Of a stretch of 64,000 nucleotides of DNA, positions 1-64,000 are shown one piece after another; within the stretch, counting starts at the first letter, position 1, and each line of letters begins with the position of its first letter. Source of the DNA: a virus; the IMG/VR virus record IMGVR_UViG_3300033417_000002, positions 1-64,000 of that record; one strand, written 5' to 3'. The translations under genes and the position numbers were made by a program. The notes under the pieces are model-generated. The model ran no database searches. It saw nothing but the letters and a program-made list of their open reading frames with translations, and was not told where the DNA came from.

Positions 1-45
1 AGGTTTCGTTTTGAATTCCATCTGTTTCACCTTTGTACCTCCAGG

Positions 46-684
46 TTACCGTACCGGCGTCGCCACCGGCGTTTGCGGATTCCACGTTTCCGGGTCCAGG
101 GTCGGCGCGGCCGTCACGCGGGCCGCGTTTTGTGTAGCCAGTACGACGATGTCTACTGTTGGGGTGGGTGGGCCTTCGCTCGGATTCAGCACCGTCCACG
201 TCGGTGTAGCATCTGCCCCCAACGTCGGCCAGACACCCGTTACCGTAGGCACGGCCGTCTCGTTCCCTGGAACGGCCGTGGGTGACTCATGCACCGGCGT
301 TTCATCCTGAACATACAGTGGGGTGGGGGTAGCGTCCGGATCCGGAGGTTCTGGCGTCTCGTCCAGGCCGTCCTTGTACAGAGCGAACCCGCGCTGTGCG
401 ATACCGACCATGGTATTCGTGAAACGAACCATCTCGTCCTCAGATTCAACCATCAGATCGGTCGTGCTTCTGAGCAGCGCCACCGGATAGGCCGGAATCG
501 CGATCAAAAGTGCCCCCAAAACAGTCGCAACATAAGCCAGGGTCGGTACTCTGTCTGAATTATTCCGGGCCTGCAGTCCGGACCGGGCGCCCAGAAACAA
601 CAGGAACAGACCAACTCCGACGATGGCCGCGGCGATTAGGAAAAATAATCCGTAGCCGCCCGCGTTAATAAGTTTTACGTCCAT
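46..684 (-). CDS. membrane protein with Pro/Thr-rich C-terminal region
   Basis: ORF 46..783 trimmed to ATG at 684 with GGAGG upstream; two hydrophobic helices (GYGLFFLIAAAIVGVGLFLLFL; LAYVATVLGALLIAIPAYPVALL), then TPEPPDPDATPTP-type low complexity. Confidence 0.55.
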   Translation of the reverse strand: MDVKLINAGGYGLFFLIAAAIVGVGLFLLFLGARSGLQARNNSDRVPTLAYVATVLGALLIAIPAYPVALLRSTTDLMVESEDEMVRFTNTMVGIAQRGFALYKDGLDETPEPPDPDATPTPLYVQDETPVHESPTAVPGNETAVPTVTGVWPTLGADATPTWTVLNPSEGPPTPTVDIVVLATQNAARVTAAPTLDPETWNPQTPVATPVR

Positions 685-698
685 AATCGCCTCCAAAC

Positions 699-959
699 TT
701 ATGACGGTCGTTCCGTGACGAACGGCCGTCTTTCCAAACTCCAGAAAACTCTCACGTTCGGCTCCGGGGCAACAAACCTGCAAGGATTGCCGCTATCATC
801 GAACATATAGCCACCACCGCGATCTATTAACTCGTAAACGACGGTCTGTATATCATCGCCGTGATAGACATCCACTGGCTCGCCAGCCTCAAGTGGCTCA
901 CCGTTGTGGTTGTCTTCTCTCCAATCAGGTCGAATATATAATTTGTTAGTAGCGCTCAT
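699..959 (-). CDS. hypothetical protein (86 aa)
   Basis: ORF with AAGGAG RBS just upstream of ATG 959; no recognisable motif. Confidence 0.5.
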   Translation of the reverse strand: MSATNKLYIRPDWREDNHNGEPLEAGEPVDVYHGDDIQTVVYELIDRGGGYMFDDSGNPCRFVAPEPNVRVFWSLERRPFVTERPS

Positions 960-975
960 TGAATCTCCTTCGCCT

Positions 976-1013
976 AAAAACCAAAAAGCCCTCCGAGCAT
1001 TGCACGGAGGGCT
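976..1013 (-). terminator. rho-independent terminator after the RHH gene
   Basis: Minus-strand hairpin AGCCCTCCG-N9-CGGAGGGCT (987-1013) followed by TTTTTGGTTTTT (976-986). Confidence 0.6.
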
Positions 1014-1114
1014 AAATACGCCTATTATTATGTTAGCTGGGCCGCTCCCGTGCGAGTCGGTCCAGTTAGATGGTGGGGTGGTGGTTGCAACACCGCCTCA
1101 CCATTGCCAGTTTG

Positions 1115-1342
1115 TTACAGAATTACTATAAGTCTGTCCTCTTTTCCCGATTCCCTGATCAATATCTCAGCGCCGCGAGTCTGAGCTTCCTTTACGAGTA
1201 ACCCCAGGCTAATGAATCGTCGCACCACGTCAACGACAGGACGACCCTCGGACTTGGCGATCTCTTCCAGGTCGTCAAATGTTTCCTGCGGCATCGTCAT
1301 ATTGAATCGTTTTGAATCGCTCACGCTCAATCCCTCATACAT
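1115..1342 (-). CDS. ribbon-helix-helix (CopG/Arc-like) DNA-binding protein
   Basis: C-terminal part of ORF 1115..1552; RFNMTMPQETFDDLEEIAKSEGRPVVDVVRRFISLGL fits the beta-strand plus two-helix RHH pattern; start uncertain (ATG 1342, GTG 1324 with GAGGGA RBS, or ATG 1300). Confidence 0.6.
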   Translation of the reverse strand: MYEGLSVSDSKRFNMTMPQETFDDLEEIAKSEGRPVVDVVRRFISLGLLVKEAQTRGAEILIRESGKEDRLIVIL

Positions 1343-1355
1343 CGAATATACAACT

Positions 1356-1420
1356 ATTATGCACATTCGCGGCGCATTGTCAATCGTTTGACCAAAATTG
1401 GTCGGCGATTGACAATGCGC
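1356..1420 (-). promoter_or_regulatory. sigma70-like promoter inside a nested 49-bp palindromic operator
   Basis: Minus-strand TTGACA (1378-1383), 16 nt, CATAAT (1356-1361); arms GCGCATTGTCAATCG (1372-1386) and CGATTGACAATGCGC (1406-1420) with inner GACCAA-AA-TTGGTC (1390-1403). Confidence 0.55.
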
Positions 1421-1606
1421 CATGGTGGGCGGTCGGGGCTGCGCCGTCGCTATACGGCCGTCTACTTGTTCGTATAGCAGTGCAGGGTGAAACGCCAGAA
1501 CGCCGGCAAACGGCCGTTCCTGCGGGTATCCAGAAACGAGCGCCTGTGGCACGGCCGTTCTAATAGCGGGTTATTTCCGTCAAATTACCGGGGTGGGGGG
1601 ATAGGC

Positions 1607-1640
1607 AGAAAAAGGCCGCCCGCAAGGGTGGGGGCGGCCT
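1607..1640 (-). terminator. rho-independent terminator downstream of integrase
   Basis: Minus-strand hairpin AGGCCGCCC-N10-GGGCGGCCT (1613-1640) followed by a short U run (1607-1612). Confidence 0.5.
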
Positions 1641-1813
1641 TTCGGAAGAGGGTGGGCGCTAAGCGCAAAATCATCTCGCGTCTCAGGCCAGCACCGTCCA
1701 GCCTGAGCATCACGTAAATTTTACCAGATCGTTGGGTTACGCCAACTTTTGCAAATTGACACTTTTACGCGGGGTAGGCGTCCCTCAGAAGCCTTCCAGA
1801 CTATTTAAAAGCC

Positions 1814-1847
1814 CATACTTAATTAAAGTAGAGTTTTATTAAGTATG
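1814..1847. repeat. 10-bp perfect inverted repeat in an AT-rich patch next to the int stop codon (att or arm-site candidate)
   Basis: CATACTTAAT (1814-1823) and ATTAAGTATG (1838-1847) separated by 14 bp; local AT-rich DNA in a GC-rich genome. Confidence 0.35.
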
Positions 1848-1853
1848 AATTGG

Positions 1854-2789
1854 TCAGGAGTTCAGCCTGGAAAGATGCCTCAGCATGTCGTCTTCATCGG
1901 TGATCGGAGCGTAGAAGGCCCTGGTCGTCCCGATGTCCTTGTGGTTAAGGAACTGCTGGATCACATGAAGCGGCATGTCCTGGCGCAGCATCATGATCGC
2001 CCGGTAATGCCGGATGTCATGCGGCGTCAAACGCTCGTCCAATCCCGTGGCCGCCATTGCGTTCTTGATGGCCAGGTGCAGGGATGTGTCGCTGAGCCGC
2101 TTGCCGCTTGAGTTGCGCGAATGAGACACAAACAAAGCCGAGCCGCGGTCGGTGCGTTCAGCCAGGTAAGCGAGGATGGCCGGGATTGCCCGGCTTTCAG
2201 GATAGCCAAAGCGCAGCGTATGCGGCCGGTTGCCCTTGCCGGTCACCACGGCCGTTTTCGTGTCATGGCTAATGTGCGACCTATCCAGCCGCCGGGCCTC
2301 GCCAATGCGGCAGGCCGTTTCGTAGAGCGTCCAGAAGATGGCAATATTACGTAAAGCTGACAGACGCACGTTGTAATCGCCCCTTCTTTCGTCTGGGATC
2401 GGGTAATTCTCTAAGTATTCGACCAAGCGCGGCATCTCCCGCTTGCGCAGGTCGTCAAGCTGGACGACGTTCATGTGCGAGTAGGATCGCGGCCCGTTGC
2501 GGACCTCGTAGCGGACACGGGTCATATTCACGGCCGTCCCCTCTCCCATCACGTCCATGAATTCCAGGAACCCGGCAATGCCGGCCATGTAGGTGCTGAC
2601 AGTCGGCGGCGTGGTGGTGTCCACCAGGTAGCTGTGGAATCCGATCACCCCCTCGGTGGTAAGCGGCTCTACCCCCTCCCCTTCCGCCCAGGCCAGCCAT
2701 GAGGTAACGGCCGTGCGATAAGTGGATGCGGTTTTTTTGCTTTTTTTTGACTTCGCCTTTAGGAACGCCTCGATATGAGATTTCAACAT
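1854..2789 (-). CDS. int: tyrosine recombinase / phage integrase
   Basis: 311 aa; N-terminal SAM-like core-binding region; C-terminal catalytic signature ACRIGEARRL ... HDIRHYRAIMML ... LNHKDIGTTRAFY (R, HxxR, Y). Confidence 0.9.
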   Translation of the reverse strand: MLKSHIEAFLKAKSKKSKKTASTYRTAVTSWLAWAEGEGVEPLTTEGVIGFHSYLVDTTTPPTVSTYMAGIAGFLEFMDVMGEGTAVNMTRVRYEVRNGPRSYSHMNVVQLDDLRKREMPRLVEYLENYPIPDERRGDYNVRLSALRNIAIFWTLYETACRIGEARRLDRSHISHDTKTAVVTGKGNRPHTLRFGYPESRAIPAILAYLAERTDRGSALFVSHSRNSSGKRLSDTSLHLAIKNAMAATGLDERLTPHDIRHYRAIMMLRQDMPLHVIQQFLNHKDIGTTRAFYAPITDEDDMLRHLSRLNS

Positions 2790-2978
2790 TTGACCATACT
2801 CCTTTCACGGCCGTCTGAGAAACGGCCGTTTTTGACCATAGTTAAGATAATAACAGAATCAACGACCGTTGACCAGAGCGACATAGCGGGGTAAATACAC
2901 CGATTAACGGCCGTACGGCAGCGAAAAGGCCCAGCGGAGGGGAGCCGCCGGGCCTTTTCTGGGAACGGGAGGGGCAAA

Positions 2979-5528
2979 TTAAAAGGCGTTGTAGATGCCG
3001 TACTCCAACCAGCCTTCTTGATTGGAATCGCCGGATGGATACCACGATGCAGTAAACGAGTAGGCGGCCTGAACGCCGGGCACGGCCGCCAACCGATCAT
3101 AGAATTTATGGTAGACGGCCGCTTTGTAGGCAGCCGGGGCCGGGCGGTTGACTGAGAACTCGGTAATGCAGAGCGGCCGTTTCAAGGCGTAGCGTTTCCT
3201 GAACTCCATCACCTCGTCAGCCATCTGGTCAACGGCCGTCGTTTCGTTGTCTACGATGCCGGTGTAAACATGCTCGCAGACTCCAAAGATGTAATCAAAT
3301 GCGCCCACCGACACGGCCGCGTCGATGAAAGCGTATTGTGCCCCGAAGCCTGGGGACATGCCCGGAAACCACAAGCGGATGCCGGGGAACTGCGCTTTGT
3401 AGCGGGCGCAAAGATCTTTGAACGCCGCGCCAAACTCCGCGCCGTTGCTCCAGCGGACGCCCATGCCCTCTAGGTTTGGCTCGTTCAACACCTCGAAGTC
3501 GCGTACACCCATGCTGAACCACTGTGCTACATTGCCCACTGTTTCCTTATATATGTCGCCGTTGAAGTCGGGAGCTACCAGGATGCGAGCCAGGTTGAAA
3601 ACGGGATGCTTGTATTGGGAGAACCATTGGTGATTAGTTCCCCCCGCGTGGAACTTGGGAGCGAGCTTGGTTGTATCAAAGACCTTCTTTGCTTCCGGCC
3701 AGCGCCAATCTGAGGCGGGACCATCCACTCCGGCGACAAATGATACCTGGGGGCCGGTGTAGGTGTCTTGGGGCGGCTGCGCTTCCGGGAACAACTCAGG
3801 CGCTAACGGCCGTAACCACGGCGTCGGATCAACAATTTCGTACGGCCAGCCCGCCTGCCCCGCCGGGTGTTTCATCGTCAGGTGCAGGTGGCTGCCACTG
3901 CTGTTGCCGGTGCTGTCAGCCAGCCCGATCAACTGCCCGCCGGCGACAACCTGACCCACAGTAACACTGGCGCTCTTGAGATGAGCGTAGACGGTCTTGT
4001 AGCCCCCGACATGTTCGATCCGGACGTGGATGCCGTAGTTGCCGGCCGATGGATTCGTTTCCACGACGTAGACCTTCCCCGGCGCGGCGGCAAATACCTT
4101 CGTGCTGTCATAGGCCCGGATGTCGATGCCCTCGTGACCGGGCAGCCCGAATTGGGTGTAGTAGCCTGGATTGGCCCCGAAGTGCTGATTGATGATCTTG
4201 TACTGCGTAGGCCAGTGTGTCAGGCTAAATGCTGCCGGGGCGGCAGGCGTATTCTCAAACTGCACGGCCGTGCCCAGATAATGTTCCGCGTACCAGTCCA
4301 GAAACTCGGCATGTTTCTCCAGGGCGATGCCGTAGAGCACGGCCGTTTTGTTATCCAGCGCCCCAATGCCACCATCGTCATGACTGAAGCCCACACTGCG
4401 CCGGCCGGCGTAGGCCGCCTTACAGATAGCCAACCAATCTTCAAGGCTGGAATCTTGCGGGGCTACGAACATCACGCGGCTGTACTGAACGCGGGGCAGG
4501 CCAAAGCCCGGCTCTGGGTCAGGATCCGGGGGCAGCGGCTCGACCGGCGCCACTTCATAGGTTTTGGTCAAAAGTGCATTCCAGAGCGGCACGACCAGCG
4601 CCTGCGTTTGTTTGTGAACTTCTCCAAAGCCAGCCCCCAAATACCACACGGCCGCGCCCTTGACGTTGGAGTAACGACCGTACAATTTACCCACCTCCAG
4701 TACATCTAAAATCGCCTTCTCGGGAGCCGGTACATTGCGCTCTGCCCATCCCCATTCGGTAATCATGATGGTCGGATAGGGAGAGATGCCAAACTCATCA
4801 CAGGCGGAGATTAGCCGGGTAAAGCGGCCAATTAAATCGTATTTGTAGACGCCGGGGGCGGTTAGGGTACGGCCGTTCCAAATATCGTCAACCGTCCAAC
4901 TGTACTCATGCAGGGCAACGGCCACCTTGTCGGGATTGGCCGCGCACAGGCGCAGGAATTCCACCATCTTCGGCCCGCGCCAATGCTCCGGTTCCGGGTT
5001 GCCGCCTGCCCAGCCAAAGGCCGCCCAGCGGTAGCCGTCGGCCATGGCCATGCGGGCCGTTTCAATGGCGAACGAGGCCAGCCACTCGGTAACGCCGGGC
5101 GAGTCCTTGTCCGGTTCGTTGATGGTCTCTACCCAGACCAGATCGCGGTTGTCCCTGACCTCCACCGGAAACAGCGCCTTGTGATAGGCCCAATGTTGGG
5201 CGGCCGCTTCGTAGGGGGATTTGTCATAGCTTGGAACATTGGGGTCCACAATCCCATCCGGCAGGCGCACGCTCCGCCGGTAAACGATGCTGTGAATATT
5301 GGCCTTGCCCGCGTCCACTCGCGCCCGCGCTATCTGAATGGCGTCAAATAGCGAACCATCGGCCGTTTTGGCCATGAAGGGAATGTCGGCCGCGTCCAGG
5401 GCCGTATACATTTCTTTGGGCACGCCAAAGCCGCCGCTGCCGGTGTGGAATCCGTTAATCCTCAAGCGAACGGGGACGGCTGTTCCGCCGAATAGTTGTT
5501 TGAATGAATCCAGTAAGTTTTTGAACAT
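2979..5528 (-). CDS. multidomain endolysin (GH-A-like, M23 peptidase, GH-A-like)
   Basis: 849 aa; central LytM/M23 signature (GHEGIDI ... GNSSGSHLHLTM) flanked by two TIM-barrel-like modules with NEP acid/base and TE(W/F) nucleophile motifs (ETINEPD + ITEWGW; VLNEPN + ITEFSV); lies in the lysis cassette. Confidence 0.8.
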   Translation of the reverse strand: MFKNLLDSFKQLFGGTAVPVRLRINGFHTGSGGFGVPKEMYTALDAADIPFMAKTADGSLFDAIQIARARVDAGKANIHSIVYRRSVRLPDGIVDPNVPSYDKSPYEAAAQHWAYHKALFPVEVRDNRDLVWVETINEPDKDSPGVTEWLASFAIETARMAMADGYRWAAFGWAGGNPEPEHWRGPKMVEFLRLCAANPDKVAVALHEYSWTVDDIWNGRTLTAPGVYKYDLIGRFTRLISACDEFGISPYPTIMITEWGWAERNVPAPEKAILDVLEVGKLYGRYSNVKGAAVWYLGAGFGEVHKQTQALVVPLWNALLTKTYEVAPVEPLPPDPDPEPGFGLPRVQYSRVMFVAPQDSSLEDWLAICKAAYAGRRSVGFSHDDGGIGALDNKTAVLYGIALEKHAEFLDWYAEHYLGTAVQFENTPAAPAAFSLTHWPTQYKIINQHFGANPGYYTQFGLPGHEGIDIRAYDSTKVFAAAPGKVYVVETNPSAGNYGIHVRIEHVGGYKTVYAHLKSASVTVGQVVAGGQLIGLADSTGNSSGSHLHLTMKHPAGQAGWPYEIVDPTPWLRPLAPELFPEAQPPQDTYTGPQVSFVAGVDGPASDWRWPEAKKVFDTTKLAPKFHAGGTNHQWFSQYKHPVFNLARILVAPDFNGDIYKETVGNVAQWFSMGVRDFEVLNEPNLEGMGVRWSNGAEFGAAFKDLCARYKAQFPGIRLWFPGMSPGFGAQYAFIDAAVSVGAFDYIFGVCEHVYTGIVDNETTAVDQMADEVMEFRKRYALKRPLCITEFSVNRPAPAAYKAAVYHKFYDRLAAVPGVQAAYSFTASWYPSGDSNQEGWLEYGIYNAF

Positions 5529-5533
5529 TGTTC

Positions 5534-5941
5534 CTACCTACCTTCAGGACACCAGCGCCGCCAATTGATGCTGGGTCTGAGGTTTTCCAGCAGACTGACC
5601 AACTCGCACGTACGGCCGTGCCGGTCAATAAATAAGCAGAACTGGAGCGACCTGTCGCTGTGGCCGTCGCCGCCGATGTCTTCAAGATTTGTGTTCATCA
5701 GGAATGCGAGCTGCCGCAGTTCCGCTTCGTTGAAACGGCCGGCGATGGCCATGTGTAAATGTTTGTTGGGAGACAACGGTCCGCTGTCCCCCTTTTCGAT
5801 TCGCAGCCGCTCCTCCAGGTAATCCAGCCGTTCGATGATTTCCTGAAATACCCGCTCGTCACGTTCATTTAACGTACCGCTGCCATACTGCTGCTCGATC
5901 CGCTCAATTCGACCAACGACTTCCTGGAGCTTTCGCGCCAA
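5534..5941 (-). CDS. coiled-coil protein with effector-associated-domain-like C-terminus
   Basis: TTG start in ORF track; heptad-rich N-terminus; C-terminal FNEAELRQLAFLMNTNLEDIGGDG...IDRHGRTCELVSLLENLRP resembles death-like EAD adaptor modules. Confidence 0.55.
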   Translation of the reverse strand: MARKLQEVVGRIERIEQQYGSGTLNERDERVFQEIIERLDYLEERLRIEKGDSGPLSPNKHLHMAIAGRFNEAELRQLAFLMNTNLEDIGGDGHSDRSLQFCLFIDRHGRTCELVSLLENLRPSINWRRWCPEGR

Positions 5942-6081
5942 GCGGGTTTGTCTTCCCCCAGGGTCTTGACCTCCCTCCCCAGGCCGGCCGCTAATGTGTT
6001 GATTAAGTCCTCAAACCGCTGGTTTGTTTTCTGCTGCTCAGCGAAAATCAGTTCTAAAAGGGTTGTGTCGTTGTCGCTCAT
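5869..6081 (-). CDS. hypothetical coiled-coil protein (possible upstream half of a frameshifted gene)
   Basis: ATG 6081 (MSDNDTTLLELIF...); overlaps 5534..5941 by 73 nt; the downstream frame is reached by a -1 shift at a G5 run (5955-5959). Confidence 0.45.
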   Translation of the reverse strand: MSDNDTTLLELIFAEQQKTNQRFEDLINTLAAGLGREVKTLGEDKPAWRESSRKSLVELSGSSSSMAAVR

Positions 6082-6091
6082 GTTCCTATAC

Positions 6092-7216
6092 TCATGTTTG
6101 TCTTGGTAAATAAATGGCAAACGTCGAACCACGGCCCAGTTCGGATCGTTCCAATACGGCCCGGCCGCCGTGAGCCTCAGCCACGTGGCGGACCATGTAA
6201 AGGCCGTAGCCGGCTCCTTCGTTCCTGCGGGTCATCATATTGTCGAAAATCTGGACGCCGGGATGCCAGATGCGCTGGTAATCGTCGGGGTGGATGCCGA
6301 TGCCGTCGTCGGTGACGGAAATCACAAGGTTGCCGTTAACCGGCCGGCATTCGACGTGGACATGACCGCCCCCGTCGCAGGCCTTGAGCGCATTGCGGAC
6401 CAGTTCCATCACGGCCGTTTGCAGCTTGAACAAATCAGCCTCGATGATCGTAGGTGCGCATCCCGACGTAAAGGTCACGTCGCCGGGCTGCTTGCGCGTG
6501 GCCACGTGTAAATCCGGGTTGTCCAGGACGCTGGCAACAATCTGGCTCAAATCAACCGGCTCCAGGCTCGGCCGCCGCAGCAGTGTATCGGAGAAGCGCT
6601 TCATATTGCGGAAACGGCCGGCGCTGCGAATGATGCCCTCGGCGTGCTGCTGCGCTTTTTCCAGAGTGTCGGCTTCCATAAGCATGGCCGCGTAGCCGGT
6701 GAGGAGTGTCAGCGGTGTGTTGATTTCGTGCAGGGCCACCGAAACAAAGTCTTCTTTCTCCCGGACGATGGCCTCTTTCTCGGCGAGCAGCGCTTCCCGC
6801 TCCCGCATATGCTCCTCGCGTTCCTGCTGGCGATCCTCCTCCATGCTCAGCATACGAATTCTCGCCGTGTCTCGCTCCCGCTCCAGCCTCCCGACGTAGA
6901 AGATACTAATTGAGGTCAGCAGGGCGCCCATACCAGACAAGAGGAAAAACGGCCGTATTTCGGCCGATGCGATCCCGTATCCGGGGAACCAGGGCACCGT
7001 CAGGCGGGCATATTGCACCGAGAGGGTCATGCACGTGACGCCAACCATGAGAAGGGACAGGGATAACCACGCCGGGCGCTTGTAGCGCCTGTGGCTGTCA
7101 AGAGCAGCGACGACGAAGATAACTCCAGCCAATGCGTAAACCAGGAAGGTCGCATATAGGATCGCGTTCGGCGGGGAGATCTGGAAGAATCCGAAAGAAA
7201 GCGAAATATTCGTCAT
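6092..7216 (-). CDS. membrane sensor histidine kinase
   Basis: 374 aa; about 4 N-terminal TM helices, coiled coil, H-box ALHEINTPLTLLTGYAAML, N-box ELVRNALKA, G1 DDGIGI, G2 GAGYGLYMV. Confidence 0.85.
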   Translation of the reverse strand: MTNISLSFGFFQISPPNAILYATFLVYALAGVIFVVAALDSHRRYKRPAWLSLSLLMVGVTCMTLSVQYARLTVPWFPGYGIASAEIRPFFLLSGMGALLTSISIFYVGRLERERDTARIRMLSMEEDRQQEREEHMREREALLAEKEAIVREKEDFVSVALHEINTPLTLLTGYAAMLMEADTLEKAQQHAEGIIRSAGRFRNMKRFSDTLLRRPSLEPVDLSQIVASVLDNPDLHVATRKQPGDVTFTSGCAPTIIEADLFKLQTAVMELVRNALKACDGGGHVHVECRPVNGNLVISVTDDGIGIHPDDYQRIWHPGVQIFDNMMTRRNEGAGYGLYMVRHVAEAHGGRAVLERSELGRGSTFAIYLPRQT

Positions 7217-7281
7217 CGTATTTTGGATTGATGCAGGGCGTCTATCCCTGCATCAATCCAGGTGTGAGGGCTGAACGGCCG

Positions 7282-7635
7282 TTACCGGCGGAACCAGCCG
7301 GCCGCCTTCTGGAACTGGTATACGCCGCTGGATGATGTAGCCGTAATCCAGATCATCACAATCACCTTCACGGCCGTTGCCCAGTTGACGAATAGCTCAG
7401 GCGTAATCTGGCCTGACACCGCGGCCGCCATCACGCCCATTAGGCCGGTGACAACCCAGGACGCAATGCGCGCGCCGTTCTCGTCCAGTTTCAGCAGCTG
7501 CTTCAATAGGCCAACGACACCAACAGTCCCGCCGGCGGCCGCGGCAATGATCAGCAGAGTCTCTACGATGGTAACAAGGTCTCCCCACCAAGGGGCGTTG
7601 ACTTGTAACCACAAAGCTAAAAGGTAAACGTTCAT
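7282..7635 (-). CDS. putative holin (3 TM)
   Basis: 117 aa with three hydrophobic helices and a basic C-terminus (GWFRR); first gene of the lysis cassette after the tail fibres. Confidence 0.5.
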   Translation of the reverse strand: MNVYLLALWLQVNAPWWGDLVTIVETLLIIAAAAGGTVGVVGLLKQLLKLDENGARIASWVVTGLMGVMAAAVSGQITPELFVNWATAVKVIVMIWITATSSSGVYQFQKAAGWFRR

Positions 7636-7691
7636 TGTTTTATTTCCTCCAAAAACTATTATTTGGGTTCCTTAACCCTTGTTACAAAAAA

Positions 7692-8126
7692 TTAACTTTC
7701 AATCAAAAACCACAACATACGAATCAGCTGCCGTGGAATCGGCGTCGTGGCCGAACCTATATCGTCAAGCGTTAACTTCTCTGACAGGTCGGCCGTCAAT
7801 TCGTGCGCCAGGGCCGGCTCGATATCCGCCGAAGCAGCCGTGAACTGTGCGGCCGTTTTCAGGGCGAACATGCCGTGTTCCTCAGCGCCATGCCGCACGA
7901 TCGTCTTGTTCCACTGCTTTAGCAGCGGGCCACGATCAACGTCCAGCCGGCGCAGGATTCTGTCAACCTTGATGGACACATCAGCGGGAAATTCCGTGGC
8001 GTCGAGTTTCTGAAGCATCCCCTCGGCCTTGAACAGGTCTCCGAATGTGGCTGCTTTCACCTGGCCATCATCAGCCGGCGCTACGGCCGTTACTGCTGTT
8101 CCGTTGTTGTTTTTTGTTTTGGTCAT
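7692..8126 (-). CDS. hypothetical protein (144 aa)
   Basis: ORF directly downstream of the tail fibre gene; no recognisable motif. Confidence 0.5.
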   Translation of the reverse strand: MTKTKNNNGTAVTAVAPADDGQVKAATFGDLFKAEGMLQKLDATEFPADVSIKVDRILRRLDVDRGPLLKQWNKTIVRHGAEEHGMFALKTAAQFTAASADIEPALAHELTADLSEKLTLDDIGSATTPIPRQLIRMLWFLIES

Positions 8127-8138
8127 AATAATTACACC

Positions 8139-10175
8139 CTAAATGTGATAGCCGACTACACGGACAACCGCATTATTCATGGTTGCACCGCTTACTACCA
8201 GATAAAAATTCCCACTGGCATCTGTTGGTACAGTCACCGTCATTTCGGTACTGAAATTGGCAATCTGCGCCCTGATCAGGGCGATGTTAGTTCCGCCTGA
8301 GCTGCTGCGCAGTGCGCAGTTATTTGCCGCTGACGCGGCCGCCCACTGCCCGGATACTAAAACGTTGACCGCTTTTGCGGCCGCTGGATAACCGAATATG
8401 GCCGGTGTTAAAGTGTACGTTCCGGTTGTCTTGGTGTCGTCCCCGTTCCAGGAAGTGCTGGTCAGGGGAGTGGTTAACTGCCGGAAGCCGTATACATCGT
8501 ATGCCGTCGATGATTTGACACTTTGCAAATTGCCACTAAACTGCACTTTTGCCGTACTAGAAACGACCACAAGTTGATTTGTGTTGATAACAACATCGTT
8601 ACCCGCGCCGCTTGTTGTAATGATCAGGTCAGCGCCGGGTGTGAGATAAAGAGAATCGTCAGCCTTGATCTGACCCGTTCCAACAAAATTCATCTGGATC
8701 CCGTCAGTGCCCTCCTCCTTGAAATCCACATGACGGATGGTAGATGTTGTTTTGACGGTAACACGCACGGAGTAAGCCCCCGCCGTGATAGTTTGCAACG
8801 TGAGGCTTCCACTGGCTGCGGCCGACACTATCGGTGTTGTAATCTTCTGTACTGTTACAAACCCGCTGGCATCCGTCGCCAGAATATGAGCATTGGCCGC
8901 ACCCGCTGCGCTGCTTGTCAGTGTTACCAACTGGCCTGCCAGACTCAAACCTAGTCCACTCACCGTTACCAATGCGTGATGAGCGTTGGCAATAGCTGCA
9001 TGGCTGGCAATCGCGGCCGTTGTCTCCGAATCTCTTGCGATAGACGCGGGTATGTCAGCATCCTCCAGCGCCCGGAACAGTGCCGTCGTCGCTCCGGTCG
9101 CAATTAACACCTGCCGGGCCGTTAGTCCGCTTACGGTGTGATCCGGTCCCAGGGCGGCCGTAGTGGCCAGAACGTGGCTTTGATTGTGGTGAGCATTAGG
9201 CAGCGCCGCGTGATCGGAAATTGCAGTTGTCACCTCGCTGTCTCGTGCAATTGCGGCCGGAATATCCGCATCCACTAGCAAGCGGAATGTCGGGATCGCT
9301 AACCCGCCTGAAGTTGGCCCGGCAAACACCAGGTTAGCCGCCTGCGTGTCCAGTGTGATTTCCTGCCCGGTCAGGCCGAGCAATTGGTTGCCCAGGTCGT
9401 TGCTGAGCGTAACGGCGCTGTGCAACTCGCTATCACGAGCAATAGACGCAGGTATGTCAGCATCCTCAATAGCTCTAAACAAGGCGGTTGTGGCCCCGGT
9501 CGCCACTAAAAATTGGCGTGCGGTTAATCCACTGACGGTATGGTCCGGACCAAGGGCGATGGTTGTCGCCAGTACGTGGCTCTGGGCGTGATGCACGTCG
9601 GCCAGCGCTGCATGGGCCGCAATGGCCGCCGTCACCTCGGCATCAGTGGCCATCGTTGAAGGCATATCCGCCTCCACCAATGACCGGAATGAAGGCACGG
9701 CCGCGCCGCCCGTCGTTGGCCCGGCAAAGACGATGTTCGCCGCCTGCGTGTCCAACCCCAATTCCTGAGTAGACAGGCTGAGCAGGTTGCTGTCCAAGCT
9801 CGCCGCCAACGTCACCGCGTCGTGCAGTTCGCTGTCTCGGGCAATCGCCGCCGGAATGTCCGCATCTTCCAGCGCCCGGAAAAGCGCCGCCGTTGCTCCG
9901 GTCGCAATCAGCACCTGCCGGGCAGTCAGGCCGCTGACCGTATGATCCGGCCCTAAAGCCGACGTGCTGGCCAACACGTGGCTCGTCACCGGCGGCGCAG
10001 TCCCGGTCGTCCAGGTTGTCCCCCCGTCGCTGTTGACGTAGAAAACCTTACCCACCGTATCCCAGCAGAACGTCCCCTCCGCCGCTTCCAGCAGCCCGTT
10101 GGGGTCACCGGCGTAGGTTAGCAGCGTTGGTGTGCGCTGTGTCTCCTGGTTGCGCAGCCGTCCATCCAGCGTCAC
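8139..10175 (-). CDS. tail fibre protein with tandem repeats
   Basis: 678 aa, Ala/Thr/Gly-rich; 2.5 copies of a 134-aa unit (SHVLATT.ALGPDHTVSGLTARQ.L.ATGAT.ALFRA.EDADIPA.IARDSE...); C-terminal beta-rich domain; position at the end of the tail module. Confidence 0.75.
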   Translation of the reverse strand: MTLDGRLRNQETQRTPTLLTYAGDPNGLLEAAEGTFCWDTVGKVFYVNSDGGTTWTTGTAPPVTSHVLASTSALGPDHTVSGLTARQVLIATGATAALFRALEDADIPAAIARDSELHDAVTLAASLDSNLLSLSTQELGLDTQAANIVFAGPTTGGAAVPSFRSLVEADMPSTMATDAEVTAAIAAHAALADVHHAQSHVLATTIALGPDHTVSGLTARQFLVATGATTALFRAIEDADIPASIARDSELHSAVTLSNDLGNQLLGLTGQEITLDTQAANLVFAGPTSGGLAIPTFRLLVDADIPAAIARDSEVTTAISDHAALPNAHHNQSHVLATTAALGPDHTVSGLTARQVLIATGATTALFRALEDADIPASIARDSETTAAIASHAAIANAHHALVTVSGLGLSLAGQLVTLTSSAAGAANAHILATDASGFVTVQKITTPIVSAAASGSLTLQTITAGAYSVRVTVKTTSTIRHVDFKEEGTDGIQMNFVGTGQIKADDSLYLTPGADLIITTSGAGNDVVINTNQLVVVSSTAKVQFSGNLQSVKSSTAYDVYGFRQLTTPLTSTSWNGDDTKTTGTYTLTPAIFGYPAAAKAVNVLVSGQWAAASAANNCALRSSSGGTNIALIRAQIANFSTEMTVTVPTDASGNFYLVVSGATMNNAVVRVVGYHI
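8960..9983 (-). repeat. about 400-bp tandem coding repeats (2.5 copies) inside the tail fibre gene
   Basis: Protein residues about 65-198, 199-332 and 333-405 align nearly residue for residue; the sub-motif DADIPAxIARDSE recurs five times. Confidence 0.8.
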
Positions 10176-11503
10176 AGGGCCACCTCGCTTTCTAGCTCCG
10201 GCGTAATCGTTTCCCGGCCGTCACTCGACCAGCCCACCGTTACCCCCACCACCTTCAGATTGTGTTCCCGGCCCAGGTACACGGCCGTTACCAGATCCCC
10301 TAAATCCCAATCACGGCCGTAGCGCGTCGCCGGTGTCTGGCGGGCAGTAAATGAGAGTGTGCGCTTGGGCCGCTGCTTGGCAATCGTCGCCGCGCCCAGG
10401 GCGTCCATTTCGTCGTCGCTGTAGCTGTTGCGGCTGCTCCTGGTCACCGCCCGCCGCGCCCAGGGGGAAAGCGCCAGCAGCGCAGCGTCGGCCGCCGTGC
10501 GCACCTTTTGCAGCGCCCCCACACCCTGTCCAAGGACATAGGCGGCATTGACCTCATCCAGGTGCGAGTAACCGGCGCTGACGCTTTCCATGTTGCCCAG
10601 TTCCGGCGAGAAAACAACCGGCGCGTTGCCGGCCGTGTTGCCTCGCGTCTTGTCATCACCCCAGCGGGTATTGCGCCAGGTGAAGGTGAACGCCGCCGGG
10701 CCGCTGCCTAGAATCATGTAATCGCCCGGCCCATACTCGGCCAGTTCGTCCAGCACGTCGGACAGCAGCTTGTCGGCCCGGTCGCCCTGCCAGGTCTTGC
10801 CCAGCGCCGGGCTGGCCGCCACTGTCAGGCCCGGCATGACCCGGCTGTTACCCAGCCCGTCAACGCCGGCCGATGGCCCAATGTTTTCCTCCACGTAAGC
10901 GCGGGCCACAGCCGCCACGTCGCCGCTCTTGGCCGCCCCGGCGCTGCCCTCGGCGGCCCGAACAACCTCGGCGTAGAGCATGATGTTATATCCCTGGCCG
11001 TAGCTGATAAATACGTAACGGCCGCTTTGCTCCTGGTTGAATTCCTCTTTGCGGTGGAAGACCTCGAAGTCCTTGTAATAGCTCAATCCAATCGCCGGAT
11101 CGCTTCTATAGAATTCCCACTGGTAATCCAGGTGGCTGCCGGCGCCGTCGGCCGGATCCAGCACCAGGTAATCACGCACCCGGTCATCGTTGCCGTAGAC
11201 GCGCACCGTCGCCGCCCCCGGCGTCCGCAGTCGCCGCCGGTAGCTAAACGCTTGCAGCCCACCGCCCGACAGCCCCCGGCCGCCCCCGGCGAATTGAGCG
11301 ACAACCGCGCCGTCATGGTCCAGGAGCTTCAGGAAATATTCGGCGGCGGTGGTCGTGAAGAACACCAGCGCCGGGGTAATGCCTGTGCCGGGCACGGCCG
11401 GGGTGGTAGCGGGCGCGGACGACGGGAATAGGCCCGTCGTCACAAACGGGGTGATGCTGCCCGGCCCGGCGCCAATGCCCAGGGTGATAATACTTTCAGC
11501 CAT
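10172..11503 (-). CDS. tail/baseplate structural protein (Sipho Gp37-like by pattern)
   Basis: 443 aa; position between fibre-like genes; general resemblance to siphovirus Gp37-type tail proteins (weak, from memory). Confidence 0.45.
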   Translation of the reverse strand: MAESIITLGIGAGPGSITPFVTTGLFPSSAPATTPAVPGTGITPALVFFTTTAAEYFLKLLDHDGAVVAQFAGGGRGLSGGGLQAFSYRRRLRTPGAATVRVYGNDDRVRDYLVLDPADGAGSHLDYQWEFYRSDPAIGLSYYKDFEVFHRKEEFNQEQSGRYVFISYGQGYNIMLYAEVVRAAEGSAGAAKSGDVAAVARAYVEENIGPSAGVDGLGNSRVMPGLTVAASPALGKTWQGDRADKLLSDVLDELAEYGPGDYMILGSGPAAFTFTWRNTRWGDDKTRGNTAGNAPVVFSPELGNMESVSAGYSHLDEVNAAYVLGQGVGALQKVRTAADAALLALSPWARRAVTRSSRNSYSDDEMDALGAATIAKQRPKRTLSFTARQTPATRYGRDWDLGDLVTAVYLGREHNLKVVGVTVGWSSDGRETITPELESEVAL

Positions 11504-11636
11504 TATATAGCGCCACTAGATTGTCCGTATAAATACGCCTGTTGCATCAATTGCGGAACCGACGAGGTTCGGCACAAGAGCAAGGGGCTTTGTATGCGAT
11601 GCTATCATAGGCAATGGGATAGACATAACCGTTCTC

Positions 11637-13118
11637 CTAGGAAGCGCGAGTAATTGATGTTGGATTGGTGGCATCGTCAAGCGTGAAGGTCATACTCGAC
11701 GTCGCCCCATCTTCCTTGTTTACCGTCACCGTCGTTCCGCTCACGCCCTTCTCCATCAGGAAGCGGGCGATCATCAGCAGCGCCTGGGCTACCGTCGGCC
11801 GGCTGCCATCGGCGGGCACGCTGTCGGGAATGACGTCGGTGCGGATGACGTCCACCACCTCAGCGTTAACCTCGGCGGCGCTCAGGTCATTGAGGGCGCT
11901 TACCTCGCTGCTCAGGGCGTGGGCCTGTACCTCTTCACCGAAACTACCGGCGGCCACGTGCCCGGCTTTCGCCTCATCCCACACAGCATCGGCATTTTCG
12001 GCCGCCGTCGGCAGGTCGCCTAACTGTGTATCTAGATTAGCGCTGGCCAGTCCAACGGCCGTCCGCACCCCGGCCGCATCCAAATCATTCAGGGCGGCAA
12101 TGAGGCCGGGCACGTCATCGGTTTGCAGTTCGTTGGTATCAGCCAGTACGTCAGCCAGAATTTTACCGGCCTGGCTGCCCGTGTAGGAACCGGGCAAAGC
12201 CGTCACCCAGGGATCGCCCGCGCCGCCGGCGGCGTTGAGCGCTTCGCCGGTGCTGCCCGCGCCCAGATGTCCGGCAATCGCCTCATCCCACACCGCATCG
12301 GCTACGTCGGCAGCGCTGGGAGCGGTTGCCCCGTCCAGGGCCTCGGCCGTACTGCCGGCCGTGCCGCTGTGATCGACAATTGCTTCTTCCCATACGGCGT
12401 CAGCAATGGCCGCAGCTGTCGGGTCGTTCAGGGCCGCCAGCTCGGAATCAAGTTCGGCCTTTGTCGGTGGATCGTAGGCGTTGAGGGCATCGGTAACTTC
12501 GCTCTGAACCTCAGCGTCCCAGGCGGTATTCCAGGGAACGGCCGTCAACCCCGCACCCGCTGCGCCAATCTCGGCCGTGTCAACGAGAATATTATCGACA
12601 ATACCGTCAACGGTGGCCAGGGCGGCTGCCGTAGCCAGGCCGGATTGAATCTCGGCCACAGCGTCGGCGGCCAGTTCGCTGGCTCCAATGGCGTCGGCGG
12701 CGATTTTGGCGGCGGTGATAGCGTCGGTGTCGATGGCTGTGGCGGTGATAAGCCCGGCTGTAATCTCATCAGCGTGTACCTGTAATTTATCAGCGCCAAA
12801 AAGAGAATCCCACACGTTGGCCGGCACCACCATAAAATCTTGCCAGACAGGCAGCGCCCCAGATTCGGAGACAAGTAGTTTTAATGTGCCTAATGTGTTG
12901 GTGTCGGTGGTGTCCAGTGGAATGTCATAGTAACCCAGTTCGTCATGAGTGGCCCCGGCGGCGTTGTTGCTTTGGGCAATATTGCCGCCGTTTTTACTTA
13001 GGCGGATGTCAGCCTGAGAGATGGTCAGTGCGGTTTCGGCCGTTACTCCGTCTGTCGAGTCCACAAACGGTCCGACTTTTACGGTTACGGCAGTGCTTTG
13101 TTTTAGCCACATCGTCAT
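11637..13118 (-). CDS. fibre-like structural protein with ADAVW(D/E)EA repeats
   Basis: 493 aa, Ala/Asp-rich; three copies of ADAVW[DE]EA..[GD]H...GS.GE; N-terminal beta domain. Confidence 0.55.
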   Translation of the reverse strand: MTMWLKQSTAVTVKVGPFVDSTDGVTAETALTISQADIRLSKNGGNIAQSNNAAGATHDELGYYDIPLDTTDTNTLGTLKLLVSESGALPVWQDFMVVPANVWDSLFGADKLQVHADEITAGLITATAIDTDAITAAKIAADAIGASELAADAVAEIQSGLATAAALATVDGIVDNILVDTAEIGAAGAGLTAVPWNTAWDAEVQSEVTDALNAYDPPTKAELDSELAALNDPTAAAIADAVWEEAIVDHSGTAGSTAEALDGATAPSAADVADAVWDEAIAGHLGAGSTGEALNAAGGAGDPWVTALPGSYTGSQAGKILADVLADTNELQTDDVPGLIAALNDLDAAGVRTAVGLASANLDTQLGDLPTAAENADAVWDEAKAGHVAAGSFGEEVQAHALSSEVSALNDLSAAEVNAEVVDVIRTDVIPDSVPADGSRPTVAQALLMIARFLMEKGVSGTTVTVNKEDGATSSMTFTLDDATNPTSITRAS

Positions 13119-13119
13119 G

Positions 13120-13848
13120 CTAATTTCTCCTCATGCGTGTCTTGTGTAACGTGCGCGGCGGCTGCGCTCCACCGCCAGCACCCCCCGCCACCCGAATTTC
13201 CACAGACAGCCCGACCCAATCCCGGTCCGAGCCGATGTTGTCAGCCGCTCCAATCGTGATAGCTCCGGCAGTGGCGATAGTCCGGCTCTCCGGATAGAGC
13301 CGAATATTCGTGCCTCCGCTGCCAACGGACACAGCATCGTGCTGCGTCCATCCAGTCGTCAAATCGACAGCAGAGTTCCGGGCGTCGAAGCCAACGACCA
13401 CAAGTGAATTATTATGCTCCGTAGTCATTGACCATGTGACGTCATTGTTATCCGTCCCGCCCGAATCCGCCCCATCCAATCCGTTCGTGTTGGCGCTCGC
13501 CTGCGCACCAAATGGCGAGGCGACATTGTGACCGTCGATCCTGAACACCTCGATAATTTCAGCGTCACAGGCGTCGGTTAGCGTTGCCGTTACAACCCCC
13601 TCCTCTGTAGGCGACCCTGCCGCAGACCATAATTCAATGGCAACCTGCGCCCGCCCGGCTACCTGACGGTCTACTAACGTCCAAGTCAACCCGAGGCCAG
13701 ATACACTATCGACCTGCTGCGCATTAAGACGCGTCGTAATAATGGCCAGGTAGAGCTGATCCGTCCCGACAGGAACGGCCGTCGATGTGGCGACGGAACT
13801 TGCGCCGGTATCCGATCCGGTGTGCGTGCTTTCAACGACTACGGCCAT
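13120..13848 (-). CDS. hypothetical structural protein (242 aa)
   Basis: ORF in the tail module; start overlaps the upstream stop (ATGA). Confidence 0.5.
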   Translation of the reverse strand: MAVVVESTHTGSDTGASSVATSTAVPVGTDQLYLAIITTRLNAQQVDSVSGLGLTWTLVDRQVAGRAQVAIELWSAAGSPTEEGVVTATLTDACDAEIIEVFRIDGHNVASPFGAQASANTNGLDGADSGGTDNNDVTWSMTTEHNNSLVVVGFDARNSAVDLTTGWTQHDAVSVGSGGTNIRLYPESRTIATAGAITIGAADNIGSDRDWVGLSVEIRVAGGAGGGAQPPRTLHKTRMRRN

Positions 13849-13970
13849 CAGTCGTCATCCTCGCTGTAATATCGCCTGTGCCAATGCTCGGATGCGCCCA
13901 GGCAATCTAGTAGATAAATGCCCAGGATGACGAGTGCGAGAACCCCAAGAAAACTAAGAAAAAGAGTCAT
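13848..13970 (-). CDS. small membrane protein (40 aa)
   Basis: Hand-translated: MTLFLSFLGVLALVILGIYLLDCLGASEHWHRRYYSEDDD; stop overlaps the next ATG (ATGA). Confidence 0.35.
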   Translation of the reverse strand: MTLFLSFLGVLALVILGIYLLDCLGASEHWHRRYYSEDDD

Positions 13971-14009
13971 ACGACACTCTCCAAAACAGGCCGCGGTAGA
14001 ATTGATGTG

Positions 14010-14144
14010 TCAGGTGTGGTTTTCTTTCCATTGCTTCACGGCCGTTACCAACTCTTTCTTATTCATCGCGGCAAAACCATCAATCCCCAGCCCCAGGGCC
14101 AGGATGGACAAAAACGCGGTTGGTATGGTTGCGCTTCGTTTCAT
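14010..14144 (-). CDS. small membrane protein (44 aa)
   Basis: Hand-translated: MKRSATIPTAFLSILALGLGIDGFAAMNKKELVTAVKQWKENHT; starts 3 nt after the upstream stop. Confidence 0.35.
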   Translation of the reverse strand: MKRSATIPTAFLSILALGLGIDGFAAMNKKELVTAVKQWKENHT

Positions 14145-14146
14145 AG

Positions 14147-15205
14147 TTAGCTTCCGGCCGTGTATTCGACGACGAAGCCGGCAAAGAACACGACTACTCC
14201 CAGCGTGTCGCTGGCGTCGCCGCCATCGCGAGCCGCACTAAGCGAGACGATGTCGCCGGCGGCCACGTTAGTGAGGGCCAGGGTATAGGGTGCGTTAAGA
14301 ACGTCGGCCGTTACCGCCGTTACCTGCCCGCCGGACGCGTCCGTGTGGTTATTGAACGCCTCGCCGACTGCGCCGTATTGGGCGGCCACTTGATAGGACA
14401 GGTTACCCGAAGCGGTGGCCGGCTCAAACAGGGCCTTGACCGTCATACCGGACAGGAAATCGGCCGGTACTTTGAAACGGCCGTAGGCACTCACCGACTT
14501 GGCGTCAACCATCGGCAGGCCGTGCGTAGCTTCCGGGACCTCACCAACGAGCACCTGAGTCGAGTCCGTCGTATTGAGGCCGGTCGGGGCCGGTACCAGG
14601 AAAGTGCGCGTCTCCGGGAACGACGTCGCAAACTGGGCAAACTCCCGCCGGTTGGTCAGGGACGACACCACGCCGCCGGTGCTGATCTGGTACTGCGCCA
14701 ATGGGACCATAAACAGCGTCGCCGAATCCGCGTCCAGCGTTGGCGCGGATGGTGAACCGGCCTCAGTGCCTTTCAGGACGGCCAGCATAGCCGTGAACGG
14801 CTTCAGGCTGGCCGATCCGCCGTAGTCGGTCAGGCTGGTGGGGAAGATCAGGCCGTTGCCGCTGGCGATGCCCGCCGTCCGGTTAACGGCCGTGTTGTTC
14901 TCCACCATCACCACTACATCAATGCGCGGGTTGGCTGATGGTGTCGTCGCCGTGAAGGTCGTAGCCGCGTTGCTTTTCAACAGGTGGCCATTGACGATAC
15001 CCCACCCGGTGTTGACCTGAATACTGGCCCCGGATGGATTGGTGACCGCCAGTTCGTTGAGGATGCCTTGCAGCGGCCCCTGGTTGGCCGGGTCGGTCGT
15101 AAACAGGGCCGCGTGCATCTCGGACCACTGGTCGGCGCTGTATGGGCCAGCGTGCGTGTAGCCTGAATTCTGGTGACCTGCTTGTGGTAAACTGATTTGC
15201 GTCAT
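14147..15205 (-). CDS. tail/baseplate structural protein (possible receptor-binding)
   Basis: 352 aa beta-rich ORF in the tail module; function by position only. Confidence 0.45.
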   Translation of the reverse strand: MTQISLPQAGHQNSGYTHAGPYSADQWSEMHAALFTTDPANQGPLQGILNELAVTNPSGASIQVNTGWGIVNGHLLKSNAATTFTATTPSANPRIDVVVMVENNTAVNRTAGIASGNGLIFPTSLTDYGGSASLKPFTAMLAVLKGTEAGSPSAPTLDADSATLFMVPLAQYQISTGGVVSSLTNRREFAQFATSFPETRTFLVPAPTGLNTTDSTQVLVGEVPEATHGLPMVDAKSVSAYGRFKVPADFLSGMTVKALFEPATASGNLSYQVAAQYGAVGEAFNNHTDASGGQVTAVTADVLNAPYTLALTNVAAGDIVSLSAARDGGDASDTLGVVVFFAGFVVEYTAGS

Positions 15206-15206
15206 C

Positions 15207-15449
15207 TCAATTGCTCCTTATTAAAGGCATAAAAACCTTATGTTCTGTCGGGAAATAGGCCGGGAATACCAGGCCCTCCTGCCCTGAGATTGCTGATGGG
15301 TCGAATACCCAGGCAAAGCCATCAACGGCCGTTTCTGAGCCAACCTGCCCGCGCAGCGGCTGACCGGACGCCGACACCCGCCTTAACCTAAACGCCACGG
15401 CCGTCAACCCAGCCAGTCTCAAAAATTCACGTCTGCTAAATGCCAACAT
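15207..15449 (-). CDS. small protein with twin-arginine (Tat) signal-like N-terminus
   Basis: 80 aa; MLAFSRREFLRLAGLTAVAF matches S-R-R-x-F-L-K plus a hydrophobic h-region. Confidence 0.5.
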   Translation of the reverse strand: MLAFSRREFLRLAGLTAVAFRLRRVSASGQPLRGQVGSETAVDGFAWVFDPSAISGQEGLVFPAYFPTEHKVFMPLIRSN

Positions 15450-16638
15450 ACAAATTACTCCACGTCATCCGGGCCGCGCTGGTGCCGACCAGCCCGCCGC
15501 TAAAAGCCACCGCCATTTCATTCACGCCGCCGGGCGCGGTGGGCGCTGGCTCAATGCCAAAACTGGCCAGGTCGCCGCTCAAATACGGCAGCAGGTTCGT
15601 GCCGTCGCTTTTCGTCGCCGTCAGGTTCAGCGTATTAATCGTCACGCTCTCCCCGGCGGCAATGTCATAATCCAGCGCCACCCGCCGCCCGGTCGTCAAA
15701 TTCTCGAAAGATGGGTCAGTCGCCGGGCCGTCAACCGTCAAGAGCGGTCGTGCCCGCTGCGTACCCCAATACACAACCTCTACCGTTTCCCCCACCGCGC
15801 CGGCCACAAACGCCCAACGGCCGTTGCCGCTTGACTGACCCATCCAGGCCCCGTCACCGTCAAAGACCAGGTCGCCTACTTCGTCGGGGATGACCCAGGT
15901 CTGCGACTGCTGCGTTCCGTACCAGAACGGGTCATGGGCCACGAAGCGCAGCGCTTCCCGGTAACCGGCCGGGTGAAATGGCGCTGGTCCCGGCCCCTGG
16001 TCAAACTGCGGCCCCTGCTCCAATAGGCAGAAAATGTCACGGATGGCCTGTTTGCGCCGGTACGACCAGGCCACGCCGGTGGCCGTGATGCCGGCGTAGG
16101 CCACTGCCAGCACCAGCGTAAAATCATTAGGCACGCTGCTGATGGTGTAGGTTACGCCGCCGATGGTTACCTGGCTGCCCGCTTCCAACCCGCCGCGGTG
16201 GATAAAACGGCCGGTTACGGCCGTCACCGTTTGCGAGCCGTTGGTCACGCTCATGTCACTGCCCCGCTCCAGTTTGCCGCCCGGCAGCCACTTGCGGTAA
16301 ACCAGCGGGTAGACGGCACTGCCGCCAAACGAGCGGCTGGGCCGGAGTAGATCAAGGAGGTCCTGCCGCCGGTCCCAAAACGCCTGCTGATTAATAAGCG
16401 TTTCGGCGATGACGATTTGAAAGGTGCGCGTGTCGTAGCGCATGTCCAGCGGCGATTCACCGTGTTGCAGCGGCCCGCGCTGGGTGATGAAGTGCAGCGG
16501 AGCCAAGCCAAAATTACGCGCCTCGCGCAGCTTGCGCGAGCCAAAGCCGAAGAGCGTCAGCAGCGGGTACGGCCGGTAACTGCCGCTGCCGTTGGGCACT
16601 AAAATCTGATCGCTCTCTGTCAGGCCATCTAAAGACAT
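15436..16638 (-). CDS. distal tail protein (by position)
   Basis: 400-aa ORF immediately after the tape measure gene. Confidence 0.5.
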   Translation of the reverse strand: MSLDGLTESDQILVPNGSGSYRPYPLLTLFGFGSRKLREARNFGLAPLHFITQRGPLQHGESPLDMRYDTRTFQIVIAETLINQQAFWDRRQDLLDLLRPSRSFGGSAVYPLVYRKWLPGGKLERGSDMSVTNGSQTVTAVTGRFIHRGGLEAGSQVTIGGVTYTISSVPNDFTLVLAVAYAGITATGVAWSYRRKQAIRDIFCLLEQGPQFDQGPGPAPFHPAGYREALRFVAHDPFWYGTQQSQTWVIPDEVGDLVFDGDGAWMGQSSGNGRWAFVAGAVGETVEVVYWGTQRARPLLTVDGPATDPSFENLTTGRRVALDYDIAAGESVTINTLNLTATKSDGTNLLPYLSGDLASFGIEPAPTAPGGVNEMAVAFSGGLVGTSAARMTWSNLYVGI

Positions 16639-16733
16639 GCTAAATTAGAACCCCTGTGCTGTAATCAACTATGCCAACCTGCACAATCTGCTTAGGCCAA
16701 TTGCGTGACAAATTAACTGGTCTCATATCTAAA

Positions 16734-19550
16734 TCACCTCGACGCCATCTCTAGGTACTGGAATTCAAGCGCCAGGCCGCCCGGCTGCGTCGTGCTCTGG
16801 GTGGTCAAGTTAAACTGCCGGTTATCCTGGTTGACCTGGCTCATGTTGTTTCCCACCTGCCCCGGAGCCAGCGGCGAAACGCTGGCCATTAGCCCGGCCA
16901 TCGGCGGCATATCCAGGCCTACCTTCAATTTAGGCAGTTCCACACTGCTCAGGTGGCGCATCGCGTCGCTAATGTAGTTGAGCGAGTGATAAAGGGGGGG
17001 CGGACTATGTCCCTCCATCCAATCCGGCAGCTTGACGTTTCCGAGCGCTTCGGTCATTTTTAAGATGAATTCCCTGACACTGTCGAAGGCGGCCCGGATC
17101 TTGTCCAGGCTGTATTTCAGTCGGGCCAGTTTGTTATCGGCAAAGTCCTGAATAATCGGTCCGACCTTGTCTTTGATAAGTTCCCACACCTCCCGGATCA
17201 CCGGCAGTATTTTCTCGCTGAAGAACTTCCAGTTCTCTTCCAGCGCCGGTTTGAGCACGTTCTTCCAGATGCCGGCCAGTGCCCGCAGCGCCACGCTAAA
17301 TACGGTATCTATGAACTCATCCACCGCTTTCAGCAGCGGGAACAGGCTCTCGCTGATAAACGACCACACGATTTCCAGCGCTGGCTGCAAGGTGTTGTTC
17401 CAGATGTCGCTGAGGAGTTGGGTATCTTCGGCCAGGTCAACGGCCAGCCACTCGCCCACGGCCGCAAAAATGGGCAGGATGTTGTCATTGATAAACGCCC
17501 ACACCGCGAACAGCGCCGGCTGCAGCGTGCCCAGCCAGAAGCCAACATAGGTCTCAATAGCCAGTGGGATGTGCTCAATGAGCCAGGCCACCAGCGTGCC
17601 CAAAATGGGAATCAGCGTTTCCGACAGGAACGTGCCCGCCCAGGCCAGCGCCGGCGCTAAATAGTTATTCCAAACCTCAGACAGGTATTGAATCGCCGGT
17701 GGAATCACTTCTTGCAGCCACGACCACAGCCCGGCCAGCGCCGGCTGCAGCTTCTCCTCCCACTGCGTGGCCATCGATCCCATAATCGGCATCAGATAAT
17801 TGTTCCAGTAATCGGTCGCCACCTGAATCGCCAGCGGCAGCAGCAGTTGGAACCACTCGCTCAGTTGGACCAGGACGGGCAGCACGTTCTCCTGGATGAA
17901 GGCGCTGGCATTCTCAAATGCCGGCAGCAGCGTGCCTTCCCAAAAGCCGACGGCCGTTTCAATCCCCACCGGCATGTCATTAATGAAAAAGTTGACGACA
18001 CGCTCAAAAATCGGCGGCAGGGTCTCGCTCAAAAACTCGCCAATGCGGGCGAAGACGGCCTCGATTTGTGGCCCGTGTTCTTCGATGAAACCGGCGAAGC
18101 CCTGCACCAACTCGGTCAGCACCGGCAGGAACTTCTCGCCAATGCCAATCTTCAGCGACTCCATCGCCCCTTCCATGGCCTCCACCTGGCCGTGATAGGT
18201 GGCCGTGCGCGCCGCAGCCTGTTCCTGGATGGTGGCCGCGTTGCCGATGGCCTCGCTCATTTCGTCCCAGCCCGCGATACCTTCGCCCAATAGGGCGTTC
18301 ATGGCATTTTGGCCGTAGCTGCCGGCGATGGTCTGGATGTACTCCAGACGCTGCTGTTCGGTGAGCTGGCGAACGGCCGTCGTCGCCTCACCGGTAATGC
18401 CGCTCAACCGTTCAATCTCAGCATTGGCCGCGGCTTGCTGGTCAACATATTTACTGAGCTGCTGGTCGGTCAAGACCTTCATTCCGGTGTTGTGTTTATA
18501 GATGGCGTCGGTCGCCTGCTTGTAGGCGCGTTCGGCCAGCTTCATCTGCTCGTTTTGCTCGGCGGTACGGCCGCCAACCATGACCGTAACCTCGCTGGCC
18601 CCCATCAACGCCCCTTCCAGGTCGCCGATGATTTGCGGCAGGTCGCGCATCGTACCGTCGGCATTGAAGAGGCTGACGTCTAATTCGTCCAGCGCGCCGC
18701 GTACCTGATCGGTCGGCCGCATAAGGTTGGTCATCATGGATTTCAGCGCCGTGCCGGCTTCCGCTCCCCTGATCCCCCGCGTGCTCAAAATCGCCAGGGC
18801 TGCGTTGGTCTCCTCAATACTGAACCCAAATGCCGAGGCCGTCGGCCCCACGTTGGTCAGCGCCGCTGCCAACTCGCTTACGTCAGCCACCGAAGCATCG
18901 GCAGCCTGCACGAAATTATTAAGCGCGTCGTTGACAAACTTGGCCTGGTCCTCGGTGGTTTCCATCCCGCCGCCAAACGTAGACAAGGCAACCGCCGCCA
19001 AATCCGACGCCTGCACCATGTCCAACTCGCTGGCCGCAGCTAAATCAATAGAGGCTCGCAGCGCCCCGCCCAATTCGGCCGTGCCGGCCATGTAGCCCTG
19101 CAGGTCGCCAAACACGACGGCCGAATCGAGGCCGGCCTTGAACAACCCGGTCATGGCGTCGGCCGCGCCCGTTGCCGACACGCCAATCAGCGAGGTATCA
19201 CCGCCAACTCTCAGGGCAGCGTCGTGAAGCTCGTCGAAGGAAAGGCCGCTGTCGCGGGCGGCGATGCCCAAAATAGAAACCTGGTCCTGGAAGTCGGCGG
19301 CCAGGTTGATGCTGTCGACCGTAGCGCCGACGATAGCCTCGCCCATCCGGTAGAGACCATCAATGACGATCTCGATACCTTTGGCGGCCAGGTTACCGAG
19401 GGCAACCGTTGCCGCACTGACGGCCTTCGTTTGGCCGCCCCAGCGCTGCTCCACGCCGCCGATCCGCTGGTCCATGTCGCCCATTCGCGACATAAACTGG
19501 CGGAATCCTTCGACGGTAACTTCGAGTCCCAGTTTCTCTTGTTCGGCCAC
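16734..19550 (-). CDS. tail tape measure protein
   Basis: 938 aa, helical and Ala/Leu-rich; N-terminal core-like region (AMTGLFKAGL, MRDLPQIIGDL); W/F-rich periodic C-terminal half; position after the chaperones. Confidence 0.85.
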   Translation of the reverse strand: MAEQEKLGLEVTVEGFRQFMSRMGDMDQRIGGVEQRWGGQTKAVSAATVALGNLAAKGIEIVIDGLYRMGEAIVGATVDSINLAADFQDQVSILGIAARDSGLSFDELHDAALRVGGDTSLIGVSATGAADAMTGLFKAGLDSAVVFGDLQGYMAGTAELGGALRASIDLAAASELDMVQASDLAAVALSTFGGGMETTEDQAKFVNDALNNFVQAADASVADVSELAAALTNVGPTASAFGFSIEETNAALAILSTRGIRGAEAGTALKSMMTNLMRPTDQVRGALDELDVSLFNADGTMRDLPQIIGDLEGALMGASEVTVMVGGRTAEQNEQMKLAERAYKQATDAIYKHNTGMKVLTDQQLSKYVDQQAAANAEIERLSGITGEATTAVRQLTEQQRLEYIQTIAGSYGQNAMNALLGEGIAGWDEMSEAIGNAATIQEQAAARTATYHGQVEAMEGAMESLKIGIGEKFLPVLTELVQGFAGFIEEHGPQIEAVFARIGEFLSETLPPIFERVVNFFINDMPVGIETAVGFWEGTLLPAFENASAFIQENVLPVLVQLSEWFQLLLPLAIQVATDYWNNYLMPIMGSMATQWEEKLQPALAGLWSWLQEVIPPAIQYLSEVWNNYLAPALAWAGTFLSETLIPILGTLVAWLIEHIPLAIETYVGFWLGTLQPALFAVWAFINDNILPIFAAVGEWLAVDLAEDTQLLSDIWNNTLQPALEIVWSFISESLFPLLKAVDEFIDTVFSVALRALAGIWKNVLKPALEENWKFFSEKILPVIREVWELIKDKVGPIIQDFADNKLARLKYSLDKIRAAFDSVREFILKMTEALGNVKLPDWMEGHSPPPLYHSLNYISDAMRHLSSVELPKLKVGLDMPPMAGLMASVSPLAPGQVGNNMSQVNQDNRQFNLTTQSTTQPGGLALEFQYLEMASR

Positions 19551-19558
19551 AGGAACCC

Positions 19559-20062
19559 CTACTCAGGCATGTCCTGAGACGCGTTAAAGGAAACGGCCGT
19601 ATCTGCGACCGCTCCGTTTTTCATGGAATCTAATTGAGCTTCCAGCTCCCGGATGCGCTGTTCTTTCTCATCGACGGCCGTTTCCTCTTGGAACGACAGC
19701 GCCATGACCGCGCCGATGAGTTCGCCCATTTCGCCCTGGCCGCTAACCAGTACGTAGCGGATCCAATTGGCCCGCCGCACGTGCGGCCCATCGCTGCCGC
19801 CGCTGAGCACGCCTAACAATTCTTCGTCGGAGTCGGCCGGCGGCTCGTTGGCCACCCCCCAACCGGCGCAGTAGGTAAACAGCTTTTCCGTTGCCGCCAA
19901 CGCCTTCATCTGCTGGCCGCCGGTCAAATGGCGCAGCAGGGCCGGGTTATTCATCAGCGCCCCTACGTCGCCAAACTCGGCCAGGATATTTTGCAGCACC
20001 ATTCGCTTGACTGGTTGGAGGTGCAGCGTGACGCCGCATTGTAGTGTGAGTGTGTTAGCCAT
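19559..20062 (-). CDS. tail assembly chaperone-like protein
   Basis: ORF 19559..20134 trimmed to ATG 20062 (GGAGG RBS); acidic; immediately upstream of the tape measure gene. Confidence 0.5.
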   Translation of the reverse strand: MANTLTLQCGVTLHLQPVKRMVLQNILAEFGDVGALMNNPALLRHLTGGQQMKALAATEKLFTYCAGWGVANEPPADSDEELLGVLSGGSDGPHVRRANWIRYVLVSGQGEMGELIGAVMALSFQEETAVDEKEQRIRELEAQLDSMKNGAVADTAVSFNASQDMPE

Positions 20063-20163
20063 ATCGTCGGCAACCTCCGGTTGCGTGTCTCGTAGTCGGC
20101 CGCTCCCGGCTGCACGAGTCGGGTAGTTTCCCATTCCGGACTGCTCGATTATCCGACTACAGA

Positions 20164-20814
20164 CTATTTCAATTTGCTGGCCAGCCAGCCCAGGCGCTGC
20201 TCGATCAGATAAAAGGCAACGCAGGCGCTCTGCTCCGGCCCGGCCAAATCACAAAACCCATTCCACGTATAACCGCAAAAGCGGGCTGCCACCCGGTCGC
20301 GGTAACTCTGAGCGTACTCCGCCGGCAGTTCCGGCAGTTTGCTCGCCAGCACCGGTTTGTCCATCCATGTCGCCGCATAACCGGCCGCCGCTTCGTCAAT
20401 GCCCCGCTGCGTGACGGTGGACCGATAGAAGACCTCAGCCACAACGGCCGTTACGTCCCCGTCTTCCACCAGCACGCCGTAGCGCAGTGTGTCGGCGGGA
20501 CTGCTGCCGGCGATACCGGCGGCTTGCATCTCGACCAGGTCGGCGTCCGGTTCGCGGCCCGGCAAAATAGTCAATGCCGGTGTAATTAAATCGAATTGTT
20601 CACGTCCGATTTGCAGGTAATACGCCTGCATCTCCATCCGGTACTCCGGATCATCCCAGACCGGGACATGTTCCTCGACGTCACCCCAGGCCATCACCGT
20701 TTTGGTTGGCGGCTCCGGCTGGGGGTGGTCGGCCAGAAACTGGTCAATCGACTGGCGGGGGATACGGCCGATTGCCAGTCGTATCCCCGCCTGCGTCGTA
20801 TACGTATAAATCAC
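20164..20814 (-). CDS. tail assembly chaperone-like protein
   Basis: 216 aa between the tail tube gene and the second chaperone-like gene; function by position. Confidence 0.45.
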   Translation of the reverse strand: MIYTYTTQAGIRLAIGRIPRQSIDQFLADHPQPEPPTKTVMAWGDVEEHVPVWDDPEYRMEMQAYYLQIGREQFDLITPALTILPGREPDADLVEMQAAGIAGSSPADTLRYGVLVEDGDVTAVVAEVFYRSTVTQRGIDEAAAGYAATWMDKPVLASKLPELPAEYAQSYRDRVAARFCGYTWNGFCDLAGPEQSACVAFYLIEQRLGWLASKLK

Positions 20815-20815
20815 G

Positions 20816-22255
20816 TTAGTTAATCAGCGCCGTAATCGGGTTGGTGGTTGCCCCACCAACGGCCACGGCCCGGTTAGCGTCCACAGCAACCATTGCCACC
20901 AGTGGTTGAGCGGGGTTGGCTGTAATCAGGCGTACCCAATAACCGTCGGCCCCGCCTTCGACGTTTTGCCAGACGCGGGTGTCGGTGGTATCGGTGGCCA
21001 CCAGGTAGTAAACGTCGCCTGGCGCGGCCACGATGTCGGCCGCCGTCGGTGCGGCCATCATGTCATCCAGCGCCGACTGCTGCGTCCAGGTCTCGCCGCC
21101 GTCGCCCGTTTCCCACAACTCGCCGTCGTTGTTGAGGATGAGTAAATGGTCTTCATCTTCAACCCACAGACCGATGAGGTCGTCGCCGGCGCTGGGGCCG
21201 GTCACGGCCGCCCACGTCGAACCGCCGTTTTCAGATTTCAACAGCGCGTTGGACGCGCCAATTGTCCAGATGACCTGGTAGTTATTGCGGTTGATCATGA
21301 TGCGCGACAGATTCTGTATCGTCGTTGAGGCCGATCCAATCAACAGCGTTTCCCACGTCCGGCCGCCGTCATAGCTGGCCCAGATGTAGCCGTCTTCACC
21401 GCACACAACGATGAATGTCTGGTCTACGCCGTCAATCTGTATCGGCTCGTGAGAAGCCCAGTCGGTGTAAGTCACTTCCACCCGGCTCGTGCCCCGGTCG
21501 TCGCTGCGTAAAATAGCGCCTTCGCCGCCGGAGACAATCAGGACAAAGTCACCCAGACCCAACACGGCCGTAGCTGCCGCCGTTGTCCATTCAGTCAGTT
21601 CAACGGCCGTCCACTGGTCGTTGTCGCCGCTGTGCTTGTTGACATAGAGGTAAGGCGAGCCGACCGCGACCAGCGTACCGACGGCATAGAGCAGCGCACC
21701 CTCTTCCGGGTTGTCGCCTTCGCCGCGGGCTACCGCCACGTCCACCAGTGACAGCGCCTCGCCGACCTGCGTGCCGGATTCCAGAGTAACCCGGTAGATG
21801 TCGATTTCATCCAGGCCCACAAAGGGCAGTGTGACCATGCCCTCCTCTTCGCCTTCCCAGGAGGATGCGGGGGTTGTTCGGCCGCTGGCCTTGCACCAGG
21901 TTTTGCGCACGATTTCCTTCCATGCGTCTGGGGCATCGCGGTCGCGCCCCTCGATATGCAGCCGTTTGTCAATGTGGTAGAAATACCGCTTCAATTCGGT
22001 CTTCTTACGGCTGGCCTGGATGTCCTTCATCACCAGGTCAAACGACACTGTGCCCGGCGCTTCTTTTAAGATCGTGTCTCGCTCAATGCCGCCGCGCGGA
22101 TTTTGCCGGGTGGTGACGCTGGCCCCACCCAGCTCGTCGCTGCTTTCGCCAACGCGCATCTGCCGGCCGCCCCACTCGAAGCGGCCAAAAGTGCCGGCCT
22201 TTTTGAGGTAAACGGTGCCGGCCTGCGTGATCCAAACGTTAGATTCCAGTCCCAT
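20816..22255 (-). CDS. major tail (tube) protein fused to a BNR/Asp-box beta-propeller
   Basis: 479 aa; N-terminal about 170 aa at the tube-protein position; C-terminal about 300 aa with four Asp-box motifs (SDDRGTS, SYDGGRTW, SENGGSTW, TGDGGETW). Confidence 0.6.
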   Translation of the reverse strand: MGLESNVWITQAGTVYLKKAGTFGRFEWGGRQMRVGESSDELGGASVTTRQNPRGGIERDTILKEAPGTVSFDLVMKDIQASRKKTELKRYFYHIDKRLHIEGRDRDAPDAWKEIVRKTWCKASGRTTPASSWEGEEEGMVTLPFVGLDEIDIYRVTLESGTQVGEALSLVDVAVARGEGDNPEEGALLYAVGTLVAVGSPYLYVNKHSGDNDQWTAVELTEWTTAAATAVLGLGDFVLIVSGGEGAILRSDDRGTSRVEVTYTDWASHEPIQIDGVDQTFIVVCGEDGYIWASYDGGRTWETLLIGSASTTIQNLSRIMINRNNYQVIWTIGASNALLKSENGGSTWAAVTGPSAGDDLIGLWVEDEDHLLILNNDGELWETGDGGETWTQQSALDDMMAAPTAADIVAAPGDVYYLVATDTTDTRVWQNVEGGADGYWVRLITANPAQPLVAMVAVDANRAVAVGGATTNPITALIN

Positions 22256-22527
22256 TACTCGCCTCCTGGCGCGTCCGGCTCAGCCGGCTCATCGGCCGTC
22301 GGTTCCTGAGCCGTCGGTTCCTGAGCCTGTCGAAGGACGTCGCCTTTGGTGATACGGCCGTCCACCCCGCTTCCGGAGATGTCGGCCAGATTGATGTTGT
22401 GTTGTTCGGCCAGCTTGCGGGCGCTGTCGGTGGCGTCCGGTTCGGCGGCCGTTGATTCCTGAGCCTGTCGAAGCTCAGCGGCCGGAACAGCTTTTTTGGC
22501 CCGATAGCCGATTGGTCTGTATGCCAT
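22255..22527 (-). CDS. small protein with E3-binding (PSBD)-like domain
   Basis: 90 aa; ARKLAEQHNINLADISGSGVDGRITKGDVLRQ matches the peripheral-subunit-binding motif of 2-oxoacid dehydrogenase E2. Confidence 0.55.
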   Translation of the reverse strand: MAYRPIGYRAKKAVPAAELRQAQESTAAEPDATDSARKLAEQHNINLADISGSGVDGRITKGDVLRQAQEPTAQEPTADEPAEPDAPGGE

Positions 22528-22531
22528 AGTT

Positions 22532-23038
22532 CTATCCTCTCAGTCCGCGACGGAAGGCATTCTCAACGTTGCGGCGGAATTTATTTTTGTAATCCTTGGC
22601 GATTACCTTTTCAAACTCTCGCGCTTCCGTTCCGGGATGTTGCACCGCTTTAGCAGCCACTGTCGGCCCTGGAGCGATGCCTGGCCCGCCGTAGAAGCCG
22701 CCCGGCCTCGTTTTTGGCTGGTAAGGCCCTGCTGGAAAGAACAAGCGGTTATGAGCATTCTTTGGCCTTATCGTGTGCGGCTTCGTGCCGCCGCTTACAA
22801 AAAACCATATCTTCTTATTCGGGCCAGCCGGATAAACATAGATCTTTACACCGTTCGCGCTGATTGATTTTCTAGCCTTGAATTCCGGCTTGTTTTTCCA
22901 GTCGCTCACGACGCGCTCGAACTGTTTGATCAGATCCGGCTTTACCTCGCGGTCCAGGACTCGCTCAATCTCCGCCTTAACCTTCGGTGAATTAACAAAT
23001 TTGCGACGGGAGCGCACGGCGCGGAAGAGGACCTTCAT
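22532..23038 (-). CDS. head-tail joining / tail completion protein (by position)
   Basis: 168-aa basic ORF between the connector and tail tube genes. Confidence 0.45.
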   Translation of the reverse strand: MKVLFRAVRSRRKFVNSPKVKAEIERVLDREVKPDLIKQFERVVSDWKNKPEFKARKSISANGVKIYVYPAGPNKKIWFFVSGGTKPHTIRPKNAHNRLFFPAGPYQPKTRPGGFYGGPGIAPGPTVAAKAVQHPGTEAREFEKVIAKDYKNKFRRNVENAFRRGLRG

Positions 23039-23484
23039 TAACTGCCCGTCCTTTGTCGCACGTTGTCAATGATGCGGGCGGCGTTGCGGTCAGTGATGGC
23101 GATCTCGGCTACGCCAAAGGCGGGCAGCGCTTTGGCCGTCTCGCCCTGGCACAGTTCAATCTCGTTCTTCCGAATGAGTTCCAACTGCTCGCGCAGGTAG
23201 TCGTTGAACATCGCCCGCTGCTCTTGGCTCAGCCGCACGGCCGGAATGTTGAACATCACGGCCGCGGCGACCATGTTCAGTTCTTTGAGGTAATCGGTGG
23301 CCCAACTAGCCAGCGTGCAGTCGCACTGGCCGCTGGCTTGCAGGGCGGCGTGAATCCGGCCGGCCGATTTGGCCAACAGTGAGTCCAGGTCGGACTCGAT
23401 GTCGGCGTTGTTGGGCAGGTCGAAGCTGTACCACCATTGGGTCACAAAATCCTCGGCCGTTGCGTAGGCGCCGCTGCAGCTCAT
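23038..23484 (-). CDS. head-tail connector/adaptor protein (by position)
   Basis: ORF 23038..23508 trimmed to the ATG at 23484, which overlaps the upstream small-ORF stop (ATGA). Confidence 0.45.
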   Translation of the reverse strand: MSCSGAYATAEDFVTQWWYSFDLPNNADIESDLDSLLAKSAGRIHAALQASGQCDCTLASWATDYLKELNMVAAAVMFNIPAVRLSQEQRAMFNDYLREQLELIRKNEIELCQGETAKALPAFGVAEIAITDRNAARIIDNVRQRTGS

Positions 23485-23636
23485 GCCTGCCTCGCTTGCG
23501 TCTGGCAACGTTCCTGAAATCGCTTAAAGCGCATGAGTTCCAGTTTGTGGCCAGATTCGCCGGCGGGCCTATGCAGAACCAGCACAAACCCTATCGCGCC
23601 TAGAATCTGATTGATTCGCTTCAAAGAAACTATCAT
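23481..23636 (-). CDS. small hypothetical protein (51 aa)
   Basis: Hand-translated MIVSLKRINQILGAIGFVLVLHRPAGESGHKLELMRFKRFQERCQTQARQA; ATGA overlaps at both ends link it to its neighbours. Confidence 0.35.
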   Translation of the reverse strand: MIVSLKRINQILGAIGFVLVLHRPAGESGHKLELMRFKRFQERCQTQARQA

Positions 23637-24202
23637 GCCGTCAACAATTCCTTCGCCCGCGCTCGAATCGCCGCCCGCTCTGCTTCGTCCGTCGCCTGGT
23701 CACCCAGGGCAATCAACTCTTGCAGAGTGGCGGCGTTTTCGACGCGCCAGGCAAACAGGGGTGGGTCTGCAACGGCCGTCTCCGGTTCGTCTACCAGGGC
23801 GGTTAGCGCAGAGAACTCCGTCTTCGCTTCCGCTGTTTGTACGCGAAGACTTTCTTCACCAAAGGTGAGGGTAACGGCCGTTTCTGACTCGCTTCCGGTC
23901 GCAACGGCCGTCTCCACCGTATCAGTGCACAGCTCCTCAGAAACGACCGTCGCCGGTTCGCTGGCAGGCTCTGCGGCAACGACGGCTGTCTCCGGACCCT
24001 CCGGCGGCGATTCAACGGCCGCTTCTGTATCAAATTCCTCAGAAACGGCCGTGCCTTTCGCAGCTTCAGCCGCTGCCGCCAGATGAGCCTCAACGTCGCC
24101 CTTCGTGATACGGCCGTCAGCGCCGGTCCCGGTCACGCCGACCAGGTCAATGCCGTGCTCGGCCGCTAGTTTGGCGGCCGCGTCGGTGGCATTGGCAGCC
24201 AT
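23633..24202 (-). CDS. acidic protein with N-terminal E3-binding (PSBD)-like domain
   Basis: 189 aa; AAKLAAEHGIDLVGVTGTGADGRITKGDVEAHL, then an acidic Glu/Thr/Ala-rich region. Confidence 0.55.
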   Translation of the reverse strand: MAANATDAAAKLAAEHGIDLVGVTGTGADGRITKGDVEAHLAAAAEAAKGTAVSEEFDTEAAVESPPEGPETAVVAAEPASEPATVVSEELCTDTVETAVATGSESETAVTLTFGEESLRVQTAEAKTEFSALTALVDEPETAVADPPLFAWRVENAATLQELIALGDQATDEAERAAIRARAKELLTA

Positions 24203-25194
24203 TACGTGATCATCTCCACAGCCACGCCGCTCAGGTCAGCGCCGGTTACGGCATTCATGTTGCCGTAGATGAGGCCGGTGTCGCCATCATCCCATTTCGG
24301 CGCGCCGATCAGCATGCAGTCTTTCAACAGGATGCGCTTGTTGGCTGCGTCAAAGCCGCCGGCGACGGCCATAGCAGCCGTCATCGCCTGGCTGGCCAGA
24401 TTGATAAACAGGCAGCCGTCAAATATCTGGTAGCGGTCTAGGCCGCTGTTGCCCAGCAGTTCGACGAAGATGGCCCCGGCCGCCCCGGCCTGCATCGTGA
24501 AATGGCAGCGCCGGAAAACGTTGCGGGCTGCGCCGCCTGTGGCCGCAAAGACCAGTCCTGCCATGCCGGCCGCGGCGTTGGCGGTATCAACGCCGATGGT
24601 GCAGTCTTCAAATAGATTCTCTGATCCGCCGTTGATGAGCAGGCTGGCCCCGCCGTTGATGGCCTGGGTCGCGTGGCCGCCGCCGGCGAAGTGGACGTTT
24701 TTGAAGTGATTGCGGCTGCCGGTAACACTGGTGTTCACCAGCGAGGTGGCGTCGTCTACACCCTGGAAAATATAGATATTTTCAAAGATGCACCCGCTGG
24801 CCGAAACGGTCAACAGCGGTGACGCGCCGGTCAGGGTGGAAAGCTGGAAAATACGCGCTCGCTGGCCAACCATTGTCGGCGCGACAATACCGACCAGGTG
24901 AGTGTAGTTCTTGTTCCAGTCCAATGCCGCGCTCAGGGTAATGCCGCTGCTGCCGGCCACGTACATGATCGTATCGTGCTGGTTGGCGGTGCAGGCGGCG
25001 AAGGCCGCCGCCAGGGTCGCAAATGGGTAGTTAGGATCTTGGCCGTCATTGTCGTCGTCGGCGCTGGTGTGGGAGGGATTCAGGTAGAAGACTTTACCGG
25101 CCGTGTTCGTGAACTTGGGGTAAATCTTCGTCCCGGCGATTCCCAGGATGCCATTGTCACCGGCAACGTAGCCAATGGGCAATAAACCGTTCAT
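24202..25194 (-). CDS. right-handed parallel beta-helix (pectin-lyase-fold-like) protein
   Basis: 330 aa; periodic F(E/K/R/D)(N/D/R/G)(I/V/C)xF coils (FENIYIF, FKNVHFA, FEDCTIG, FRRCHFT, FDGCLFI, LKDCMLI); N-terminal DGQDPNYPFATLAAAF cap motif. Confidence 0.55.
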   Translation of the reverse strand: MNGLLPIGYVAGDNGILGIAGTKIYPKFTNTAGKVFYLNPSHTSADDDNDGQDPNYPFATLAAAFAACTANQHDTIMYVAGSSGITLSAALDWNKNYTHLVGIVAPTMVGQRARIFQLSTLTGASPLLTVSASGCIFENIYIFQGVDDATSLVNTSVTGSRNHFKNVHFAGGGHATQAINGGASLLINGGSENLFEDCTIGVDTANAAAGMAGLVFAATGGAARNVFRRCHFTMQAGAAGAIFVELLGNSGLDRYQIFDGCLFINLASQAMTAAMAVAGGFDAANKRILLKDCMLIGAPKWDDGDTGLIYGNMNAVTGADLSGVAVEMIT

Positions 25195-25195
25195 G

Positions 25196-25453
25196 TTACA
25201 CTGCCTCCCTTTCCCATCCGGGATTTGCGGCTACCACCGTAGCGGGGGTGTTGTAAGCGGCCAGGAACGCCTGCGCCCGCTCCAACATTTCGTAGGGCCA
25301 GACCTGCGGGTTTTCTTTACGCTCTTTGATGATGGCGTTGGCTTTCTCAACGCTCATGTCCGGGTAGCCGGCTTGCAGCAAACCTTCCATAGCCTTTGTC
25401 TTGGGCTTGACGGGTTTGATGTGCTCGGTATTTACGGCTGCTTTTTTCGCCAT
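25196..25453 (-). CDS. hypothetical protein (85 aa)
   Basis: ORF between the capsid and beta-helix genes. Confidence 0.5.
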   Translation of the reverse strand: MAKKAAVNTEHIKPVKPKTKAMEGLLQAGYPDMSVEKANAIIKERKENPQVWPYEMLERAQAFLAAYNTPATVVAANPGWEREAV

Positions 25454-25523
25454 GTCTTATCTCCTCGGCAACAAATTAACGCCCAGTTGGGCAAACTCTG
25501 GTTAATTCGCCGCCAGAAACGCT

Positions 25524-26612
25524 CTAGGGCGTGGTGCCCGAAGAGTAGTAAATGCCTCGATAATCCGTGACGCCCACATAGGTGCTGTCATCCCAGCCGC
25601 CCACGATGTCTTCCACGAAGTATTCGATGTCGCCGGTCTCGGCCGAACCCATCAAAAAGGCGCTGGGGGCGCTGCCGGTGATCATCTCGATGTTGCTGGC
25701 CTTCATGTAAGTGAAGGGACCAGGGACGCCGCGCAGCCGGGCCACACTGATGGTCGGCATTTCGGCCGGGTCAGCGACCAGATACCAGGGCACGTCCGGG
25801 CTGGAAGTGGCGATGTACGGGTCAACGTCCACCTGGGCCACCCAATTCTTTAATATGTTGGAGTCTGGCCCGCCGTAGCTGATGATGTCATCCAGCACCG
25901 AGGCCGCCTGGATTTTCAGAATGCTCGGGATGACCAGATGCACCCGGCGGATGTCGATCCGGTTGCCGTCAGCATCGGTACGCTGCATCATGGCGTTCAG
26001 CCCTACAGCCAGGTTAGCCGCCGTTAAACGGCCGGTGCCGGCATAGAGCGCACCCAGGGCGACCAGGGCCGCCTGGGTCGTGGCGTTGTCGTACAGGTCG
26101 CTGACAAACTGGTCTTCAAACCGGTTGGCGGCATTCGCCATCCGGCTCGGCGTCTCGCTGATTTTGCCCAGGTCGTCGTTGAGGATTGTTCGCCAGCTTA
26201 CGTCGAACTGCCGGGAGAATTCCTCGACGCCGTACTGCACCCGTGTCGCTGTGATTTTCGTGGCTTTCGCTTCGGCTTTTTCCCGGCGCTTGTACAGCGT
26301 GCCCGGCTCACTCATCCGATGCCGTTCAACGTCTCTGAAGTCGGGAGCCTCGTCAGCAAACGTGTAATTTTGCCAGTCGCCGATCTGGTACTGGTAATCG
26401 TTGCGAAACGCCCGGTCCAGAGCCGTACCGAAGTAATCGGTAAAGTGAGCAGTCGTCATCGTTTCGACGAATTGCCGGCTGTTCATGCCCCGCCAGTTGC
26501 GTTGTAATTCGCGCAGCGCCTGGACACGCCGGTCCAGTTCTGCGCCTTCAATGAGGTCGCTGTCCTGTTCGGACAAAGCCATTTCCTCGATCCACCTAAT
26601 TACGGTATACAT
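25524..26612 (-). CDS. major capsid protein (Mu gpT/HK97-like, by pattern and position)
   Basis: 362 aa; size, position after protease/scaffold, and general similarity to Mu-type major head subunits (from memory). Confidence 0.6.
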   Translation of the reverse strand: MYTVIRWIEEMALSEQDSDLIEGAELDRRVQALRELQRNWRGMNSRQFVETMTTAHFTDYFGTALDRAFRNDYQYQIGDWQNYTFADEAPDFRDVERHRMSEPGTLYKRREKAEAKATKITATRVQYGVEEFSRQFDVSWRTILNDDLGKISETPSRMANAANRFEDQFVSDLYDNATTQAALVALGALYAGTGRLTAANLAVGLNAMMQRTDADGNRIDIRRVHLVIPSILKIQAASVLDDIISYGGPDSNILKNWVAQVDVDPYIATSSPDVPWYLVADPAEMPTISVARLRGVPGPFTYMKASNIEMITGSAPSAFLMGSAETGDIEYFVEDIVGGWDDSTYVGVTDYRGIYYSSGTTP

Positions 26613-26644
26613 AGTTCAATGTCTCCTTGTATGCCTTTCCAGGC

Positions 26645-27637
26645 CTACGCCTTCTGGTAGGTCAACCAGGCGCCATACAGGTACAGCGCGTCGTTTTCGT
26701 GCGCCGCCGGCACCAGGGCGATGTTCAAAAATCCGGGGTAAGCGGCGATGTTGGCGGCGGCAATAGTCACGGTGTACTCAACGATGGCCGTGCCGGTCAC
26801 GGCCGCTGTCGCCCCACCCATCTCCGTGTCACCTGGGCCATCAAAGACCTGAACATCCACCGTGGGTGTGTCGGTCGCCCCGGCCATGGCCATCAGCAGA
26901 TGCACGACGACGTTAGCACCGGCGTTGAGGTCGGGCGGCTTGGGTACGGGCGGAAACTGCACTTCGTCTGTGTCATTGCTGGTGTCCCAAATGACGCGTA
27001 GGGCCTTATCGGTAGCCGCATTGACGCGGGCTAAAGACGGGTCGCTGTCGCTGGCCAGCAGGCCGCCGTGAGCGGCCAGGTTTTGAATGTCGTTGCTGGA
27101 GATCTCCCTCAAGGACGTAATGTCCAACGGGATAAAGCCGGGGTTGTTTTTGGCGTTGCCGCCTACGCCGGCCTGAGCAACCGCAACTTCCTGCGTGCTG
27201 GCAGTCGCTGCCCCCTTGGCGAAGGTGTCGTCCTCGTTTTCCAGAACGGCCGTCCCAAAGAACGGGTTGGCGTCGCCATTCTCATCCAGGGGCGACAGGC
27301 TCAAATAAACGCCGCTCGGCATCGTGCTGGAGCGGTCATAATAAATCGGCGCACCTTCAACGATGGCCGTAAACACCGATTCCGCGCCGGCAGCGTAGCT
27401 GACGACATTGCGCACGTAGTGTTTATAGACCATGCTGTTCGTCACGTCGCCGACGATTTTGGTATCACCAGATACCGACGTCAGTACCGTGCCGCAAAGC
27501 TGCTGGCCGTCAACGCCCGACAAAAGGGCAAACGGCTCGGTGGCCGTTGGCGTGGCGTTTTCTAATCTCGTCTTCGTAAATTCCCAGTGGCGAATCGCCG
27601 ACTCCGAGGAAACTTCATAATCTGATCTTACTGTCAT
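26645..27637 (-). CDS. capsid-associated protein (decoration/auxiliary, uncertain)
   Basis: 330-aa beta-rich ORF between the protease/scaffold and major capsid genes. Confidence 0.4.
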   Translation of the reverse strand: MTVRSDYEVSSESAIRHWEFTKTRLENATPTATEPFALLSGVDGQQLCGTVLTSVSGDTKIVGDVTNSMVYKHYVRNVVSYAAGAESVFTAIVEGAPIYYDRSSTMPSGVYLSLSPLDENGDANPFFGTAVLENEDDTFAKGAATASTQEVAVAQAGVGGNAKNNPGFIPLDITSLREISSNDIQNLAAHGGLLASDSDPSLARVNAATDKALRVIWDTSNDTDEVQFPPVPKPPDLNAGANVVVHLLMAMAGATDTPTVDVQVFDGPGDTEMGGATAAVTGTAIVEYTVTIAAANIAAYPGFLNIALVPAAHENDALYLYGAWLTYQKA

Positions 27638-27671
27638 GTCATGTCTCCTTTAAGCGACCGATAACGGCCGT

Positions 27672-29249
27672 TTAAGCCATTCCTTTAACCCTGGGGTTCA
27701 TCCTCAGGTACTTTGCGTTGACGGCGTCCTTGCGCTTATTGACCTCTTCCAAACTGACTTCCTGCACGGTCGTACCGCCCGGTGTGGACGGTGGCTTACC
27801 GCTGCCGGTAATCGCTTTGATGTAGTTGATTTCGGCGGTTACGGCCGTTTTCAGGTCATATTCCGTCAACCACTCCTGCTCGCGCATCCGGGCCTTGCTG
27901 GCATCCGGCAGGTGCGTGGCGTCCAAAACGTCATTGACCTGGGCTTCGTCCAGGTGGACTACCGGCTGCTGCTCGGCAGCGACAACGTTCGTGTCCCCGG
28001 TCTCGGCTTCTTCGACGCTCTCAGGGGCGGGACCATCATCAGTGCTTTCTTGCAGGAGAGCTTCTTCAAGCTCCTGCGCCTCGGCCTCATCGGGCTTCGT
28101 ATTCTTTTTCGTCGGCATATCATCCTCCGCTTCGGCGAGGCGGAGGGCGCGCCCTCCTGCCCCATGTTGTGTTACCCAATCAACAGCGGCCACCTCAGTG
28201 ATAGCCGCCACTTTTCGGCCTTTACGGCCGTTTTCCTCATAAATACCTTCGGCCAGGCTGCCCTTCGCCAGAATGGAGCAGTGCAGCCCGTCCAGGATGT
28301 CCAGTGCGTGCCGATTGCGAACGCTCTCGGCAAATACCGGATCAAAAACACCAACACGGGCGATAGGCGCGCCGGTTTCGGTAAATCCAACCGGGCACTC
28401 CAGCACCTGGCTGACTTCCGTTCGCACGCTCTTTTCGTCCGGCCGGTGGTTGGTCGCGTACATTTTTGCGCCCTTGAAAACGGCGGCGCTTTGCTCTAGC
28501 ATTTTGCGCGGGTAGTAGTTGTTGTCGCGCTGGTTCCCCCAGCCCGGCTCAATCACCGCGATGTCGATTTTCAACGGCCCGCCGCCGCTGCCGCCTTCCT
28601 CCACCAGCTTGACGATGTTGCCGCTTTTGGCTTCGGCCAACTCCTGAACGTCGTCGGCCTCGGCTTCTGAGTTTGTCGAAGAGGGGGCGAAGACGTAAGT
28701 GTGGATGACCTTCTGCCATTCCTCTTCGTCGGCAAAGTCGAAGCCGTCGGCCGTTTCCTCATAAGCCACGGCCCAGCAGTCGCCCTTGTGCTCGACGATC
28801 AGGCTGTCGCCCAGGGTCGGGTGATCAAGGAAGATGTCTTTAACCCACATGTAGCTGTAGGGGCTATCCTCCATATCGACAATGTCGTTCTTGACACGAA
28901 AGCGGGCGTCAAACGCCCGTCGCACCTGGGATAGGTAATCACTCAGGCTGCGGAAAATTTCAGTAAACTCTGGTTTGGTGGATTCGCTCACGGGCATCTC
29001 CATTTTTTCGGCCTTGTACAGCGACTTCAGCTTGCGTACAGCGACCTTTTTCTCTGGCCCTTCGTATTTATTGCCCCGGTAACCGTTCGGGTTCATCAAC
29101 GCCGCCCAGGCCGCACCCATTAAGGCGTGGTCGGGCTTACCCTTGACCATGACCGGCAAGTGCCAGGTTCCAACTTTGTTGGGGTCTTCGGCTACCAGAA
29201 AATCCGAGCGGTCGTGAGTCCGGCCGCTAACGCGCTTTGTTGTGGCCAT
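27672..29249 (-). CDS. prohead protease / scaffold fusion protein (Mu gpI-like)
   Basis: 525 aa; central VIEPGWGNQRDNNYYPRKML region and an acidic helical C-terminal half typical of protease-scaffold proteins; position after portal and MuF. Confidence 0.55.
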   Translation of the reverse strand: MATTKRVSGRTHDRSDFLVAEDPNKVGTWHLPVMVKGKPDHALMGAAWAALMNPNGYRGNKYEGPEKKVAVRKLKSLYKAEKMEMPVSESTKPEFTEIFRSLSDYLSQVRRAFDARFRVKNDIVDMEDSPYSYMWVKDIFLDHPTLGDSLIVEHKGDCWAVAYEETADGFDFADEEEWQKVIHTYVFAPSSTNSEAEADDVQELAEAKSGNIVKLVEEGGSGGGPLKIDIAVIEPGWGNQRDNNYYPRKMLEQSAAVFKGAKMYATNHRPDEKSVRTEVSQVLECPVGFTETGAPIARVGVFDPVFAESVRNRHALDILDGLHCSILAKGSLAEGIYEENGRKGRKVAAITEVAAVDWVTQHGAGGRALRLAEAEDDMPTKKNTKPDEAEAQELEEALLQESTDDGPAPESVEEAETGDTNVVAAEQQPVVHLDEAQVNDVLDATHLPDASKARMREQEWLTEYDLKTAVTAEINYIKAITGSGKPPSTPGGTTVQEVSLEEVNKRKDAVNAKYLRMNPRVKGMA

Positions 29250-29267
29250 AGGGAATGTTCATTCCAC

Positions 29268-29353
29268 AAAAAAAGGCCAGCGCCTCCCCCGGCTCCTCGA
29301 CCGTTCAGCTTGTGAAGCTGAGCCTGTCAAAGGATCGGGAAAGATCGCTGGCC
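29268..29353 (-). terminator. long imperfect hairpin with U7 tail (terminator or small structured RNA)
   Basis: Minus strand GGCCAGCG (29346-29353) pairs with CGCTGGCC (29275-29282) around an inner CAGCTT-CAC-AAGCTG hairpin, followed by TTTTTTT (29268-29274). Confidence 0.45.
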
Positions 29354-29380
29354 TGAAGGGCTTTAGGTTAAATTGGTAAA

Positions 29381-29412
29381 TAAAAAAAGGCCACTGATTA
29401 TCCAGTGGCCTT
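29381..29412 (-). terminator. rho-independent terminator after the low-GC island
   Basis: Minus-strand hairpin GGCCACTG-GATAAT-CAGTGGCC (29389-29410) followed by TTTTTTT. Confidence 0.7.
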
Positions 29413-29547
29413 AAATGGCTTCTCTATTATATGCCCCGCGACCGCCGCCGCGCTTTCGCTCTTTTCGGCGTTGCGTTCCTTAGAACGCTCACCCTGCCGT
29501 CGCTAGTCGAGCACTTGTTGTAAGGATACAGCAAAACTAATGCTGCG

Positions 29548-29994
29548 TCAAGTGGCCTGGTTTACATCGGCTGCTAACTCGCCCTGATAGCCGTAAAACG
29601 AGATGTATATCTTGGTTATTACATCATTGTCTACAAACGATGGTATCTCATCATCAATGTGTCTAACGGAGCAGTTATTAAATTCATGCACTATCCTACG
29701 CTCTGACCGATCTTCAATTTTGATGGTCGGCTTGAGCAATGCAGTATCCCTATACTTACGAGAAGGGACACCGTGCAATAGCAATTTAGCCTCTTTTGAC
29801 CGGAGCGTCAGACAGAACTCTCCTTCAGCCATCGTCTCCGCTAGAGAGCGAATCACTTGCGAACCGGGGACGCGAACAATGCTTCCCACCGGGATGGTGA
29901 CCCAAACAATATCAAACCGTCCGCTATCGAGGATCCATAGCTTCTTGTCATCAATCCAGACCAAATACTCCACCTTCTCAATCATCGTCAACAT
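29548..29994 (-). CDS. hypothetical protein (148 aa, low-GC island)
   Basis: ORF in a markedly AT-richer segment; no recognisable motif. Confidence 0.55.
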   Translation of the reverse strand: MLTMIEKVEYLVWIDDKKLWILDSGRFDIVWVTIPVGSIVRVPGSQVIRSLAETMAEGEFCLTLRSKEAKLLLHGVPSRKYRDTALLKPTIKIEDRSERRIVHEFNNCSVRHIDDEIPSFVDNDVITKIYISFYGYQGELAADVNQAT

Positions 29995-30326
29995 TACACC
30001 TCGCTCCGCACGGCCGTGTCCTTAGACACCCATTGCACACATCCAAAATCCGGCGCAGTGATAAGACAGGCTTGATATTGAGACCCATCAATGACCGTTG
30101 CGCCGTCAGATTCGACCGGGCGCTCAAAAAACGTGATTTTTGGACAATGGCAAAACCTTACTTCAAAAGGCAAAACCATGAATTTGTATGTATCAGGGTC
30201 TCGTGGCGAAACGATTTCGCTTTCTTTATCGTAATCGGTGTTATACCACCATTTACACTCTTTACAGGTCCCGTGTTGCCTCTTTCCGGCAGGCGCCATG
30301 TTCCCCTCTCTGCTTTTCTTTTCCAT
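29994..30326 (-). CDS. Cys-rich hypothetical protein (110 aa, low-GC island)
   Basis: GAGG RBS before ATG 30326; CKECKWW ... FCHCPK ... GCVQW cysteine pattern. Confidence 0.5.
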   Translation of the reverse strand: MEKKSREGNMAPAGKRQHGTCKECKWWYNTDYDKESEIVSPRDPDTYKFMVLPFEVRFCHCPKITFFERPVESDGATVIDGSQYQACLITAPDFGCVQWVSKDTAVRSEV

Positions 30327-30344
30327 GCTACACCTCGCTCCTGT

Positions 30345-30629
30345 TCAACTCCCGTTCCTATGCGGCCGCGCAAACGGCCGTTTCCTCGGACGGCGCTCGT
30401 TTAGCGACTGATTCAGTACCTGCACCAACGCCGTCAGGTCTACGGGCACATCGGCGCGACCTCGATCCATTACCCGGTCGCGCATCCGGTCGCGCACTTC
30501 CAAGTATACACGGCCGTCCACGATCCGGCCTCGGCCAATACACAACCCATCTACCCGTACCAATCCATCTACGTCTACGTCTATTCTATATTCTGGCATC
30601 GTCGTCATAAGCATATCTATCCTTGACAA
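30345..30629 (-). CDS. hypothetical protein
   Basis: ORF after the MuF-like gene; non-ATG start in the track, internal ATGs possible. Confidence 0.4.
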   Translation of the reverse strand: MSRIDMLMTTMPEYRIDVDVDGLVRVDGLCIGRGRIVDGRVYLEVRDRMRDRVMDRGRADVPVDLTALVQVLNQSLNERRPRKRPFARPHRNGS

Positions 30630-30674
30630 CTACAATGAAACTACTTGGCCGCAACTGATAAGGCAGGCAACTTC

Positions 30675-31421
30675 TCAAGGCAGCGAGGGCAGCTTGCCCC
30701 GGCTTACCGGTTTATCGGTCGGGACCAGCCCGCAGCCACATTTCCAGCCGCGGCAAGCCAGCTTCGCATTGGGCGGCGACTGCGGCCGTACCCCCGCCCG
30801 CTGCCAGGCGCTCCCCCGCCGCACCTGGCCATTCAGCCGCAGGCAGGAATCGCAGTTCTCTTTCACGCCCCGCACGTAATTGATCACCCACTCCAGCTTC
30901 TGGTCCTTGCAGGCCATCACCTTCGCCCGATTGGTCACGTCCAGGTAGCGGTTGATCCACAAGCCGACGCGGTTCATCAGGCTGCGAAGCAGGCCGCCGG
31001 TGGCCTTGCTGTTGGCTTCGATGTACTCGCCAAAATCGAAGATGTAGACGGATTCGGAACGGATCGCCATCTCCAGCGCCTTTATCTCCACCTCTGTTAG
31101 TTCATCGGGCTTAATGCCGCACTCGGCCGCGCCTTCGCGCCAGGCCAGGGTCAGGCCGCGCCGGACGGCTAACTGCATCGTCGATAAAAACTGGTCCAGG
31201 TCAATCACCCCGCCCCACAGCGCCCGAACGCTGCCCCGGATGTTACGGCCGTAGGCATCGGCGCTGCGGCTCTGTTCGGTCAGGGTAACGCCGCAGGGCG
31301 CGGACGGCAGCCGTCCGACCATGGCCGCCTTGCCGGACTCGCTGAGCGCCGGCCAGAGGGTGGCTACGGCGTCTATCTCGTATGGGGTGGGGAGCACGGG
31401 GCCGGTGGGGTGGTGGGTCAT
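30675..31421 (-). CDS. head morphogenesis protein (SPP1 gp7 / MuF-like)
   Basis: 248 aa; C-terminal CDSCLRLNG ... PPNAKLACRGWKCGC pattern typical of the gp7/MuF family; close to the portal gene. Confidence 0.65.
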   Translation of the reverse strand: MTHHPTGPVLPTPYEIDAVATLWPALSESGKAAMVGRLPSAPCGVTLTEQSRSADAYGRNIRGSVRALWGGVIDLDQFLSTMQLAVRRGLTLAWREGAAECGIKPDELTEVEIKALEMAIRSESVYIFDFGEYIEANSKATGGLLRSLMNRVGLWINRYLDVTNRAKVMACKDQKLEWVINYVRGVKENCDSCLRLNGQVRRGSAWQRAGVRPQSPPNAKLACRGWKCGCGLVPTDKPVSRGKLPSLP

Positions 31422-31652
31422 TTAATCTCCGGGCGTCTCATACGGGTATAGTTCCACGTCCTGCACTTCGGCCCACTCGCCGGCCGCAAAGGCGCACAAA
31501 ATATTATCGTATTTGTCATAGACAATCAGGCAGCCGCCGTCAACGAAAACCCGGGCACTGCGCGGAATGGAAGCAAATGAGTTGCGGTCATAAGGCCGCG
31601 AGACCATGTAACAGCCGTTTTCATCGTTCACTATCAATCTCCAGGCGGGCAC
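31422..31652 (-). CDS. hypothetical protein (76 aa)
   Basis: ORF abutting the MuF-like gene start. Confidence 0.45.
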   Translation of the reverse strand: MPAWRLIVNDENGCYMVSRPYDRNSFASIPRSARVFVDGGCLIVYDKYDNILCAFAAGEWAEVQDVELYPYETPGD

Positions 31653-31899
31653 TACCGGACGCGTCCATTTTCATAAATCTATACCGGCCAGGACTGTCGG
31701 CTGACACCGTAGCAATCACAAGACGACATTCCCGGCAGATGATGTCGCCCCAAACCCGGTCACCATTCAGGTCGTCAGATTGCAAATCCTCGATAATGAC
31801 CGCTCTAGATTCACCGCAACCTTCACAGTAAAAGCGAACATCTACCGGAGCCTCGATGGTGATGGTGAAAGTGGTGTAACGGCCGTCTTCTTCGTTCAT
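31621..31899 (-). CDS. zinc-ribbon protein (92 aa)
   Basis: CEGCGES ... CRECR paired CxxC motifs. Confidence 0.5.
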   Translation of the reverse strand: MNEEDGRYTTFTITIEAPVDVRFYCEGCGESRAVIIEDLQSDDLNGDRVWGDIICRECRLVIATVSADSPGRYRFMKMDASGSARLEIDSER

Positions 31900-31907
31900 T
31901 CGTCACC

Positions 31908-32156
31908 TCAGAACAAAAAGCTCTCGTGATGGTAGAGCACGCCACAGGCCGGGCAGTAACAGCGCAGATTCTCGACTTGCCCGCCCCGCCCTGTCACCTT
32001 GGTGATAACCGAGTAAAGACCTACCGGACTGTAATAAGCCTCGAAGAGACGCTCGCCATCGGCTTCGATTGATTCAACGTCTAACTGCTTGTTGTAACCA
32101 TCACAAAAGACGCATTCCGAACTTGTCAGCAATGTGGTGTGACGATATGCATCCAT
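31908..32156 (-). CDS. zinc-ribbon-like protein (82 aa)
   Basis: CVFCDG ... CYCPACG cysteine pairs. Confidence 0.5.
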   Translation of the reverse strand: MDAYRHTTLLTSSECVFCDGYNKQLDVESIEADGERLFEAYYSPVGLYSVITKVTGRGGQVENLRCYCPACGVLYHHESFLF

Positions 32157-32166
32157 AGATGCCCTC

Positions 32167-33807
32167 CTACCGGCTGCTCGCCAGTTCCTCTAACTGCCCC
32201 AGCAGATACGACACAACGGCCGTATCCGTCACCTTGCCCGCTTTCCAATTGTCCATCACCACCGCCAGCGCTTCCGGCAGCCGGGCCTCGGCGTTTGCCG
32301 ACGTATTGAATAGTTCGTCCGGCTTGCGCACGCCAATGCGCTGCAACGCCACCAGGTAAAGCTGGCGCATGATTTCCCGGCCGACCGCCCCATTGAGGAT
32401 ACCCTTCTCGACCGCGGCGACCGTTTCGGTCATCAGTGCGACAATCTCTTCCATGAGCACAAACAGCGGCGTCTCCATATCGACGATAACGACCGCTTCC
32501 GCATCCACGCTGCCGCCATTGGCCGCTTTCAGGAACAAGACCACCTGCCCGATCTCCTCAAATACAGAACTCAACCAGATCTGGTATCGTTCGATCTGCT
32601 GGTAGAACGGCGTCTTCAGTTCCTCGGCCGTGGCCAGGCCACCGGTAATCGCGTCGGGGAAACCAAGCCAGTGCAGCCCCACGCCAGTGGCCACCGAGAG
32701 CTGCCCGCCCAGCATACGGCCGTCAAAGCGGGCCGATGCCGCGCCGGTATCTCGAGACATCCACTCCCGGCTGACCGCTTCATTTTCAATCCAGTCCGAC
32801 GCAGCGGCGGATGGCGGATTGCGGTCGCGAAAGTCGCTGGTCGAACTGGCCAGACTCGATTGCAGTCGGCTCTTGAAATTGTTGACCATCCGGCTCCCGC
32901 CGTCGATTTTGACTTTCTCGGTATACATCGCCGCCTTGCGGGCCACGGCCGCCCGGTCGCCCATGAAGTCAGTCAACACCTTGGCCCATTCAAAGGCGTT
33001 GAGAAACTGGGGCATTCCCCGCCCCAGCGCCCGGTTGCGCTTGCGACTGGCCCACATCGCTACAGCCTGCGTCGCTGCTTCGGTACGGCCGTTTATCTCA
33101 ATGCCGCCGTCGCTCAACTGGTCGGCCCGGCGCGCCCCCTGCGGCAGCGTCACCCGCGCCAACTGCTCCCCCGTCGCCCGCCAGTCAGGATAGTACAGAT
33201 CGCCGTCACGGGTGTGATGGTTGTAGTAGAGCGGGATGGTTCGGTTTTCCGAGTCTTCCCAGACGATTTCCACCTGGTCGGTGGGGATGGTGCGGATGGT
33301 CGCTTCGCCGTCGAGCGGCGAGTACCAGAAGACGAACAACAATTCACCTTCGTTCAAAGCGTCCTCGCTGCGCTCCTGTAGGTTGCGCGGGCCGATGATG
33401 TTGGCATTGCGCTGGGCCGTCCAGAATTCGTCAAGGGCTGCGTTGGCGGGCTTGTCCTCGCTGCGCAGTGTCACCCGCTGGCCCATGCCGAAGTCGGTCC
33501 AAATCTGGACGGCGCGTTCCACGTTGGCATTGGTATCGGCCATATACCGCGCCTGGCGAATGGCCGATATGCGGTCCCGCTCGGTAATGCGGAAGCCGGT
33601 GGCAAAGGCCGCGCCACGGGTGCGGATGATGAGGTCCATAAGCTGGCCGTTTTCGGCCAACATTTCCAGCACTTTCCCCGGCGGGGCAATGAGTCCACCT
33701 TTTTCGTAGGCGTACTCAAAGACATCGACCATTCTGGTCAATTCCTTCATCTTCCCCGGGAATAGGCGGGGGAAGAGGTAGTTGCTAATCTGTTGACTTA
33801 ATCCCAT
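32167..33807 (-). CDS. portal protein
   Basis: 546 aa; size and position between the terminase and head morphogenesis genes. Confidence 0.65.
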   Translation of the reverse strand: MGLSQQISNYLFPRLFPGKMKELTRMVDVFEYAYEKGGLIAPPGKVLEMLAENGQLMDLIIRTRGAAFATGFRITERDRISAIRQARYMADTNANVERAVQIWTDFGMGQRVTLRSEDKPANAALDEFWTAQRNANIIGPRNLQERSEDALNEGELLFVFWYSPLDGEATIRTIPTDQVEIVWEDSENRTIPLYYNHHTRDGDLYYPDWRATGEQLARVTLPQGARRADQLSDGGIEINGRTEAATQAVAMWASRKRNRALGRGMPQFLNAFEWAKVLTDFMGDRAAVARKAAMYTEKVKIDGGSRMVNNFKSRLQSSLASSTSDFRDRNPPSAAASDWIENEAVSREWMSRDTGAASARFDGRMLGGQLSVATGVGLHWLGFPDAITGGLATAEELKTPFYQQIERYQIWLSSVFEEIGQVVLFLKAANGGSVDAEAVVIVDMETPLFVLMEEIVALMTETVAAVEKGILNGAVGREIMRQLYLVALQRIGVRKPDELFNTSANAEARLPEALAVVMDNWKAGKVTDTAVVSYLLGQLEELASSR

Positions 33808-33869
33808 CGGGTTTCTCCTAGTCCATTCGCATTTTGATTGGCTTTACCTTAAATCCGTGCGGAGCAACC

Positions 33870-34220
33870 TCACTCATCATCCACCTCCCAACGGCCGAAC
33901 AGCATCGCTACGGCCGTACAAATCGCCACCGCCAGGCTCTTGTGCTCGAATGCCGCATAGTCGTTGTGGTCAACCGTCACTCGAACAGAGTGTTTTCCTG
34001 TAACGGCAGAATACTCAATGATGTATCCAATCGCCTTGTTCCGCGCCATCCCGCCCCAGGCCAGGGTATCGTGCTTGAAGTATGGCGGGGGCATAAGCTG
34101 CTTATTGCCCAGCGGGTCAACCCACTGCTTGCCCTGCCGTTTCCAGCCGATGGCCAGGGCAAAGGCTTCATTAAGCCGCATCAGGTCTTTGTCCACTGTA
34201 TCTTTTGTGTCGTTACTCAT
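33870..34220 (-). CDS. hypothetical protein (116 aa)
   Basis: ORF between the terminase-proximal genes and the portal gene. Confidence 0.5.
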   Translation of the reverse strand: MSNDTKDTVDKDLMRLNEAFALAIGWKRQGKQWVDPLGNKQLMPPPYFKHDTLAWGGMARNKAIGYIIEYSAVTGKHSVRVTVDHNDYAAFEHKSLAVAICTAVAMLFGRWEVDDE

Positions 34221-34500
34221 TGGTTGCCTCCGGCCCTAAGACGGCCTTAATTAACGGGTGGCTGCGGGATAGAAAGCCGTGTGGATCAGCAACAACCTCG
34301 TGCGCCAGGGCAACGGCCGTTTCCTCGACCGCATACAACCGCTCGATCTCCGCCTCGATCTTATCGGCGATCTCGTTGGGAATGACGACATACCCCTCCG
34401 GCGAGCGAAAGCCGCGCAGTGCCCGGATCATGTCTGTCAGCGAAAAACTGATCGGGCTGCCGGCCCGCCGGTCTTTCAACTTGCTCCTATCTATCGCCAT
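34213..34500 (-). CDS. hypothetical protein (95 aa)
   Basis: ORF 34213..34641 trimmed to ATG 34500 (MAIDRSKLKD...). Confidence 0.45.
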   Translation of the reverse strand: MAIDRSKLKDRRAGSPISFSLTDMIRALRGFRSPEGYVVIPNEIADKIEAEIERLYAVEETAVALAHEVVADPHGFLSRSHPLIKAVLGPEATNE

Positions 34501-35074
34501 TATCGTCCTCCATAAGGTTGGCCGCTTCTTGTTCCTCAAGAATCTTGCTTTGACACTCTTCGCTGCAGGCGTCAACTGAATACATCTCATTAACCGGAAG
34601 CTCTTTTCCGCACACAGTACAATCCAAATATTGCTCATCACCTGTCATCGTCCACCTCTCTGGCCATTTATTCGGCCGTTTACCTGGCCGCGTCATCGAG
34701 TCCGTCAACACCAATCGTGGCAGCCATTGCCCCGGCAAATGGGCACATATCCACCAGACAGGGCCATCCAGGACAAAGTCAGGCAAAAACCACAAACGGT
34801 GAGTGATACGGCCGTATAACTCAATGCGCTGCATCTGTTCGTACAGATCCATCAACGGCGCCTTCAATTTTTCAAACGCGGGCATGAGGAATTGCCCAAG
34901 TGCTTTCGCGGCATCACTGAACGATATCCCGATATCCCCGAACACCTCGATAGCGGCAGCGACCCGCAAGGCCATTGCCCTTGTGGGCAGCAGGCCAGGA
35001 TGCCGCTTAGCCAGCGTATCCAACTCCCGCCCCAACTCATCAGCCATCGCGTAGAATTCGTTATTAAATATCAT
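34487..35074 (-). CDS. hypothetical protein with C-terminal zinc ribbon; paralog of 35064..35345
   Basis: The N-terminus MIFNNEFYAMADELGRELDTLAKRHPGLL parallels MMFTGEFYVMADKLGREMDALTMRYPELL; C-terminal CTVCGK ... CSEEC. Confidence 0.5.
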   Translation of the reverse strand: MIFNNEFYAMADELGRELDTLAKRHPGLLPTRAMALRVAAAIEVFGDIGISFSDAAKALGQFLMPAFEKLKAPLMDLYEQMQRIELYGRITHRLWFLPDFVLDGPVWWICAHLPGQWLPRLVLTDSMTRPGKRPNKWPERWTMTGDEQYLDCTVCGKELPVNEMYSVDACSEECQSKILEEQEAANLMEDDNGDR

Positions 35075-35345
35075 CCTCGTCTCCAGCCACCAACGTTTTC
35101 CCCGCCGCCCGGCTTATGTATGTGCGGGCCTCTGGCAAGCGATTGGTGCTTCTGGCCAGAGCGTCATTCATCGCACCAAGCGCCAGCTTCGCCGGCACTG
35201 TCGTTATGGTGGATTCAAGCATATCTTGCCACGTAATCCCTACCATCGGTTGCAAATTCAAAAGCTCAGGATACCGCATTGTCAGCGCATCCATCTCCCG
35301 TCCCAGCTTATCAGCCATCACGTAAAATTCACCAGTAAACATCAT
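35064..35345 (-). CDS. hypothetical protein (93 aa), paralog of the N-terminus of 34487..35074
   Basis: Shared N-terminal motif; ATGA overlap with terL. Confidence 0.5.
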   Translation of the reverse strand: MMFTGEFYVMADKLGREMDALTMRYPELLNLQPMVGITWQDMLESTITTVPAKLALGAMNDALARSTNRLPEARTYISRAAGKTLVAGDEDDI

Positions 35346-37099
35346 CGCCTCCAGCCACCAAGCCGCACCGGGTCATAAACCGTGCGGACATATTCCTGTT
35401 CCTTCGGCTCAAATAAATAATCCGGAGCCACGCACAGGGAGCAGCCGTCGCCGTCGTCGGGGCTGCGCTTTACCTTTTTCTTAAATTCATCTTTCGACCG
35501 CAGCTTCTTCACGTCCACCCCTTTCCACTTCACCCACGTAAACGGCCGTTCGCACAAGTCAGCCTCCAACGCAGCCGGCGGATCAATAAGCGCCAGCGTT
35601 TTCAACGCTTCGCCGGTGTGATAATACATCTCCGTCACCAGGTCGGCAAAGGCGTCCTCGTCGTAAGGCACGGCCTGGAAATGAACCTCTTCGACCTCAA
35701 AGAATTCAAACGCCTGGGCCAGCTCTACATCTTCCAGCAGCAGGTCAATCACCCCGCCGCCGAAACCACCGCCGCCGTCCACCCGGACGATCAGGTCGGT
35801 AACGCCCTGCGCCGCCAGCGCCAGTGCCGCTTGTTTAATGCCCCGGAAGTATACGGTTTGCCGCAGCTGGCTAAATATCGCCTCGCGCCAGACACGGCCG
35901 TCGTTCCGGATGTAGAGCGTGCCATTGTCGCGGCCAAAGCGGGCCACGTCCACGCCCATGCGGGCGAGGTGGGGGAATTCGCCGGGGTGGTCTCGTTTCG
36001 TCGCCGCCTCATAGCGGCCGACAGAGCAAAATGTATCATCGGCGATGTTAGCCGGGGCAATGCCCAGGATACGCCAGAACGCCGGCGGCTTTGGTTTGTA
36101 GATGATACCCGGCCGCCAGGGTAGATCAAAAGTGTGGTCATCTTCGCTGTGGGCGGCTACGACCTCGCAGTATTCCTCATTCTCCACCCGGCGTTCTACC
36201 CACTCCCGCGTGGCCGCGCCGGGGATGATTTGACGGCCGTGTACCACGTTGGGGTGATCTAGAGTGGAAATGCGGAAGCTGCGCACGTAGGGCAGGGCCG
36301 CTATCTTGTGGAAGCGACTGCTGCGGGTGCGCGGGTTGGCCAGCAAGAGGACAATGACCACCAGGCCGGTGTCCATACCCTCCAGGGCTTCGTAAACAAA
36401 ATTAGCCACACCCTCGGCTTCGTCAAGGATAAACATCAGGTAGGGATGATGCTGGCCATGAATGCGTTCGATACCGCTGTCGTTGGAATCGTTGGTCGCC
36501 TTGCCGGTAGCGAAGTGGTCCGCCGCCACATTAAGGCGAGGAACCATTTGAACGTGACCCGGTAAATCACGGTCGTTGCGGCCGCGGATCTCCTTCCACA
36601 GCAGGTCGTTGATCTGCTCGGCGCTGGGCGCGAAGGTATAGATGATGGAAGGGAACGCGTCGAAAAAGTGGGAGAAGAGTCCGGATGCCAGCTTCGTTTT
36701 GCCAACCAGGTTGCCGGACTCGACGCGGATCCAGTTTTGGATAACCTGCCCCGGCTGCCAGACTTCCAGTTCATCGGCCGTTATTTCACCCTGATCAAAC
36801 GCATGCCTTTCAAGCTGCTGCTGGATAGCCAGCGTATAGGCGTTGATGACCTCGACCTGGCCGGGTTTGTCGTCACCGGCTGCTGAGCGCGGATGGCTGC
36901 CATCCGATGTCGAAGCGGTTGCTGAGCCTGCCGAAGCACCAGACCACGGTTCCCAGCCCAGACGCTCGACAATGTACTCACAGGGATTGAGCCTGTAACC
37001 GTCAAGCGTGTCGGCCGTGTAGGTAGTCGCCTGCTCGCTCTGGCGGCGGCGGCGCTCCTTCTCTACTTTCAGGCGGAAATCATGAACGGCCGTAATCAT
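35342..37099 (-). CDS. terL: terminase large subunit
   Basis: 585 aa; Walker A-like SGNLVGKT, Walker B MFILDEAEG, nuclease motif GVDVARFGRDNGTLY ... VRVDGGGGFGG. Confidence 0.85.
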   Translation of the reverse strand: MITAVHDFRLKVEKERRRRQSEQATTYTADTLDGYRLNPCEYIVERLGWEPWSGASAGSATASTSDGSHPRSAAGDDKPGQVEVINAYTLAIQQQLERHAFDQGEITADELEVWQPGQVIQNWIRVESGNLVGKTKLASGLFSHFFDAFPSIIYTFAPSAEQINDLLWKEIRGRNDRDLPGHVQMVPRLNVAADHFATGKATNDSNDSGIERIHGQHHPYLMFILDEAEGVANFVYEALEGMDTGLVVIVLLLANPRTRSSRFHKIAALPYVRSFRISTLDHPNVVHGRQIIPGAATREWVERRVENEEYCEVVAAHSEDDHTFDLPWRPGIIYKPKPPAFWRILGIAPANIADDTFCSVGRYEAATKRDHPGEFPHLARMGVDVARFGRDNGTLYIRNDGRVWREAIFSQLRQTVYFRGIKQAALALAAQGVTDLIVRVDGGGGFGGGVIDLLLEDVELAQAFEFFEVEEVHFQAVPYDEDAFADLVTEMYYHTGEALKTLALIDPPAALEADLCERPFTWVKWKGVDVKKLRSKDEFKKKVKRSPDDGDGCSLCVAPDYLFEPKEQEYVRTVYDPVRLGGWRR

Positions 37100-37692
37100 T
37101 ACCCCACCAGCGCCTTAAGAATATCAGCCACGGATTTGGCCTCCTGCAAGGCTCCGATTTGCTCGTTGGTCAATTGAGATAAGTCCAGCATCCCCATGAT
37201 GGTGTTCATGAGTTGGCTGTCCTTGCTGGTGTTTTCTCCCACCGTCATGTCCAGAATCGCTTTGGCTGCGCGAAAGACGACATTCGGATCACGGTCGGCC
37301 ATCAGAGCAAACATTTTGGCGGCGGCAATGGGCGAGGCCAGTTGCAGTCGTTCGGTGGCCGTTTTCAGAGCGCGGATGTGACGGCCGTCTTTCCATTCCA
37401 GGGCTAACTTGGTGACGTTTTCCAGGCAGGCGGCAAAGGCCGGATCGTTCTGCCACTTGGTGGAGTAGGTGTTCCGACTGCACGCGTCTGGCAGTTTGAA
37501 TACGGCCGTTTCTGACTTGCCGGATACGCGGGCATCGACCAGGTAAAAGATGGTGTTGACCATCTTCTCCTTGTGGGGATGCTTACTGTGGGCCTCGCGC
37601 AGGGCGTCGAACTCGGCTCTGGCTAACGGCCGCCAATCGTCCTTCTTGCTCTCTTGTTCTTGCTCGTCTGTTGCCAGGAATGATTTAAACAT
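37099..37692 (-). CDS. terS: terminase small subunit (by position)
   Basis: 197-aa ORF; its stop overlaps the terL start. Confidence 0.5.
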   Translation of the reverse strand: MFKSFLATDEQEQESKKDDWRPLARAEFDALREAHSKHPHKEKMVNTIFYLVDARVSGKSETAVFKLPDACSRNTYSTKWQNDPAFAACLENVTKLALEWKDGRHIRALKTATERLQLASPIAAAKMFALMADRDPNVVFRAAKAILDMTVGENTSKDSQLMNTIMGMLDLSQLTNEQIGALQEAKSVADILKALVG

Positions 37693-37787
37693 GATGTTCT
37701 AGCGGCAACTGCTGTGGGCGGTTCCGGTCGAACCGCGTCACCTACCAATACACATACCCAATACAATGTCGGCCACGGAGCTAACCT

Positions 37788-38144
37788 TTAACCGTCATGA
37801 CGCGATTCGCCCAACCACTCTGCCGGCCGGCCAAAGTCGGTGCGATGAAACCGGATCAGCTTACGGCCGTATTCGGCCGGATCATCACTGTCTTCAAACA
37901 CGGCCGTTATCTTACCCCAACCGTTGGGCAGCGTACCAAACAGGCCATTGAGAACACCCAGCATACCCACGTGGAAGCCGTTGTGCTGGGCGCTGCATTG
38001 AACCGTTTCATGATCCGCCAGGGCTTCGTTACAGGGCACGCGATTGGCGATCAAGGCGGCAACGGCCGGGCGGTCCAGTTCCAATAGTTCATTGAGTAGC
38101 TTGATGGCATCGTCTACGGTAACCATGTCGCTTTCGTTAATCAT
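37788..38144 (-). CDS. hypothetical protein (118 aa)
   Basis: ORF 37788..38321 trimmed to ATG 38144 (MINESDMVTV...), overlapping the upstream stop by 8 nt. Confidence 0.45.
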   Translation of the reverse strand: MINESDMVTVDDAIKLLNELLELDRPAVAALIANRVPCNEALADHETVQCSAQHNGFHVGMLGVLNGLFGTLPNGWGKITAVFEDSDDPAEYGRKLIRFHRTDFGRPAEWLGESRHDG

Positions 38145-38328
38145 CTGATTTACTCCAATCAATATCCAACCAGAAGCAAAGGAAGTGGAATTGAAACGTT
38201 GTGGACCAATAATCGAAGGTGACGGCCGTCTGGAATCCCCACTCTCGATAGGACAACCCGCCGCCAACTGACAGACGGCCTGCCCTCCAGTCAAATGTTC
38301 CCCACGGCTTAATGATTTCATCGTCCAT
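38137..38328 (-). CDS. hypothetical protein (63 aa)
   Basis: Trp-rich small ORF. Confidence 0.4.
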   Translation of the reverse strand: MDDEIIKPWGTFDWRAGRLSVGGGLSYREWGFQTAVTFDYWSTTFQFHFLCFWLDIDWSKSDD

Positions 38329-38330
38329 CG

Positions 38331-38516
38331 TTACCCCTTAAGGTAGCCGTACTCTTTCTTCAGTGCGCCAACGGCCGCCTGGTAAGCACGCAGCTTCTCC
38401 CGCGGGATGTGGTTGGCGCCATCGAAATACTTTTCCCGTAACTCCTTGACCCTGGCCTTGTATTCCTGTTTCTTGCGCCGCTTGGCAGCGCTTTTGGCAA
38501 ATGATTTTGCGCTCAT
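38331..38516 (-). CDS. small basic protein (61 aa)
   Basis: Lys/Arg-rich helical ORF. Confidence 0.45.
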   Translation of the reverse strand: MSAKSFAKSAAKRRKKQEYKARVKELREKYFDGANHIPREKLRAYQAAVGALKKEYGYLKG

Positions 38517-38558
38517 GACTGCTCCTTATATTGACGGAAATACACCGATATACCCATA

Positions 38559-39146
38559 TTAAACAGGCTCTAACCTGACACCCATGTAAGGCACGCGCCA
38601 GCGGTCAACCGGGGTGGTGAAGGCTTCCACACACTCCACGATGCGCAGATCGTGGTTGAGCGCAGCCGCCAGGCAGTAGTGGATGCTCATCTCGAAAAAG
38701 TGCCCGGTCAGACTCATGACGGATAGGCCGTCGATGGTTAAGCCCATCGCGCCCAGCGCCTCCTGGGGGATTTTGGCCCGCTTGGGGCCGGGGCCAGAAC
38801 GGCCGATGGTCAGGAAGACGGTTAACGGCCGTGTCACGTTGGGCAGCATGTTTATCCAATGCTTCCAGGGTGTGCCGTAGGTGTCCACGTCAATCACGTT
38901 CTGCGGCCAGCCGGGTTGGGCTAATATCTTGGCCGAATCAATCTGGATGCGGCCCCGGCCTGCTTTTTCGTCTACACCCCAATAGCCGGCCAGATCATAC
39001 TCCTGGCGCAGCTGGTTCCACATAACGGCCGTGCCCTGGCAGCAGTCCAGGACGTTGGCGTCGCCGGCAGAGTGGTACTTGTCCAGGAAGCAGCGGCGCA
39101 GCTTCAGCTTGGCTTGCAGGTTGCTGTTGTCCTTCTGGTAGTTCAC
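38559..39146 (-). CDS. SAM-dependent methyltransferase-like protein
   Basis: 195 aa; motif I-like VLDCCQGTA, GVD, motif IV-like VIDVDTYGTP; start overlaps the ParB-like gene stop (ATGA). Confidence 0.5.
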   Translation of the reverse strand: MNYQKDNSNLQAKLKLRRCFLDKYHSAGDANVLDCCQGTAVMWNQLRQEYDLAGYWGVDEKAGRGRIQIDSAKILAQPGWPQNVIDVDTYGTPWKHWINMLPNVTRPLTVFLTIGRSGPGPKRAKIPQEALGAMGLTIDGLSVMSLTGHFFEMSIHYCLAAALNHDLRIVECVEAFTTPVDRWRVPYMGVRLEPV

Positions 39147-39781
39147 GGCCGTTTCCCCTTGCCGCTCTCATTATTCACCGTCGTCACGACCATCGCGCTT
39201 GGCATCTGCGCGATCTGCTCAATGGTTGGAGCGATGGAGCCGAACTCCACCAGCGGCATTCCGATGAGCACCCAGGCCATGTCCGGCGGCGGCTTAACCT
39301 CAACCTCTTTTAACTGAATACTCCCCTCCCCCGCTCCTACTTCATCCAGCAGCGCGGCGAACTCGTCGTCGGTGTAGCTGGTCGCTTGCAGCAGCGCCCG
39401 ATCAAAGTCGCGCACTTCTTGCAAGATGGAAGCGAGTTGGGCATCGTCTTTCTGACTGCGCCGCGCGTGCTCGTTGTCGGCCGCCAGATAAGCAAGCACT
39501 TTCTCCGGTGGCCAGTCTTCGGGGATGACACGGGCATCCAGTTCCTTCAAGCCTTCCAGCCGGCCGGCTTCGGTGACACCATGACCGGCGACGCAGGTGT
39601 AACGGCCGTCCGGCTTCTTCTGGACAACGACGCTCTGCACCTGGCCAAACTGCCTGATGCTGATACGCAGGCCAAAGATTTCTTCCGGCGGGTGCTGGTT
39701 GTAATTACGGGGGTGGGGGTCTATCCGGTCAATCGGAACCCGATCGTTGGTAACTGCGCTAACTGGCTTGTTTTTACTCAT
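39143..39781 (-). CDS. ParB-like nuclease domain protein
   Basis: 212 aa; IDRIDPHPRNYNQHP ... LRISIRQFGQVQSVVV ... VAGHGVTEA fits the ParB/Srx N-terminal domain. Confidence 0.7.
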   Translation of the reverse strand: MSKNKPVSAVTNDRVPIDRIDPHPRNYNQHPPEEIFGLRISIRQFGQVQSVVVQKKPDGRYTCVAGHGVTEAGRLEGLKELDARVIPEDWPPEKVLAYLAADNEHARRSQKDDAQLASILQEVRDFDRALLQATSYTDDEFAALLDEVGAGEGSIQLKEVEVKPPPDMAWVLIGMPLVEFGSIAPTIEQIAQMPSAMVVTTVNNESGKGKRP

Positions 39782-40110
39782 ACCCCCCTCGTTTCTGGGC
39801 GTTTGCCCCGATTTTTGTGTAACTTTGGTGTAATCTTTTTGTAAACTTAAGGAGAGAACGGCTTACAGCGGCGCTGGTAATGGCTACGCGAACCGGTATC
39901 GGGGTGGGCAGGCAAAAAGAAACGCACGGCCGTGGTGGTGGCGCGTTGCGAGCCTGCCGGTACGGCCGTGCGAACGGGCGTGGTAATACGTGAGCTGCCT
40001 GGTTGTAGAACCGGGATTGGTTGACCATATTTTCGTAAAATGGGGGAAAGGCGGTATGGCTGTCATTTCCCGCTAAAAGCGCCTGCCAGCGCTGTTACTC
40101 TCCAGGAATT

Positions 40111-40139
40111 AGTATAAAAGATATTTTATGTATTGTCCA
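40111..40139 (-). promoter_or_regulatory. sigma70-like promoter heading the ParB/late-side transcription unit
   Basis: Minus-strand TGGACA (40134-40139), 17 nt, TATACT (40111-40116) in an AT-rich patch. Confidence 0.45.
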
Positions 40140-40210
40140 CTACGGCCGCTGTTGACTGGGTAACAACGGCATATTGTATTGTATGCCAAAGCGCAGGCCG
40201 GGCAAATCGT

Positions 40211-40239
40211 TTGACGGCTTACCCTCCTTCCGCTAGACT
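40211..40239 (+). promoter_or_regulatory. sigma70-like promoter for the only plus-strand gene
   Basis: TTGACG (40211-40216), 17 nt, TAGACT (40234-40239), 40 nt upstream of the GGAGGG RBS and ATG 40279. Confidence 0.4.
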
Positions 40240-40278
40240 CCCGCCGTTGACCGTTGTTTTTTACCCCGGAGGGACATC

Positions 40279-41151
40279 ATGCTCAAGTCAAGATCTGTTA
40301 AGTTCATCGCCATCGGCGTTGGTCTCCTAGCCCTACTCTGCCTGGGCCTTTTTGTTTTCGGTCTGTACCTGGCCAACACTCCGGAAGGGAAGGCGACGGC
40401 CGCGGCCGAAGCCGCGATCCGGCAGGAGACCAGGGCCGAAGAGACGGCCGTCGCTGTTGCCGCCGTTACCGAAGCCGCCCAACCCACCGATACAGCCGTA
40501 CCGACCGGCACGCCGGCGCCTACCGATACAGCCACGCCTATTGACACACCGACACCGGAGCCAACCAGCACGCCCATACCAACCAACGCACCCACCGCTA
40601 CGGCTACGCCGCTGCCCGAACCGATTGTCCTGGCCGGCTCAGGGGATGCCATCGTAGACGTGGACAAAACCGATGCGCCCATGCTGGCCCGCATCGAGGG
40701 CAACGCCGGAAGCCGCCATTTCGCCGTTACGTCCTACGACGCCAGCGGCTTGGCCATTGACCTGCTCGTGAATACCACCGCCCCCTACACCGGCGTACGG
40801 CCGCTCGACTTCCTGGAAGGTGAACACACGGCCCGCTTCGAGGTAACGGCCGTTGGCGAGTGGACGATCACCATCTACCCGGTACAGTCGGCCGACGCCA
40901 TCGACGTGCCCGGCAGTTTCGTCGGCGAGGGGGACAACGTCGTTATTCTGCGGGGAGGAGTGCCGGATACGGCCGTCATCACCGGCAACGCCAGCTCCCA
41001 TCACTTCGCCGTCACCGGCTACGGCAGCGGCATTGACCTGCTCGTCAACACGACCGAACCATACGAAGGCACAGTACTCCTGGACCGGGAGACCTTCCTG
41101 CTGCAAATTGTAGCCGACGGGGAATGGACGATAAGGGTTGGCAGCCGGTAG
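40279..41151 (+). CDS. membrane-anchored protein with Pro/Thr linker and two repeated beta-rich domains
   Basis: 290 aa; N-terminal TM (FIAIGVGLLALLCLGLFVFGLYL), PT-rich linker, two copies of ...HFAVT.Y...IDLLVNTT.PY.G...GEWTI... Confidence 0.7.
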   Translation: MLKSRSVKFIAIGVGLLALLCLGLFVFGLYLANTPEGKATAAAEAAIRQETRAEETAVAVAAVTEAAQPTDTAVPTGTPAPTDTATPIDTPTPEPTSTPIPTNAPTATATPLPEPIVLAGSGDAIVDVDKTDAPMLARIEGNAGSRHFAVTSYDASGLAIDLLVNTTAPYTGVRPLDFLEGEHTARFEVTAVGEWTITIYPVQSADAIDVPGSFVGEGDNVVILRGGVPDTAVITGNASSHHFAVTGYGSGIDLLVNTTEPYEGTVLLDRETFLLQIVADGEWTIRVGSR

Positions 41152-41167
41152 CGAAATCATAGCGCCG

Positions 41168-42169
41168 TCATTTGGCCTGGATATCCTTTTCTATCTTGCG
41201 GCACCGTTCGCACCACCGGCCGCCACCGGCCCAGGCTGCGCGCGGCCGCCAGTTGTGGCCATGTCGCCGGCACAAATAACGATTATGGAGATTGCCCAGC
41301 TTTCGGCGGAACCTGTCTAGCCGGTTGGTCATGGATCTGTTGGAGAAGATCACGTCAAACCGATAACGACCGTCCTCGCGCTTTATGCCAATACCAAACC
41401 AATCGGGCCACCAGGAGCATTCCACGCCTCCCCTGCCCCAATTGCCGCGCAGCAGCCGCCAATCGGGCACTCGCGGCCAGTATAACTTCCAGACGCTGTT
41501 GTCCTGCCACCACTCATGCCCCAGCGAAGCGCCAAGGAAGAACCACTCCTCACTATTAGGATAGTAAAAGTCTCCCGACTTCCAATGCCAGAAGCGCAGA
41601 TGATTGAAGAGCGGCAGTTTGGGGGCACTGCCGTAGCGGAACAATGCCCACCAGACCTTGTACACGGCCGTGTGCAGTCCCTTCTCATCGTCCCCAAACG
41701 GCCGTCTGTCTGATTTACTCTCATCCGTTTCATACGTGCCCCACTCGTCTTTGGTAAATTCAACAGGCCAATCAACGAGGCCGGCCGGCTGATGCCAGGT
41801 AAATCGCTGGCCATTAACGACGAAAGTAAACCGAATTAGTTCATACGTCCGGTATATGCCGGTCCCGCCGCACTTGGGACAGTGCGGCCCGCAGTCGTAA
41901 TTCCACGTGCCCCAGCACTCCTGCTCCTGGACGGCGTGGGATGCGGCCACGCAGTAGCCCCGCTCATACAACACACGCACCAGGTGGTTTTTGAGCAGGT
42001 AGATAGCTTCCTTTTCATGCCGCTCCGCGCCGTTCCTGGCGTGAATATTGAGCAAAATAGCCGGTTCGATAACGGCCGGCAACGAGCCGAACCGAGAAGA
42101 AAACAGGCAGCGCAGCCACAGGGCTGCGGCCGTGAACCATTCGATTTGAGATTTGATTAAGCGTTTCAT
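41168..42169 (-). CDS. Trp-rich hypothetical protein with CxxCxGxG and C-terminal zinc-ribbon motifs
   Basis: 333 aa; CPKCGGTG; C-terminal CRRHGHNW ... CERC. Confidence 0.55.
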   Translation of the reverse strand: MKRLIKSQIEWFTAAALWLRCLFSSRFGSLPAVIEPAILLNIHARNGAERHEKEAIYLLKNHLVRVLYERGYCVAASHAVQEQECWGTWNYDCGPHCPKCGGTGIYRTYELIRFTFVVNGQRFTWHQPAGLVDWPVEFTKDEWGTYETDESKSDRRPFGDDEKGLHTAVYKVWWALFRYGSAPKLPLFNHLRFWHWKSGDFYYPNSEEWFFLGASLGHEWWQDNSVWKLYWPRVPDWRLLRGNWGRGGVECSWWPDWFGIGIKREDGRYRFDVIFSNRSMTNRLDRFRRKLGNLHNRYLCRRHGHNWRPRAAWAGGGRWCERCRKIEKDIQAK

Positions 42170-42170
42170 T

Positions 42171-42506
42171 TCACTCCCCTTCCGGCGGCTTCAGCGGCAG
42201 CCGGCGACGCCCGCGCCGATAATCCATAAGCGGATCATCAACCTCTCTAATCCAATCTTCGATAAACTCGTCTCCGTCCTCGTCCCACACTTCGCCCCAT
42301 TCCCAAAGCCCGACTCGATACTGCTGATTGAATTCTTTAGGTCGCCAATCTATTGTTTCGTCTAACTCTTCCAGGCATTGCACAAAACGCCGCTGCCACT
42401 CAACCGGCATTGATTGAAGCGCACTGCGCGGGACAGTCAGGTATTGAGCGTAAGTTAGCTCAAACCATTCGTGAATCGGTTCGCTGTCGTCTAGTGACAA
42501 AGCCAT
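42171..42506 (-). CDS. hypothetical acidic protein (111 aa)
   Basis: ORF abutting 41168..42169. Confidence 0.5.
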   Translation of the reverse strand: MALSLDDSEPIHEWFELTYAQYLTVPRSALQSMPVEWQRRFVQCLEELDETIDWRPKEFNQQYRVGLWEWGEVWDEDGDEFIEDWIREVDDPLMDYRRGRRRLPLKPPEGE

Positions 42507-42538
42507 TTGTTACCATCCTTTCATTATCGATTTTTCAG

Positions 42539-42724
42539 GTACACCACCAGTAGAGGCGGCCCGTCGCGGGTTAGCTTTGCCGGTTATCTGCCGGGCGGCA
42601 GTCGTCCAGCGCAGCCTTTTACGCGCCAAAAGGAGGGAGGGGGTAACGCAACGCCTAGCCCTTTCAATTGAGGGTTTACGACGGTTACGGTGCGGCTACA
42701 CCGCCGCCTCGACTGGTGGTGTAC
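42539..42724. other. 186-nt element closed by a 21-bp stem (structured RNA or MITE-like element)
   Basis: GTACACCACCAGT-A-GAGGCGGC (42539-42560) pairs with GCCGCCTC-G-ACTGGTGGTGTAC (42703-42724); several internal short hairpins; no ORF of 60 aa or more in the 234-bp gap. Confidence 0.45.
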
Positions 42725-42740
42725 GGATACCACTTATGTC

Positions 42741-43205
42741 TTAAAACTTTCCATGCCTGTGACACACGTTGCCGCTGCCACCCATGCCGCAGCGATATGC
42801 GCAAGGCCCATCCCACACCATGACTGGGCATCCCTTCCCGCTGTTGTCACCGATCTCTCGATCCGGTAAACGCTGCGAGAAGATGTCGGCCATCATCATG
42901 GCGACATTAGCCACGTCCACACACTCGCGGATAATGTTGTCAATCATGCCCCTACCCCCGTTTGTATCGGGGTAGTCTTTGAGTTCACGGCCGTCTGGCA
43001 GATACTGGATCGTCAGAGCCTTGCCCAACTCGCCAACCTCCTCATTTAATTTAGCCAGGAGCCAACGCGGATCGCATTCCTGCCACCCGCCTTTATGGTC
43101 ATTGTCCCGCAACACCTTTTCCATAAGCATCGAGAACGCCTTAACGGTATCTCGAACTTCCCAAATGCCTGGTGCTTCCCACTCGTTTAATATTCGATCT
43201 AACAT
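42741..43205 (-). CDS. MazG-like nucleotide pyrophosphohydrolase
   Basis: 154 aa; LAKLNEEVGELGKAL ... ECVDVANVAMMMADI (EExxE/D helices). Confidence 0.7.
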   Translation of the reverse strand: MLDRILNEWEAPGIWEVRDTVKAFSMLMEKVLRDNDHKGGWQECDPRWLLAKLNEEVGELGKALTIQYLPDGRELKDYPDTNGGRGMIDNIIRECVDVANVAMMMADIFSQRLPDREIGDNSGKGCPVMVWDGPCAYRCGMGGSGNVCHRHGKF

Positions 43206-43228
43206 GATTCACTTCTCCGTAACGGCCG

Positions 43229-44050
43229 TCAACCGACCGCCTCTCTCGCACGCTGATAAAGCTCCATTACCTGCGTCCGAACCTCGTCATCCGGCGTCCA
43301 TAGACCCTGAGCGCCAGAGCAATATATCGGCTCCTTAAAACCAACTACGTCCGGCACGTGCCAGGCGAAGCGGCCGGGCGCGTAGTTGCCAAATATAAAT
43401 TCCGGGAGACTGGGCGGCATGGCAATCTCGCCGCCGTAGACGATCCTTCCCATAGGATCATCTGATGTGGCATAGCAACCCATTAGTTTACCCACCCCAA
43501 CAATCGCCTTGTAGGGAAAGTCATCACGGCCGTAAAAACCATGTTGATTCAAATGAGACGCCATCGCCAAGCCAACCTCGCTCTCCCAGCGCACCGGCCG
43601 GGCCGCGGCATGGATGGCCAGCAGACCGCGGTAATTCGTCGCCCAGGAGCGGGTTTCAAAGCGTTTAAGGCCCAAGGCCATTAAAGTTGCCCATGGTTGC
43701 CACAGCGTAATTGCCTTGATCTCGCAATTTGCGAGCGGTGGTTTGCTGCCGCGCAGCCAGGCGGCGGCCAGTTCAATCACTGTACCGTGGCAGGGCGCCG
43801 GGGCACACCAACAGACCAGCGCCGTATTTTCGTCGATTTGACGCAGGGCGTTTAACACGGCCTTATCCCCTGCCTTGATTTTGCTCCACAGCCATTGGCG
43901 GTAGAACTCAATCGGATCATTCACCACCCGGCCCCGCTTGCGCGGGCTGTCAACGAACTGGTTGGCCCGGCCGACGTACATCCAGTTATCGCCGAATGCC
44001 TTTTGCAAGGCTTCGGTGGATTTGTAATTATGATAATTGATGACTGGCAT
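43229..44050 (-). CDS. DUF4326 - ASCH-like fusion protein
   Basis: N-terminal MYVGRANQF ... FYRQWL ... LVCWCAPAPCHG (DUF4326 pattern); C-terminal ITLWQPWATLMALGLKRFETRSW ... LLAIHAA (ASCH-like). Confidence 0.6.
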   Translation of the reverse strand: MPVINYHNYKSTEALQKAFGDNWMYVGRANQFVDSPRKRGRVVNDPIEFYRQWLWSKIKAGDKAVLNALRQIDENTALVCWCAPAPCHGTVIELAAAWLRGSKPPLANCEIKAITLWQPWATLMALGLKRFETRSWATNYRGLLAIHAAARPVRWESEVGLAMASHLNQHGFYGRDDFPYKAIVGVGKLMGCYATSDDPMGRIVYGGEIAMPPSLPEFIFGNYAPGRFAWHVPDVVGFKEPIYCSGAQGLWTPDDEVRTQVMELYQRAREAVG

Positions 44051-44052
44051 TG

Positions 44053-44274
44053 TTAATTCTCCACGCCGATCAGGTACTTGTCCGGTTCGATTTCCCGCGC
44101 CGGAATGACCATCACGCCGGCCACCTGAGTGGCCTCGGTGACAAGCTGGTTGTTAACCTTGCATACGGTTGGCTCACTGCCGTATCGTTCCCGGTAGCGG
44201 GCGACTGCTCGCTGCACCTTCTTTTCCAGCGGATCCCCGCTGTTGTCGTATATCATGATTCCTGAAATCGTCAT
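44053..44274 (-). CDS. hypothetical protein (73 aa)
   Basis: ORF, tightly packed. Confidence 0.45.
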   Translation of the reverse strand: MTISGIMIYDNSGDPLEKKVQRAVARYRERYGSEPTVCKVNNQLVTEATQVAGVMVIPAREIEPDKYLIGVEN

Positions 44275-44276
44275 CT

Positions 44277-44792
44277 CTATTCCTCCGACGAAATGTCCAG
44301 TAGTTGACCGGTTAACCGGTCAAACCTGACCCTGGCTACAGCCAACCCCTGATTTTCCGGCCGTTTCCGCGTGGGCCAGTGATATTGCTCAGCAAAGGCA
44401 ATCATCCAGGGTTTCAGATTCTCGATCAGCGGCAGGTAACCGCACGGGAACAACTGCATCGCTCGCCGACAGATACGGTCGTCACCACCGTTACGGCGAC
44501 TGACCCACCAAGACTGTTTTAGCGTCCTGACGTACAGATTCCAGCCGTAATAAGCGAACCCGTCAACACGGAACACCCAAACAAAACAGGGCTTAACCAC
44601 CTCGTCAGTGGCCCGGATAACGTCCAGCCGCCGGCGCTGCCTGGCGCGCTTGCCGTCCAGGATGTCGCCCTTGGTAATGGGACGGCCGTCCACGACATAG
44701 ACCACATCAGGCGGGTAATTAGAAAGGAATCCGCGCGGTCCATATCCAACGGCTATTTTCCCTCGCTCTTTTCGTTCTCGATCAACTATCAT
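44277..44792 (-). CDS. hypothetical protein (171 aa)
   Basis: ORF, tightly packed. Confidence 0.5.
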   Translation of the reverse strand: MIVDRERKERGKIAVGYGPRGFLSNYPPDVVYVVDGRPITKGDILDGKRARQRRRLDVIRATDEVVKPCFVWVFRVDGFAYYGWNLYVRTLKQSWWVSRRNGGDDRICRRAMQLFPCGYLPLIENLKPWMIAFAEQYHWPTRKRPENQGLAVARVRFDRLTGQLLDISSEE

Positions 44793-44795
44793 GTC

Positions 44796-45062
44796 TCAAT
44801 CCAAAAATAGACTTAATTGCCCCGAATTCCTGGCCACCGGCGCGAAGCCAAATCGCGCCAGCCACTGCTCCGCATCCTGCACCGTGCCGGGAAAGCCGTC
44901 ATCCAAACGGCCGGCGCGGACAGTATAATGCCAGCGCAGCACGGCCGTGACGTTGGCCATGAGGAAAGCGACGTCTTCCGGATCTCCCCACATCTCAGAC
45001 GAAGCAGCGTCCCGGTAAAAACAATGGTCTACCTTCTCCAGCCGGTCCATGAGCGTGTCCAC
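44796..45062 (-). CDS. hypothetical protein (88 aa)
   Basis: ORF, tightly packed. Confidence 0.45.
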   Translation of the reverse strand: MDTLMDRLEKVDHCFYRDAASSEMWGDPEDVAFLMANVTAVLRWHYTVRAGRLDDGFPGTVQDAEQWLARFGFAPVARNSGQLSLFLD

Positions 45063-45117
45063 CAGGCCGGCCAGCTTGACGCCGTGTTTCTGTAGGCCAC
45101 CCGGAAGAGGTTGTCAA

Positions 45118-45465
45118 TCATCCCTTTAGCCACAGCCACATTACCCACATCTGGAACAATTGCATCACAATAGCACCCAACAGAAGCGTCCCCAGCGGCA
45201 TTTTTGGAGCCGGGCAGGCCAACTCCTGCCAGATACGAGCGGAATAGGGCAGGCCCTGCGTCACGGGTACGTACTGGATCCACCACCGCTCCTCACGGCC
45301 GTCAGCGTCACGGGTAGTGACAAGGGCTTTGTCATCCATACGGTAATTGCCGTATGCGTCGAATCGGACCGGGTAGGTGATAAAGGGAACCTTCTCGCCC
45401 GTGACCACGTTGCGGAACAGGTCGGACCCGCCGCTTGATTCTAAATATTCAGCTTGGCTGTCCAT
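45118..45465 (-). CDS. hypothetical protein with C-terminal TM (115 aa)
   Basis: C-terminal LLLGAIVMQLFQMWVMWLWL hydrophobic helix. Confidence 0.5.
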   Translation of the reverse strand: MDSQAEYLESSGGSDLFRNVVTGEKVPFITYPVRFDAYGNYRMDDKALVTTRDADGREERWWIQYVPVTQGLPYSARIWQELACPAPKMPLGTLLLGAIVMQLFQMWVMWLWLKG

Positions 45466-45604
45466 TGGACCCCTCCTCCGCCTCGACGAGTTTCATGACG
45501 AGTTTCATATTAATACGAAAGCGGATGTATACGAGCCTTGCCCGCTCCACGGCCGTTTTTTCTCGAATGCCTCTCCATAGTTCTGCAATTAGTTCGTTCT
45601 TCAT
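45449..45604 (-). CDS. small hypothetical protein (51 aa)
   Basis: Hand-translated MKNELIAELWRGIREKTAVERARLVYIRFRINMKLVMKLVEAEEGSNGQPS; overlaps the next start. Confidence 0.3.
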   Translation of the reverse strand: MKNELIAELWRGIREKTAVERARLVYIRFRINMKLVMKLVEAEEGSNGQPS

Positions 45605-45642
45605 GATTTCCTCGCTTTGATTCGATACTCAAGGTATCAACG

Positions 45643-45765
45643 TCACAGGCTATCCCCGTCATCGTCAATCGTCGGACAATTCCGATAGTCGACGATCATA
45701 ATGACAATTCCCACCACAATCAGGCCGCCGAACAGCCCGGCCAAAATACCAACTAACCACGACAT
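45643..45765 (-). CDS. small membrane protein (40 aa)
   Basis: Hand-translated MSWLVGILAGLFGGLIVVGIVIMIVDYRNCPTIDDDGDSL. Confidence 0.35.
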   Translation of the reverse strand: MSWLVGILAGLFGGLIVVGIVIMIVDYRNCPTIDDDGDSL

Positions 45766-46004
45766 GATTTAATCCTCCATATCAGCAGCACGGCCGCCGC
45801 CAATGCAACGGCCGTGCGCACTAACCACCGGCCAATCACCGGTTGTAATTCCAGCCACAGGCCCAGCGGGCCGTGCAGTTCGACGCTGTCAACGCTTTCA
45901 TTATGAGACTTGCGGCCAGAATCTGGCTTGTTGCAATAATCACACAGGTAATCGACAACAAACTGACCTTTCCTAACCTCTCGAATCGCCTCAATCTTTG
46001 TCAT
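45753..46004 (-). CDS. hypothetical protein with C-terminal TM (83 aa)
   Basis: CDYC motif and a C-terminal hydrophobic helix. Confidence 0.45.
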   Translation of the reverse strand: MTKIEAIREVRKGQFVVDYLCDYCNKPDSGRKSHNESVDSVELHGPLGLWLELQPVIGRWLVRTAVALAAAVLLIWRIKSCRG

Positions 46005-46395
46005 CTAATAAACATCCATTCTCATAAACATTGCCGATAACCTTTACGCTGTGCCAGATGTGCGGCGGGATTGACCAGGGTATTCCCTCCGGAGCGATTT
46101 TTGTAGCGTGAAAGCATCCCTCTATGAATTCGATTTTGCACCGGCCGCCGTGCTGCTGCGTGACGTCGCCTTCGTAGATCTCACGGCCGTTCGCATCGCG
46201 CAGACCGGTCGCCAACTCGAAGGCAGCGCCATGTTGACCCACGTGGTCATAGGCCATGTACATCACCCGCGAAGAATCCTTGATTTCGTCATAAAGCACT
46301 TGCTGCGAGTAGCAATCGGTGATGGCTTCGATACCCCTTGCCGAATCCATAAGCAGCATCTTGCTGCCGGTCCACATTCTCATTTTTGGTGTCAT
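45991..46395 (-). CDS. YopX family protein
   Basis: 134 aa; DANGREIYEGDV ... KVIGNVYEN pattern. Confidence 0.7.
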   Translation of the reverse strand: MTPKMRMWTGSKMLLMDSARGIEAITDCYSQQVLYDEIKDSSRVMYMAYDHVGQHGAAFELATGLRDANGREIYEGDVTQQHGGRCKIEFIEGCFHATKIAPEGIPWSIPPHIWHSVKVIGNVYENGCLLDDKD

Positions 46396-46404
46396 CGGTT
46401 CTCC

Positions 46405-48108
46405 TTACTGAAACGTCTCTGCAACCCTGCCCAGAATCTGCCGCATGGCAATCGGTGTGACTGCGTTGCCGTATTGCTTGACCTGCTCCCGCTTGTTGCC
46501 CAATACAACGTAGGTGCCGGGGAACGCCATGCCCTTGCCGATTTCCGGCGGCTGCAACATGCGAAAGTAACAGTCTTCCACGCTGATTTCGGCCGTTGGC
46601 TGAATCAACCCGTGCCCATTCTCGGTGTGGATGGTCAGCAGTGGATCGGTTACATTGTGCGCCGGGCCTTCCCCATTGGCGTAGCCGATGAAGAAGGGCA
46701 TGACCACGCCGTGCCGGTCAACGGCCGTTAACGTGCCCATTGCCTCATCTACGCCCCGGTTGTTTTCCGTGCCGTAATAGCTCATGAGGAAGGGCGCGGG
46801 CAGCAGCAGGCCGTGATGGTTGCCGTTAGCAGCCACGGTTGACATGGCCTCATCTACGCCTTTGGGGGTGTTAGTTCCGCGCAGTTCTACCATGAAAGGG
46901 GCCATGGTTAAGCCAAACTTGTTTTGAGTGGTCTGGGTTCCCATCGGGTCACCAACCTGGATGTTACGGTCGTCGTAATCGTTGATTGATGTCAGAAACG
47001 CATTAGGCATCACCAGCGCATGGCTTTGCCGCGCCGTCTGCGTGGCCAGTGAGTCAGACACGGCCGTTGCTCCGCCGCCATGCAGGGTATTGATGAGATA
47101 AGGCATCATGAGGCCGTGATGTGCTCCACTGGTCGCTATAGTGCTCATTGCCTCGCTAAGTTGGCGGGCGTCCTGACCGTTGCGAAGCTCGATCATCAGG
47201 TATTGATTCCCGAACTTTTCCAGCCCCTTCCTGATTCGATTGATGGTCTTTTCCTTCAACGGCCGTTTCCGGTCGCCTATCCGCTCCGCCGGCAGTGACC
47301 AGTCAATCGCATTGGCCGCCGCAAAATGGTAGGGCATGACCTCATTGGCGCACGTCGGGCAGCAGTAAATGTACTGGTCGCCATAGCGCCCCCAGCGCCC
47401 GCCTGTTTTCCGAACGGCCGGTGTCTGCTTCCAACCCTGTACCGCCTCTACATCACGGCAGCAGGTGGAGCATGGCGCCAATGGTCTAAAGTCCAGATTC
47501 GGCCGCTTGTTAACCTTCTTCCAGAAGACGACGTACATCCGATCCCGGCTTTGTGGGGCGAAGTCGTGCGTGGTGCGAACGGTGCGCGGGTCAAGGTGGG
47601 CGAATTGGCTATTGAGGTAAACAATATGATAGTCGTAACCCAACTTATCCATCGCTAATATCCAGGCATCCCACATAATCCAATGCCGGGCATCGACCAC
47701 GTTCTCGGCCACAATCACGTTGTAATCGTGATATTCGGCGAATCGTGGTACATCCCACATCGTCGCCCGGCTTCTTTCGGCCGATGGATCGATGACTTCT
47801 TTTTCCCACAGGTGAAGCTGCTTGCGGCGGCGGGCGGCTCCCTTGGCCACTGAATGATTCGTACATTCTGGCGAAGTCACCAATATGTCAGTGCTTGCAT
47901 ACCGTCGCGGGTCGGTGGCGCTTACGTCGGCGCAGTCGTGGTGCGTGTTGGGGAAATTGGTGTTGTGGGTATCTATGGCAAGCTGCCAATGATTCAGCGC
48001 CAGATACACATCCATGCCAACGTATTCCGCGCCCAGGCTGCTGCCCCCTGCCCCGCAGAATTGATCGGTGACGGTTAAGTACGATTTCTTTTTAGGCATC
48101 TTCGACAC
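46405..48108 (-). CDS. DNA (cytosine-5) methyltransferase with six tandem TRD-like repeats
   Basis: 567 aa; motif I DQFCGAGGSSLG, IV TSPECTNHS, VI AENV, VIII QSRDR, IX-X FRML..PE ... QYGNAVTP; Cys4 insert; residues 303-504 form six 32-35 aa repeats ending ..T(I/V/L)xx...H(G/A)(L/V)xxP. Confidence 0.85.
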   Translation of the reverse strand: MSKMPKKKSYLTVTDQFCGAGGSSLGAEYVGMDVYLALNHWQLAIDTHNTNFPNTHHDCADVSATDPRRYASTDILVTSPECTNHSVAKGAARRRKQLHLWEKEVIDPSAERSRATMWDVPRFAEYHDYNVIVAENVVDARHWIMWDAWILAMDKLGYDYHIVYLNSQFAHLDPRTVRTTHDFAPQSRDRMYVVFWKKVNKRPNLDFRPLAPCSTCCRDVEAVQGWKQTPAVRKTGGRWGRYGDQYIYCCPTCANEVMPYHFAAANAIDWSLPAERIGDRKRPLKEKTINRIRKGLEKFGNQYLMIELRNGQDARQLSEAMSTIATSGAHHGLMMPYLINTLHGGGATAVSDSLATQTARQSHALVMPNAFLTSINDYDDRNIQVGDPMGTQTTQNKFGLTMAPFMVELRGTNTPKGVDEAMSTVAANGNHHGLLLPAPFLMSYYGTENNRGVDEAMGTLTAVDRHGVVMPFFIGYANGEGPAHNVTDPLLTIHTENGHGLIQPTAEISVEDCYFRMLQPPEIGKGMAFPGTYVVLGNKREQVKQYGNAVTPIAMRQILGRVAETFQ

Positions 48109-48307
48109 CTTCTGCTTCGCCAGAGAGGATAATCAACCTACCGTCTTCGGTGGCTTCAAACTGAATGCCACCAGGGGATTCTATTTCTATAGCTCCTGCC
48201 AACAGTAACAAGTTATATTTCAGCCCATTTACCTCAAGAAAAATGCGCTGCACATCATCTACAACTATTGGATCAATTCCTACATAAACTTTGCCTTTAT
48301 TCTTCAT
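48092..48307 (-). CDS. hypothetical protein (71 aa, low GC)
   Basis: ORF in an AT-richer patch between the methyltransferase fragment and the full methyltransferase. Confidence 0.5.
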   Translation of the reverse strand: MKNKGKVYVGIDPIVVDDVQRIFLEVNGLKYNLLLLAGAIEIESPGGIQFEATEDGRLIILSGEAEGVEDA

Positions 48308-48446
48308 TATTTCGAATCCTTTGATGATTGCTCACGTTGGCCCACAGCTGTGACCAAATGCACCGGCTGGCAGCAGCGCCCAGGCTGGAACCGCCCGCCC
48401 CACAAAATTGATCCGTTACCGTTAATCCTGAACTCTTTCGTGGCAT
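48297..48446 (-). pseudogene. remnant N-terminus of a second C5 methyltransferase
   Basis: Hand-translated MPRKSSGLTVTDQFCGAGGSSLGAAAS... mirrors MPKKKSYLTVTDQFCGAGGSSLGAEYVG... of 46405..48108; similarity is lost and the frame breaks after motif I. Confidence 0.55.
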
Positions 48447-48707
48447 TTATGCCTCCTTCACCTTGATTTGCAGCCAGCGCTGGATGCACTTGATACGGCC
48501 GCACGTAATACCGTGCCCGCCGCGACTGTGGCAAACCGGGCACTTGCCGGTTTCTTTCCGGTAAGCGGCCGCTTGCGTGATCTGGTGGTGCGCCATCTCA
48601 TCACGCGCCGCTTGCTGCATGGCGTTTGATTTAGGCCTGGTCACTGAATAGCCCCAAATTGGCGTAATGTCGCTGCTGTCATTTCTCGTTCCTTTAGGCG
48701 CTGCCAC
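48447..48707 (-). CDS. small zinc-finger protein
   Basis: C-terminal CPVCHSRGGHGITCGRIKC; GTG start in the track; an internal ATG (MQQAARDEM...) is an alternative. Confidence 0.45.
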   Translation of the reverse strand: MAAPKGTRNDSSDITPIWGYSVTRPKSNAMQQAARDEMAHHQITQAAAYRKETGKCPVCHSRGGHGITCGRIKCIQRWLQIKVKEA

Positions 48708-48723
48708 GCCTGTAAATCAATGC

Positions 48724-49614
48724 TTAATCCATGTCCTCAACCAGGTCAATAACGTACTGAATGGCATGGCCGAGGATCGCCTTTTCTCGCTCCTCCACTT
48801 CTAAAATATCCTGATAGATGGCATTGTCTCGGAACGGCAAAACCGCCTGGGTGACAATATCAACAAGGACATCAGGAGGAAGCGCATCGAGTTCCCAACT
48901 TTCGTTGCCATAGTCAATGGCATAGCTCTTGAATCGACTGTCCGTTTTCTTGGCGAAATCCGGCGGTGCATCATACTGCTCAACCTGGTCATAGTTAAGC
49001 GCCAACCGCTCCACCTTAACATCAGCCAGGAACATCTCCAGGCGCTCTATATTATCTCTGGTCATGTCGATCCCGGAAGGATCATGATCTCCCAGGTGGA
49101 ATAAAACACACTCGTAGCCGTCGTATAGTTTTGTGTTGAACCTGTCTGCCGCCTCGCGCATCTCGGATAGAGACATGTACCCGCGGCAGGACATGAAATT
49201 TATATCCAGCGGGCGGCAGGCCCGCGCCAGTACCGATTCGAGCGCCTGCTTCTCAACCCAACACTCAATGTAATACTGCTGGCCTTCCCACTTGTTGCGG
49301 TAATAGCTCCGATGAGCGGCCCGGGCCATCTCAACTGGGTTTTCCCAATGCGTGTTTCCTTGCAAGCCCCTCGTGCGATCCTCAATGGCATCCCAATCGA
49401 TCAGGCCCAGAAGACGGCCGTCACCACACGCGCCCACCACCGATCTATACATTTCCGGTGTGTTTCTAATGAGACCTCGCGCCACAAGTTGATAGTGGAT
49501 CTGCCTCACGGTCAGGGTATAGCGCGGGTAATACTCGTTGATGATGTCGTTGATCTGCTCAATAAGCCTGCGCTTTTTTGGCGCGATGTTCTTTTTGATA
49601 TATTGCTGCTTCAT
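48724..49614 (-). CDS. Spo11/Topo VI-A-like protein (5Y-CAP-like plus Toprim)
   Basis: 296 aa; N-terminal TLTVRQIHYQLV (RDIYY-like tyrosine motif); ECWVEK acidic motif; LGDHDPSGIDM Toprim DxD signature. Confidence 0.5.
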   Translation of the reverse strand: MKQQYIKKNIAPKKRRLIEQINDIINEYYPRYTLTVRQIHYQLVARGLIRNTPEMYRSVVGACGDGRLLGLIDWDAIEDRTRGLQGNTHWENPVEMARAAHRSYYRNKWEGQQYYIECWVEKQALESVLARACRPLDINFMSCRGYMSLSEMREAADRFNTKLYDGYECVLFHLGDHDPSGIDMTRDNIERLEMFLADVKVERLALNYDQVEQYDAPPDFAKKTDSRFKSYAIDYGNESWELDALPPDVLVDIVTQAVLPFRDNAIYQDILEVEEREKAILGHAIQYVIDLVEDMD

Positions 49615-49650
49615 TTCCCTATCGCCCTTATTCGATGAAACTAACCCGTA

Positions 49651-50052
49651 TTACCACTCCGTCCTGACCTCGACGTCGCCGAAGCCAACCTTGTTCAACT
49701 CATTGGCCACGAATTTGCACAGAGATGGGCACGCCGGCGACGCTTCCTCAATGGTGGCCACGTAACGGCCGTCGCTAAACTCATCAACCACAAATTCAAC
49801 GCCGGCGCAGTGCAGGTCAGCCCAGTTGATCGGCTCGTCTCGCCAACTGCCATCGGTCGCGGCTGCTTTCCCCAGCGCCGCGTCTACGGCTTCCTCAATG
49901 GCCTTGAAACGGCCGCGAACCCGGCGCAAGTCCACCAAGCCGCCAACGTAATCCTGCACTTCCCGGATCGTCGATTCTATCTTCGCCGGATTGTAGGCAT
50001 TGGCCAACACCGACCAGAGATTGTCGATTACAGAACCGTTCTTGTCGCTCAT
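49651..50052 (-). CDS. hypothetical protein (133 aa)
   Basis: ORF. Confidence 0.5.
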   Translation of the reverse strand: MSDKNGSVIDNLWSVLANAYNPAKIESTIREVQDYVGGLVDLRRVRGRFKAIEEAVDAALGKAAATDGSWRDEPINWADLHCAGVEFVVDEFSDGRYVATIEEASPACPSLCKFVANELNKVGFGDVEVRTEW

Positions 50053-50606
50053 TCTTCCTCACCGTCCTGCACGTTCTTTATCAAGTCCATCACTACCAGC
50101 GCCTCAAGGCGACGCATCAACTCGTAAAGACCGTCCGGCATAGATGGAATCGGGGTCGCCAATTTGAAACCATGCTCTTCTAAATCATCCAGCCTCGCCT
50201 GTACGTGATCGGGCAACGGAGTATGGCTCTGCTCAACAACATCAAATACAGTTCGTTTCCAATGCAACAGATCTTCCAGATAGTTTCCCAGCGCGTTGGC
50301 CCTCAAAGCTGGGCTGGAACGGTTTGCCCACCCAACTGTTACTACCAGCGGATCTAATTGCCGCTTGGCGCTCGGTATCAACGTCACCGCCAGATAGTTT
50401 CTTGGGTTTTGCTTCTCCAGCATTTCGGCAAGAATTACCGCCATCTCGCCAAGTAGTTCGTGGGCTGCCGTAAACTTATAGCCATTTTCATCCATACCGA
50501 AACTGGTCAACGCCATTTCCTCTTCAAGGTCTCTTACAGCTTCGGCAAGGCGCTTCTCGTTCCACCAATCCGTGAAATTATCGAGTGATTTAGTTAACCA
50601 ACTCAT
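50049..50606 (-). CDS. hypothetical protein (185 aa)
   Basis: ORF, ATGA overlaps on both sides. Confidence 0.5.
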   Translation of the reverse strand: MSWLTKSLDNFTDWWNEKRLAEAVRDLEEEMALTSFGMDENGYKFTAAHELLGEMAVILAEMLEKQNPRNYLAVTLIPSAKRQLDPLVVTVGWANRSSPALRANALGNYLEDLLHWKRTVFDVVEQSHTPLPDHVQARLDDLEEHGFKLATPIPSMPDGLYELMRRLEALVVMDLIKNVQDGEEE

Positions 50607-50857
50607 CTCGTTCCTCCTGTCATGTCCAGTTGGTTCATCGCCATCTGGTGCGCCACCGGCAGCTTGGCGTGAACGCCCAGCCCGCGCCGGTCAAAGTTGA
50701 GGCCATTGTCTCCGTCGAACATGGCCACCATAAACACGCTCTCTTTTGGGTCATAGGTAATCTGCGTCATCAGCGTTGACTTCCGCATCGCCTGGGCGAT
50801 GGTAATCAGTTCGTCGGCGGTCAGTTCCGTTACTTCTGCTATAATTGTCTGTGACAT
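50603..50857 (-). CDS. hypothetical protein (84 aa)
   Basis: AAGGAG RBS upstream of ATG 50857. Confidence 0.5.
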   Translation of the reverse strand: MSQTIIAEVTELTADELITIAQAMRKSTLMTQITYDPKESVFMVAMFDGDNGLNFDRRGLGVHAKLPVAHQMAMNQLDMTGGTR

Positions 50858-50881
50858 TGTTTGCTCCTTGTAAATGGTGTC

Positions 50882-50928
50882 ACGGCCGTTCCCTACGCTG
50901 TCCAGGCCCCGGGAACGGCCGTTTTTTA
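50882..50928 (+). terminator. plus-oriented intrinsic-terminator-like hairpin built from two ACGGCCGT copies
   Basis: ACGGCCGTTCCC (50882-50893) pairs with GGGAACGGCCGT (50911-50922), followed by TTTTTT on the plus strand; lies between two minus-strand genes. Confidence 0.35.
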
Positions 50929-51180
50929 TTGCTTATTCTCGTCAAATAAATGCCAGAGGGTTAACCAACGGCACTTGCCCGTGTTAATGTTTTCAACCCA
51001 AATCTCCGGGTGCGCGCGGCTATGGTCAACGACATTGCCGATTTGCGGATGCCCATGATGGGAAAACTCGACTTTGGAGCCAACAGGATACACCTTAGCC
51101 AGCGTAGCAATAAGCTCGTCTTCCAGGTTCTTTTTGTCCTTATAAAGCGTCTTCAGCCTATCAACTTCTGATTGATCCAT
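50926..51180 (-). CDS. hypothetical protein (84 aa), paralog of 51227..51499
   Basis: Shares the KTLY ... L ... G ... V.FS..G....G.V..H ... PE..VENI.T.... WL.LW.L..E pattern with its neighbour. Confidence 0.55.
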   Translation of the reverse strand: MDQSEVDRLKTLYKDKKNLEDELIATLAKVYPVGSKVEFSHHGHPQIGNVVDHSRAHPEIWVENINTGKCRWLTLWHLFDENKQ

Positions 51181-51226
51181 CTCTATACTCCTTTGGCCCT
51201 TACCACTGCCCGGGAACGGCCGTTTT

Positions 51227-51499
51227 TTATTGTTTGTACCTGACTTCCTCCAAGAGGTTCCAGAGCGCCAGCCAGTAGCGCCGGCGTGTTCTGATGTTTT
51301 CTACTCGCAGTTCGGGTTTCACGGCTCCGTGGCCAATGACCTTCCCTTTCTGCCGCTCGCCCTCGTAAGAAAAAACGATCTCCGTTCCCAGCGGGCAGGC
51401 ATCTTGCAGGGCGCGGATCAGCTGCGCCTCCAGCGCTATCTGCTGGTCGTAGAGGGTTTTGACCTTATCCATCGGAGAAGCTGTCTCCACCTGCCCGAA
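51227..51499 (-). CDS. hypothetical protein (90 aa), paralog of 50926..51180
   Basis: ORF 51227..51535 trimmed to ATG 51499. Confidence 0.5.
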   Translation of the reverse strand, partial: FGQVETASPMDKVKTLYDQQIALEAQLIRALQDACPLGTEIVFSYEGERQKGKVIGHGAVKPELRVENIRTRRRYWLALWNLLEEVRYKQ

Positions 51500-51501
51500 C
51501 A

Positions 51502-51717
51502 TCACGCCTCCTTCGCCTTGACGGCCAGTATCCACTCGGACAATGCAAAGACATTCATCCGGCGCGGTTCATTCGGATTTTTCACGCCGTCGCCGGAGAC
51601 GGTAAAAACGATATCTCGGTTAGGCACGTCGATCTCGGTCACAGTGATGGTTACCTGCTTGCCTTCCAGCGCCAGGCGGTGCTGCTGACCAACGTTGAAT
51701 TCAATCGTTTTGCTCAC
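51502..51717 (-). CDS. hypothetical protein (71 aa)
   Basis: ORF. Confidence 0.45.
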   Translation of the reverse strand: MSKTIEFNVGQQHRLALEGKQVTITVTEIDVPNRDIVFTVSGDGVKNPNEPRRMNVFALSEWILAVKAKEA

Positions 51718-52724
51718 AGCAGCACCCCCTGCCCCGTTCGCGCCGCGTTCGAGGGAATGAAAGTGTTGAGCGTCCAGCCATATTCACGGCACTGCTCTTG
51801 TCGCCGCCACACGGCCGGAATCAAGGAACCATCGCGGTAATAACCAGGGAAGTCCTCGCGGAAGCGGCCCAGGCGGGCGTTCTCTTTGATAGTACGTTTG
51901 ATGTTGCCCTTGAAGAAAACTGGAGTATTGGACCCGTCGAAAATATTCAGCAGCTTGGCGATATGATCCGCGTCCGGCTGGTAGTAGGTTGGCCCGTTGC
52001 TGGCCGCGCCAACAATGACCCAATCCAGCGGGTGCTGGCCCTCGAAAAGATGCGCCATATCCCAGGAGACCGGCTCCAGCGACATGCAGACGATATTCCC
52101 GGCCCTGTCGCGCACCTGGCGCAGGACATCCAGCGCCCGCTCCATGTACCTTTCTTGCTGCCTCTGCGAAAGGGTATGGCCCAAAAACTCATCCGGAGCG
52201 CTGGAAACACCCACCCATAAATTCGGTGGAAGTTCGTCGATAAATTTCAAGATTCTGCCGGGGGCTTTCGTCAACACCTGGTAGGTGTGATGCGGAGCAT
52301 CGGCCATCTTGCGGAGAACCCGGATCGCCTGATCTTCGGGAACCCAGTGTCCGAACATATCGCTCATGCTGTCCATGAAGATGAGCAGCGGTTCACTGCC
52401 GGCCGTCAGTTTTTCTAACTGATGTTCTCTGAAATAATGGTGTTCAAATCCGTGGGGGTATGCTTTGATGGCTACGCCGCTGTTGGCCAGTGCCTCCGCA
52501 TAACAGATCGCTTCTGACCCATCCGGCATTGTCCACCGGCAGCGATGGTGGCAACCACCAAAGGGGTTGCGCGTATCATCGCACCACTCAATTCCTCGCC
52601 CCCCTGTGGAAGGCTTATACTGCTTACCCATAGCTGCCATTTCTCCCTGCGAGCTTTGCTCGCCTGAATCGACTGCCGCTGCCACGGCCGCGAAAGCGCT
52701 TACACTACTCTCGACGCGATTCAA
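51714..52724 (-). CDS. phage Gp37/Gp68 family (DUF5131) protein
   Basis: GIEWCDDTRNPFGGCHHRCRW ... CYAE N-terminal signature; the true start may be an internal Met (about 52631-52640). Confidence 0.7.
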   Translation of the reverse strand: MNRVESSVSAFAAVAAAVDSGEQSSQGEMAAMGKQYKPSTGGRGIEWCDDTRNPFGGCHHRCRWTMPDGSEAICYAEALANSGVAIKAYPHGFEHHYFREHQLEKLTAGSEPLLIFMDSMSDMFGHWVPEDQAIRVLRKMADAPHHTYQVLTKAPGRILKFIDELPPNLWVGVSSAPDEFLGHTLSQRQQERYMERALDVLRQVRDRAGNIVCMSLEPVSWDMAHLFEGQHPLDWVIVGAASNGPTYYQPDADHIAKLLNIFDGSNTPVFFKGNIKRTIKENARLGRFREDFPGYYRDGSLIPAVWRRQEQCREYGWTLNTFIPSNAARTGQGVLL

Positions 52725-53277
52725 TAAACCGATCTAACTGATCTTGATTAAAATAAAGCCCATCGACGCCCTGGTTTGATTCCAGCGCGCCCGTCTGAGC
52801 GTGATACCACAAGGTTCTTTTGGCTAAATCTACGCCATGATCCTTGAGATAGGCTCTGGCCTGGTCCATGTCGTAATCGCCCGGCTCTGCCACCCGCTCC
52901 AGGTCTGACTGCCAGTAGACGTAGCGGCTGCCGATCTTCTGACCCGGTATGTTTTGAACCCGGGTATGGTAATTGACGTTGGTTATAACGGTGTTCAAGC
53001 GTTCGGCGACCTCGGCCGAACCAACCACGTCCGGAGGCGGTTCATTGCTCTCGCCACGTTTGCGGTACTGGTCCAACTGCTTCTTGGAATAAATCCACAC
53101 GCCGCCAACGTTGGCCGGCTTGAGCTTCCCCTTACGCCGATGGTCGCACAGGGTTGGCAGCGGTGTGTCGGTGTATTGAGCCGCATCAGACTCACCAAAC
53201 AAGCGCTTCTCCTCGCTCATCATATTCACAATTCCTACTCCTTCAACTTCTATCGGTGGATGTAATAACACTACCAT
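52705..53277 (-). CDS. DNA-binding protein with three tandem excisionase/MerR-type HTH-like modules
   Basis: Three segments of about 50 aa, each ending (W/Y)(I/V/Y)(Y/F)...Q/S..L(D/E)..; start uncertain (ATG 53277 or downstream GTG/ATG). Confidence 0.45.
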   Translation of the reverse strand: MVVLLHPPIEVEGVGIVNMMSEEKRLFGESDAAQYTDTPLPTLCDHRRKGKLKPANVGGVWIYSKKQLDQYRKRGESNEPPPDVVGSAEVAERLNTVITNVNYHTRVQNIPGQKIGSRYVYWQSDLERVAEPGDYDMDQARAYLKDHGVDLAKRTLWYHAQTGALESNQGVDGLYFNQDQLDRFIESRRE

Positions 53278-53329
53278 ACTCCTTTTTGGCCGGGCGGCTG
53301 ATTTAGTCGCACAACCAAGACCTGCTTAC

Positions 53330-53357
53330 ATTATATACAGGAATAGAAATAATGCAA
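53330..53357 (-). promoter_or_regulatory. sigma70-like promoter
   Basis: Minus-strand TTGCAT (53352-53357), 16 nt, TATAAT (53330-53335) in the 94-bp AT-rich gap upstream of 52705..53277. Confidence 0.5.
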
Positions 53358-53371
53358 TAGGGTAACGGCAA

Positions 53372-53689
53372 TTAATCAAAAACTGGTATCCAGCCCGGTA
53401 CAACCCGACCGGCGGCCGTATCTGCCTTGTTCAGATGGTGCCACATACGCATCAGCCGGCGCGGAGCATCGCCCCGCTGGGCGGCCGTCAGCGCCAGGTC
53501 TTCCGCTTCGGCCGTGGCCTGAATGTTGCGCCACAGGGCCATCTTCCAGGCCACGGCCGTAATCAGGGCTGCGTCTTCGGGCTGGAGACCGGGTAAGGCG
53601 TTCATCATAAAGATGGGCAAAGCTTCGACTAAATTAGGGGTATTTTCACCACTTTCCTGGGCGACTTTTTGATCAACTTGCGCTTTCAT
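53372..53689 (-). CDS. hypothetical protein (105 aa)
   Basis: ORF. Confidence 0.5.
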   Translation of the reverse strand: MKAQVDQKVAQESGENTPNLVEALPIFMMNALPGLQPEDAALITAVAWKMALWRNIQATAEAEDLALTAAQRGDAPRRLMRMWHHLNKADTAAGRVVPGWIPVFD

Positions 53690-54083
53690 GGGAATTCTCT
53701 GGTATTGGAAGGTCGCACCACGCCATTACTTTGTACCCCGCCGGTGTTCGACCGTATTTTGTACGCCATTCGGTACCGTCGAACGCCGCGAGTGCTAGAT
53801 AGTCAGGGTCTTGCACATCTCCCGTGTATCGTACCGGGCGAATACTTGCCAACACCCAATTAGCGCCATCTGGCAACACGTCCTCCGGTCTATACCAAAA
53901 TACAAAACTACATCCAGGATCATTCGACACAACAAAGTGCATTCCGGGACGGTCTTCGTCTCTGACAACAATTGTCACCTTGTCTACTGTCGTCAACCCG
54001 CGATTGCGACAAATCAACTTTGCCTCCTCTGCCAATGCCGCAATTCTCACTCCAAATTCATCCATCTTGTTCTGCTTGTTCAT
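53673..54083 (-). CDS. hypothetical protein (136 aa)
   Basis: ORF, lower GC than its surroundings. Confidence 0.5.
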   Translation of the reverse strand: MNKQNKMDEFGVRIAALAEEAKLICRNRGLTTVDKVTIVVRDEDRPGMHFVVSNDPGCSFVFWYRPEDVLPDGANWVLASIRPVRYTGDVQDPDYLALAAFDGTEWRTKYGRTPAGYKVMAWCDLPIPENSHESAS

Positions 54084-54098
54084 TTGTTTCTGTCCTCG

Positions 54099-54653
54099 TT
54101 ACGCCTCATGAGGCACGGCCGTGTCACCTGCGTCTGCATGGGCGTTCTCCTGTTCAAAGGCGATGGGCATGAAGATTTCCTGCCCGCCGACCAACTCTTT
54201 GACAAACACGTACAGCCCCTTCCCCAGCGTGCCCAGTAGCCCGTAGGCTTTCCAATCGCATGGACCACGGCCGTCGTAAAGCTCAATCTCCAGCCCGCTG
54301 TTGCAGGTACGCGGGTCAGTGCTAACGCCACCGCATCGCGGGCAGCGGAAGCCAAGAAGGCCAACGGCCTGTGTCACGTCCTCGGCTTTTTCAAACACGC
54401 GAACGTGGTCACCTTTAATCTCTGGCTGGCGGGAGTCCTGGTAATAGTTCATGTACCAGTAGCCGCGACGGCTCTCCCAGGCATCCAGGATGTCCGCCGC
54501 CGGGATACCGGTCTTTTCGGCATAGTGTTGGGCACGCTCAACCGCCCAACGTACCTTGGCAAAATAGTCGTGGAAGCTAGGGGACTTGTCCTGGTCCTTC
54601 TGGGCGGCCGCCAGTAACTTCTTGTAGCCCTCACATTGTTCAATAGCTGTCAT
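54099..54653 (-). CDS. hypothetical protein with CxxC zinc-ribbon (184 aa)
   Basis: ORF 54099..54770 trimmed to ATG 54653 (MTAIEQCEG...); FRCPRCGG motif. Confidence 0.5.
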   Translation of the reverse strand: MTAIEQCEGYKKLLAAAQKDQDKSPSFHDYFAKVRWAVERAQHYAEKTGIPAADILDAWESRRGYWYMNYYQDSRQPEIKGDHVRVFEKAEDVTQAVGLLGFRCPRCGGVSTDPRTCNSGLEIELYDGRGPCDWKAYGLLGTLGKGLYVFVKELVGGQEIFMPIAFEQENAHADAGDTAVPHEA

Positions 54654-54864
54654 TTTCGCTCTCCTGTAACGCGGCGAGGTAGACGCCGTAAAGCGACTCG
54701 CCGGTTGTGGCTTGCTGCCGGTCGGCCATGTGGGTGACGGCCGTTTCCAGCAGGTACTCGGATATTTCATAGTCCTGGCAGCCGAGGCCGCCGTGAAAGG
54801 TGTAAACGGTGTCGTGGGCGTAGATGCGGCATTCGCCGCCGATTAGGACGTGGAGTTCGATCAT
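54640..54864 (-). CDS. hypothetical protein (74 aa)
   Basis: ORF, ATGA overlap with the methyltransferase gene. Confidence 0.45.
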   Translation of the reverse strand: MIELHVLIGGECRIYAHDTVYTFHGGLGCQDYEISEYLLETAVTHMADRQQATTGESLYGVYLAALQESENDSY

Positions 54865-56183
54865 TGGTCATTTCCTAAAAATAGCGGCAAGTCATCATAA
54901 ATCCGGTTGTCTACGATGCCGCTAAAATCTTGCTTCAAGCAGTTGGGGCTGAACCAGATACGTTCACGGTTGGCGTTATCGTTACTGCCATCCGCTCGTT
55001 GGTTCCCGTAGCCGCCATTGGCTTTCCAGACCACCACATCCCAACCAAGCGATTCCAGTTCGTTGTGTTCACCATCCAGCCCGCATAGGGCGATGCGTAG
55101 TTTGGGGTGTGTGTAGCGCGGGCCTTTGAAATAATTCTTCTTTCCCGGCTTGCCATATGTGATCTCTTCTATGCACCACTCCCGAACCTCATCAGCAACG
55201 GTCAAACTATCTACGGAATACAAATTCGCTTGCCGGGTGTCACCATAAGGCGGGTCAAGGAAAACGGCCGTATCCCCTATGAGAAAGGTCACGCTTGGCC
55301 CCATGATGCGCTTCCAATCGCCACATACCACACGGGTACGGCGCAAGCGGGCCTGCAGCGCTTCCATGTAGTCATAGATGCCGCCGGTCTTACGATTGAA
55401 AGCGGTGGCGTGAATGCCCGCGCCGGATGCGCCGCTGTCACCGGATAGGTAAGGAAATTGGCGGCTGACGCCGCGATTTCCTTTCATGTTTGGTATTTTC
55501 TGCGGCAATCCCTCGATACCCTGATTGGGCCGTAGATTGGGACGTGTACGGCCGTTGCGGGTCATGGACTGCCGTCCGACGCCTGTGCCGCCCTTGAGGG
55601 TGAGCGGCCGCTTCTTGTGGATTGACGGCCGGTGAACACCCACGCCGCCATTATGCTGAAGAAACGGCCGTTTATTGGCCACGTTGTCGGCATTGACACC
55701 TTTGCCTCTCTTTAGTTCCTGGCGTCTCCGTTCTGGCGTACCATCTAGACGGATCCCGCTTCGTCTGTCAACTCGCTCGGTAGCACACCACCCGCTGCCA
55801 ATCCACGCACTCAGTCCCCACACCCACCACCCGGCTATTTTGGCGTCGTAGTATTCTGGATCGACCATCATTTTTTCACGGAACTCAGCCTGGTTGACCA
55901 GCCACAAATGACGTGCGTGCAAGTCCGCCTCCATAACGGGATAATCAGCCCAATACGCAACCGCTTCCGGATCCGCCACCGTTGCCCGCCAAAAATTTGA
56001 CAAATACGTGTCCGCGTCGTTGACTGTCTCCGTGCGCACCGGGAACGGCCGTGCCAACAAAACGGCCAGGCTGCCGGCAAACGGTTCGACGTAATTGAGA
56101 ACGTCGCCAAAACGTGGCCAGACGATGTGCGCCACACGGCTCTTACCGCCGTGCCACGGGAAAGGGGCCTTGAGTAAAGCCAC
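54861..56183 (-). CDS. DNA N6-adenine methyltransferase (Dam/D12 class) with a large Arg/Gly-rich insertion
   Basis: 440 aa; PFPWHGGKSR, YVEPFAGSLAVLL, VFLDPPYGD; basic G-x-G-V-x-R-rich segment of about 120 aa between motif I and DPPY. Confidence 0.8.
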   Translation of the reverse strand: MALLKAPFPWHGGKSRVAHIVWPRFGDVLNYVEPFAGSLAVLLARPFPVRTETVNDADTYLSNFWRATVADPEAVAYWADYPVMEADLHARHLWLVNQAEFREKMMVDPEYYDAKIAGWWVWGLSAWIGSGWCATERVDRRSGIRLDGTPERRRQELKRGKGVNADNVANKRPFLQHNGGVGVHRPSIHKKRPLTLKGGTGVGRQSMTRNGRTRPNLRPNQGIEGLPQKIPNMKGNRGVSRQFPYLSGDSGASGAGIHATAFNRKTGGIYDYMEALQARLRRTRVVCGDWKRIMGPSVTFLIGDTAVFLDPPYGDTRQANLYSVDSLTVADEVREWCIEEITYGKPGKKNYFKGPRYTHPKLRIALCGLDGEHNELESLGWDVVVWKANGGYGNQRADGSNDNANRERIWFSPNCLKQDFSGIVDNRIYDDLPLFLGNDQ

Positions 56184-56184
56184 C

Positions 56185-56430
56185 CTACTCCCCCAACACC
56201 TTCACGTCGCGGGCCTGGGGGCCTTTACCGGCGTCATGGCGGGTGAAGCTCACCCGCTGATCTTCGTACAGGTTACGATACCCTTCACCCTCAACGGCCG
56301 AATAGTGAACGAACAATTCCTTGCCGTCCTTATCGGCCGTGAGGAATCCCCACCCCTTTAACCGGTGAAAGAATTTCACCGTACCTTGTTCTGTTTTAGT
56401 TTGATTATTTGGTTGATTTTTAGCTGTCAT
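56185..56430 (-). CDS. csp: cold-shock domain protein
   Basis: GTVKFFHRLKGWGFLT ... ELFVHYSAV ... RVSF (RNP1/RNP2-like CSD motifs). Confidence 0.85.
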   Translation of the reverse strand: MTAKNQPNNQTKTEQGTVKFFHRLKGWGFLTADKDGKELFVHYSAVEGEGYRNLYEDQRVSFTRHDAGKGPQARDVKVLGE

Positions 56431-56481
56431 TTCCCTTTCCTTTCTGGCCGGTACGCTGCCACGTCCCGGCTGCCACGTTGA

Positions 56482-56772
56482 TTATTTTTGGCCAGATGCG
56501 GCCAACGCTACAAGCATAAAAAACATCAGGACGACGCCCGTTAAAAAGCCACCGTCTACGATCCGGAGGACCAGCAGCCAGATCAGCGCAAACGTGCTGA
56601 GCCAGGCCGCGGCAGCCAGCAGGGTTGATGGTTGATGGAACCGGCGCACCTGCTGCTCCATCAACTCCTGGTTCAACTGCACCAGCCTGTCACGGCCGGC
56701 GCGGACGGCCGTTAGTTCCTCTTCGGCCGTCAAGGTTATCGTTTTGTTTTCTCTTGTTGGGTTCACTGTCAT
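56482..56772 (-). CDS. membrane protein (96 aa)
   Basis: Two C-terminal hydrophobic helices. Confidence 0.5.
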   Translation of the reverse strand: MTVNPTRENKTITLTAEEELTAVRAGRDRLVQLNQELMEQQVRRFHQPSTLLAAAAWLSTFALIWLLVLRIVDGGFLTGVVLMFFMLVALAASGQK

Positions 56773-56827
56773 TCCTATTTTGCAAATTTCGCCGCTTCTG
56801 CCAAAGTGACGAAACCAAGTCGATATA

Positions 56828-57235
56828 TTACGCCTCGATTTCTTCTAGCTGAATCACGGCCGCGTACTCCCAGCTACACGGCTCCGGGCCGAAGTCCGGA
56901 CGGCCGTCGCCGCCGGGGTTGTTGTTGGCAATCTCCTGCGCCAGATGCCGATCAATGGGCTTGTCCACGACATCCGGATTCCCGTTCAGGATGCGGCTGT
57001 AGCGGTAGAAATGCCCCTCGCGGGAGACGATGACCTCCACGGTCGGAGGAGCCACCAGCACGCGGCGATACTCCACGTGTGACTGAGCCATCGTCTGGCC
57101 CTGATTGAACAGCCACTCCGCGTAGGTGAACGCGGCCCCCAGGCGTTCGACAATCCTTTCCCTGGGAATGGCCTGCCAGCCGCCGCCATCATGATAATTA
57201 ACCTGATACAAATAATTCTCACTGTCCATGACCAT
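56828..57235 (-). CDS. hypothetical protein (135 aa)
   Basis: ORF. Confidence 0.5.
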   Translation of the reverse strand: MVMDSENYLYQVNYHDGGGWQAIPRERIVERLGAAFTYAEWLFNQGQTMAQSHVEYRRVLVAPPTVEVIVSREGHFYRYSRILNGNPDVVDKPIDRHLAQEIANNNPGGDGRPDFGPEPCSWEYAAVIQLEEIEA

Positions 57236-57476
57236 ACTCCTTTGATTTACAATACAACTCTCTTTTAACGGTGTAGGTATACCCAGGACCCGCGTACGGC
57301 ACGGCAGCCACCTTGTGGCCGGGGCTGGCCTTAATCGCCCAGAACAGGCTGTCTAGAGCGGCGGCCGTTAACTCCACGATACGGCCGCCGCGCAGGATCG
57401 CCTGCCGGCAGACAACGCCGCCGATAACGGTGTTGTTGACAATAAATACGTCGTCCAAATTGGGAATTCTAGACAT
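57219..57476 (-). CDS. hypothetical protein (85 aa)
   Basis: ORF 57219..57551 trimmed to ATG 57476 (GGAG RBS). Confidence 0.45.
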   Translation of the reverse strand: MSRIPNLDDVFIVNNTVIGGVVCRQAILRGGRIVELTAAALDSLFWAIKASPGHKVAAVPYAGPGYTYTVKRELYCKSKEYGHGQ

Positions 57477-57574
57477 ACCATACTCCAAAAACTTCACCCG
57501 GTTGACCAATGCCGGGAAGTAAATAATAGCACATAATAGAAAATAGTGCAAGCATGAATTTTTAGCCGCCTGTG

Positions 57575-58315
57575 CTAATCCGGGGTATTTTCACCGGATT
57601 GCAGCGCCTTGACTAAATCTTCTACTTCGACCAGCCAGACACGGCCGTCGCTGATCCGCAGCCACACGCCGGGGATAAGGCCATCAAAGGGAATCTCTAG
57701 TCGCCGGACGGTTTCTCGCCTCAAGGCCCGCTCGTGTTCGGTTAGCTCGTCGGGGACGTCCTCGCTGTTCCAGCAATAGACGGGGATACTGGCGAGCGCG
57801 GCCCGGCGGATGGGGAAGGCATCCATAAAACGGCCGTATGCTTCCGGCGCGTGAACAAACCAGATGGCTTCCAGGTACGGCCGTTCCACCCTCATCCGCC
57901 GCAACTCTTTGATGGTCTGGAGTACGTCGTCGAAGGACACCGGCGAATCTTCCCCGTCCGCATAGGTGGACGCATCTGTGAAGCCGGCGCCGGGCTGGTC
58001 ATCGCTCGCCGCCCCACCCCACACCTGGCGGGCGATGTGTTTCTCGAATGACTGGGCGGCCGTGCGCACAGCCTCATGAAGTTTGCTGTCTATCTCCGGC
58101 AGCGGAACGGCCGATTGAATAATGCCAAATTGGGTTATACGGCCGTCAGGGCCGGGGATATTCCAGGGTAACGGGAATCGCCCGCCTAGCTCGGGTAAAG
58201 GATCAATGCTGGTAGAGAAGGTGACTTCTGCCGGCCGTGCGTGGGGCGCAAGCTCTTTCAGGATGCGCCGCTGCTCCTCTTCGGGTAGGTCGTTGAGTAG
58301 TTTGAATTTGCTCAT
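57575..58315 (-). CDS. hypothetical protein (246 aa)
   Basis: ORF 57575..58399 trimmed to ATG 58315 (GGAGGA RBS). Confidence 0.5.
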   Translation of the reverse strand: MSKFKLLNDLPEEEQRRILKELAPHARPAEVTFSTSIDPLPELGGRFPLPWNIPGPDGRITQFGIIQSAVPLPEIDSKLHEAVRTAAQSFEKHIARQVWGGAASDDQPGAGFTDASTYADGEDSPVSFDDVLQTIKELRRMRVERPYLEAIWFVHAPEAYGRFMDAFPIRRAALASIPVYCWNSEDVPDELTEHERALRRETVRRLEIPFDGLIPGVWLRISDGRVWLVEVEDLVKALQSGENTPD

Positions 58316-58329
58316 GCGGTCCTCCGTGG

Positions 58330-58896
58330 TTAGGCCGGGATCGGCCGTAAGATCATACCCGCCTGTTCGGGGGTACGGGCGCCCTTTCGCCGATTGCACG
58401 GTCCGCAGGCTGCGGCTAAATTGTCCGGGCTATTGTCGCATCCACCAGCGCTGGGAACTATGTGATCTACTTGGGTCGCCGGAACTCCGCAATACCGGCA
58501 AGTACGGTTGTCCCGTTCCAGGATAAAACGCCTCAGCTTTTCGTCGAGGAACGGCCGTTCGTGAGCCGGTGCATCAAGCGGGTCACCATTAAACCGCAAA
58601 CGCAGTGCAAAAAACGGCCGTACCCCATCAAAATAATAATCATTCTGCTCATCTGGGGTCAGTTCTCGAAGAACAATATAGCCATCTGTGCGAGCATCCC
58701 ATACAGATGTCCCAAATGATGCAGTACTGCCAATTCCGGATCGGCGCACAAATCCCTCATTGGTTGCTACCCACCATTCTCGCCGCTTTCCCAAAGTCTG
58801 CCGTATGACGGCCGCCACAATCTTCGTTACCGTCGATGAGGCATTCGGGATCACAATATCGAAAAATTCCAGGGGGGTTGGGGTTCCATCCATCAT
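58330..58896 (-). CDS. winged-helix-like / HNH endonuclease fusion protein
   Basis: C-terminal CRYCGVPATQVDHIVP ... NLAAACGPCNRRKG HNH motif. Confidence 0.75.
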   Translation of the reverse strand: MMDGTPTPLEFFDIVIPNASSTVTKIVAAVIRQTLGKRREWWVATNEGFVRRSGIGSTASFGTSVWDARTDGYIVLRELTPDEQNDYYFDGVRPFFALRLRFNGDPLDAPAHERPFLDEKLRRFILERDNRTCRYCGVPATQVDHIVPSAGGCDNSPDNLAAACGPCNRRKGARTPEQAGMILRPIPA

Positions 58897-59000
58897 TTCA
58901 CCGTTATTTAAAAATAGATCAATAATATTATTCCAAGTTGTCTTTTATTCTTTATAGTCGAGCATTAACATGATCCCCACAACCTAAAGGTCGTATTTAG

Positions 59001-59085
59001 GGTGTGGGCCACAATGTAATCGTTTTTCATATTAACATGTGGCCCACATGCTAACTGGCCATTTAACATGTGGGCCACATGTTAA
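59001..59085. promoter_or_regulatory. three palindromic operator/iteron-like sites beside an AT-rich tract (origin or operator candidate)
   Basis: TTAACATGTGG-G-CCACATGTTAA (59063-59085, perfect 11-bp arms), ATTAACATGTGGCCCACATGCTAA (59031-54), degenerate GTGTGGGCCACAATG (59003-17); centres 31 and 35 bp apart; AT-rich 58897-58975. Confidence 0.5.
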
Positions 59086-59099
59086 TATTCGTGTAGACA

Positions 59100-60185
59100 T
59101 TAAGCGTATTCTTCCAACGAAAGCGCCGGAATCCGCGTTTCGCGCTCGTCTGCCAACCAGGCCTCTAGATCGCCACCGGTCTCCTCGGTAGTATGCAACA
59201 GCAGCCATTCATAATGCTCGTCCTGATCTTCCTGAGACAGGGTGGCTACCTGCTTTGGTGTCAGCATGGGAAGATTTTCCATCTTTGTTAAATAATCGAA
59301 GTATTGTTTTTGGCCCCGTCCCTTACCTTCCGAGTTATGATGGCATAGGTTGTGATCCCGTAATTCATTCAGCAACCCGTAACACCCAGGGTACTTCTTA
59401 CCACCCCTGGTCGTTGTTGGTGGACGGCCGACCATTTTAGACAAGTCGCCCCTTCCCAATTTATTTACAAGTGTCTTGAGTGATGGCCCCTCCTTGTCTA
59501 GCTTCTCGAACTCATAAGCATAGGATGAAATTATCAGGAGTAAATCAAACAAGTCAGCACCCAGATACGGCCGCCAGAAACGGATGGCATAGTGCGTGGT
59601 TGCTACAAAACCATTGAGTGGATCGGTTGGCTTTCTGATTTTCCGGTAACGTATACGGCCGTCCCCATTGCTATCTTTACGGCCGTTCCCCTTTCCCGAC
59701 CCATTTACCCCCGCCTCGTTCCTCTCCTCCCGTTCTTTAATCCCCGCTAGCATCTCCGCCCGCTGCTCCGGCGTCAGATTCCCCCCATAGCCATCCTCCT
59801 GCACCGCCCACGGCCGTTCCTGCGGCGGCTCTTCTGGTGGCTCAGGGATGGCGGTACGGCCGTTCCCGTTTTCGCGCCCACCGTCCCTGCCGTTTTCAGA
59901 CATTGCCTGCCGCGCCTCAAACTCATCCAGCATCCCAATTTCAACGGTGCACGGCCGTCCGGCAATGGCGCTCAGCGTCCCCTCAATCGTCGGCTTCAGT
60001 CGCAGATTGAGCCAGTCACGGCCGTGCGGGTTGTCCACGCCAATTGAAAAGGTATCTTCATGCACCCCAATAAACCGTGATCCCTTTAACCACTGATAAA
60101 ATGTCTGCCTGGTCATCTGCAGCTCAAGCTCACCCAGTGTCGCTTTCCAAACCGCTTCCGGTGATTGTTTGACTTCGATGTTCAT
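59100..60185 (-). CDS. replication organiser/initiator-like protein with DnaA domain-I-like N-terminus
   Basis: 361 aa; N-terminal AVWKATLGELELQMTRQTFYQWLKGSRFIGVHEDTFSIGVDNPHGRDWLNLRL parallels DnaA_N; Gly/Asn/Arg-rich linker; helical C-terminal domain. Confidence 0.5.
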   Translation of the reverse strand: MNIEVKQSPEAVWKATLGELELQMTRQTFYQWLKGSRFIGVHEDTFSIGVDNPHGRDWLNLRLKPTIEGTLSAIAGRPCTVEIGMLDEFEARQAMSENGRDGGRENGNGRTAIPEPPEEPPQERPWAVQEDGYGGNLTPEQRAEMLAGIKEREERNEAGVNGSGKGNGRKDSNGDGRIRYRKIRKPTDPLNGFVATTHYAIRFWRPYLGADLFDLLLIISSYAYEFEKLDKEGPSLKTLVNKLGRGDLSKMVGRPPTTTRGGKKYPGCYGLLNELRDHNLCHHNSEGKGRGQKQYFDYLTKMENLPMLTPKQVATLSQEDQDEHYEWLLLHTTEETGGDLEAWLADERETRIPALSLEEYA

Positions 60186-60410
60186 CTGTGCTAATCTCCT
60201 GTCAGTGTTAATCTCCTGATTAACGAAAGAGAAAACGTCCCCCTCCCCAATGAAGGGGCCGCAATCTCAATATAACTCGACACAAAGAACCGCTAGGTTT
60301 GGCCGCCAGGGCGGTTTTTGTGTTTCTGGTGGGGCCGGCAATGGGCCACACGATTGCCATGTATACCCGCTGCACATATTAATTTGCCGTAATTTCGTCG
60401 CATTGGGCGC

Positions 60411-60448
60411 CGAAAGCAAAACGGCCGCAAGCTAGAGCTTACGGCCGT
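60411..60448 (-). terminator. rho-independent terminator formed by an ACGGCCGT pair
   Basis: Minus-strand ACGGCCGTAAGC-TCTA-GCTTGCGGCCGT (12 bp, one G-U) followed by TTTGCTTTC. Confidence 0.5.
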
Positions 60449-60534
60449 AAAAACATGAGTGCAACGGATAAATTTCAGATAATAGATTGCTTCGTTGTGC
60501 TGTCATTTCTTTGGTCGCTGCCACGACATACTAA

Positions 60535-60945
60535 CTATTCATCCCTATTAATTTTCACCAACTCCGCGGCCCGGTCCAGGGACCGTCTCAGGTAGCTGAT
60601 TGGATCGTCAATCGCATCTATGCCATTGAGCCGAACCACTTCCATTCCCTCTTCGGCCGATTGCATCAGGACGTTGTGGGACTCCATGATCCGGTCTTGG
60701 GCCGACGAAAGGTCGTCTTCTAATGATACGAACTCTTGCCAAAAGGTCAACCATTCTCTATCGCTGCGTGGGGGCTTGTTGCCCCAGCGGTCGCGGAACG
60801 ATTGATATTTGCTGCGATATTGAATGAGAGATTGTAGAATTCGATAAATAACTCCTGTCGTAAGCCGAACTTCCTGCCATAAGCCAGCCATTTTATACCC
60901 GGTCAAGCTGGCGTGCTTCGGGTTGCTCCTGCTGTCACTTCCCAT
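60535..60945 (-). CDS. hypothetical protein (136 aa)
   Basis: ORF. Confidence 0.5.
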   Translation of the reverse strand: MGSDSRSNPKHASLTGYKMAGLWQEVRLTTGVIYRILQSLIQYRSKYQSFRDRWGNKPPRSDREWLTFWQEFVSLEDDLSSAQDRIMESHNVLMQSAEEGMEVVRLNGIDAIDDPISYLRRSLDRAAELVKINRDE

Positions 60946-61291
60946 CCTCGTTTTTTCCCCTTTCTCGTTCCGCCATCACGTGGCGGAACGTGCGTTCCCC
61001 GCGGCGCGCCACGTGCATTTCCCCCACCCTGTCCAGCAGCCTGCCGGCAACGCAGCCAACGGTTACTGCCGCCGCGCACACGATTAATAATATTGTAAGG
61101 TCATATCCCGATTTGTACAACACATTTGTGACGTGACCTGTTGTTCCTGCCAGTAAACCCCAAATAACAATACTGATTACTCGTGGCCATGCCGGTGGCG
61201 AGCTGTTCGATTCATCAATGGCCTGGGCCACAGCCTGATACACCAACCCCACACTTAGCACCGCAAGGCCGAGCGTCCAATTTGCTCCCAT
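60935..61291 (-). CDS. membrane protein (118 aa, about 3 TM)
   Basis: ORF 60935..61339 trimmed to ATG 61291 (AAGGAG RBS 6 nt upstream). Confidence 0.55.
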   Translation of the reverse strand: MGANWTLGLAVLSVGLVYQAVAQAIDESNSSPPAWPRVISIVIWGLLAGTTGHVTNVLYKSGYDLTILLIVCAAAVTVGCVAGRLLDRVGEMHVARRGERTFRHVMAERERGKNEDGK

Positions 61292-61433
61292 TGCGATCTC
61301 CTTTGTTTTGGCCGCCCGATTACGACTGGGTCTTGACACACTTCTGACAGCGGTTCAAAGGCTGCGAGACACACTGTTTTCTAAGCGCTGCCTTAACCAG
61401 CCCGTAGAAAATCGGTAGATTTTCACGGGGTTT

Positions 61434-61462
61434 TTGGTAGAACCGCATTCTGCCTGTAGAAT
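61434..61462 (+). promoter_or_regulatory. plus-strand sigma70-like promoter (antisense RNA candidate)
   Basis: TTGGTA (61434-39), 17 nt, TAGAAT (61457-62); no credible plus-strand ORF downstream. Confidence 0.4.
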
Positions 61463-61545
61463 GACGATTAGCTGTCATTTCTCAAGTCTGTGTAAACAGA
61501 TTGTCTGCACATGCAGACCCGGCTGCCACCGGAAGAGAAAGACGA

Positions 61546-61574
61546 AAGCCGCCGCCAGGCGGCTTTTTGTTTTG
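61546..61574 (+). terminator. intrinsic terminator on the plus strand
   Basis: AAGCCGCC-GCCA-GGCGGCTT followed by TTTGTTTTG. Confidence 0.5.
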
Positions 61575-61581
61575 AAAGTGG

Positions 61582-61609
61582 ATTATAGGCCGTTCTATTG
61601 CCCCGGCAA
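61582..61609 (-). promoter_or_regulatory. minus-strand sigma70-like promoter facing the plus-strand promoter
   Basis: TTGCCG (61604-09), 16 nt, TATAAT (61582-87). Confidence 0.45.
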
Positions 61610-61614
61610 CCGCT

Positions 61615-61658
61615 CACCTATAAATCGCCTGTAAAGCACCTATAAATACCTGTAAAAG
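61615..61658. repeat. two tandem 22-bp direct repeats upstream of the minus-strand promoter
   Basis: CACCTATAAATCGCCTGTAAAG (61615-36) and CACCTATAAATACCTGTAAAAG (61637-58). Confidence 0.6.
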
Positions 61659-61755
61659 AACTTTAAATTATGACAATCGTGTTTGCGTGTTGGATGAGAT
61701 GAGAGGCGAGAGAGCTGCCTGACCCAATTGTCTTACGGTATCCTTACGCTGTTTA

Positions 61756-62160
61756 TTAAGGTCGCCGGCTCTCGCTTGCCTGCCAACTCTCGTAATGCGC
61801 CTCATTGCAAAAGGCACGGCCGTTCGCGATGAGTGACCCCTTGCCCGTGCGATCCTCGCCGCAGTGCGGGCACAGGTGGGCAGGAACGGCCGTCTCCCGT
61901 TGCAACCTATCAATCTCAGCCGCAATCAACGCCCCGGCAATCGCAAGCTGGCGCACGCGGTCATGCTTTGATTTTTTATTCCACTTCGGTTCCCACGGCC
62001 AAAACGCCAATAGCTCCCCGTATTTTTCAGGAAGAGCGTAAAAGGCGGCGGCGCTGGCAAGCTCTTCTCTTGTCCATTGGTCGTCATGTTCGGCCGTCCA
62101 TTTCTCGGCGTCAATTTGGCGCTGCCTTTCGTTGGTTATCAGTTCTATTCCGGTCATCAT
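61756..62160 (-). CDS. conserved phage protein (ERxRQ...EHDD family) with C-terminal zinc ribbon
   Basis: ORF trimmed to MMTGIELITNERQRQIDAEKWTAEHDD...; extra C-terminal CPHCGED ... FCNEAH. Confidence 0.55.
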   Translation of the reverse strand: MMTGIELITNERQRQIDAEKWTAEHDDQWTREELASAAAFYALPEKYGELLAFWPWEPKWNKKSKHDRVRQLAIAGALIAAEIDRLQRETAVPAHLCPHCGEDRTGKGSLIANGRAFCNEAHYESWQASESRRP

Positions 62161-62174
62161 TCCTCCTGGGGTAC
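61900..62174. repeat. 275-bp direct repeat, copy 1
   Basis: About 95% identical to 62381..62654 (about 14 mostly transition differences by eye). Confidence 0.85.
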
Positions 62175-62354
62175 GGCCGTTTTCCTGCGAGCTTTCCATA
62201 ACTCATCAGCCACCTCCACCTCGTGTTCGGATAAGAGTCCCACCAGATCAACCGCACAGCGCAGGTTTTCTGCGATTTCAATATCGTTGAGGCGCTCGCG
62301 CGCGGCTTTCCAGTGCTTCAGAATATCGATCAGTTCGTTTGCGTCTATCATCAC
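62157..62354 (-). CDS. hypothetical protein (65 aa)
   Basis: Unique ORF between the two repeat copies. Confidence 0.5.
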   Translation of the reverse strand: MMIDANELIDILKHWKAARERLNDIEIAENLRCAVDLVGLLSEHEVEVADELWKARRKTAVPQEE

Positions 62355-62641
62355 ACCTCCTCAGAAGCGGCCATTGCCCGCTGCAACCTATCAATCTCAG
62401 CCGCAATCAACGCCCCGGCAACCACAAGTTGGCGCACGCGGTCGTGCTTTGATTTTTTATTCCACTTCGGTTCCCATGGCCAAAATGCCAACACCTCCCC
62501 GTATTTTTCAGGAAGAGCGTAAAAAGCGGCGGCGCCGGCAAGCTCTTCTCTTGTCCATTGGTCGTCATGTTCAGATGTCCATTTCTCGGCGTCAATTTGG
62601 CGCTGCCTTTCGTTGGTTATCAGTTCTATTCCGGTCATCAT
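62351..62641 (-). CDS. conserved phage protein (ERxRQ...EHDD family), short paralog
   Basis: 96 aa, more than 90% identical to the first 90 aa of 61756..62160. Confidence 0.55.
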   Translation of the reverse strand: MMTGIELITNERQRQIDAEKWTSEHDDQWTREELAGAAAFYALPEKYGEVLAFWPWEPKWNKKSKHDRVRQLVVAGALIAAEIDRLQRAMAASEEV

Positions 62642-62654
62642 TCCTCCTGGGGTA
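62381..62654. repeat. 275-bp direct repeat, copy 2
   Basis: See copy 1. Confidence 0.85.
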
Positions 62655-62847
62655 TTGCTAGGGCATCAATCGCATCGCTCAATGTTACGCTCATGAAAAA
62701 ATCTTCATCGTACCATTGAACCGGTATAGACATTGACGGCGGTCGTCTTTCCCTGCACAATTCGCCAATGATCCGTGTGCATTTTTGAAGCCGTTCAGTT
62801 AACGGGGCGCTGTCTCTTACTAATTGCTCTAGTTTCTCATTAGTCAT
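62638..62847 (-). CDS. hypothetical protein (69 aa)
   Basis: ORF 62638..63066 trimmed to ATG 62847 (MTNEKLEQL...). Confidence 0.45.
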   Translation of the reverse strand: MTNEKLEQLVRDSAPLTERLQKCTRIIGELCRERRPPSMSIPVQWYDEDFFMSVTLSDAIDALAIPQEE

Positions 62848-63127
62848 TCCACACTCCTTGTTTGGTTGTATCCAAACATCCCCACGTCTCGCCTTGATGC
62901 TTCCATCCGAGCACGTAGGGCCAAACGGCCGTATCCGGGTCACTAACCAAGCCGTCAAATTCCGGCGCTCGTTTGGCGCGAAAGTACGTGAATTTGATGA
63001 CAAAGTCCGCATCGTTGGCTGCACGCCATTGCTGGGCCTTTGCTCCGCCATGACTTTCGGCCGCAACGATAGCCTTCATATCATCCCATCCTTTTGCCGC
63101 TATCGAAACCTCATATGCTCTCATCAC
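62840..63127 (-). CDS. hypothetical protein (95 aa)
   Basis: ORF. Confidence 0.5.
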   Translation of the reverse strand: MMRAYEVSIAAKGWDDMKAIVAAESHGGAKAQQWRAANDADFVIKFTYFRAKRAPEFDGLVSDPDTAVWPYVLGWKHQGETWGCLDTTKQGVWND

Positions 63128-63498
63128 GACTCACCTTCCTTCACGGCCGTCATTGCTTCTAGCAATACATCTCCCGGATACTCGCCGCACCAGGAACATC
63201 TGCCATCACTGTCCAGTCCGACGCCCCACATGTTGCAACTACTACAGGGGGCGGGGGCGTCCACTATATGCGGCTCGTTGTTGGCCAACTTTTCCTGATT
63301 GGCCAGTGGCAGCACGTTGCTCTCGTTACGTATCCACTTCACATACAAATCGATCCACTCGCTCGAAATATCCCAACCGCACTGCCGCCAAGCGCGCAGT
63401 TTTGCGCCCTTGGCGCTAAAATCAAATACTAGCGCAGCGCCCTCTCCCGACCCGGCCGCATGAGAATATGCCATATATGGCCTCAATCTCTTCATCAC
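63124..63498 (-). CDS. hypothetical protein with C-terminal Cys4 motif (124 aa)
   Basis: CSSCNMW ... CSWCGE. Confidence 0.5.
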   Translation of the reverse strand: MMKRLRPYMAYSHAAGSGEGAALVFDFSAKGAKLRAWRQCGWDISSEWIDLYVKWIRNESNVLPLANQEKLANNEPHIVDAPAPCSSCNMWGVGLDSDGRCSWCGEYPGDVLLEAMTAVKEGES

Positions 63499-63848
63499 GC
63501 CTCCTCGGATACGGCCGTGCCACCTTCCGCTTTGGCAATGGCGGCACGGCCGTTGTTAATGGCATTGTCTTCGTCCTCGTAGTTACCGACTCCCACGTTG
63601 AAAGCTTCAACCATATGCAGTAATGCCCCCAATAAATCGGCGTAGCTTTCCATGTTTCGCCTTGCTTCGGTGAGGGCCTCTTTTGTCTCGAGATAATCTG
63701 AGGCAAGTATGAATGCCTCAGTCTGGCCAATTGATACACTCGGGCCATTCATTCGCCCGAGTGCATCGTTTATTTTGTCTGTAAGCGCGAGCACATCCTC
63801 TGGGTGCTCAACAGCCACGCGGCGCCAGCGATCATTGAATTCAGTCAT
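63495..63848 (-). CDS. hypothetical protein (117 aa)
   Basis: ORF 63495..63863 trimmed to ATG 63848 (MTEFNDRW...). Confidence 0.5.
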   Translation of the reverse strand: MTEFNDRWRRVAVEHPEDVLALTDKINDALGRMNGPSVSIGQTEAFILASDYLETKEALTEARRNMESYADLLGALLHMVEAFNVGVGNYEDEDNAINNGRAAIAKAEGGTAVSEEA

Positions 63849-63999
63849 CGTCACTCCACCCACCTTCTCCTGTTTGCAGGTCTTCAGCCAGGCTGGAAAC
63901 CGCCAAAAGCTCGCTCCCCCCGTAGTAGGTCACGGCCGTTCTTCCGCCCAACATTTCCTCTGTTACGACCCATACTTCCTCCTCCTCGTCCCAATGCAT
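63841..63999 (-). CDS. small acidic hypothetical protein (52 aa, may extend beyond the window)
   Basis: Hand-translated MHWDEEEEVWVVTEEMLGGRTAVTYYGGSELLAVSSLAEDLQTGEGGWSDDD; ATGA-type overlap with the next gene. Confidence 0.3.
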   Translation of the reverse strand: MHWDEEEEVWVVTEEMLGGRTAVTYYGGSELLAVSSLAEDLQTGEGGWSDDD

Positions 64000-64000
64000 T

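Follow-up and report, generated by a model that had tools for sequence, protein, structure and literature searches.

The palindromic octamer ACGGCCGT saturates a phage genome and, at a similar density, host genes from a lineage of Chloroflexota. Our preferred explanation, to which we give a probability of roughly 55%, is that ACGGCCGT is the hyper-iterated palindrome (HIP) of this lineage and that the same directional process acts on the phage in its host, most likely a ratchet of methylation and repair. ACGGCCGT would then be another, independent instance of the "HIP1" phenomenon, which is unexplained and, to our knowledge, was known until now solely from cyanobacteria.

The DNA that we analyzed (the window) is 64,000 nucleotides long and covers 64% of a genome that is complete, circular, and 100,246 bp long. 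The phage is a siphovirus of about 100 kb, circular and temperate. (A tyrosine integrase points to the temperate lifestyle, that is, a long stay inside the host.)

Abundance and reading frames of the palindrome

A full census found 131 exact copies of ACGGCCGT in 64 kb, or 2.05 per kb. This agrees with a first-pass annotation of the window, which had counted about 130 copies by eye and whose nine example positions were all right. Dinucleotide shuffling gives 1.69 ± 1.27 copies (maximum 5), and Markov models predict 1.74 (first order) or 8.9 (third order); the enrichment over chance is about 75-fold. ACGGCCGT ranks first among octamers, including against the third-order model, both by count for a palindrome and by (O-E)/sqrt(E), and the remaining top octamers are without exception overlapping shifts of it. 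Variants that differ only at position 1 or 8 are also frequent, as had been noticed (22, 39, and 27 copies; O/E of 4-7), and CGGCCG has just one of its two A/T flanks at 88 more sites. The spacing of copies is Poisson-like (mean 490, median 362, CV 1.05), with a largest gap of 3136 bp (24110-27246), and the extended consensus is weak (GGnA-ACGGCCGT-TnCC).

One candidate explanation is that ACGGCCGT forms the central part of a mobile repeat, such as a REP- or MITE-like element, that has dispersed through the genome. A few copies do lie within longer hairpins, and a 21-bp unit (GGGAACGGCCGTTTTTTATTG) is found twice. However, conservation is confined to the 8-mer (flanking positions carry at most 0.18 bit each), and most copies are in frame within genes, without indels relative to orthologs. 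We consider a mobile repeat highly improbable, and the analysis of spacing and flanks rejects it as a general explanation.

Another candidate is a by-product of composition, whether from the use of Thr-Ala-Val, codon bias, or a skew in GC-rich oligonucleotides. The codons ACG, GCC, GGC, and CCG are common here (40-54% of their codon families). But there are 93 copies within 58 coding sequences, as compared to 13.5 ± 3.3 (maximum 25) if codons are shuffled synonymously so that the proteins are kept, or 2.5 ± 1.6 if codon order is shuffled so that codon usage is kept. The first-pass annotation had named a codon-aware null as a possible refutation of its claim; the enrichment survives both shuffles. 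Non-coding DNA is as dense in copies as coding DNA, and control phages of the same GC content have none. The codon-aware shuffles reject this explanation, and we see almost no chance that it is correct.

Within genes, the motif occupies all three frames. The frame ACG-GCC-GTn (Thr-Ala-Val, or TAV) was thought to hold most of these copies; it is indeed the commonest but does not have a majority (the frames account for 48, 36, and 18 of the 102 copies in minus-strand ORFs). The proteome is distorted by the motif. TAV tripeptides are 6-fold over-represented (48 observed versus 8 expected) and xGR tripeptides 3.3-fold, and the motif encodes 43 of the 48 TAV and 35 of the 41 [NHDY]GR tripeptides. 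CGT is only 14% of arginine codons, yet it is used in 35 of the 41 xGR sites. ACGGCCGT is a true DNA-level hyper-iterated palindrome, similar to a HIP, and codon and amino acid usage are not sufficient to explain it. Among genes, the early ones have the highest density and the most constrained ones the lowest, with no copies in the capsid gene (Table 1).

Close pairs of copies had been proposed to form intergenic hairpins. Three of these do look like terminators (Table 1), and the one at 50882 resembles a bidirectional terminator. The pair at 60421 had been given as two exact copies, but its first member is a variant. Close pairs are not enriched, with 14 intervals of at most 50 bp versus about 12.6 expected (Poisson). 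The hairpins are a by-product of the motif's density together with its self-complementarity.

Table 1. Features of the window and their copies of ACGGCCGT
Position	Strand	Feature	Details
1..64000	.	Dispersed field of 131 exact ACGGCCGT copies	Census
1854..2789	-	Tyrosine integrase, 3 copies	PF00589, E = 3.5e-27
2807..2829	+	Two copies 15 bp apart, 8-bp stem then TTTTT	Between M23 peptidase and integrase genes
8139-10175; 51714-52724		Other long genes without the motif	
23633..24202	-	189-aa protein with E3-binding domain, 5 copies encoding 5 TAV tripeptides	
24202..26612	-	Major capsid gene (25524-26612) and neighbor (24202-25194), both motif-free	Inside largest gap
31513..31653	.	Circular-assembly junction	ENA contig k141_4379186 has a terminal overlap of 141 bp, which falls here
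46405..48108	-	C5-cytosine DNA methyltransferase, 567 aa, 3 copies	PF00145, E = 1e-20
50882..50922	+	Two copies in 12-bp stem ACGGCCGTTCCC...GGGAACGGCCGT, A-run/T-run flanks	About -30 kcal/mol
54861..56183	-	D12-class N6-adenine-type methyltransferase (second phage methyltransferase), 440 aa, 4 copies	PF02086, E = 4e-9; DPPY-type motif
59100..60185	-	Early gene for a DnaA_N-domain protein; the densest gene, with 6 copies (5.5 per kb)	
60421..60448	-	Terminator-like coding-strand hairpin: exact copy at 60441, variant GCGGCCGT at 60421; 12-bp stem, T-rich tail	Top-ranked terminator-like site

The same palindrome in Chloroflexota

We scanned the contigs of 185,579 species genomes for three close copies of ACGGCCGT. 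This identified 44 saturated loci, with 12-28 copies per 8 kb (about 0.2 expected) and a GC content of 50-61%. They are exclusively from Chloroflexota and are labeled as Ardenticatenaceae, Promineifilaceae, Ca. Leptovillus, Anaerolineae, or just Chloroflexota. (High-GC actinomycetes also matched, with 3-6 copies only.) The saturated loci have about 2.2 copies per kb, or roughly 100 times expectation, although choosing loci by three close copies biases this density upwards, and it is about 1.8 per kb once the triggering triplets are removed. Among palindromic octamers in the host sample, ACGGCCGT has 725 copies and the next best has 24. We take the lineage to be Ardenticatenales plus Promineifilales, which is the class Ardenticatenia in NCBI and lies within Anaerolineae in GTDB. 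The genes in these loci are for MurJ, a class-A penicillin-binding protein (PBP), glycosyltransferases, and similar housekeeping proteins. Gene content of this kind speaks against the loci being prophage DNA.

Other mobile elements of this lineage are saturated as well, at 1.7-3.5 copies per kb. At the nucleotide level, some of them (L144/L145 and L146) have nothing but the methyltransferase gene in common with the window, and five IMG/VR contigs have no similarity to it. From the shared signature, and from homologs of the methyltransferase in Chloroflexi MAGs, we infer that the likely hosts are Ardenticatenia.

The fine structure of the motif is also shared between phage and host. In both, one-off variants are enriched at positions 1 and 8 only, the weak flanks GGnA/TnCC are present, and the three frames rank in the same order. 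The O/E profiles of hexamer palindromes are correlated (r = 0.81). Phages were said to avoid restriction-type palindromes, and this is true here of nearly all the other hexamer palindromes (GGGCCC, 0 observed versus 36 expected; GAGCTC, 0 versus 12; CGATCG, 2 versus 24), which makes the enrichment of this single site more striking. The host has the same avoidance profile.

Motif sites are preferentially conserved in the host. Across four pairs of orthologs (87-93% identity), 108 of 112 sites (96%) are intact, whereas octamers matched for GC are intact in 51% of cases (P = 4e-26). The phage alignments retain 4 of 11 sites, versus 6%. In our preferred reading, the sites are actively maintained.

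Could the motif be an adaptation of the phage itself, with its own C5 methyltransferase targeting the site, or with copies serving in packaging or replication or as anti-defense decoys? The phage does encode the C5 methyltransferase that the first-pass annotation described, as well as an N6-adenine methyltransferase, and its early genes are the densest. However, host chromosomes have the same density and fine structure, and the motif is carried by several further mobile elements from this group of hosts. The C5 methyltransferase belongs to a large family of phage enzymes (520-610 aa) from several phyla, and its matches in the PDB are generic C5 methyltransferases only. Phages on Caldilineaceae and Nitrospiraceae contigs have homologs that are 51-53% identical, with the same GC content, and each has 0 copies of ACGGCCGT in 21.6 kb. 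So the motif follows the host rather than the methylase of the phage, and the earlier idea that it is a phage property tied to this enzyme is not supported. The host census largely refutes a phage-specific adaptation, and we consider it very unlikely. Most simply, the enzyme is a general anti-restriction methyltransferase and not the cause of the motif.

The methyltransferase gene shows directional gain of the motif. Where two outgroups encode Lys-Pro, the ingroup has Arg-Pro, encoded as A CGG CCG T. In L146, the conserved block YMV[DE]LR became FTAVLR by four nucleotide changes (MVE to TAV). Polarized by the outgroups, the motif gains are derived and replace conserved residues.

Known iterated sequences and a candidate mechanism

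HIP1 (GCGATCGC) of cyanobacteria had been suggested as the nearest analog, and the DNA-level behavior of ACGGCCGT bears this out. Both are GC-rich palindromic octamers, and each is the most abundant octamer of its genome, with a density of about one per kb or higher, which exceeds expectation tens- to a hundred-fold. Both occur as single dispersed copies, without indels, in all coding frames and in non-coding DNA, and their sites are kept across related genomes to a degree that codon effects do not explain. In both, the inner 6-mer and 4-mer are classic methyltransferase targets (CGGCCG/GGCC here, CGATCG/GATC in HIP1), and one-off variants gather at the first and last base, a pattern that was reported for HIP1 by Elhai 2015 (PMC4390886) and explained there by a ratchet. 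As for differences, GCGATCGC has 0 copies in the window, where CGATCG is avoided; ACGGCCGT belongs to another phylum, is about twice as dense as is typical for HIP1, and has been recorded from a whole phage genome as well as from further mobile elements. Also, its outer bases are A/T instead of G/C, which puts it outside Elhai's G-meC rule in its published form. Some cyanobacteria have alternate HIPs (GGGATCCC, TCGATCGA, and CAGGCCTG), which are lineage-restricted replacement octamers on a methylase core (Elhai 2015, Xu 2018, and a 2026 preprint by Rodriguez-Cruz); CAGGCCTG also embeds GGCC. These are sporadic and moderately enriched, whereas ACGGCCGT has HIP1-like strength in two or more orders of a different phylum.

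A lineage-specific, sequence-directed process, with biased repair linked to methylation, is probably responsible. Along the lines of Elhai's HIP1 model, a methyltransferase resident in the cell would mark the CGGCCG/GGCC core, and repair guided by methylation or sequence would settle near-miss mismatches towards the complete octamer, the A/T flanks coming last. (These flanks are not predicted by Elhai's specific G-meC version.) Such a ratchet would make and protect sites until the DNA is saturated, at the expense of codon choice and even of conserved amino acids. It would act on any DNA that replicates in these cells, and the phage would carry the host's density because its DNA is replicated and repaired there.

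Very-short-patch repair in E. coli (Dcm/Vsr) is a plausible template for the mechanism: biased T:G repair leaves the methylase target over-represented (CCWGG in excess, CTWGG in deficit). That effect is under 2-fold and depletes the deamination product, while ACGGCCGT is 8 bp long and enriched 75-100-fold. The depletion of C-to-T variants that a simple model of the Dcm/Vsr type predicts is not seen in host (O/E of 0.9-1.2) or phage (1.2-4.5). Among 50 phage ORFs scanned, we did not find a Vsr-type gene, and we did not see a methyltransferase or nicking enzyme in 328 kb of sampled host DNA.

Alternatively, ACGGCCGT could be a selected host signal: a "self" tag for DNA uptake or recombination, a mark that tells the two strands apart during mismatch repair, or a site for a protein of nucleoid or chromosome architecture. 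The phage would then keep copies for efficient recombination or repair, for self status, or for exchange with resident prophages. The strong conservation between host orthologs favors this, as do the overridden amino acids, the nearly complete filling of synonymous opportunities, and the use of some copies in terminator hairpins, as with DUS. (Selection for function would predict preferential conservation and proteome distortion equally well.) For HIP1, selection was argued by Xu et al. 2018 (PMC5861425). Also, a 2024 preprint reports that HIP1 raises natural transformation, depending on homology and methylation (10.1101/2024.09.10.611283), and a 2026 preprint ties HIP1 to the machinery of horizontal gene transfer. 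The uptake sequences of Neisseria (DUS) and Pasteurellaceae (USS) resemble ACGGCCGT in being lineage-specific, at about 1 per kb, conserved across orthologs, and sometimes paired in terminators. They distort peptide composition, and they spread through molecular drive instead of site-specific function. But they are asymmetric 9-12-mers that are bound by competence proteins, while ACGGCCGT is a perfect 8-bp palindrome for which we identified no binding or uptake protein. We regard a selected signal as plausible but less probable than the ratchet. A repair or architecture signal with optimized spacing would favor even intervals, and those in the phage are Poisson-like; the low density in the most constrained genes, down to zero in the capsid gene, is as for passive accrual under constraint.

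Abundance and coding context of the octamer

We searched the window for exact copies of ACGGCCGT, an 8-bp palindrome with a CGGCCG core and A/T outer bases. There are 131 copies in the 64,000 bp (2.05/kb), and the example positions listed in the first-pass annotation are all correct. Dinucleotide-preserving shuffles of the window contain 1.69 +/- 1.27 copies, with a maximum of 5. Similarly, a first-order Markov model predicts 1.74 copies (O/E 75) and a third-order model predicts 8.9 (O/E 15). (Orders 5-6, with expectations of 64-104, were left out as nulls because their sub-words are themselves parts of ACGGCCGT.) By (O-E)/sqrt(E), ACGGCCGT is the most over-represented octamer in the window, and those that rank behind it are all 1- or 2-base shifts of it; it is also the top palindromic octamer by count. 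Conservation is limited to the 8 bases. The flanks of the window copies carry at most 0.12-0.18 bit per position, with a weak symmetric preference for GGnA-ACGGCCGT-TnCC.

Nearly all of the genes in the window are on the minus strand. Among the 102 copies in minus-strand ORFs, 48 are read as ACG-GCC-GTn (Thr-Ala-Val), 36 as nAC-GGC-CGT (x-Gly-Arg), and 18 as nnA-CGG-CCG-Tnn (Arg-Pro). Thr-Ala-Val, which had been described as the reading of most copies, is the commonest frame but a plurality rather than a majority. The first-pass annotation had also stated that its reading would fail if Thr-Ala-Val usage and codon bias alone predicted the count. They do not: the 58 confident coding sequences hold 93 copies, versus 13.5 +/- 3.3 (maximum 25) if synonymous codons are shuffled with the protein kept, and 2.5 if the order of codons is shuffled. 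The proteins themselves are distorted. In these 58 sequences, Thr-Ala-Val occurs 48 times, where composition predicts 8, and the motif encodes 43 of these (codon usage predicts 19%). Similarly, [NHDY]GR tripeptides occur 41 times (12 expected) and 35 are encoded by the motif, even though CGT is a rare arginine codon (14%). Given the codon-aware nulls and the inflated peptides, the enrichment of ACGGCCGT is a DNA-level signal that is stronger than codon choice and protein sequence.

The spacing of the copies within the 64 kb is Poisson-like (mean 490 bp, CV 1.05, largest gap 3.1 kb). The first-pass annotation had noted hairpins formed by close pairs. There are 14 intervals of 50 bp or less, versus about 12.6 expected at the window's density, which rules out an extra enrichment of close pairs; the hairpins are a consequence of density and self-complementarity and add no signal. 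Three of the intergenic hairpins (2807-2829, 50882-50922, and 60421-60448) do look like terminators. Also, a 21-bp direct repeat, GGGAACGGCCGTTTTTTATTG, which combines the motif with a T-run, flanks a small ORF at 50926-51180. Its copies are at about 50905-50932 and 51211-51238, and the first is the 3' arm of a 12-bp terminator-like hairpin.

Density varies along the window, from 1.56/kb in the structural module (the lowest) to 2.36/kb in the early region and 2.83/kb in the left arm. No copies occur in the major capsid gene or in three more long genes (24202-26612, 8139-10175, 51714-52724). This echoes HIP1, the octamer of cyanobacteria, whose density is negatively correlated with expression (PMC5861425).

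The probable host lineage and its mobile elements

To find the octamer elsewhere, we scanned 185,579 species, one genome apiece, for three close-set copies of ACGGCCGT and counted the octamer in each matching 8-kb locus. (By our estimate, about 2 chance matches to the triple-copy pattern are expected at 50% GC, and more in GC-rich DNA.) The number of copies per locus is bimodal. High-GC actinomycetes and assorted other organisms have no more than the 3-6 copies behind the match, and we consider the actinomycete loci to be chance or tandem-repeat matches in 70% GC DNA. In the other 44 loci (50-61% GC), a full 8 kb contains 12-28 copies, versus about 0.2 expected, and all 44 are from Chloroflexota. 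They are labeled as Ardenticatenaceae (including several HK-STAS-CHLO MAGs), Candidatus Promineifilaceae, Ca. Leptovillus affinis, or MAGs named Anaerolineae, Chloroflexota, or Chloroflexia. Ardenticatenaceae and Promineifilaceae both belong to the class Ardenticatenia in NCBI, and one of the matching Ardenticatenaceae contigs is 4.27 Mb long (JACKBQ010000001.1). Ardenticatenales and Promineifilales are filamentous bacteria that are abundant in activated sludge.

Together, the 44 loci have 725 copies in 328 kb, versus 7 expected (2.2/kb, O/E about 100); this density is biased upwards by how the loci were chosen, and is about 1.8/kb once the triggering triplets are removed. The next palindromic octamer has 24 copies. 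The loci are ordinary chromosome, with genes for MurJ (6 copies), a class-A penicillin-binding protein (7 copies), glycosyltransferases (6 and 13 copies), a Ser/Thr kinase, a nucleotidyl-transferase, and a beta-eliminating lyase. Density is alike within long ORFs (2.13/kb) and outside of them (2.42/kb), and the frames split 58/28/14%, with the same ranking as in the phage. Two loci from Ardenticatenaceae MAG HK-STAS-CHLO-32 (L014 and L015; JACKBX010000003.1, 120-136 kb) contain motif-rich internal repeats of about 330-430 bp with 82-87% identity. These repeats include several of the triple-copy matches and keep the motif in 30 of 46 occurrences; they may encode a repetitive protein or make up a tandem array with partial conservation of the motif.

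The phage and the host loci also share fine structure. One-base variants of ACGGCCGT are enriched at positions 1 and 8 only, where O/E is 4.3-7.2 for the phage and 1.2-4.5 for the host; changes at any of the six inner bases are at about chance levels or below in both. The two also have the same weak flank preference. Across the 64 hexamer palindromes, O/E in the phage and in the host are correlated (r = 0.81). CGGCCG is the sole strong excess (6.3x in the phage, 5.6x in the host), mostly due to the full octamer, and most of the others are strongly avoided in both. This avoidance suggests a heavy restriction-modification load in the lineage, mirrored by counter-selection in the phage.

Examples of hexamer palindromes avoided by both phage and host, as observed/expected counts in the window and in the host loci (L005-L121, Chloroflexota subset)
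Hexamer	Phage	Host
GGGCCC	0/36	3/195
GAGCTC	0/12	0/48
ACTAGT	0/4.4	2/20
GCATGC	2/33	22/211
CGATCG	2/24	17/79
GTGCAC	2/20	9/114

The first-pass annotation linked the motif to the phage's own C5 cytosine methyltransferase. The phage does encode this enzyme, but the link is not supported. The enzyme belongs to a large family found in phage-like contigs from several phyla. Homologs with 51-53% identity are in phage contexts (near DUF5131, portal, terminase, and integrase genes) on two contigs, binned as Caldilineaceae (58.4% GC) and Nitrospiraceae (56.8% GC). ACGGCCGT is absent from 21.6 kb of each, and the Caldilineaceae contig has only 2 CGGCCG. In contrast, there are 1.7-3.5 copies/kb in the other mobile elements that have the closest homologs (65-69%), and in five IMG/VR contigs that came from the scan; at the nucleotide level, the most that any of them has in common with the window is the methylase gene. 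The motif tracks the host lineage rather than the phage methyltransferase, which is not its determinant. (In a search of PDB sequences, this protein matched generic C5 enzymes only, and only over the N-terminal catalytic motifs, which do not point to a specificity.) We found no match to either phage methyltransferase in the 44 host loci (tblastn), and no host methyltransferase in the host sample (328 kb). The ratio of half-flanked to full sites is 0.49-0.77 in the phage and most of the related mobile elements (0.67 in the window), versus 0.23 in chromosomes. This fits with mobile elements being less equilibrated than chromosomes.

Site conservation and candidate causes

We compared four pairs of orthologous host loci with 87-93% nucleotide identity, counting motif occurrences in both directions. 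The motif is intact in the partner in 108 of 112 cases, versus 51% for other octamers with six G/C (Fisher P = 4e-26, four host pairs). Preferential conservation of sites was shown earlier for HIP1 (Xu et al. 2018, PMC5861425), and the same now holds for ACGGCCGT. The phage alignments keep 4 of 11 sites, versus 6% of control octamers; this is a small sample from a few divergent blocks.

The methyltransferase gene shows how sites arise. We aligned the genes from the window and from two motif-bearing mobile elements, L144 and L146 (about 70% nucleotide identity), with two homologs from motif-free phages, L147 and L148. One site is common to the window, L144, and L146, and arose by a change from Lys-Pro to Arg-Pro (AAG CCG to CGG CCG). 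The other sites in this gene are lineage-specific. In L146, a block that reads Y/F-M-V-D/E-L-R in the four other sequences has become F-T-A-V-L-R: ATGGTnGA was converted to ACGGCCGT by four nucleotide changes that replaced three residues. The polarized sites imply that the motif is derived and is still being written into genes at the cost of conserved residues. Phage genes with motif-free relatives provide a natural experiment, in which the motif can be seen entering conserved positions in proteins.

In this lineage, chromosome and phage alike are subject to a strong, directional, sequence-specific force on their DNA. This force has filled nearly all synonymous opportunities, forced amino-acid changes, and protected existing sites, and it tolerates deviation only at the outermost bases. 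We believe that ACGGCCGT is best described as a HIP of the host lineage, common to that lineage's mobile elements (probability of roughly 90%). It has every property of the HIP class, in the sense of Elhai 2015 and Xu et al. 2018, that can be checked from sequence. First, in both the window and the host loci, it is the most abundant and over-represented GC-rich palindromic octamer. Second, HIPs occur about once per kb with O/E in the tens to hundreds, as with the 2.05/kb and 2.2/kb found here. Third, the copies are single and dispersed, in all frames and in non-coding DNA, lack conserved flanks and indels, and exceed what codon and amino-acid usage would give. Fourth, its one-nucleotide variants are biased towards the ends, the pattern described for HIP1 by Elhai 2015 (PMC4390886). 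Finally, sites are preferentially conserved between related genomes (108/112 in the host and 4/11 in the phage). Two other traits of the class, methylation of the site by a resident methyltransferase that recognizes the internal core and a quasi-periodic distribution over tens of kb, belong to methylomes and complete chromosomes rather than to a 64-kb sequence. HIP1, which had been suggested as the nearest analog, is indeed the closest, though it differs in sequence and phylum. HIP1 itself is not what we see: GCGATCGC, the HIP1 octamer, has 0 copies, CGATCG has 2 versus 24 expected, and the hosts are Chloroflexota, not cyanobacteria.

Other known repeats do not fit. The DUS and USS signals are asymmetric, 9-12 nt long, and read by the competence machinery, while this is a perfect palindrome of 8 bp whose flanks carry next to no information. 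REP and MITE elements have extended units of over 20 bp and are mostly intergenic; here conservation spans only 8 bp, and ORFs contain about 80% of the window copies. As a palindrome, the motif has no orientation, unlike Chi or KOPS-type octamers.

What is the force? Tentatively, and at somewhat less than even odds, we propose a methylation-linked biased repair ratchet, by analogy to what Elhai proposed for HIP1. A resident methylase would mark the inner core of the site, and the resolution of mismatches would favor strands that complete the octamer. The phage would be converted passively, being temperate and possibly plasmid-like (it encodes an integrase, ParA, and ParB). Several points weaken the ratchet. 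The A/T flanks are not predicted by Elhai's G-meC rule. C-to-T variants of the site are not depleted, with O/E at 0.9-1.2 for the host and 1.2-4.5 for the phage, contrary to a Dcm/Vsr-type prediction. The small host sample contained no methyltransferase. Nor do the 50 phage ORFs searched against Pfam include Vsr or another repair nuclease, just an HNH nuclease; the C-to-T counts and this search of the phage ORFs do not fit a Dcm/Vsr signature of very-short-patch repair. The variants with C-to-T at the inner cytosine of GGCC (ACGGTCGT/ACGACCGT) are in excess in the phage (9 versus 2.0 expected, 4.5x) and not in the host (6 versus 6.8). This may be the trace of a methylated inner cytosine that is deaminated in the absence of host-type repair, but the numbers are small.

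The main rival to a drive is selection for a function of the sites, such as a "self" tag for uptake or recombination, strand discrimination, or architecture. Functional selection accounts for the conservation and the distortion of the proteome as well as drive does, and recent work on HIP1 and transformation is in its favor. That the copies are spaced at random, and are depleted from the most constrained genes, mildly favors a drive that is limited by constraint. A further scenario, less likely than not, is that Ardenticatenia-group Chloroflexota independently evolved a complete HIP system. In this scenario, a dedicated methylase and/or a guided nicking, repair, or recombination activity would recognize ACGGCCGT and drive it on every replicon, and phages and plasmids would be converted to the host's "self" mark or have to mimic it. 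If so, this would be a second origin of HIPs, phylogenetically separate from the first, and the long-sought HIP machinery could be found by looking for gene families that are common to HIP-bearing cyanobacteria and Chloroflexota and absent from HIP-free relatives.

To our knowledge, HIP1 has been an unexplained curiosity of cyanobacteria for about 30 years. We found no HIP outside cyanobacteria in the retrievable HIP literature up to June 2026, and a preprint of that month that surveys all 256 palindromic octamers covers cyanobacteria only. Nor did we find a report of ACGGCCGT as a genomic or methylation motif in the retrievable literature, which excludes most subscription journals. Searches for CGGCCG in the Chloroflex literature, or for ACGGCCGT with palindrome or methylation, gave only primers and unrelated papers, and the HIP1 and cyanophage literature yielded nothing on the HIP content of phages. 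What we rate as new is a HIP whose sequence and phylum are both new, recorded along with its phages. A HIP with another sequence in another phylum, with the same fine structure, implies that the phenomenon is general. It also gives comparative genomics an independent replicate with which to look for the underlying machinery. And ACGGCCGT is a strong host-prediction marker for the phages and plasmids of Ardenticatenales and Promineifilales.

The phage genome

The window has the same sequence as part of ENA contig ERZ27256989:k141_4379186 (MEGAHIT; 100,387 bp). The last 141 bases of this contig are identical to its first 141, and the window crosses the junction (at 31513-31653), so the complete genome is a circle of 100,246 bp, and the window covers 64% of it. 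The overlap closes the circle and rules out a prophage with host flanks. The source is a temperate, siphovirus-like phage. Pfam and PHROGs identify a tyrosine integrase, M23 peptidase, tail proteins, tape-measure protein, major capsid protein, protease, portal, large terminase, ParB-like protein, DUF5131, and YopX in the window, as well as the genes in the table. Megablast of 20 kb of the window against GenBank phages gave no match, and we found no tRNA that might be the att site.

Selected genes in the window
Feature	Position	Strand	Remarks
Sensor histidine kinase, complete (HisKA + HATPase_c)	6092-7216	-	Between tail and lysis genes; unusual cargo
Small protein with E3-binding (peripheral subunit-binding) domain, PF02817	22255-22527	-	Head-tail module
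Small protein with E3-binding (peripheral subunit-binding) domain, PF02817	23633-24202	-	Head-tail module; 5 motif copies in 570 bp
C5 cytosine methyltransferase	46405-48108		Pfam/PHROGs
PHROG family annotated "DNA topoisomerase"	48724-49614	-	E = 4e-95; no Pfam match; two genes upstream of the C5 methyltransferase
D12-class N6-adenine methyltransferase	54861-56183		Pfam/PHROGs
HNH nuclease	58330-58896		Only nuclease seen in the repair-nuclease search

As temperate, siphovirus-like phages go, a circle of 100,246 bp is unusually large. The genes for ParA, ParB-like, FtsK-like, and SLT proteins could be features of a phage-plasmid or a conjugative element. The 8.1 kb that lies past the window's left end, with the FtsK-like, SLT, antirepressor, and ParA genes, has 35 more copies of the motif (4.3/kb).

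Follow-up and report, generated by a model that had tools for sequence, protein, structure and literature searches.

A membrane histidine kinase and an EAD7 adaptor protein in the lysis region of a temperate siphophage

Organization of the kinase locus

The window, that is the whole stretch of DNA analysed here, is 64,000 nucleotides long and belongs to a temperate siphophage of about 100 kb. A preliminary description, made from the sequence alone, had placed a histidine kinase gene inside a phage and in its lysis region, and this is supported by the terminase, portal, protease, major head protein and tape measure genes found on the contig. The kinase gene stands in the distal end of the late operon: a holin-like gene precedes it, and an M23 lysin and an integrase follow. 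The integrase identifies the phage as temperate. The region comprises the following features:

1854 to 2789, minus strand: tyrosine integrase (Phage_integrase), the next gene downstream of the lysin
2979 to 5528, minus strand: putative endolysin of 849 aa, beginning 5 nt after the EAD7 gene
5534 to 5941, minus strand: coiled-coil and EAD7 adaptor protein of 135 aa, with a TTG start that is uncertain
5869 to 6081, minus strand: small coiled-coil ORF of 70 aa from the ATG at 6081 (MSDNDTT...)
6092 to 7216, minus strand: sensor histidine kinase (P0001) of 374 aa, with an ATG start
6098 to 6562, minus strand: HATPase_c catalytic domain of the kinase (aa 219-373), with N box N275, G1 box D303xG305xG307 and G2 box G334xG336xG338
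6578 to 6886, minus strand: coiled-coil signalling helix and DHp/HisKA hairpin of the kinase (hairpin aa 151-213), from the structural model and Pfam
6887 to 7165, minus strand: family-specific sensor module of three transmembrane (TM) helices (aa 18-110), from hydropathy and AlphaFold
7228 to 7256, minus strand: perfect 11-bp inverted repeat, TTGATGCAGGG-N7-CCCTGCATCAA, ending 11 nt before the kinase ATG and without a T-run
7282 to 7635, minus strand: holin-like small membrane protein of 117 aa, with three predicted TM helices and a basic C-terminus (KAAGWFRR)
7658 to 7687, minus strand: promoter-like site TTGTAA-18-AATAAT, a consensus match only, in the AT-rich spacer that precedes the holin-like gene

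The promoter-like match was judged by consensus, and promoter and terminator calls are unreliable for this phage. The holin-like gene has a strong ribosome-binding site (GGAGGA); its product has no match in Pfam, PHROG or NCBIfam and takes its label from topology alone, and the counterpart in the related locus L003 gives a weak match to Phage_holin_6_1. The spacer upstream of the L003 kinase gene contains a different 11-bp hairpin, GCGTCGCCGGG ... CCCGGCGACGC. The lysin contains an M23 peptidase domain at aa 464-554 (nt 3867-4139; 81.6 bits) with the motifs HxxxD (HEGID) and HxH (HLH), flanked by large domains without assignment; it closes the series of late genes, the integrase coming next. 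As expected of a phage lysis cassette, the late operon thus ends with a predicted peptidoglycan hydrolase. The position given earlier for the kinase gene, between putative holin and endolysin, is right, but two genes that had gone unmentioned, the 70-aa ORF and the EAD7 gene, come before the lysin. From the kinase to the lysin the genes are packed with an 11-nt gap, an overlap and a 5-nt gap, and overlaps of 4 nt are found in L003 and L005.

An intact class-I histidine kinase

The ORF at 6092-7216 (minus strand) was delimited exactly in the preliminary description and its translation contains all the motifs quoted there. Two Pfam domains exceed their cut-offs, HisKA at aa 154-204 (35.7 bits; cut-off 26.9) and HATPase_c at aa 263-373 (82 bits; cut-off 26.4). 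In an alignment of the seven-member kinase family, H163/E164, N275, D303-G305-G307 and G334-G336-G338 are invariant; the same residues are invariant columns in an alignment of 52 kinases, in all of which H163 is present, and the HisKA E-x-x-T phosphatase motif is conserved. The phospho-acceptor H163 is encoded by the CAC codon at 6728-6730, within the motif HEINT. The core was aligned end to end with the solved structures of DivL, SrrB, HK853, CpxA and WalK, with H163 at the phospho-acceptor position and H163-E-I-N-T-P-L facing H-E-L-R-T-P of SrrB and HK853. The AlphaFold model (pLDDT 88) shows canonical DHp and CA domains; its best Foldseek matches are HK853, DivL, WalK and KinB, and its sole full-length structural analogue is BceS (8g3a_D). 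Loss of catalytic residues had been named beforehand as the outcome that would speak against a complete, catalytically intact membrane kinase, and the alignments show that all of them are retained. These data establish that the ORF encodes a class-I (HisKA/HATPase_c) membrane histidine kinase that is intact in sequence and, as shown below, selectively maintained.

The kinase could not be equated with a named equivalog: PhoR, PnpS, WalK, CpxA, ZraS and others are all ruled out by scores below the NCBIfam cut-offs. PhoR, the best, reaches 99.4 bits against a cut-off of 334.2, WalK reaches 82.5 against 725, and all NCBIfam matches are limited to aa 145-373, the generic core.

A unique sensor module defines a very rare family

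About four N-terminal TM helices had been proposed for the kinase; hydropathy and AlphaFold agree on three instead, located by the model at aa 18-45, 49-73 and 88-110. The coiled coil that had been noticed is borne out by AlphaFold, where a charged helix continuous with TM3 extends into DHp as one helix of aa 88-180; in one member of the family this coiled coil has an insertion of exactly 7 residues. The sensor module has conserved motifs at its N-terminus ('ISPP') and in the TM2-TM3 loop ('YARLTVPWFPGYGI...RPFFLL'), which are predicted to be extracytoplasmic by the positive-inside rule, and the outer loop is of about 14-22 residues. Among 1.84 billion representatives the module occurs in eight proteins, six full-length kinases of the family and two fragments in which no kinase domain is detectable. 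The family is defined by this unique three-TM sensor module, the third helix of which runs unbroken into DHp.

BceS resembles the window kinase in its overall architecture, having a minimal membrane anchor, short loops and no extracytoplasmic sensor domain. It differs, however, in having two TM helices, a HAMP-like linker, an ABC transporter beside it and a cognate regulator, BceR, whereas the window kinase has three TM helices, conserved outward-facing motifs, no linker domain, no transporter and no regulator. BceS senses only together with a partner membrane protein, and LiaS is likewise an intramembrane-sensing kinase whose signal depends on another membrane protein. The BceS/LiaS type is characterized by two TM helices, a very short outer loop and a genetically linked sensing partner, either an ABC transporter or LiaF. 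No ABC transporter or LiaF-like gene was found near the phage kinase and, with three TM helices and a loop of about 14-22 residues, it was not assigned to this type.

Close relatives of the kinase number seven among 5.8 billion proteins, and of 1.8 billion representatives about 11 belong to the family; all the family loci with a readable context are phage-like. A search of 185,000 species genomes found no member of the family and only generic kinases at 23-36% identity, and no cellular homologue is closer than 36%. Among deposited phages, blastn gave no close relative, tblastn of the kinase gave core matches only (at most 32% identity), the EAD7 protein had no match, and terminase matches did not exceed 27% identity. 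Two tblastn matches that were inspected lie in chromosomal contexts (aminopeptidase N and GlnE; an RND efflux operon) and are not comparable. No match came from scanning IMG/VR with either alignment, that of the kinase or that of EAD7, and a metagenome scan gave only two distant kinases. The kinase is thereby shown to found a very rare family.

The kinase gene is under purifying selection: in the comparison between the window and L003, dN/dS is 0.14 overall, 0.20 in the sensor and 0.11 in the core, at a dS of 0.85. This bears on the idea that the gene is a non-functional passenger, namely a recent host capture, a decaying pseudokinase or an assembly chimera. In its favour, the best PDB match is DivL, a pseudokinase-like protein, and the motif ACGGCCGT is shared with a cellular locus (see below), so that motif content cannot exclude a host origin. 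However, H163 and all ATP-binding residues are retained, dN/dS is low, the same gene arrangement recurs in five phage lineages and was recovered by two separate, independent assemblies of this genome, and the 36% limit on cellular homologues also argues against it. The passenger explanation is largely refuted and we regard it as scarcely credible.

The kinase is followed by an EAD7 protein

The gene that precedes the lysin encodes a protein with an N-terminal helical hairpin (aa 2-49) and a C-terminal helical bundle (aa 58-123, nt 5573-5770), the latter modelled with a pLDDT of 91-97. It matches Pfam PF19960 (EAD7) at 35.6 bits (cut-off 32) over profile positions 1-62 of 62, and PF19960 is also present in the partner proteins of L002, L003, L005 and L030. 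A custom EAD7 HMM recovers the window protein at 5e-25 and finds one copy only in the window and exactly one in each locus. The EAD7 model has no significant match in the PDB by Foldseek, and thus a death-like fold is without structural confirmation.

The small ORF, missed by the gene caller of the contig, begins 11 nt past the kinase stop and shares 73 nt at its 3' end with the EAD7 ORF. Its homologue in L003 is a 58-aa ORF in the equivalent place (29% identity over 49 aa, E=1e-6); L002 has an ORF of similar size there, whose similarity to that of the window is not detectable. Neither the EAD7 proteins nor the small ORF has a conserved His or Asp that could act as a non-canonical phospho-acceptor.

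The five independent kinase loci (the window, L002, L003, L005 and L030), whose kinases are 29-82% identical, all show the kinase gene, then within 0-166 nt a gene for a coiled-coil-EAD7 protein, and then a lysin. The survey that the preliminary description had called for, of holin-kinase-lysin synteny, therefore returned a different conserved order, kinase-EAD7-lysin: the small TM proteins upstream of the kinase are unrelated between loci, and L005 and L030 have none directly upstream. The description of the kinase as an orphan holds in the sense that no receiver is detectable in cis (window and 10 kb more of the contig), but not in the sense of a solitary gene, given the EAD7 neighbour conserved in 5/5 loci. 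The kinase is in fact the first gene of a conserved module that consists of the kinase, sometimes a small coiled-coil ORF, and the coiled-coil-EAD7 adaptor. The module directly precedes the lysin where the late operon of these temperate siphophages ends.

Between the window and L003 the EAD7 genes are 32% identical and the kinases 82% identical, which would fit arms-race diversification or matching to different hosts. The lysins vary in family (M23 with GH-like domains versus Peptidase_C39_2) while EAD7 is constant; the N-terminal domain of the window lysin is common to the gene after EAD7 in L003 and L030, and the equivalents of the lysin in other loci are either Peptidase_C39_2-like or carry this domain. 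Related phages without the kinase retain the EAD7-lysin pair, with EAD7 proteins 62-64% and lysins 44-55% identical to those of the kinase-bearing L005, and in them the EAD7 gene overlaps the start of the lysin gene. The kinase is thus an accessory input, one that a lysis module with EAD7 may have or lack.

These arrangements lend themselves to an explanation internal to the phage, in which the kinase module and the EAD7 protein act on the phage's own holin or lysin as an antiholin- or chaperone-like timing device, through a non-canonical substrate or an ATP-dependent switch and with no host receiver. A comparable logic is known for T4 RI and Ms6 Gp1. The location of the kinase between the holin-like gene and the lysin agrees with it, as do the translational coupling of the EAD7 gene to the lysin in every locus, the membrane anchor of the L030 EAD7 protein, and the lack of a receiver in the sequences searched (the window, 10 kb more of the contig and related loci). 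The upstream holin-like proteins, however, are unrelated between loci, or no TM protein stands directly before the kinase, while the sensor motifs of the kinase are conserved, the lysins change while EAD7 does not, and the conservation of all phosphotransfer residues, E-x-x-T included, is hard to explain unless a receiver is the substrate; we therefore consider a purely internal regulator to be quite unlikely. LytSR-LrgAB/CidAB and T4 RI offer analogies, in that they make holin-like proteins and murein hydrolase activity, or the timing of lysis, depend on a signal. LytS belongs to the His_kinase (PF06580) type, has a 5TM-Lyt sensor and works with a regulator of its own, LytR, and T4 RI is not a kinase; neither has homology to the window kinase.

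No receiver detected in the window or the related loci

A histidine kinase is nearly always interpreted by way of its cognate response regulator. A class I two-component kinase is expected to have a cognate receiver next to it or elsewhere in the genome, and none was found in the sequence searched here (the window and 10 kb more). The search used an HMM made from 23 receiver domains, which recovered its positive controls at 1e-14 to 1e-20. It covered every frame of the window and of 10 kb more of the genome of about 100 kb, plus the loci L002-L005 and L023-L030, and gave nothing better than E=1.5. The lack of a receiver reported earlier for the window is in this way confirmed and extended to 10 kb more of the contig and to the related loci.

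Phage-borne membrane kinases have been described before. The AgrC of the Clostridioides difficile phage phiCDHM1 is a membrane kinase transcribed during infection, has no response regulator in the phage and was proposed to signal via a host regulator (PMC3901668). It resembles the window kinase in being carried by a phage without a regulator, and it adjoins an endolysin gene. It differs in that it comes with agrB and agrD, has a known signal, is about 60% identical to the host AgrC, which indicates a recent capture, and is of the AgrC type rather than HisKA; the window kinase is without signal-synthesis genes, has no cellular homologue above 36%, and has a unique three-TM sensor and an EAD7 partner. 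An AgrC-type quorum-sensing kinase (6-7 TM helices, agrB/agrD) was ruled out by the HisKA core, the three TM helices and the absence of matches to the AgrB and AgrD families among the neighbours.

Kinases annotated as phoR on metagenomic contigs of soil phages also have HisKA/HATPase_c, conserved ATP-binding residues and a dN/dS below 1; they were annotated as Pho regulators and discussed as metabolic, with no position in a lysis cassette and no EAD7 reported (PMC10987575). The window kinase misses the PhoR model widely (99 vs 334 bits). A generic hijack of host physiology would consist of a 'phoR-like' kinase that cross-talks to an ordinary host regulator (Pho, WalR or envelope stress), EAD7 being unrelated. 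The best curated models (PhoR, PnpS, AtoS and WalK) would agree with such a role, as would the phoR-annotated kinases of soil phage contigs (PMC10987575) and the presence in phiCDHM1 of AgrC without AgrA (PMC3901668). On the other hand, the curated matches cover the core only and fall far under their cut-offs, the sensor module is unique, and an EAD7 gene adjacent to kinases as little as 29% identical would be unexpected in 5/5 loci without functional coupling; this alternative appears very unlikely to us.

The ACGGCCGT signature and the probable host

The preliminary description had reported ACGGCCGT as a genome-wide motif, and the window contains 131 copies of it where 1.7 would be expected, two of them within the kinase ORF (6411 and 6949). 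A literature search for it returned only primers and constructs. The same lineage-specific signature is found 11 times (0.07 expected) in L026, an Anaerolineae-like (Chloroflexota) cellular locus with the gene order kinase, REC, REC-EAD7. The use of the motif as evidence against a fresh host capture thus fails, because a Chloroflexota-like cellular locus carries it and host DNA would carry it too. A long residence in phages is better shown by the readable contexts of the family, all of them phage-like, by its absence from the 185,000 species genomes, and by the values of dS (0.85) and dN/dS (0.14).

The named relatives of the STAND protein of L026 are all from Anaerolineae or Chloroflexota. 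The virus probably infects a filamentous member of the Chloroflexota. L026 has 44% GC and the phage 57%, so that L026 is at best a relative of the host. The REC-EAD7 arrangement of L026 ties His-Asp phosphotransfer directly to EAD7; the locus differs from that of the phage in being cellular and in having the receiver fused to EAD7, whereas in the phage version no receiver was found. The L026 kinase is a GAF-rich protein of 1837 aa of the GAF-HATPase_c type, and derivation of the phage kinase from it was rejected (20% identity, E=0.06, generic fold only).

The phage EAD7 profile matches only 20 proteins, two of which, P0140 and P0135, are REC-EAD7 fusions. Other matches carry AAA_16 (a STAND-type NTPase domain), TPR, or PF18145, which we take to be the SAVED domain. 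The signature shared with L026 suggests that host receivers may be reached through EAD7.

EAD7 in conflict systems

In multicellular prokaryotes, Chloroflexi among them, EAD7 has been described to serve conflict systems as a homotypic adaptor (Kaur et al. 2020, 2021; PMC7159879, PMC8195603). In EAD-coupled systems the partner genes are adjacent, the EAD diversifies fast and receivers occur without cognate kinases; the authors list no histidine kinases among the effectors and mention neither prophages nor holins (PMC7159879, PMC8195603). In such systems the same EAD is present twice, once fused to the NTPase core (VMAP, STAND or GAP1) and once to an effector, and the two genes are usually neighbours (Kaur et al. 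2020). The window module has the same adaptor domain (Pfam EAD7) and adjacent partner genes, but its single EAD7 is carried by a small coiled-coil protein, it has no NTPase core, and its context is that of phage lysis. An EAD-coupled NTPase conflict system was ruled out for the window locus by its one EAD7, by the absence of STAND, MoxR and vWA families among the neighbours scanned and by PADLOC, which found no known defence system.

The module might nevertheless act in defence or lysogenic conversion when expressed from a prophage: the kinase would sense the membrane perturbation of superinfection, and EAD7 would recruit a death effector of host or phage, possibly the lysin, with abortive infection or superinfection exclusion as the result. 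In favour of such a role, EAD7 had been known from conflict and immunity systems only; the phage is temperate, its integrase gene lying two genes further downstream; the region is bordered by a promoter-like site and a hairpin; the EAD7 gene shows hypervariability, a frequent trait of defence genes; and defence was proposed as one role of the phiCDHM1 kinase by its authors (PMC3901668). Against this stand the co-orientation of the genes and their tight or overlapping packing with the lysin in the late operon, the negative PADLOC result, the lack of a second EAD7 copy and of an NTPase core, both of which define EAD-coupled systems, and the EAD7 gene that in phages without the kinase overlaps the lysin start and looks like a lysis function. 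We judge a role in prophage defence to be rather unlikely.

Proposed coupling of the kinase to EAD7-tagged host proteins

Two proposals of the preliminary description, that the kinase would control lysis timing or that it would hijack a host response regulator, are compatible with the data, and the evidence points to a narrower version, namely coupling to host receivers tagged with EAD7. In our preferred explanation, for and against which we find the case evenly balanced, a late-made kinase and the EAD7 adaptor couple a membrane signal to EAD7-tagged host proteins, controlling cell death. The proposed steps are: (i) the kinase would be produced late, together with the lysis genes; (ii) the membrane module would sense the condition of the membrane or envelope, or else a membrane protein that acts as its partner, in the manner of intramembrane-sensing kinases; (iii) the kinase would autophosphorylate on H163; (iv) because no receiver was found in the phage sequence searched, the phosphate is proposed to be passed to, or removed from, a host receiver protein; (v) the adaptor would provide the link by homotypic EAD7-EAD7 docking onto host REC-EAD7, STAND-EAD7 and SAVED-EAD7 proteins. 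The outcome would be a decision on when or whether the cell dies, that is, lysis timing, or a host suicide immunity held off until lysis.

Several observations weigh against this explanation. L026 is at best a relative of the host; the EAD7-lysin pair works without the kinase in related phages, and EAD7 may have a lysis role internal to the phage; the kinase of L026 is unrelated to that of the phage beyond the generic fold; and the EAD7 proteins are without a conserved phosphate-accepting His or Asp.

A stronger form of the coupling, which we hold to be a doubtful possibility, is that kinase and adaptor together are a viral two-piece plug into the host EAD7 network of immunity and cell death ('bacterial death-domain-like'). 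The adaptor would dock on host REC-EAD7, STAND-EAD7 or SAVED-EAD7 and the kinase/phosphatase would set the state of the host receiver, silencing or triggering suicide in step with lysis. Small viral proteins that consist essentially of one homotypic adaptor domain of a host death or immunity network are known, such as vFLIP and the poxvirus POPs; they belong to another domain superfamily and kingdom and, unlike the phage EAD7 protein, are not paired with a kinase. By analogy, we hypothesize that the phage EAD7 protein might act as a decoy. If the plug were true, it would be the first phage counterpart of the eukaryotic viral death-fold decoys and the kinase would be the first in a phage to be targeted to a receiver by a separate adaptor domain.

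Significance

In this kinase family, seen so far on phage-like contigs only, the place of the receiver is taken by an adaptor of 'apoptosis-like' conflict systems, among genes for cell killing, which suggests an undescribed route by which a phage may wire a signal into host-cell killing or immunity. At the least, phage kinases labelled 'phoR' by best match may be something else. To our knowledge, the phages of filamentous Chloroflexota are essentially unstudied. If the coupling is true, the locus would be a concrete example of a phage that reads a membrane signal to decide on the death of its host, it would provide a first functional handle on EAD7, and it would connect two-component signalling with the networks of death-fold-like adaptors in multicellular bacteria, for example filamentous Chloroflexota.

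Genomic setting of the kinase

The window encodes an intact, conserved and phage-resident sensor histidine kinase, which always lies beside an EAD7 adaptor (Pfam PF19960, a domain of bacterial conflict systems) and is packed with a lysin gene. Its location inside a phage, as the preliminary description had it, is confirmed by the terminase, portal, protease, head and tape-measure genes that share the window. Nearly all the phage genes are on the minus strand, and the kinase occupies the distal end of the late gene block, in the order fibre, 144-aa protein, 117-aa holin-like protein, kinase, 70-aa ORF, EAD7, M23 lysin and integrase; from kinase to lysin the successive spacings are 11 nt, an overlap and 5 nt.

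Main features of the window (coordinates, strand, product)
1854-2789, integrase
2979-5528, minus, M23 lysin, 849 aa
5534-5941, EAD7 protein, 135 aa
5869-6081, coiled-coil ORF, 70 aa
6092-7216, minus, sensor histidine kinase, 374 aa, ATG start (ORF and Pfam)
7282-7635, holin-like protein, 117 aa, 3 TM helices
8139-10175, minus, fibre
10172-11503, Sipho_Gp37-like protein
16734-19550, tape-measure protein
25524-26612, major head protein
27672-29249, protease
32167-33807, portal
35342-37099, terminase large subunit
46405-48108, minus, DNA methyltransferase (phrog_116, 8e-59)
54861-56183, minus, DNA methyltransferase (phrog_56, 1e-24)

Two assemblies made independently, of 100,387 and 100,373 bp, carry the exact kinase protein. 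Window and ENA contig do not differ in their shared part, and the window extends ~32 kb past the first base of that record, which therefore indicates one circular or permuted phage genome, linearised at different points. The genome is probably circular, of ~100.2 kb: both assemblies would measure 100,246 bp after removal of terminal overlaps of 141 and 127 bases, the former read from the k141 contig name and the latter assumed as typical for JGI assemblies.

Past the integrase, on the contig stretch continuing beyond window position 1 (L008 10655-20639), there are genes for FtsK/SpoIIIE, an SLT transglycosylase, a P22-type antirepressor, ParA/CbiA and RadC; this gene set is plasmid- or ICE-like and unusual in a siphophage. 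The fibre-like protein (678 aa) contains 3 copies of a repeat with a core of ~50 aa (…LGPDHTVSGLTARQ.L.ATGAT.ALFRA.EDADIPA.IARDSE…), spaced about 120-135 aa apart; its first ~56 aa are 93% identical to the homologue in the related locus L003 and the remainder is swapped, as expected of a host-range cassette. The lysin is unusually large, and on either side of its M23 domain (aa 464-554) lies an unassigned domain of about 300-450 aa; both have an 'NEP' motif (WVETINEPD, FEVLNEPN) recalling clan GH-A glycosidases, a resemblance that no HMM supports. L003 and L030 have the N-terminal domain of the lysin again downstream of EAD7.

Kinase matches in two deposited 'phage' records (L031, MW462191.1; L032, PQ789820.1) have chromosomal gene neighbours (aminopeptidase N, GlnE and HigB; an RND efflux system with a regulator-sized gene), and many further matches are unannotated fragments labelled Listeria, Enterococcus or Salmonella phage, which suggests that the phage collection holds host DNA.

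Catalytic core and sensor module

The ORF and all the motifs previously quoted for it are found in the translation, and HisKA (35.7 bits, aa 154-204) and HATPase_c (82 bits, aa 263-373) both exceed the curated Pfam cut-offs. Alignment of the 7 family members found among 5.8 billion proteins revealed no loss of catalytic residues: the phospho-acceptor H163 and E164, N275 of the N-box, D303-x-G305-x-G307 of the G1 box and G334-x-G336-x-G338 of the G2 box are invariant, and these H, N, G1 and G2 positions are also the invariant columns in an alignment of 52 kinases. Over its full length the core can be aligned with the solved DivL, SrrB, HK853, CpxA, WalK and KinB, H163 falling on the acceptor position.

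The AlphaFold model is confident (mean pLDDT 88) and contains three TM helices (18-45, 49-73 and 88-110) instead of the approximately four proposed earlier. TM3 is the start of one long helix (88-180) that forms a charged coiled coil and then DHp helix 1, followed by the hairpin, helix 2 (185-213) and an alpha/beta catalytic domain (219-371). Foldseek matched HK853, DivL, WalK, KinB and CusS; the only full-length structural analogue is BceS, an intramembrane-sensing kinase. One family member is exactly 7 residues longer in the coiled coil, an insertion that would keep the heptads in phase.

When compared with its 82%-identical L003 copy, the kinase has a dS of 0.85 and a dN/dS of 0.14 (sensor 0.20, core 0.11); purifying selection therefore acts on the protein over its whole length. 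Beside this result, the idea of a passenger gene or an artefact appears extremely improbable.

An exhaustive profile search of 1.84 billion representatives with the 3-TM module alone matched 8 proteins, six of them full-length family kinases with the same architecture and the other two fragments of 140-163 aa with no detectable kinase domain. An N-terminal 'ISPP' motif and a TM2-TM3 loop, 'YAQLTVPxFPGxP...RPxFLL', are conserved in the module; by the positive-inside rule both would face outward, and their conservation argues that the module recognises a specific ligand or partner and is more than a passive anchor. None of the curated kinase families claims the phage kinase (PhoR, 99 bits against a cut-off of 334; WalK, 82 against 725), and scans of 185,000 species genomes, IMG/VR and JGI metagenomes returned generic kinases only, or nothing.

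No obvious Shine-Dalgarno sequence precedes the kinase, and its neighbour genes differ in this. Stable hairpins with 11-bp stems, different in sequence and lacking a T-run, lie upstream of the start codon in the window (7228-7256) and in L003 (about 1146-1196), and may have a regulatory or processing role at the junction of the holin-like gene and the kinase. A terminator-like hairpin, CGGCCGAAATACGGCCG then TTTTT, in the TM3 coding region (6950-6966, minus) is built from two CGGCCG cores and probably arises as a side effect of the iterated palindrome treated below; such sites show no general excess (13 against 10.8 expected).

The EAD7 partner and conserved synteny

The kinase had been called an orphan, which holds as regards a receiver in the window but overlooks the EAD7 gene that always adjoins it. 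The C-terminus of this gene's product covers the full EAD7 profile (35.6 against a Pfam cut-off of 32; custom HMM, 5e-25) and is the sole copy in the window. The arrangement recurs in 5 of 5 independent loci including the window, namely all family loci with context.

Related loci (kinase identity to the window's; gene order)
L003/L004, 82%; kinase, 58-aa ORF, EAD7
L002, 48%; kinase, 71-aa ORF, EAD7
L005, 47%; kinase, EAD7, Peptidase_C39_2-like lysin
L030, 29%; kinase, EAD7 protein (TM-anchored, coiled-coil, 6 nt downstream of the kinase), homologue of the window lysin N-terminal domain

That the kinase is a generic phoR-like hijacker and EAD7 an uninvolved neighbour is thus a reading to which we give very little weight. 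The small TM proteins upstream are mutually unrelated between loci, and L005 and L030 have none directly upstream of the kinase; the conserved synteny is therefore kinase-EAD7-lysin, and not the holin-kinase-lysin order previously envisaged. The window and L003 form a mosaic, in which the fibre N-terminus (91%), kinase (80%) and lysin (73%) share nucleotide identity while the holin and small-ORF/EAD7 regions show no detectable nucleotide similarity, the EAD7 proteins being 32% identical.

Two siphophage groups (L023-L025 and L028/L029) lack the kinase and keep an EAD7 protein overlapping the lysin gene start; for that of L023-L025 the contig collection lists 34 index blocks. Compared with the kinase-bearing L005, both groups show 62-64% identity in the EAD7 protein and 44-55% in the lysin, and the kinase is therefore an optional element placed ahead of an EAD7-lysin module with a wider distribution than its own. 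A purely phage-internal regulator of lysis, for which the packing with the lysin might be cited, is in our opinion unlikely. Two ORFs of 31-32 aa with one TM helix each lie directly upstream of and overlapping the L023 EAD7 gene (9821-10014), with counterparts in the kinase-EAD7 gap of L005 (1657-1824); they may be further membrane components of the lysis cassette.

EAD7 proteins, receivers and the host

The phage EAD7 profile matched only 20 proteins in 5.8 billion; two are REC-EAD7 fusions and others carry AAA_16 (a STAND-type NTPase domain), TPR or PF18145, which we take to be the SAVED domain. The EAD7 protein is modelled as a helical hairpin and a compact five-helix bundle (pLDDT 91-97), with no match in the PDB.

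EADs are small non-enzymatic adaptors occurring in two copies, one on an NTPase core and one on an effector, whose homotypic contact is proposed to couple the two; EAD7 is grouped with those recruiting effectors, and the systems are found mostly in multicellular prokaryotes, including Chloroflexi (Kaur et al., PMC7159879, PMC8195603). In the same account receiver domains occur without kinases, effectors include no histidine kinases, and prophages and holins are unmentioned. A defence module expressed from the prophage is a doubtful alternative, though less so than an internal lysis regulator; a PADLOC search for a defence system was negative.

No receiver was detected in cis: an HMM made from 23 REC domains, which detected unseen REC-EAD7 proteins at 1e-14 to 1e-20, scored no six-frame ORF below E=1.5 in the window, 10 kb more of the contig or any related phage locus, in agreement with the earlier statement on the 64-kb window. 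In the Anaerolineae-like cellular locus L026, a REC-EAD7 protein directly follows an 1837-aa GAF-HATPase_c kinase and another receiver. This locus (225-11066) encodes a SARP/BTAD-NB-ARC-TPR STAND protein, a FosB-like glyoxalase, the kinase with eight GAF domains and three receivers in a row, the middle one fused to EAD7, a cellular case of His-Asp signalling feeding an EAD7 adaptor.

The palindrome ACGGCCGT is the commonest 8-mer of the window (131 against 1.7 expected) and of each related locus checked (L002, L023 and L028), and every related phage locus carries it at 0.6-2.6 per kb; 14 unrelated genomes contain no copy. The cellular locus L026/L027 likewise has it as its most frequent 8-mer (11 against 0.07 expected, at a GC of only 44%), so that the motif loses its value as the argument against host capture for which it had been invoked. 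It behaves as a highly iterated palindrome common to L002, L003, L005 and L023-L030, with a weak preference for A before and T after (AACGGCCGTT); no literature on it was found. Since the named relatives of the L026 STAND protein are all Anaerolineae, Anaerolineales or Chloroflexota and the motif is shared, the phages most likely infect filamentous Chloroflexota, a lineage encoding REC-EAD7.

Proposed mechanism and significance

We propose, at about even chances, that a late kinase signals through a host receiver by EAD7 docking. The kinase would be expressed late, its membrane module would read the membrane or envelope state or a partner protein, and it would autophosphorylate on H163 and act on a host receiver reached by EAD7-EAD7 docking, so that the timing of cell death, or host suicide immunity, would be affected. 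Against this mechanism count the unrelatedness of the L026 kinase to that of the phage, the lack of a conserved acceptor residue in EAD7 proteins, and the EAD7-lysin pair, which works without the kinase in relatives.

A phage kinase as such is not new, because the AgrC of phiCDHM1 adjoins an endolysin and has no regulator (PMC3901668), and 'phoR' genes are present on soil phage contigs (PMC10987575). What is new here is the sensor module, the obligatory EAD7 partner and the position inside the lysis cassette of Chloroflexota-type phages. The boldest reading, that a viral kinase-adaptor pair plugs into a host EAD7 death network, is improbable, and would be of high interest if true.
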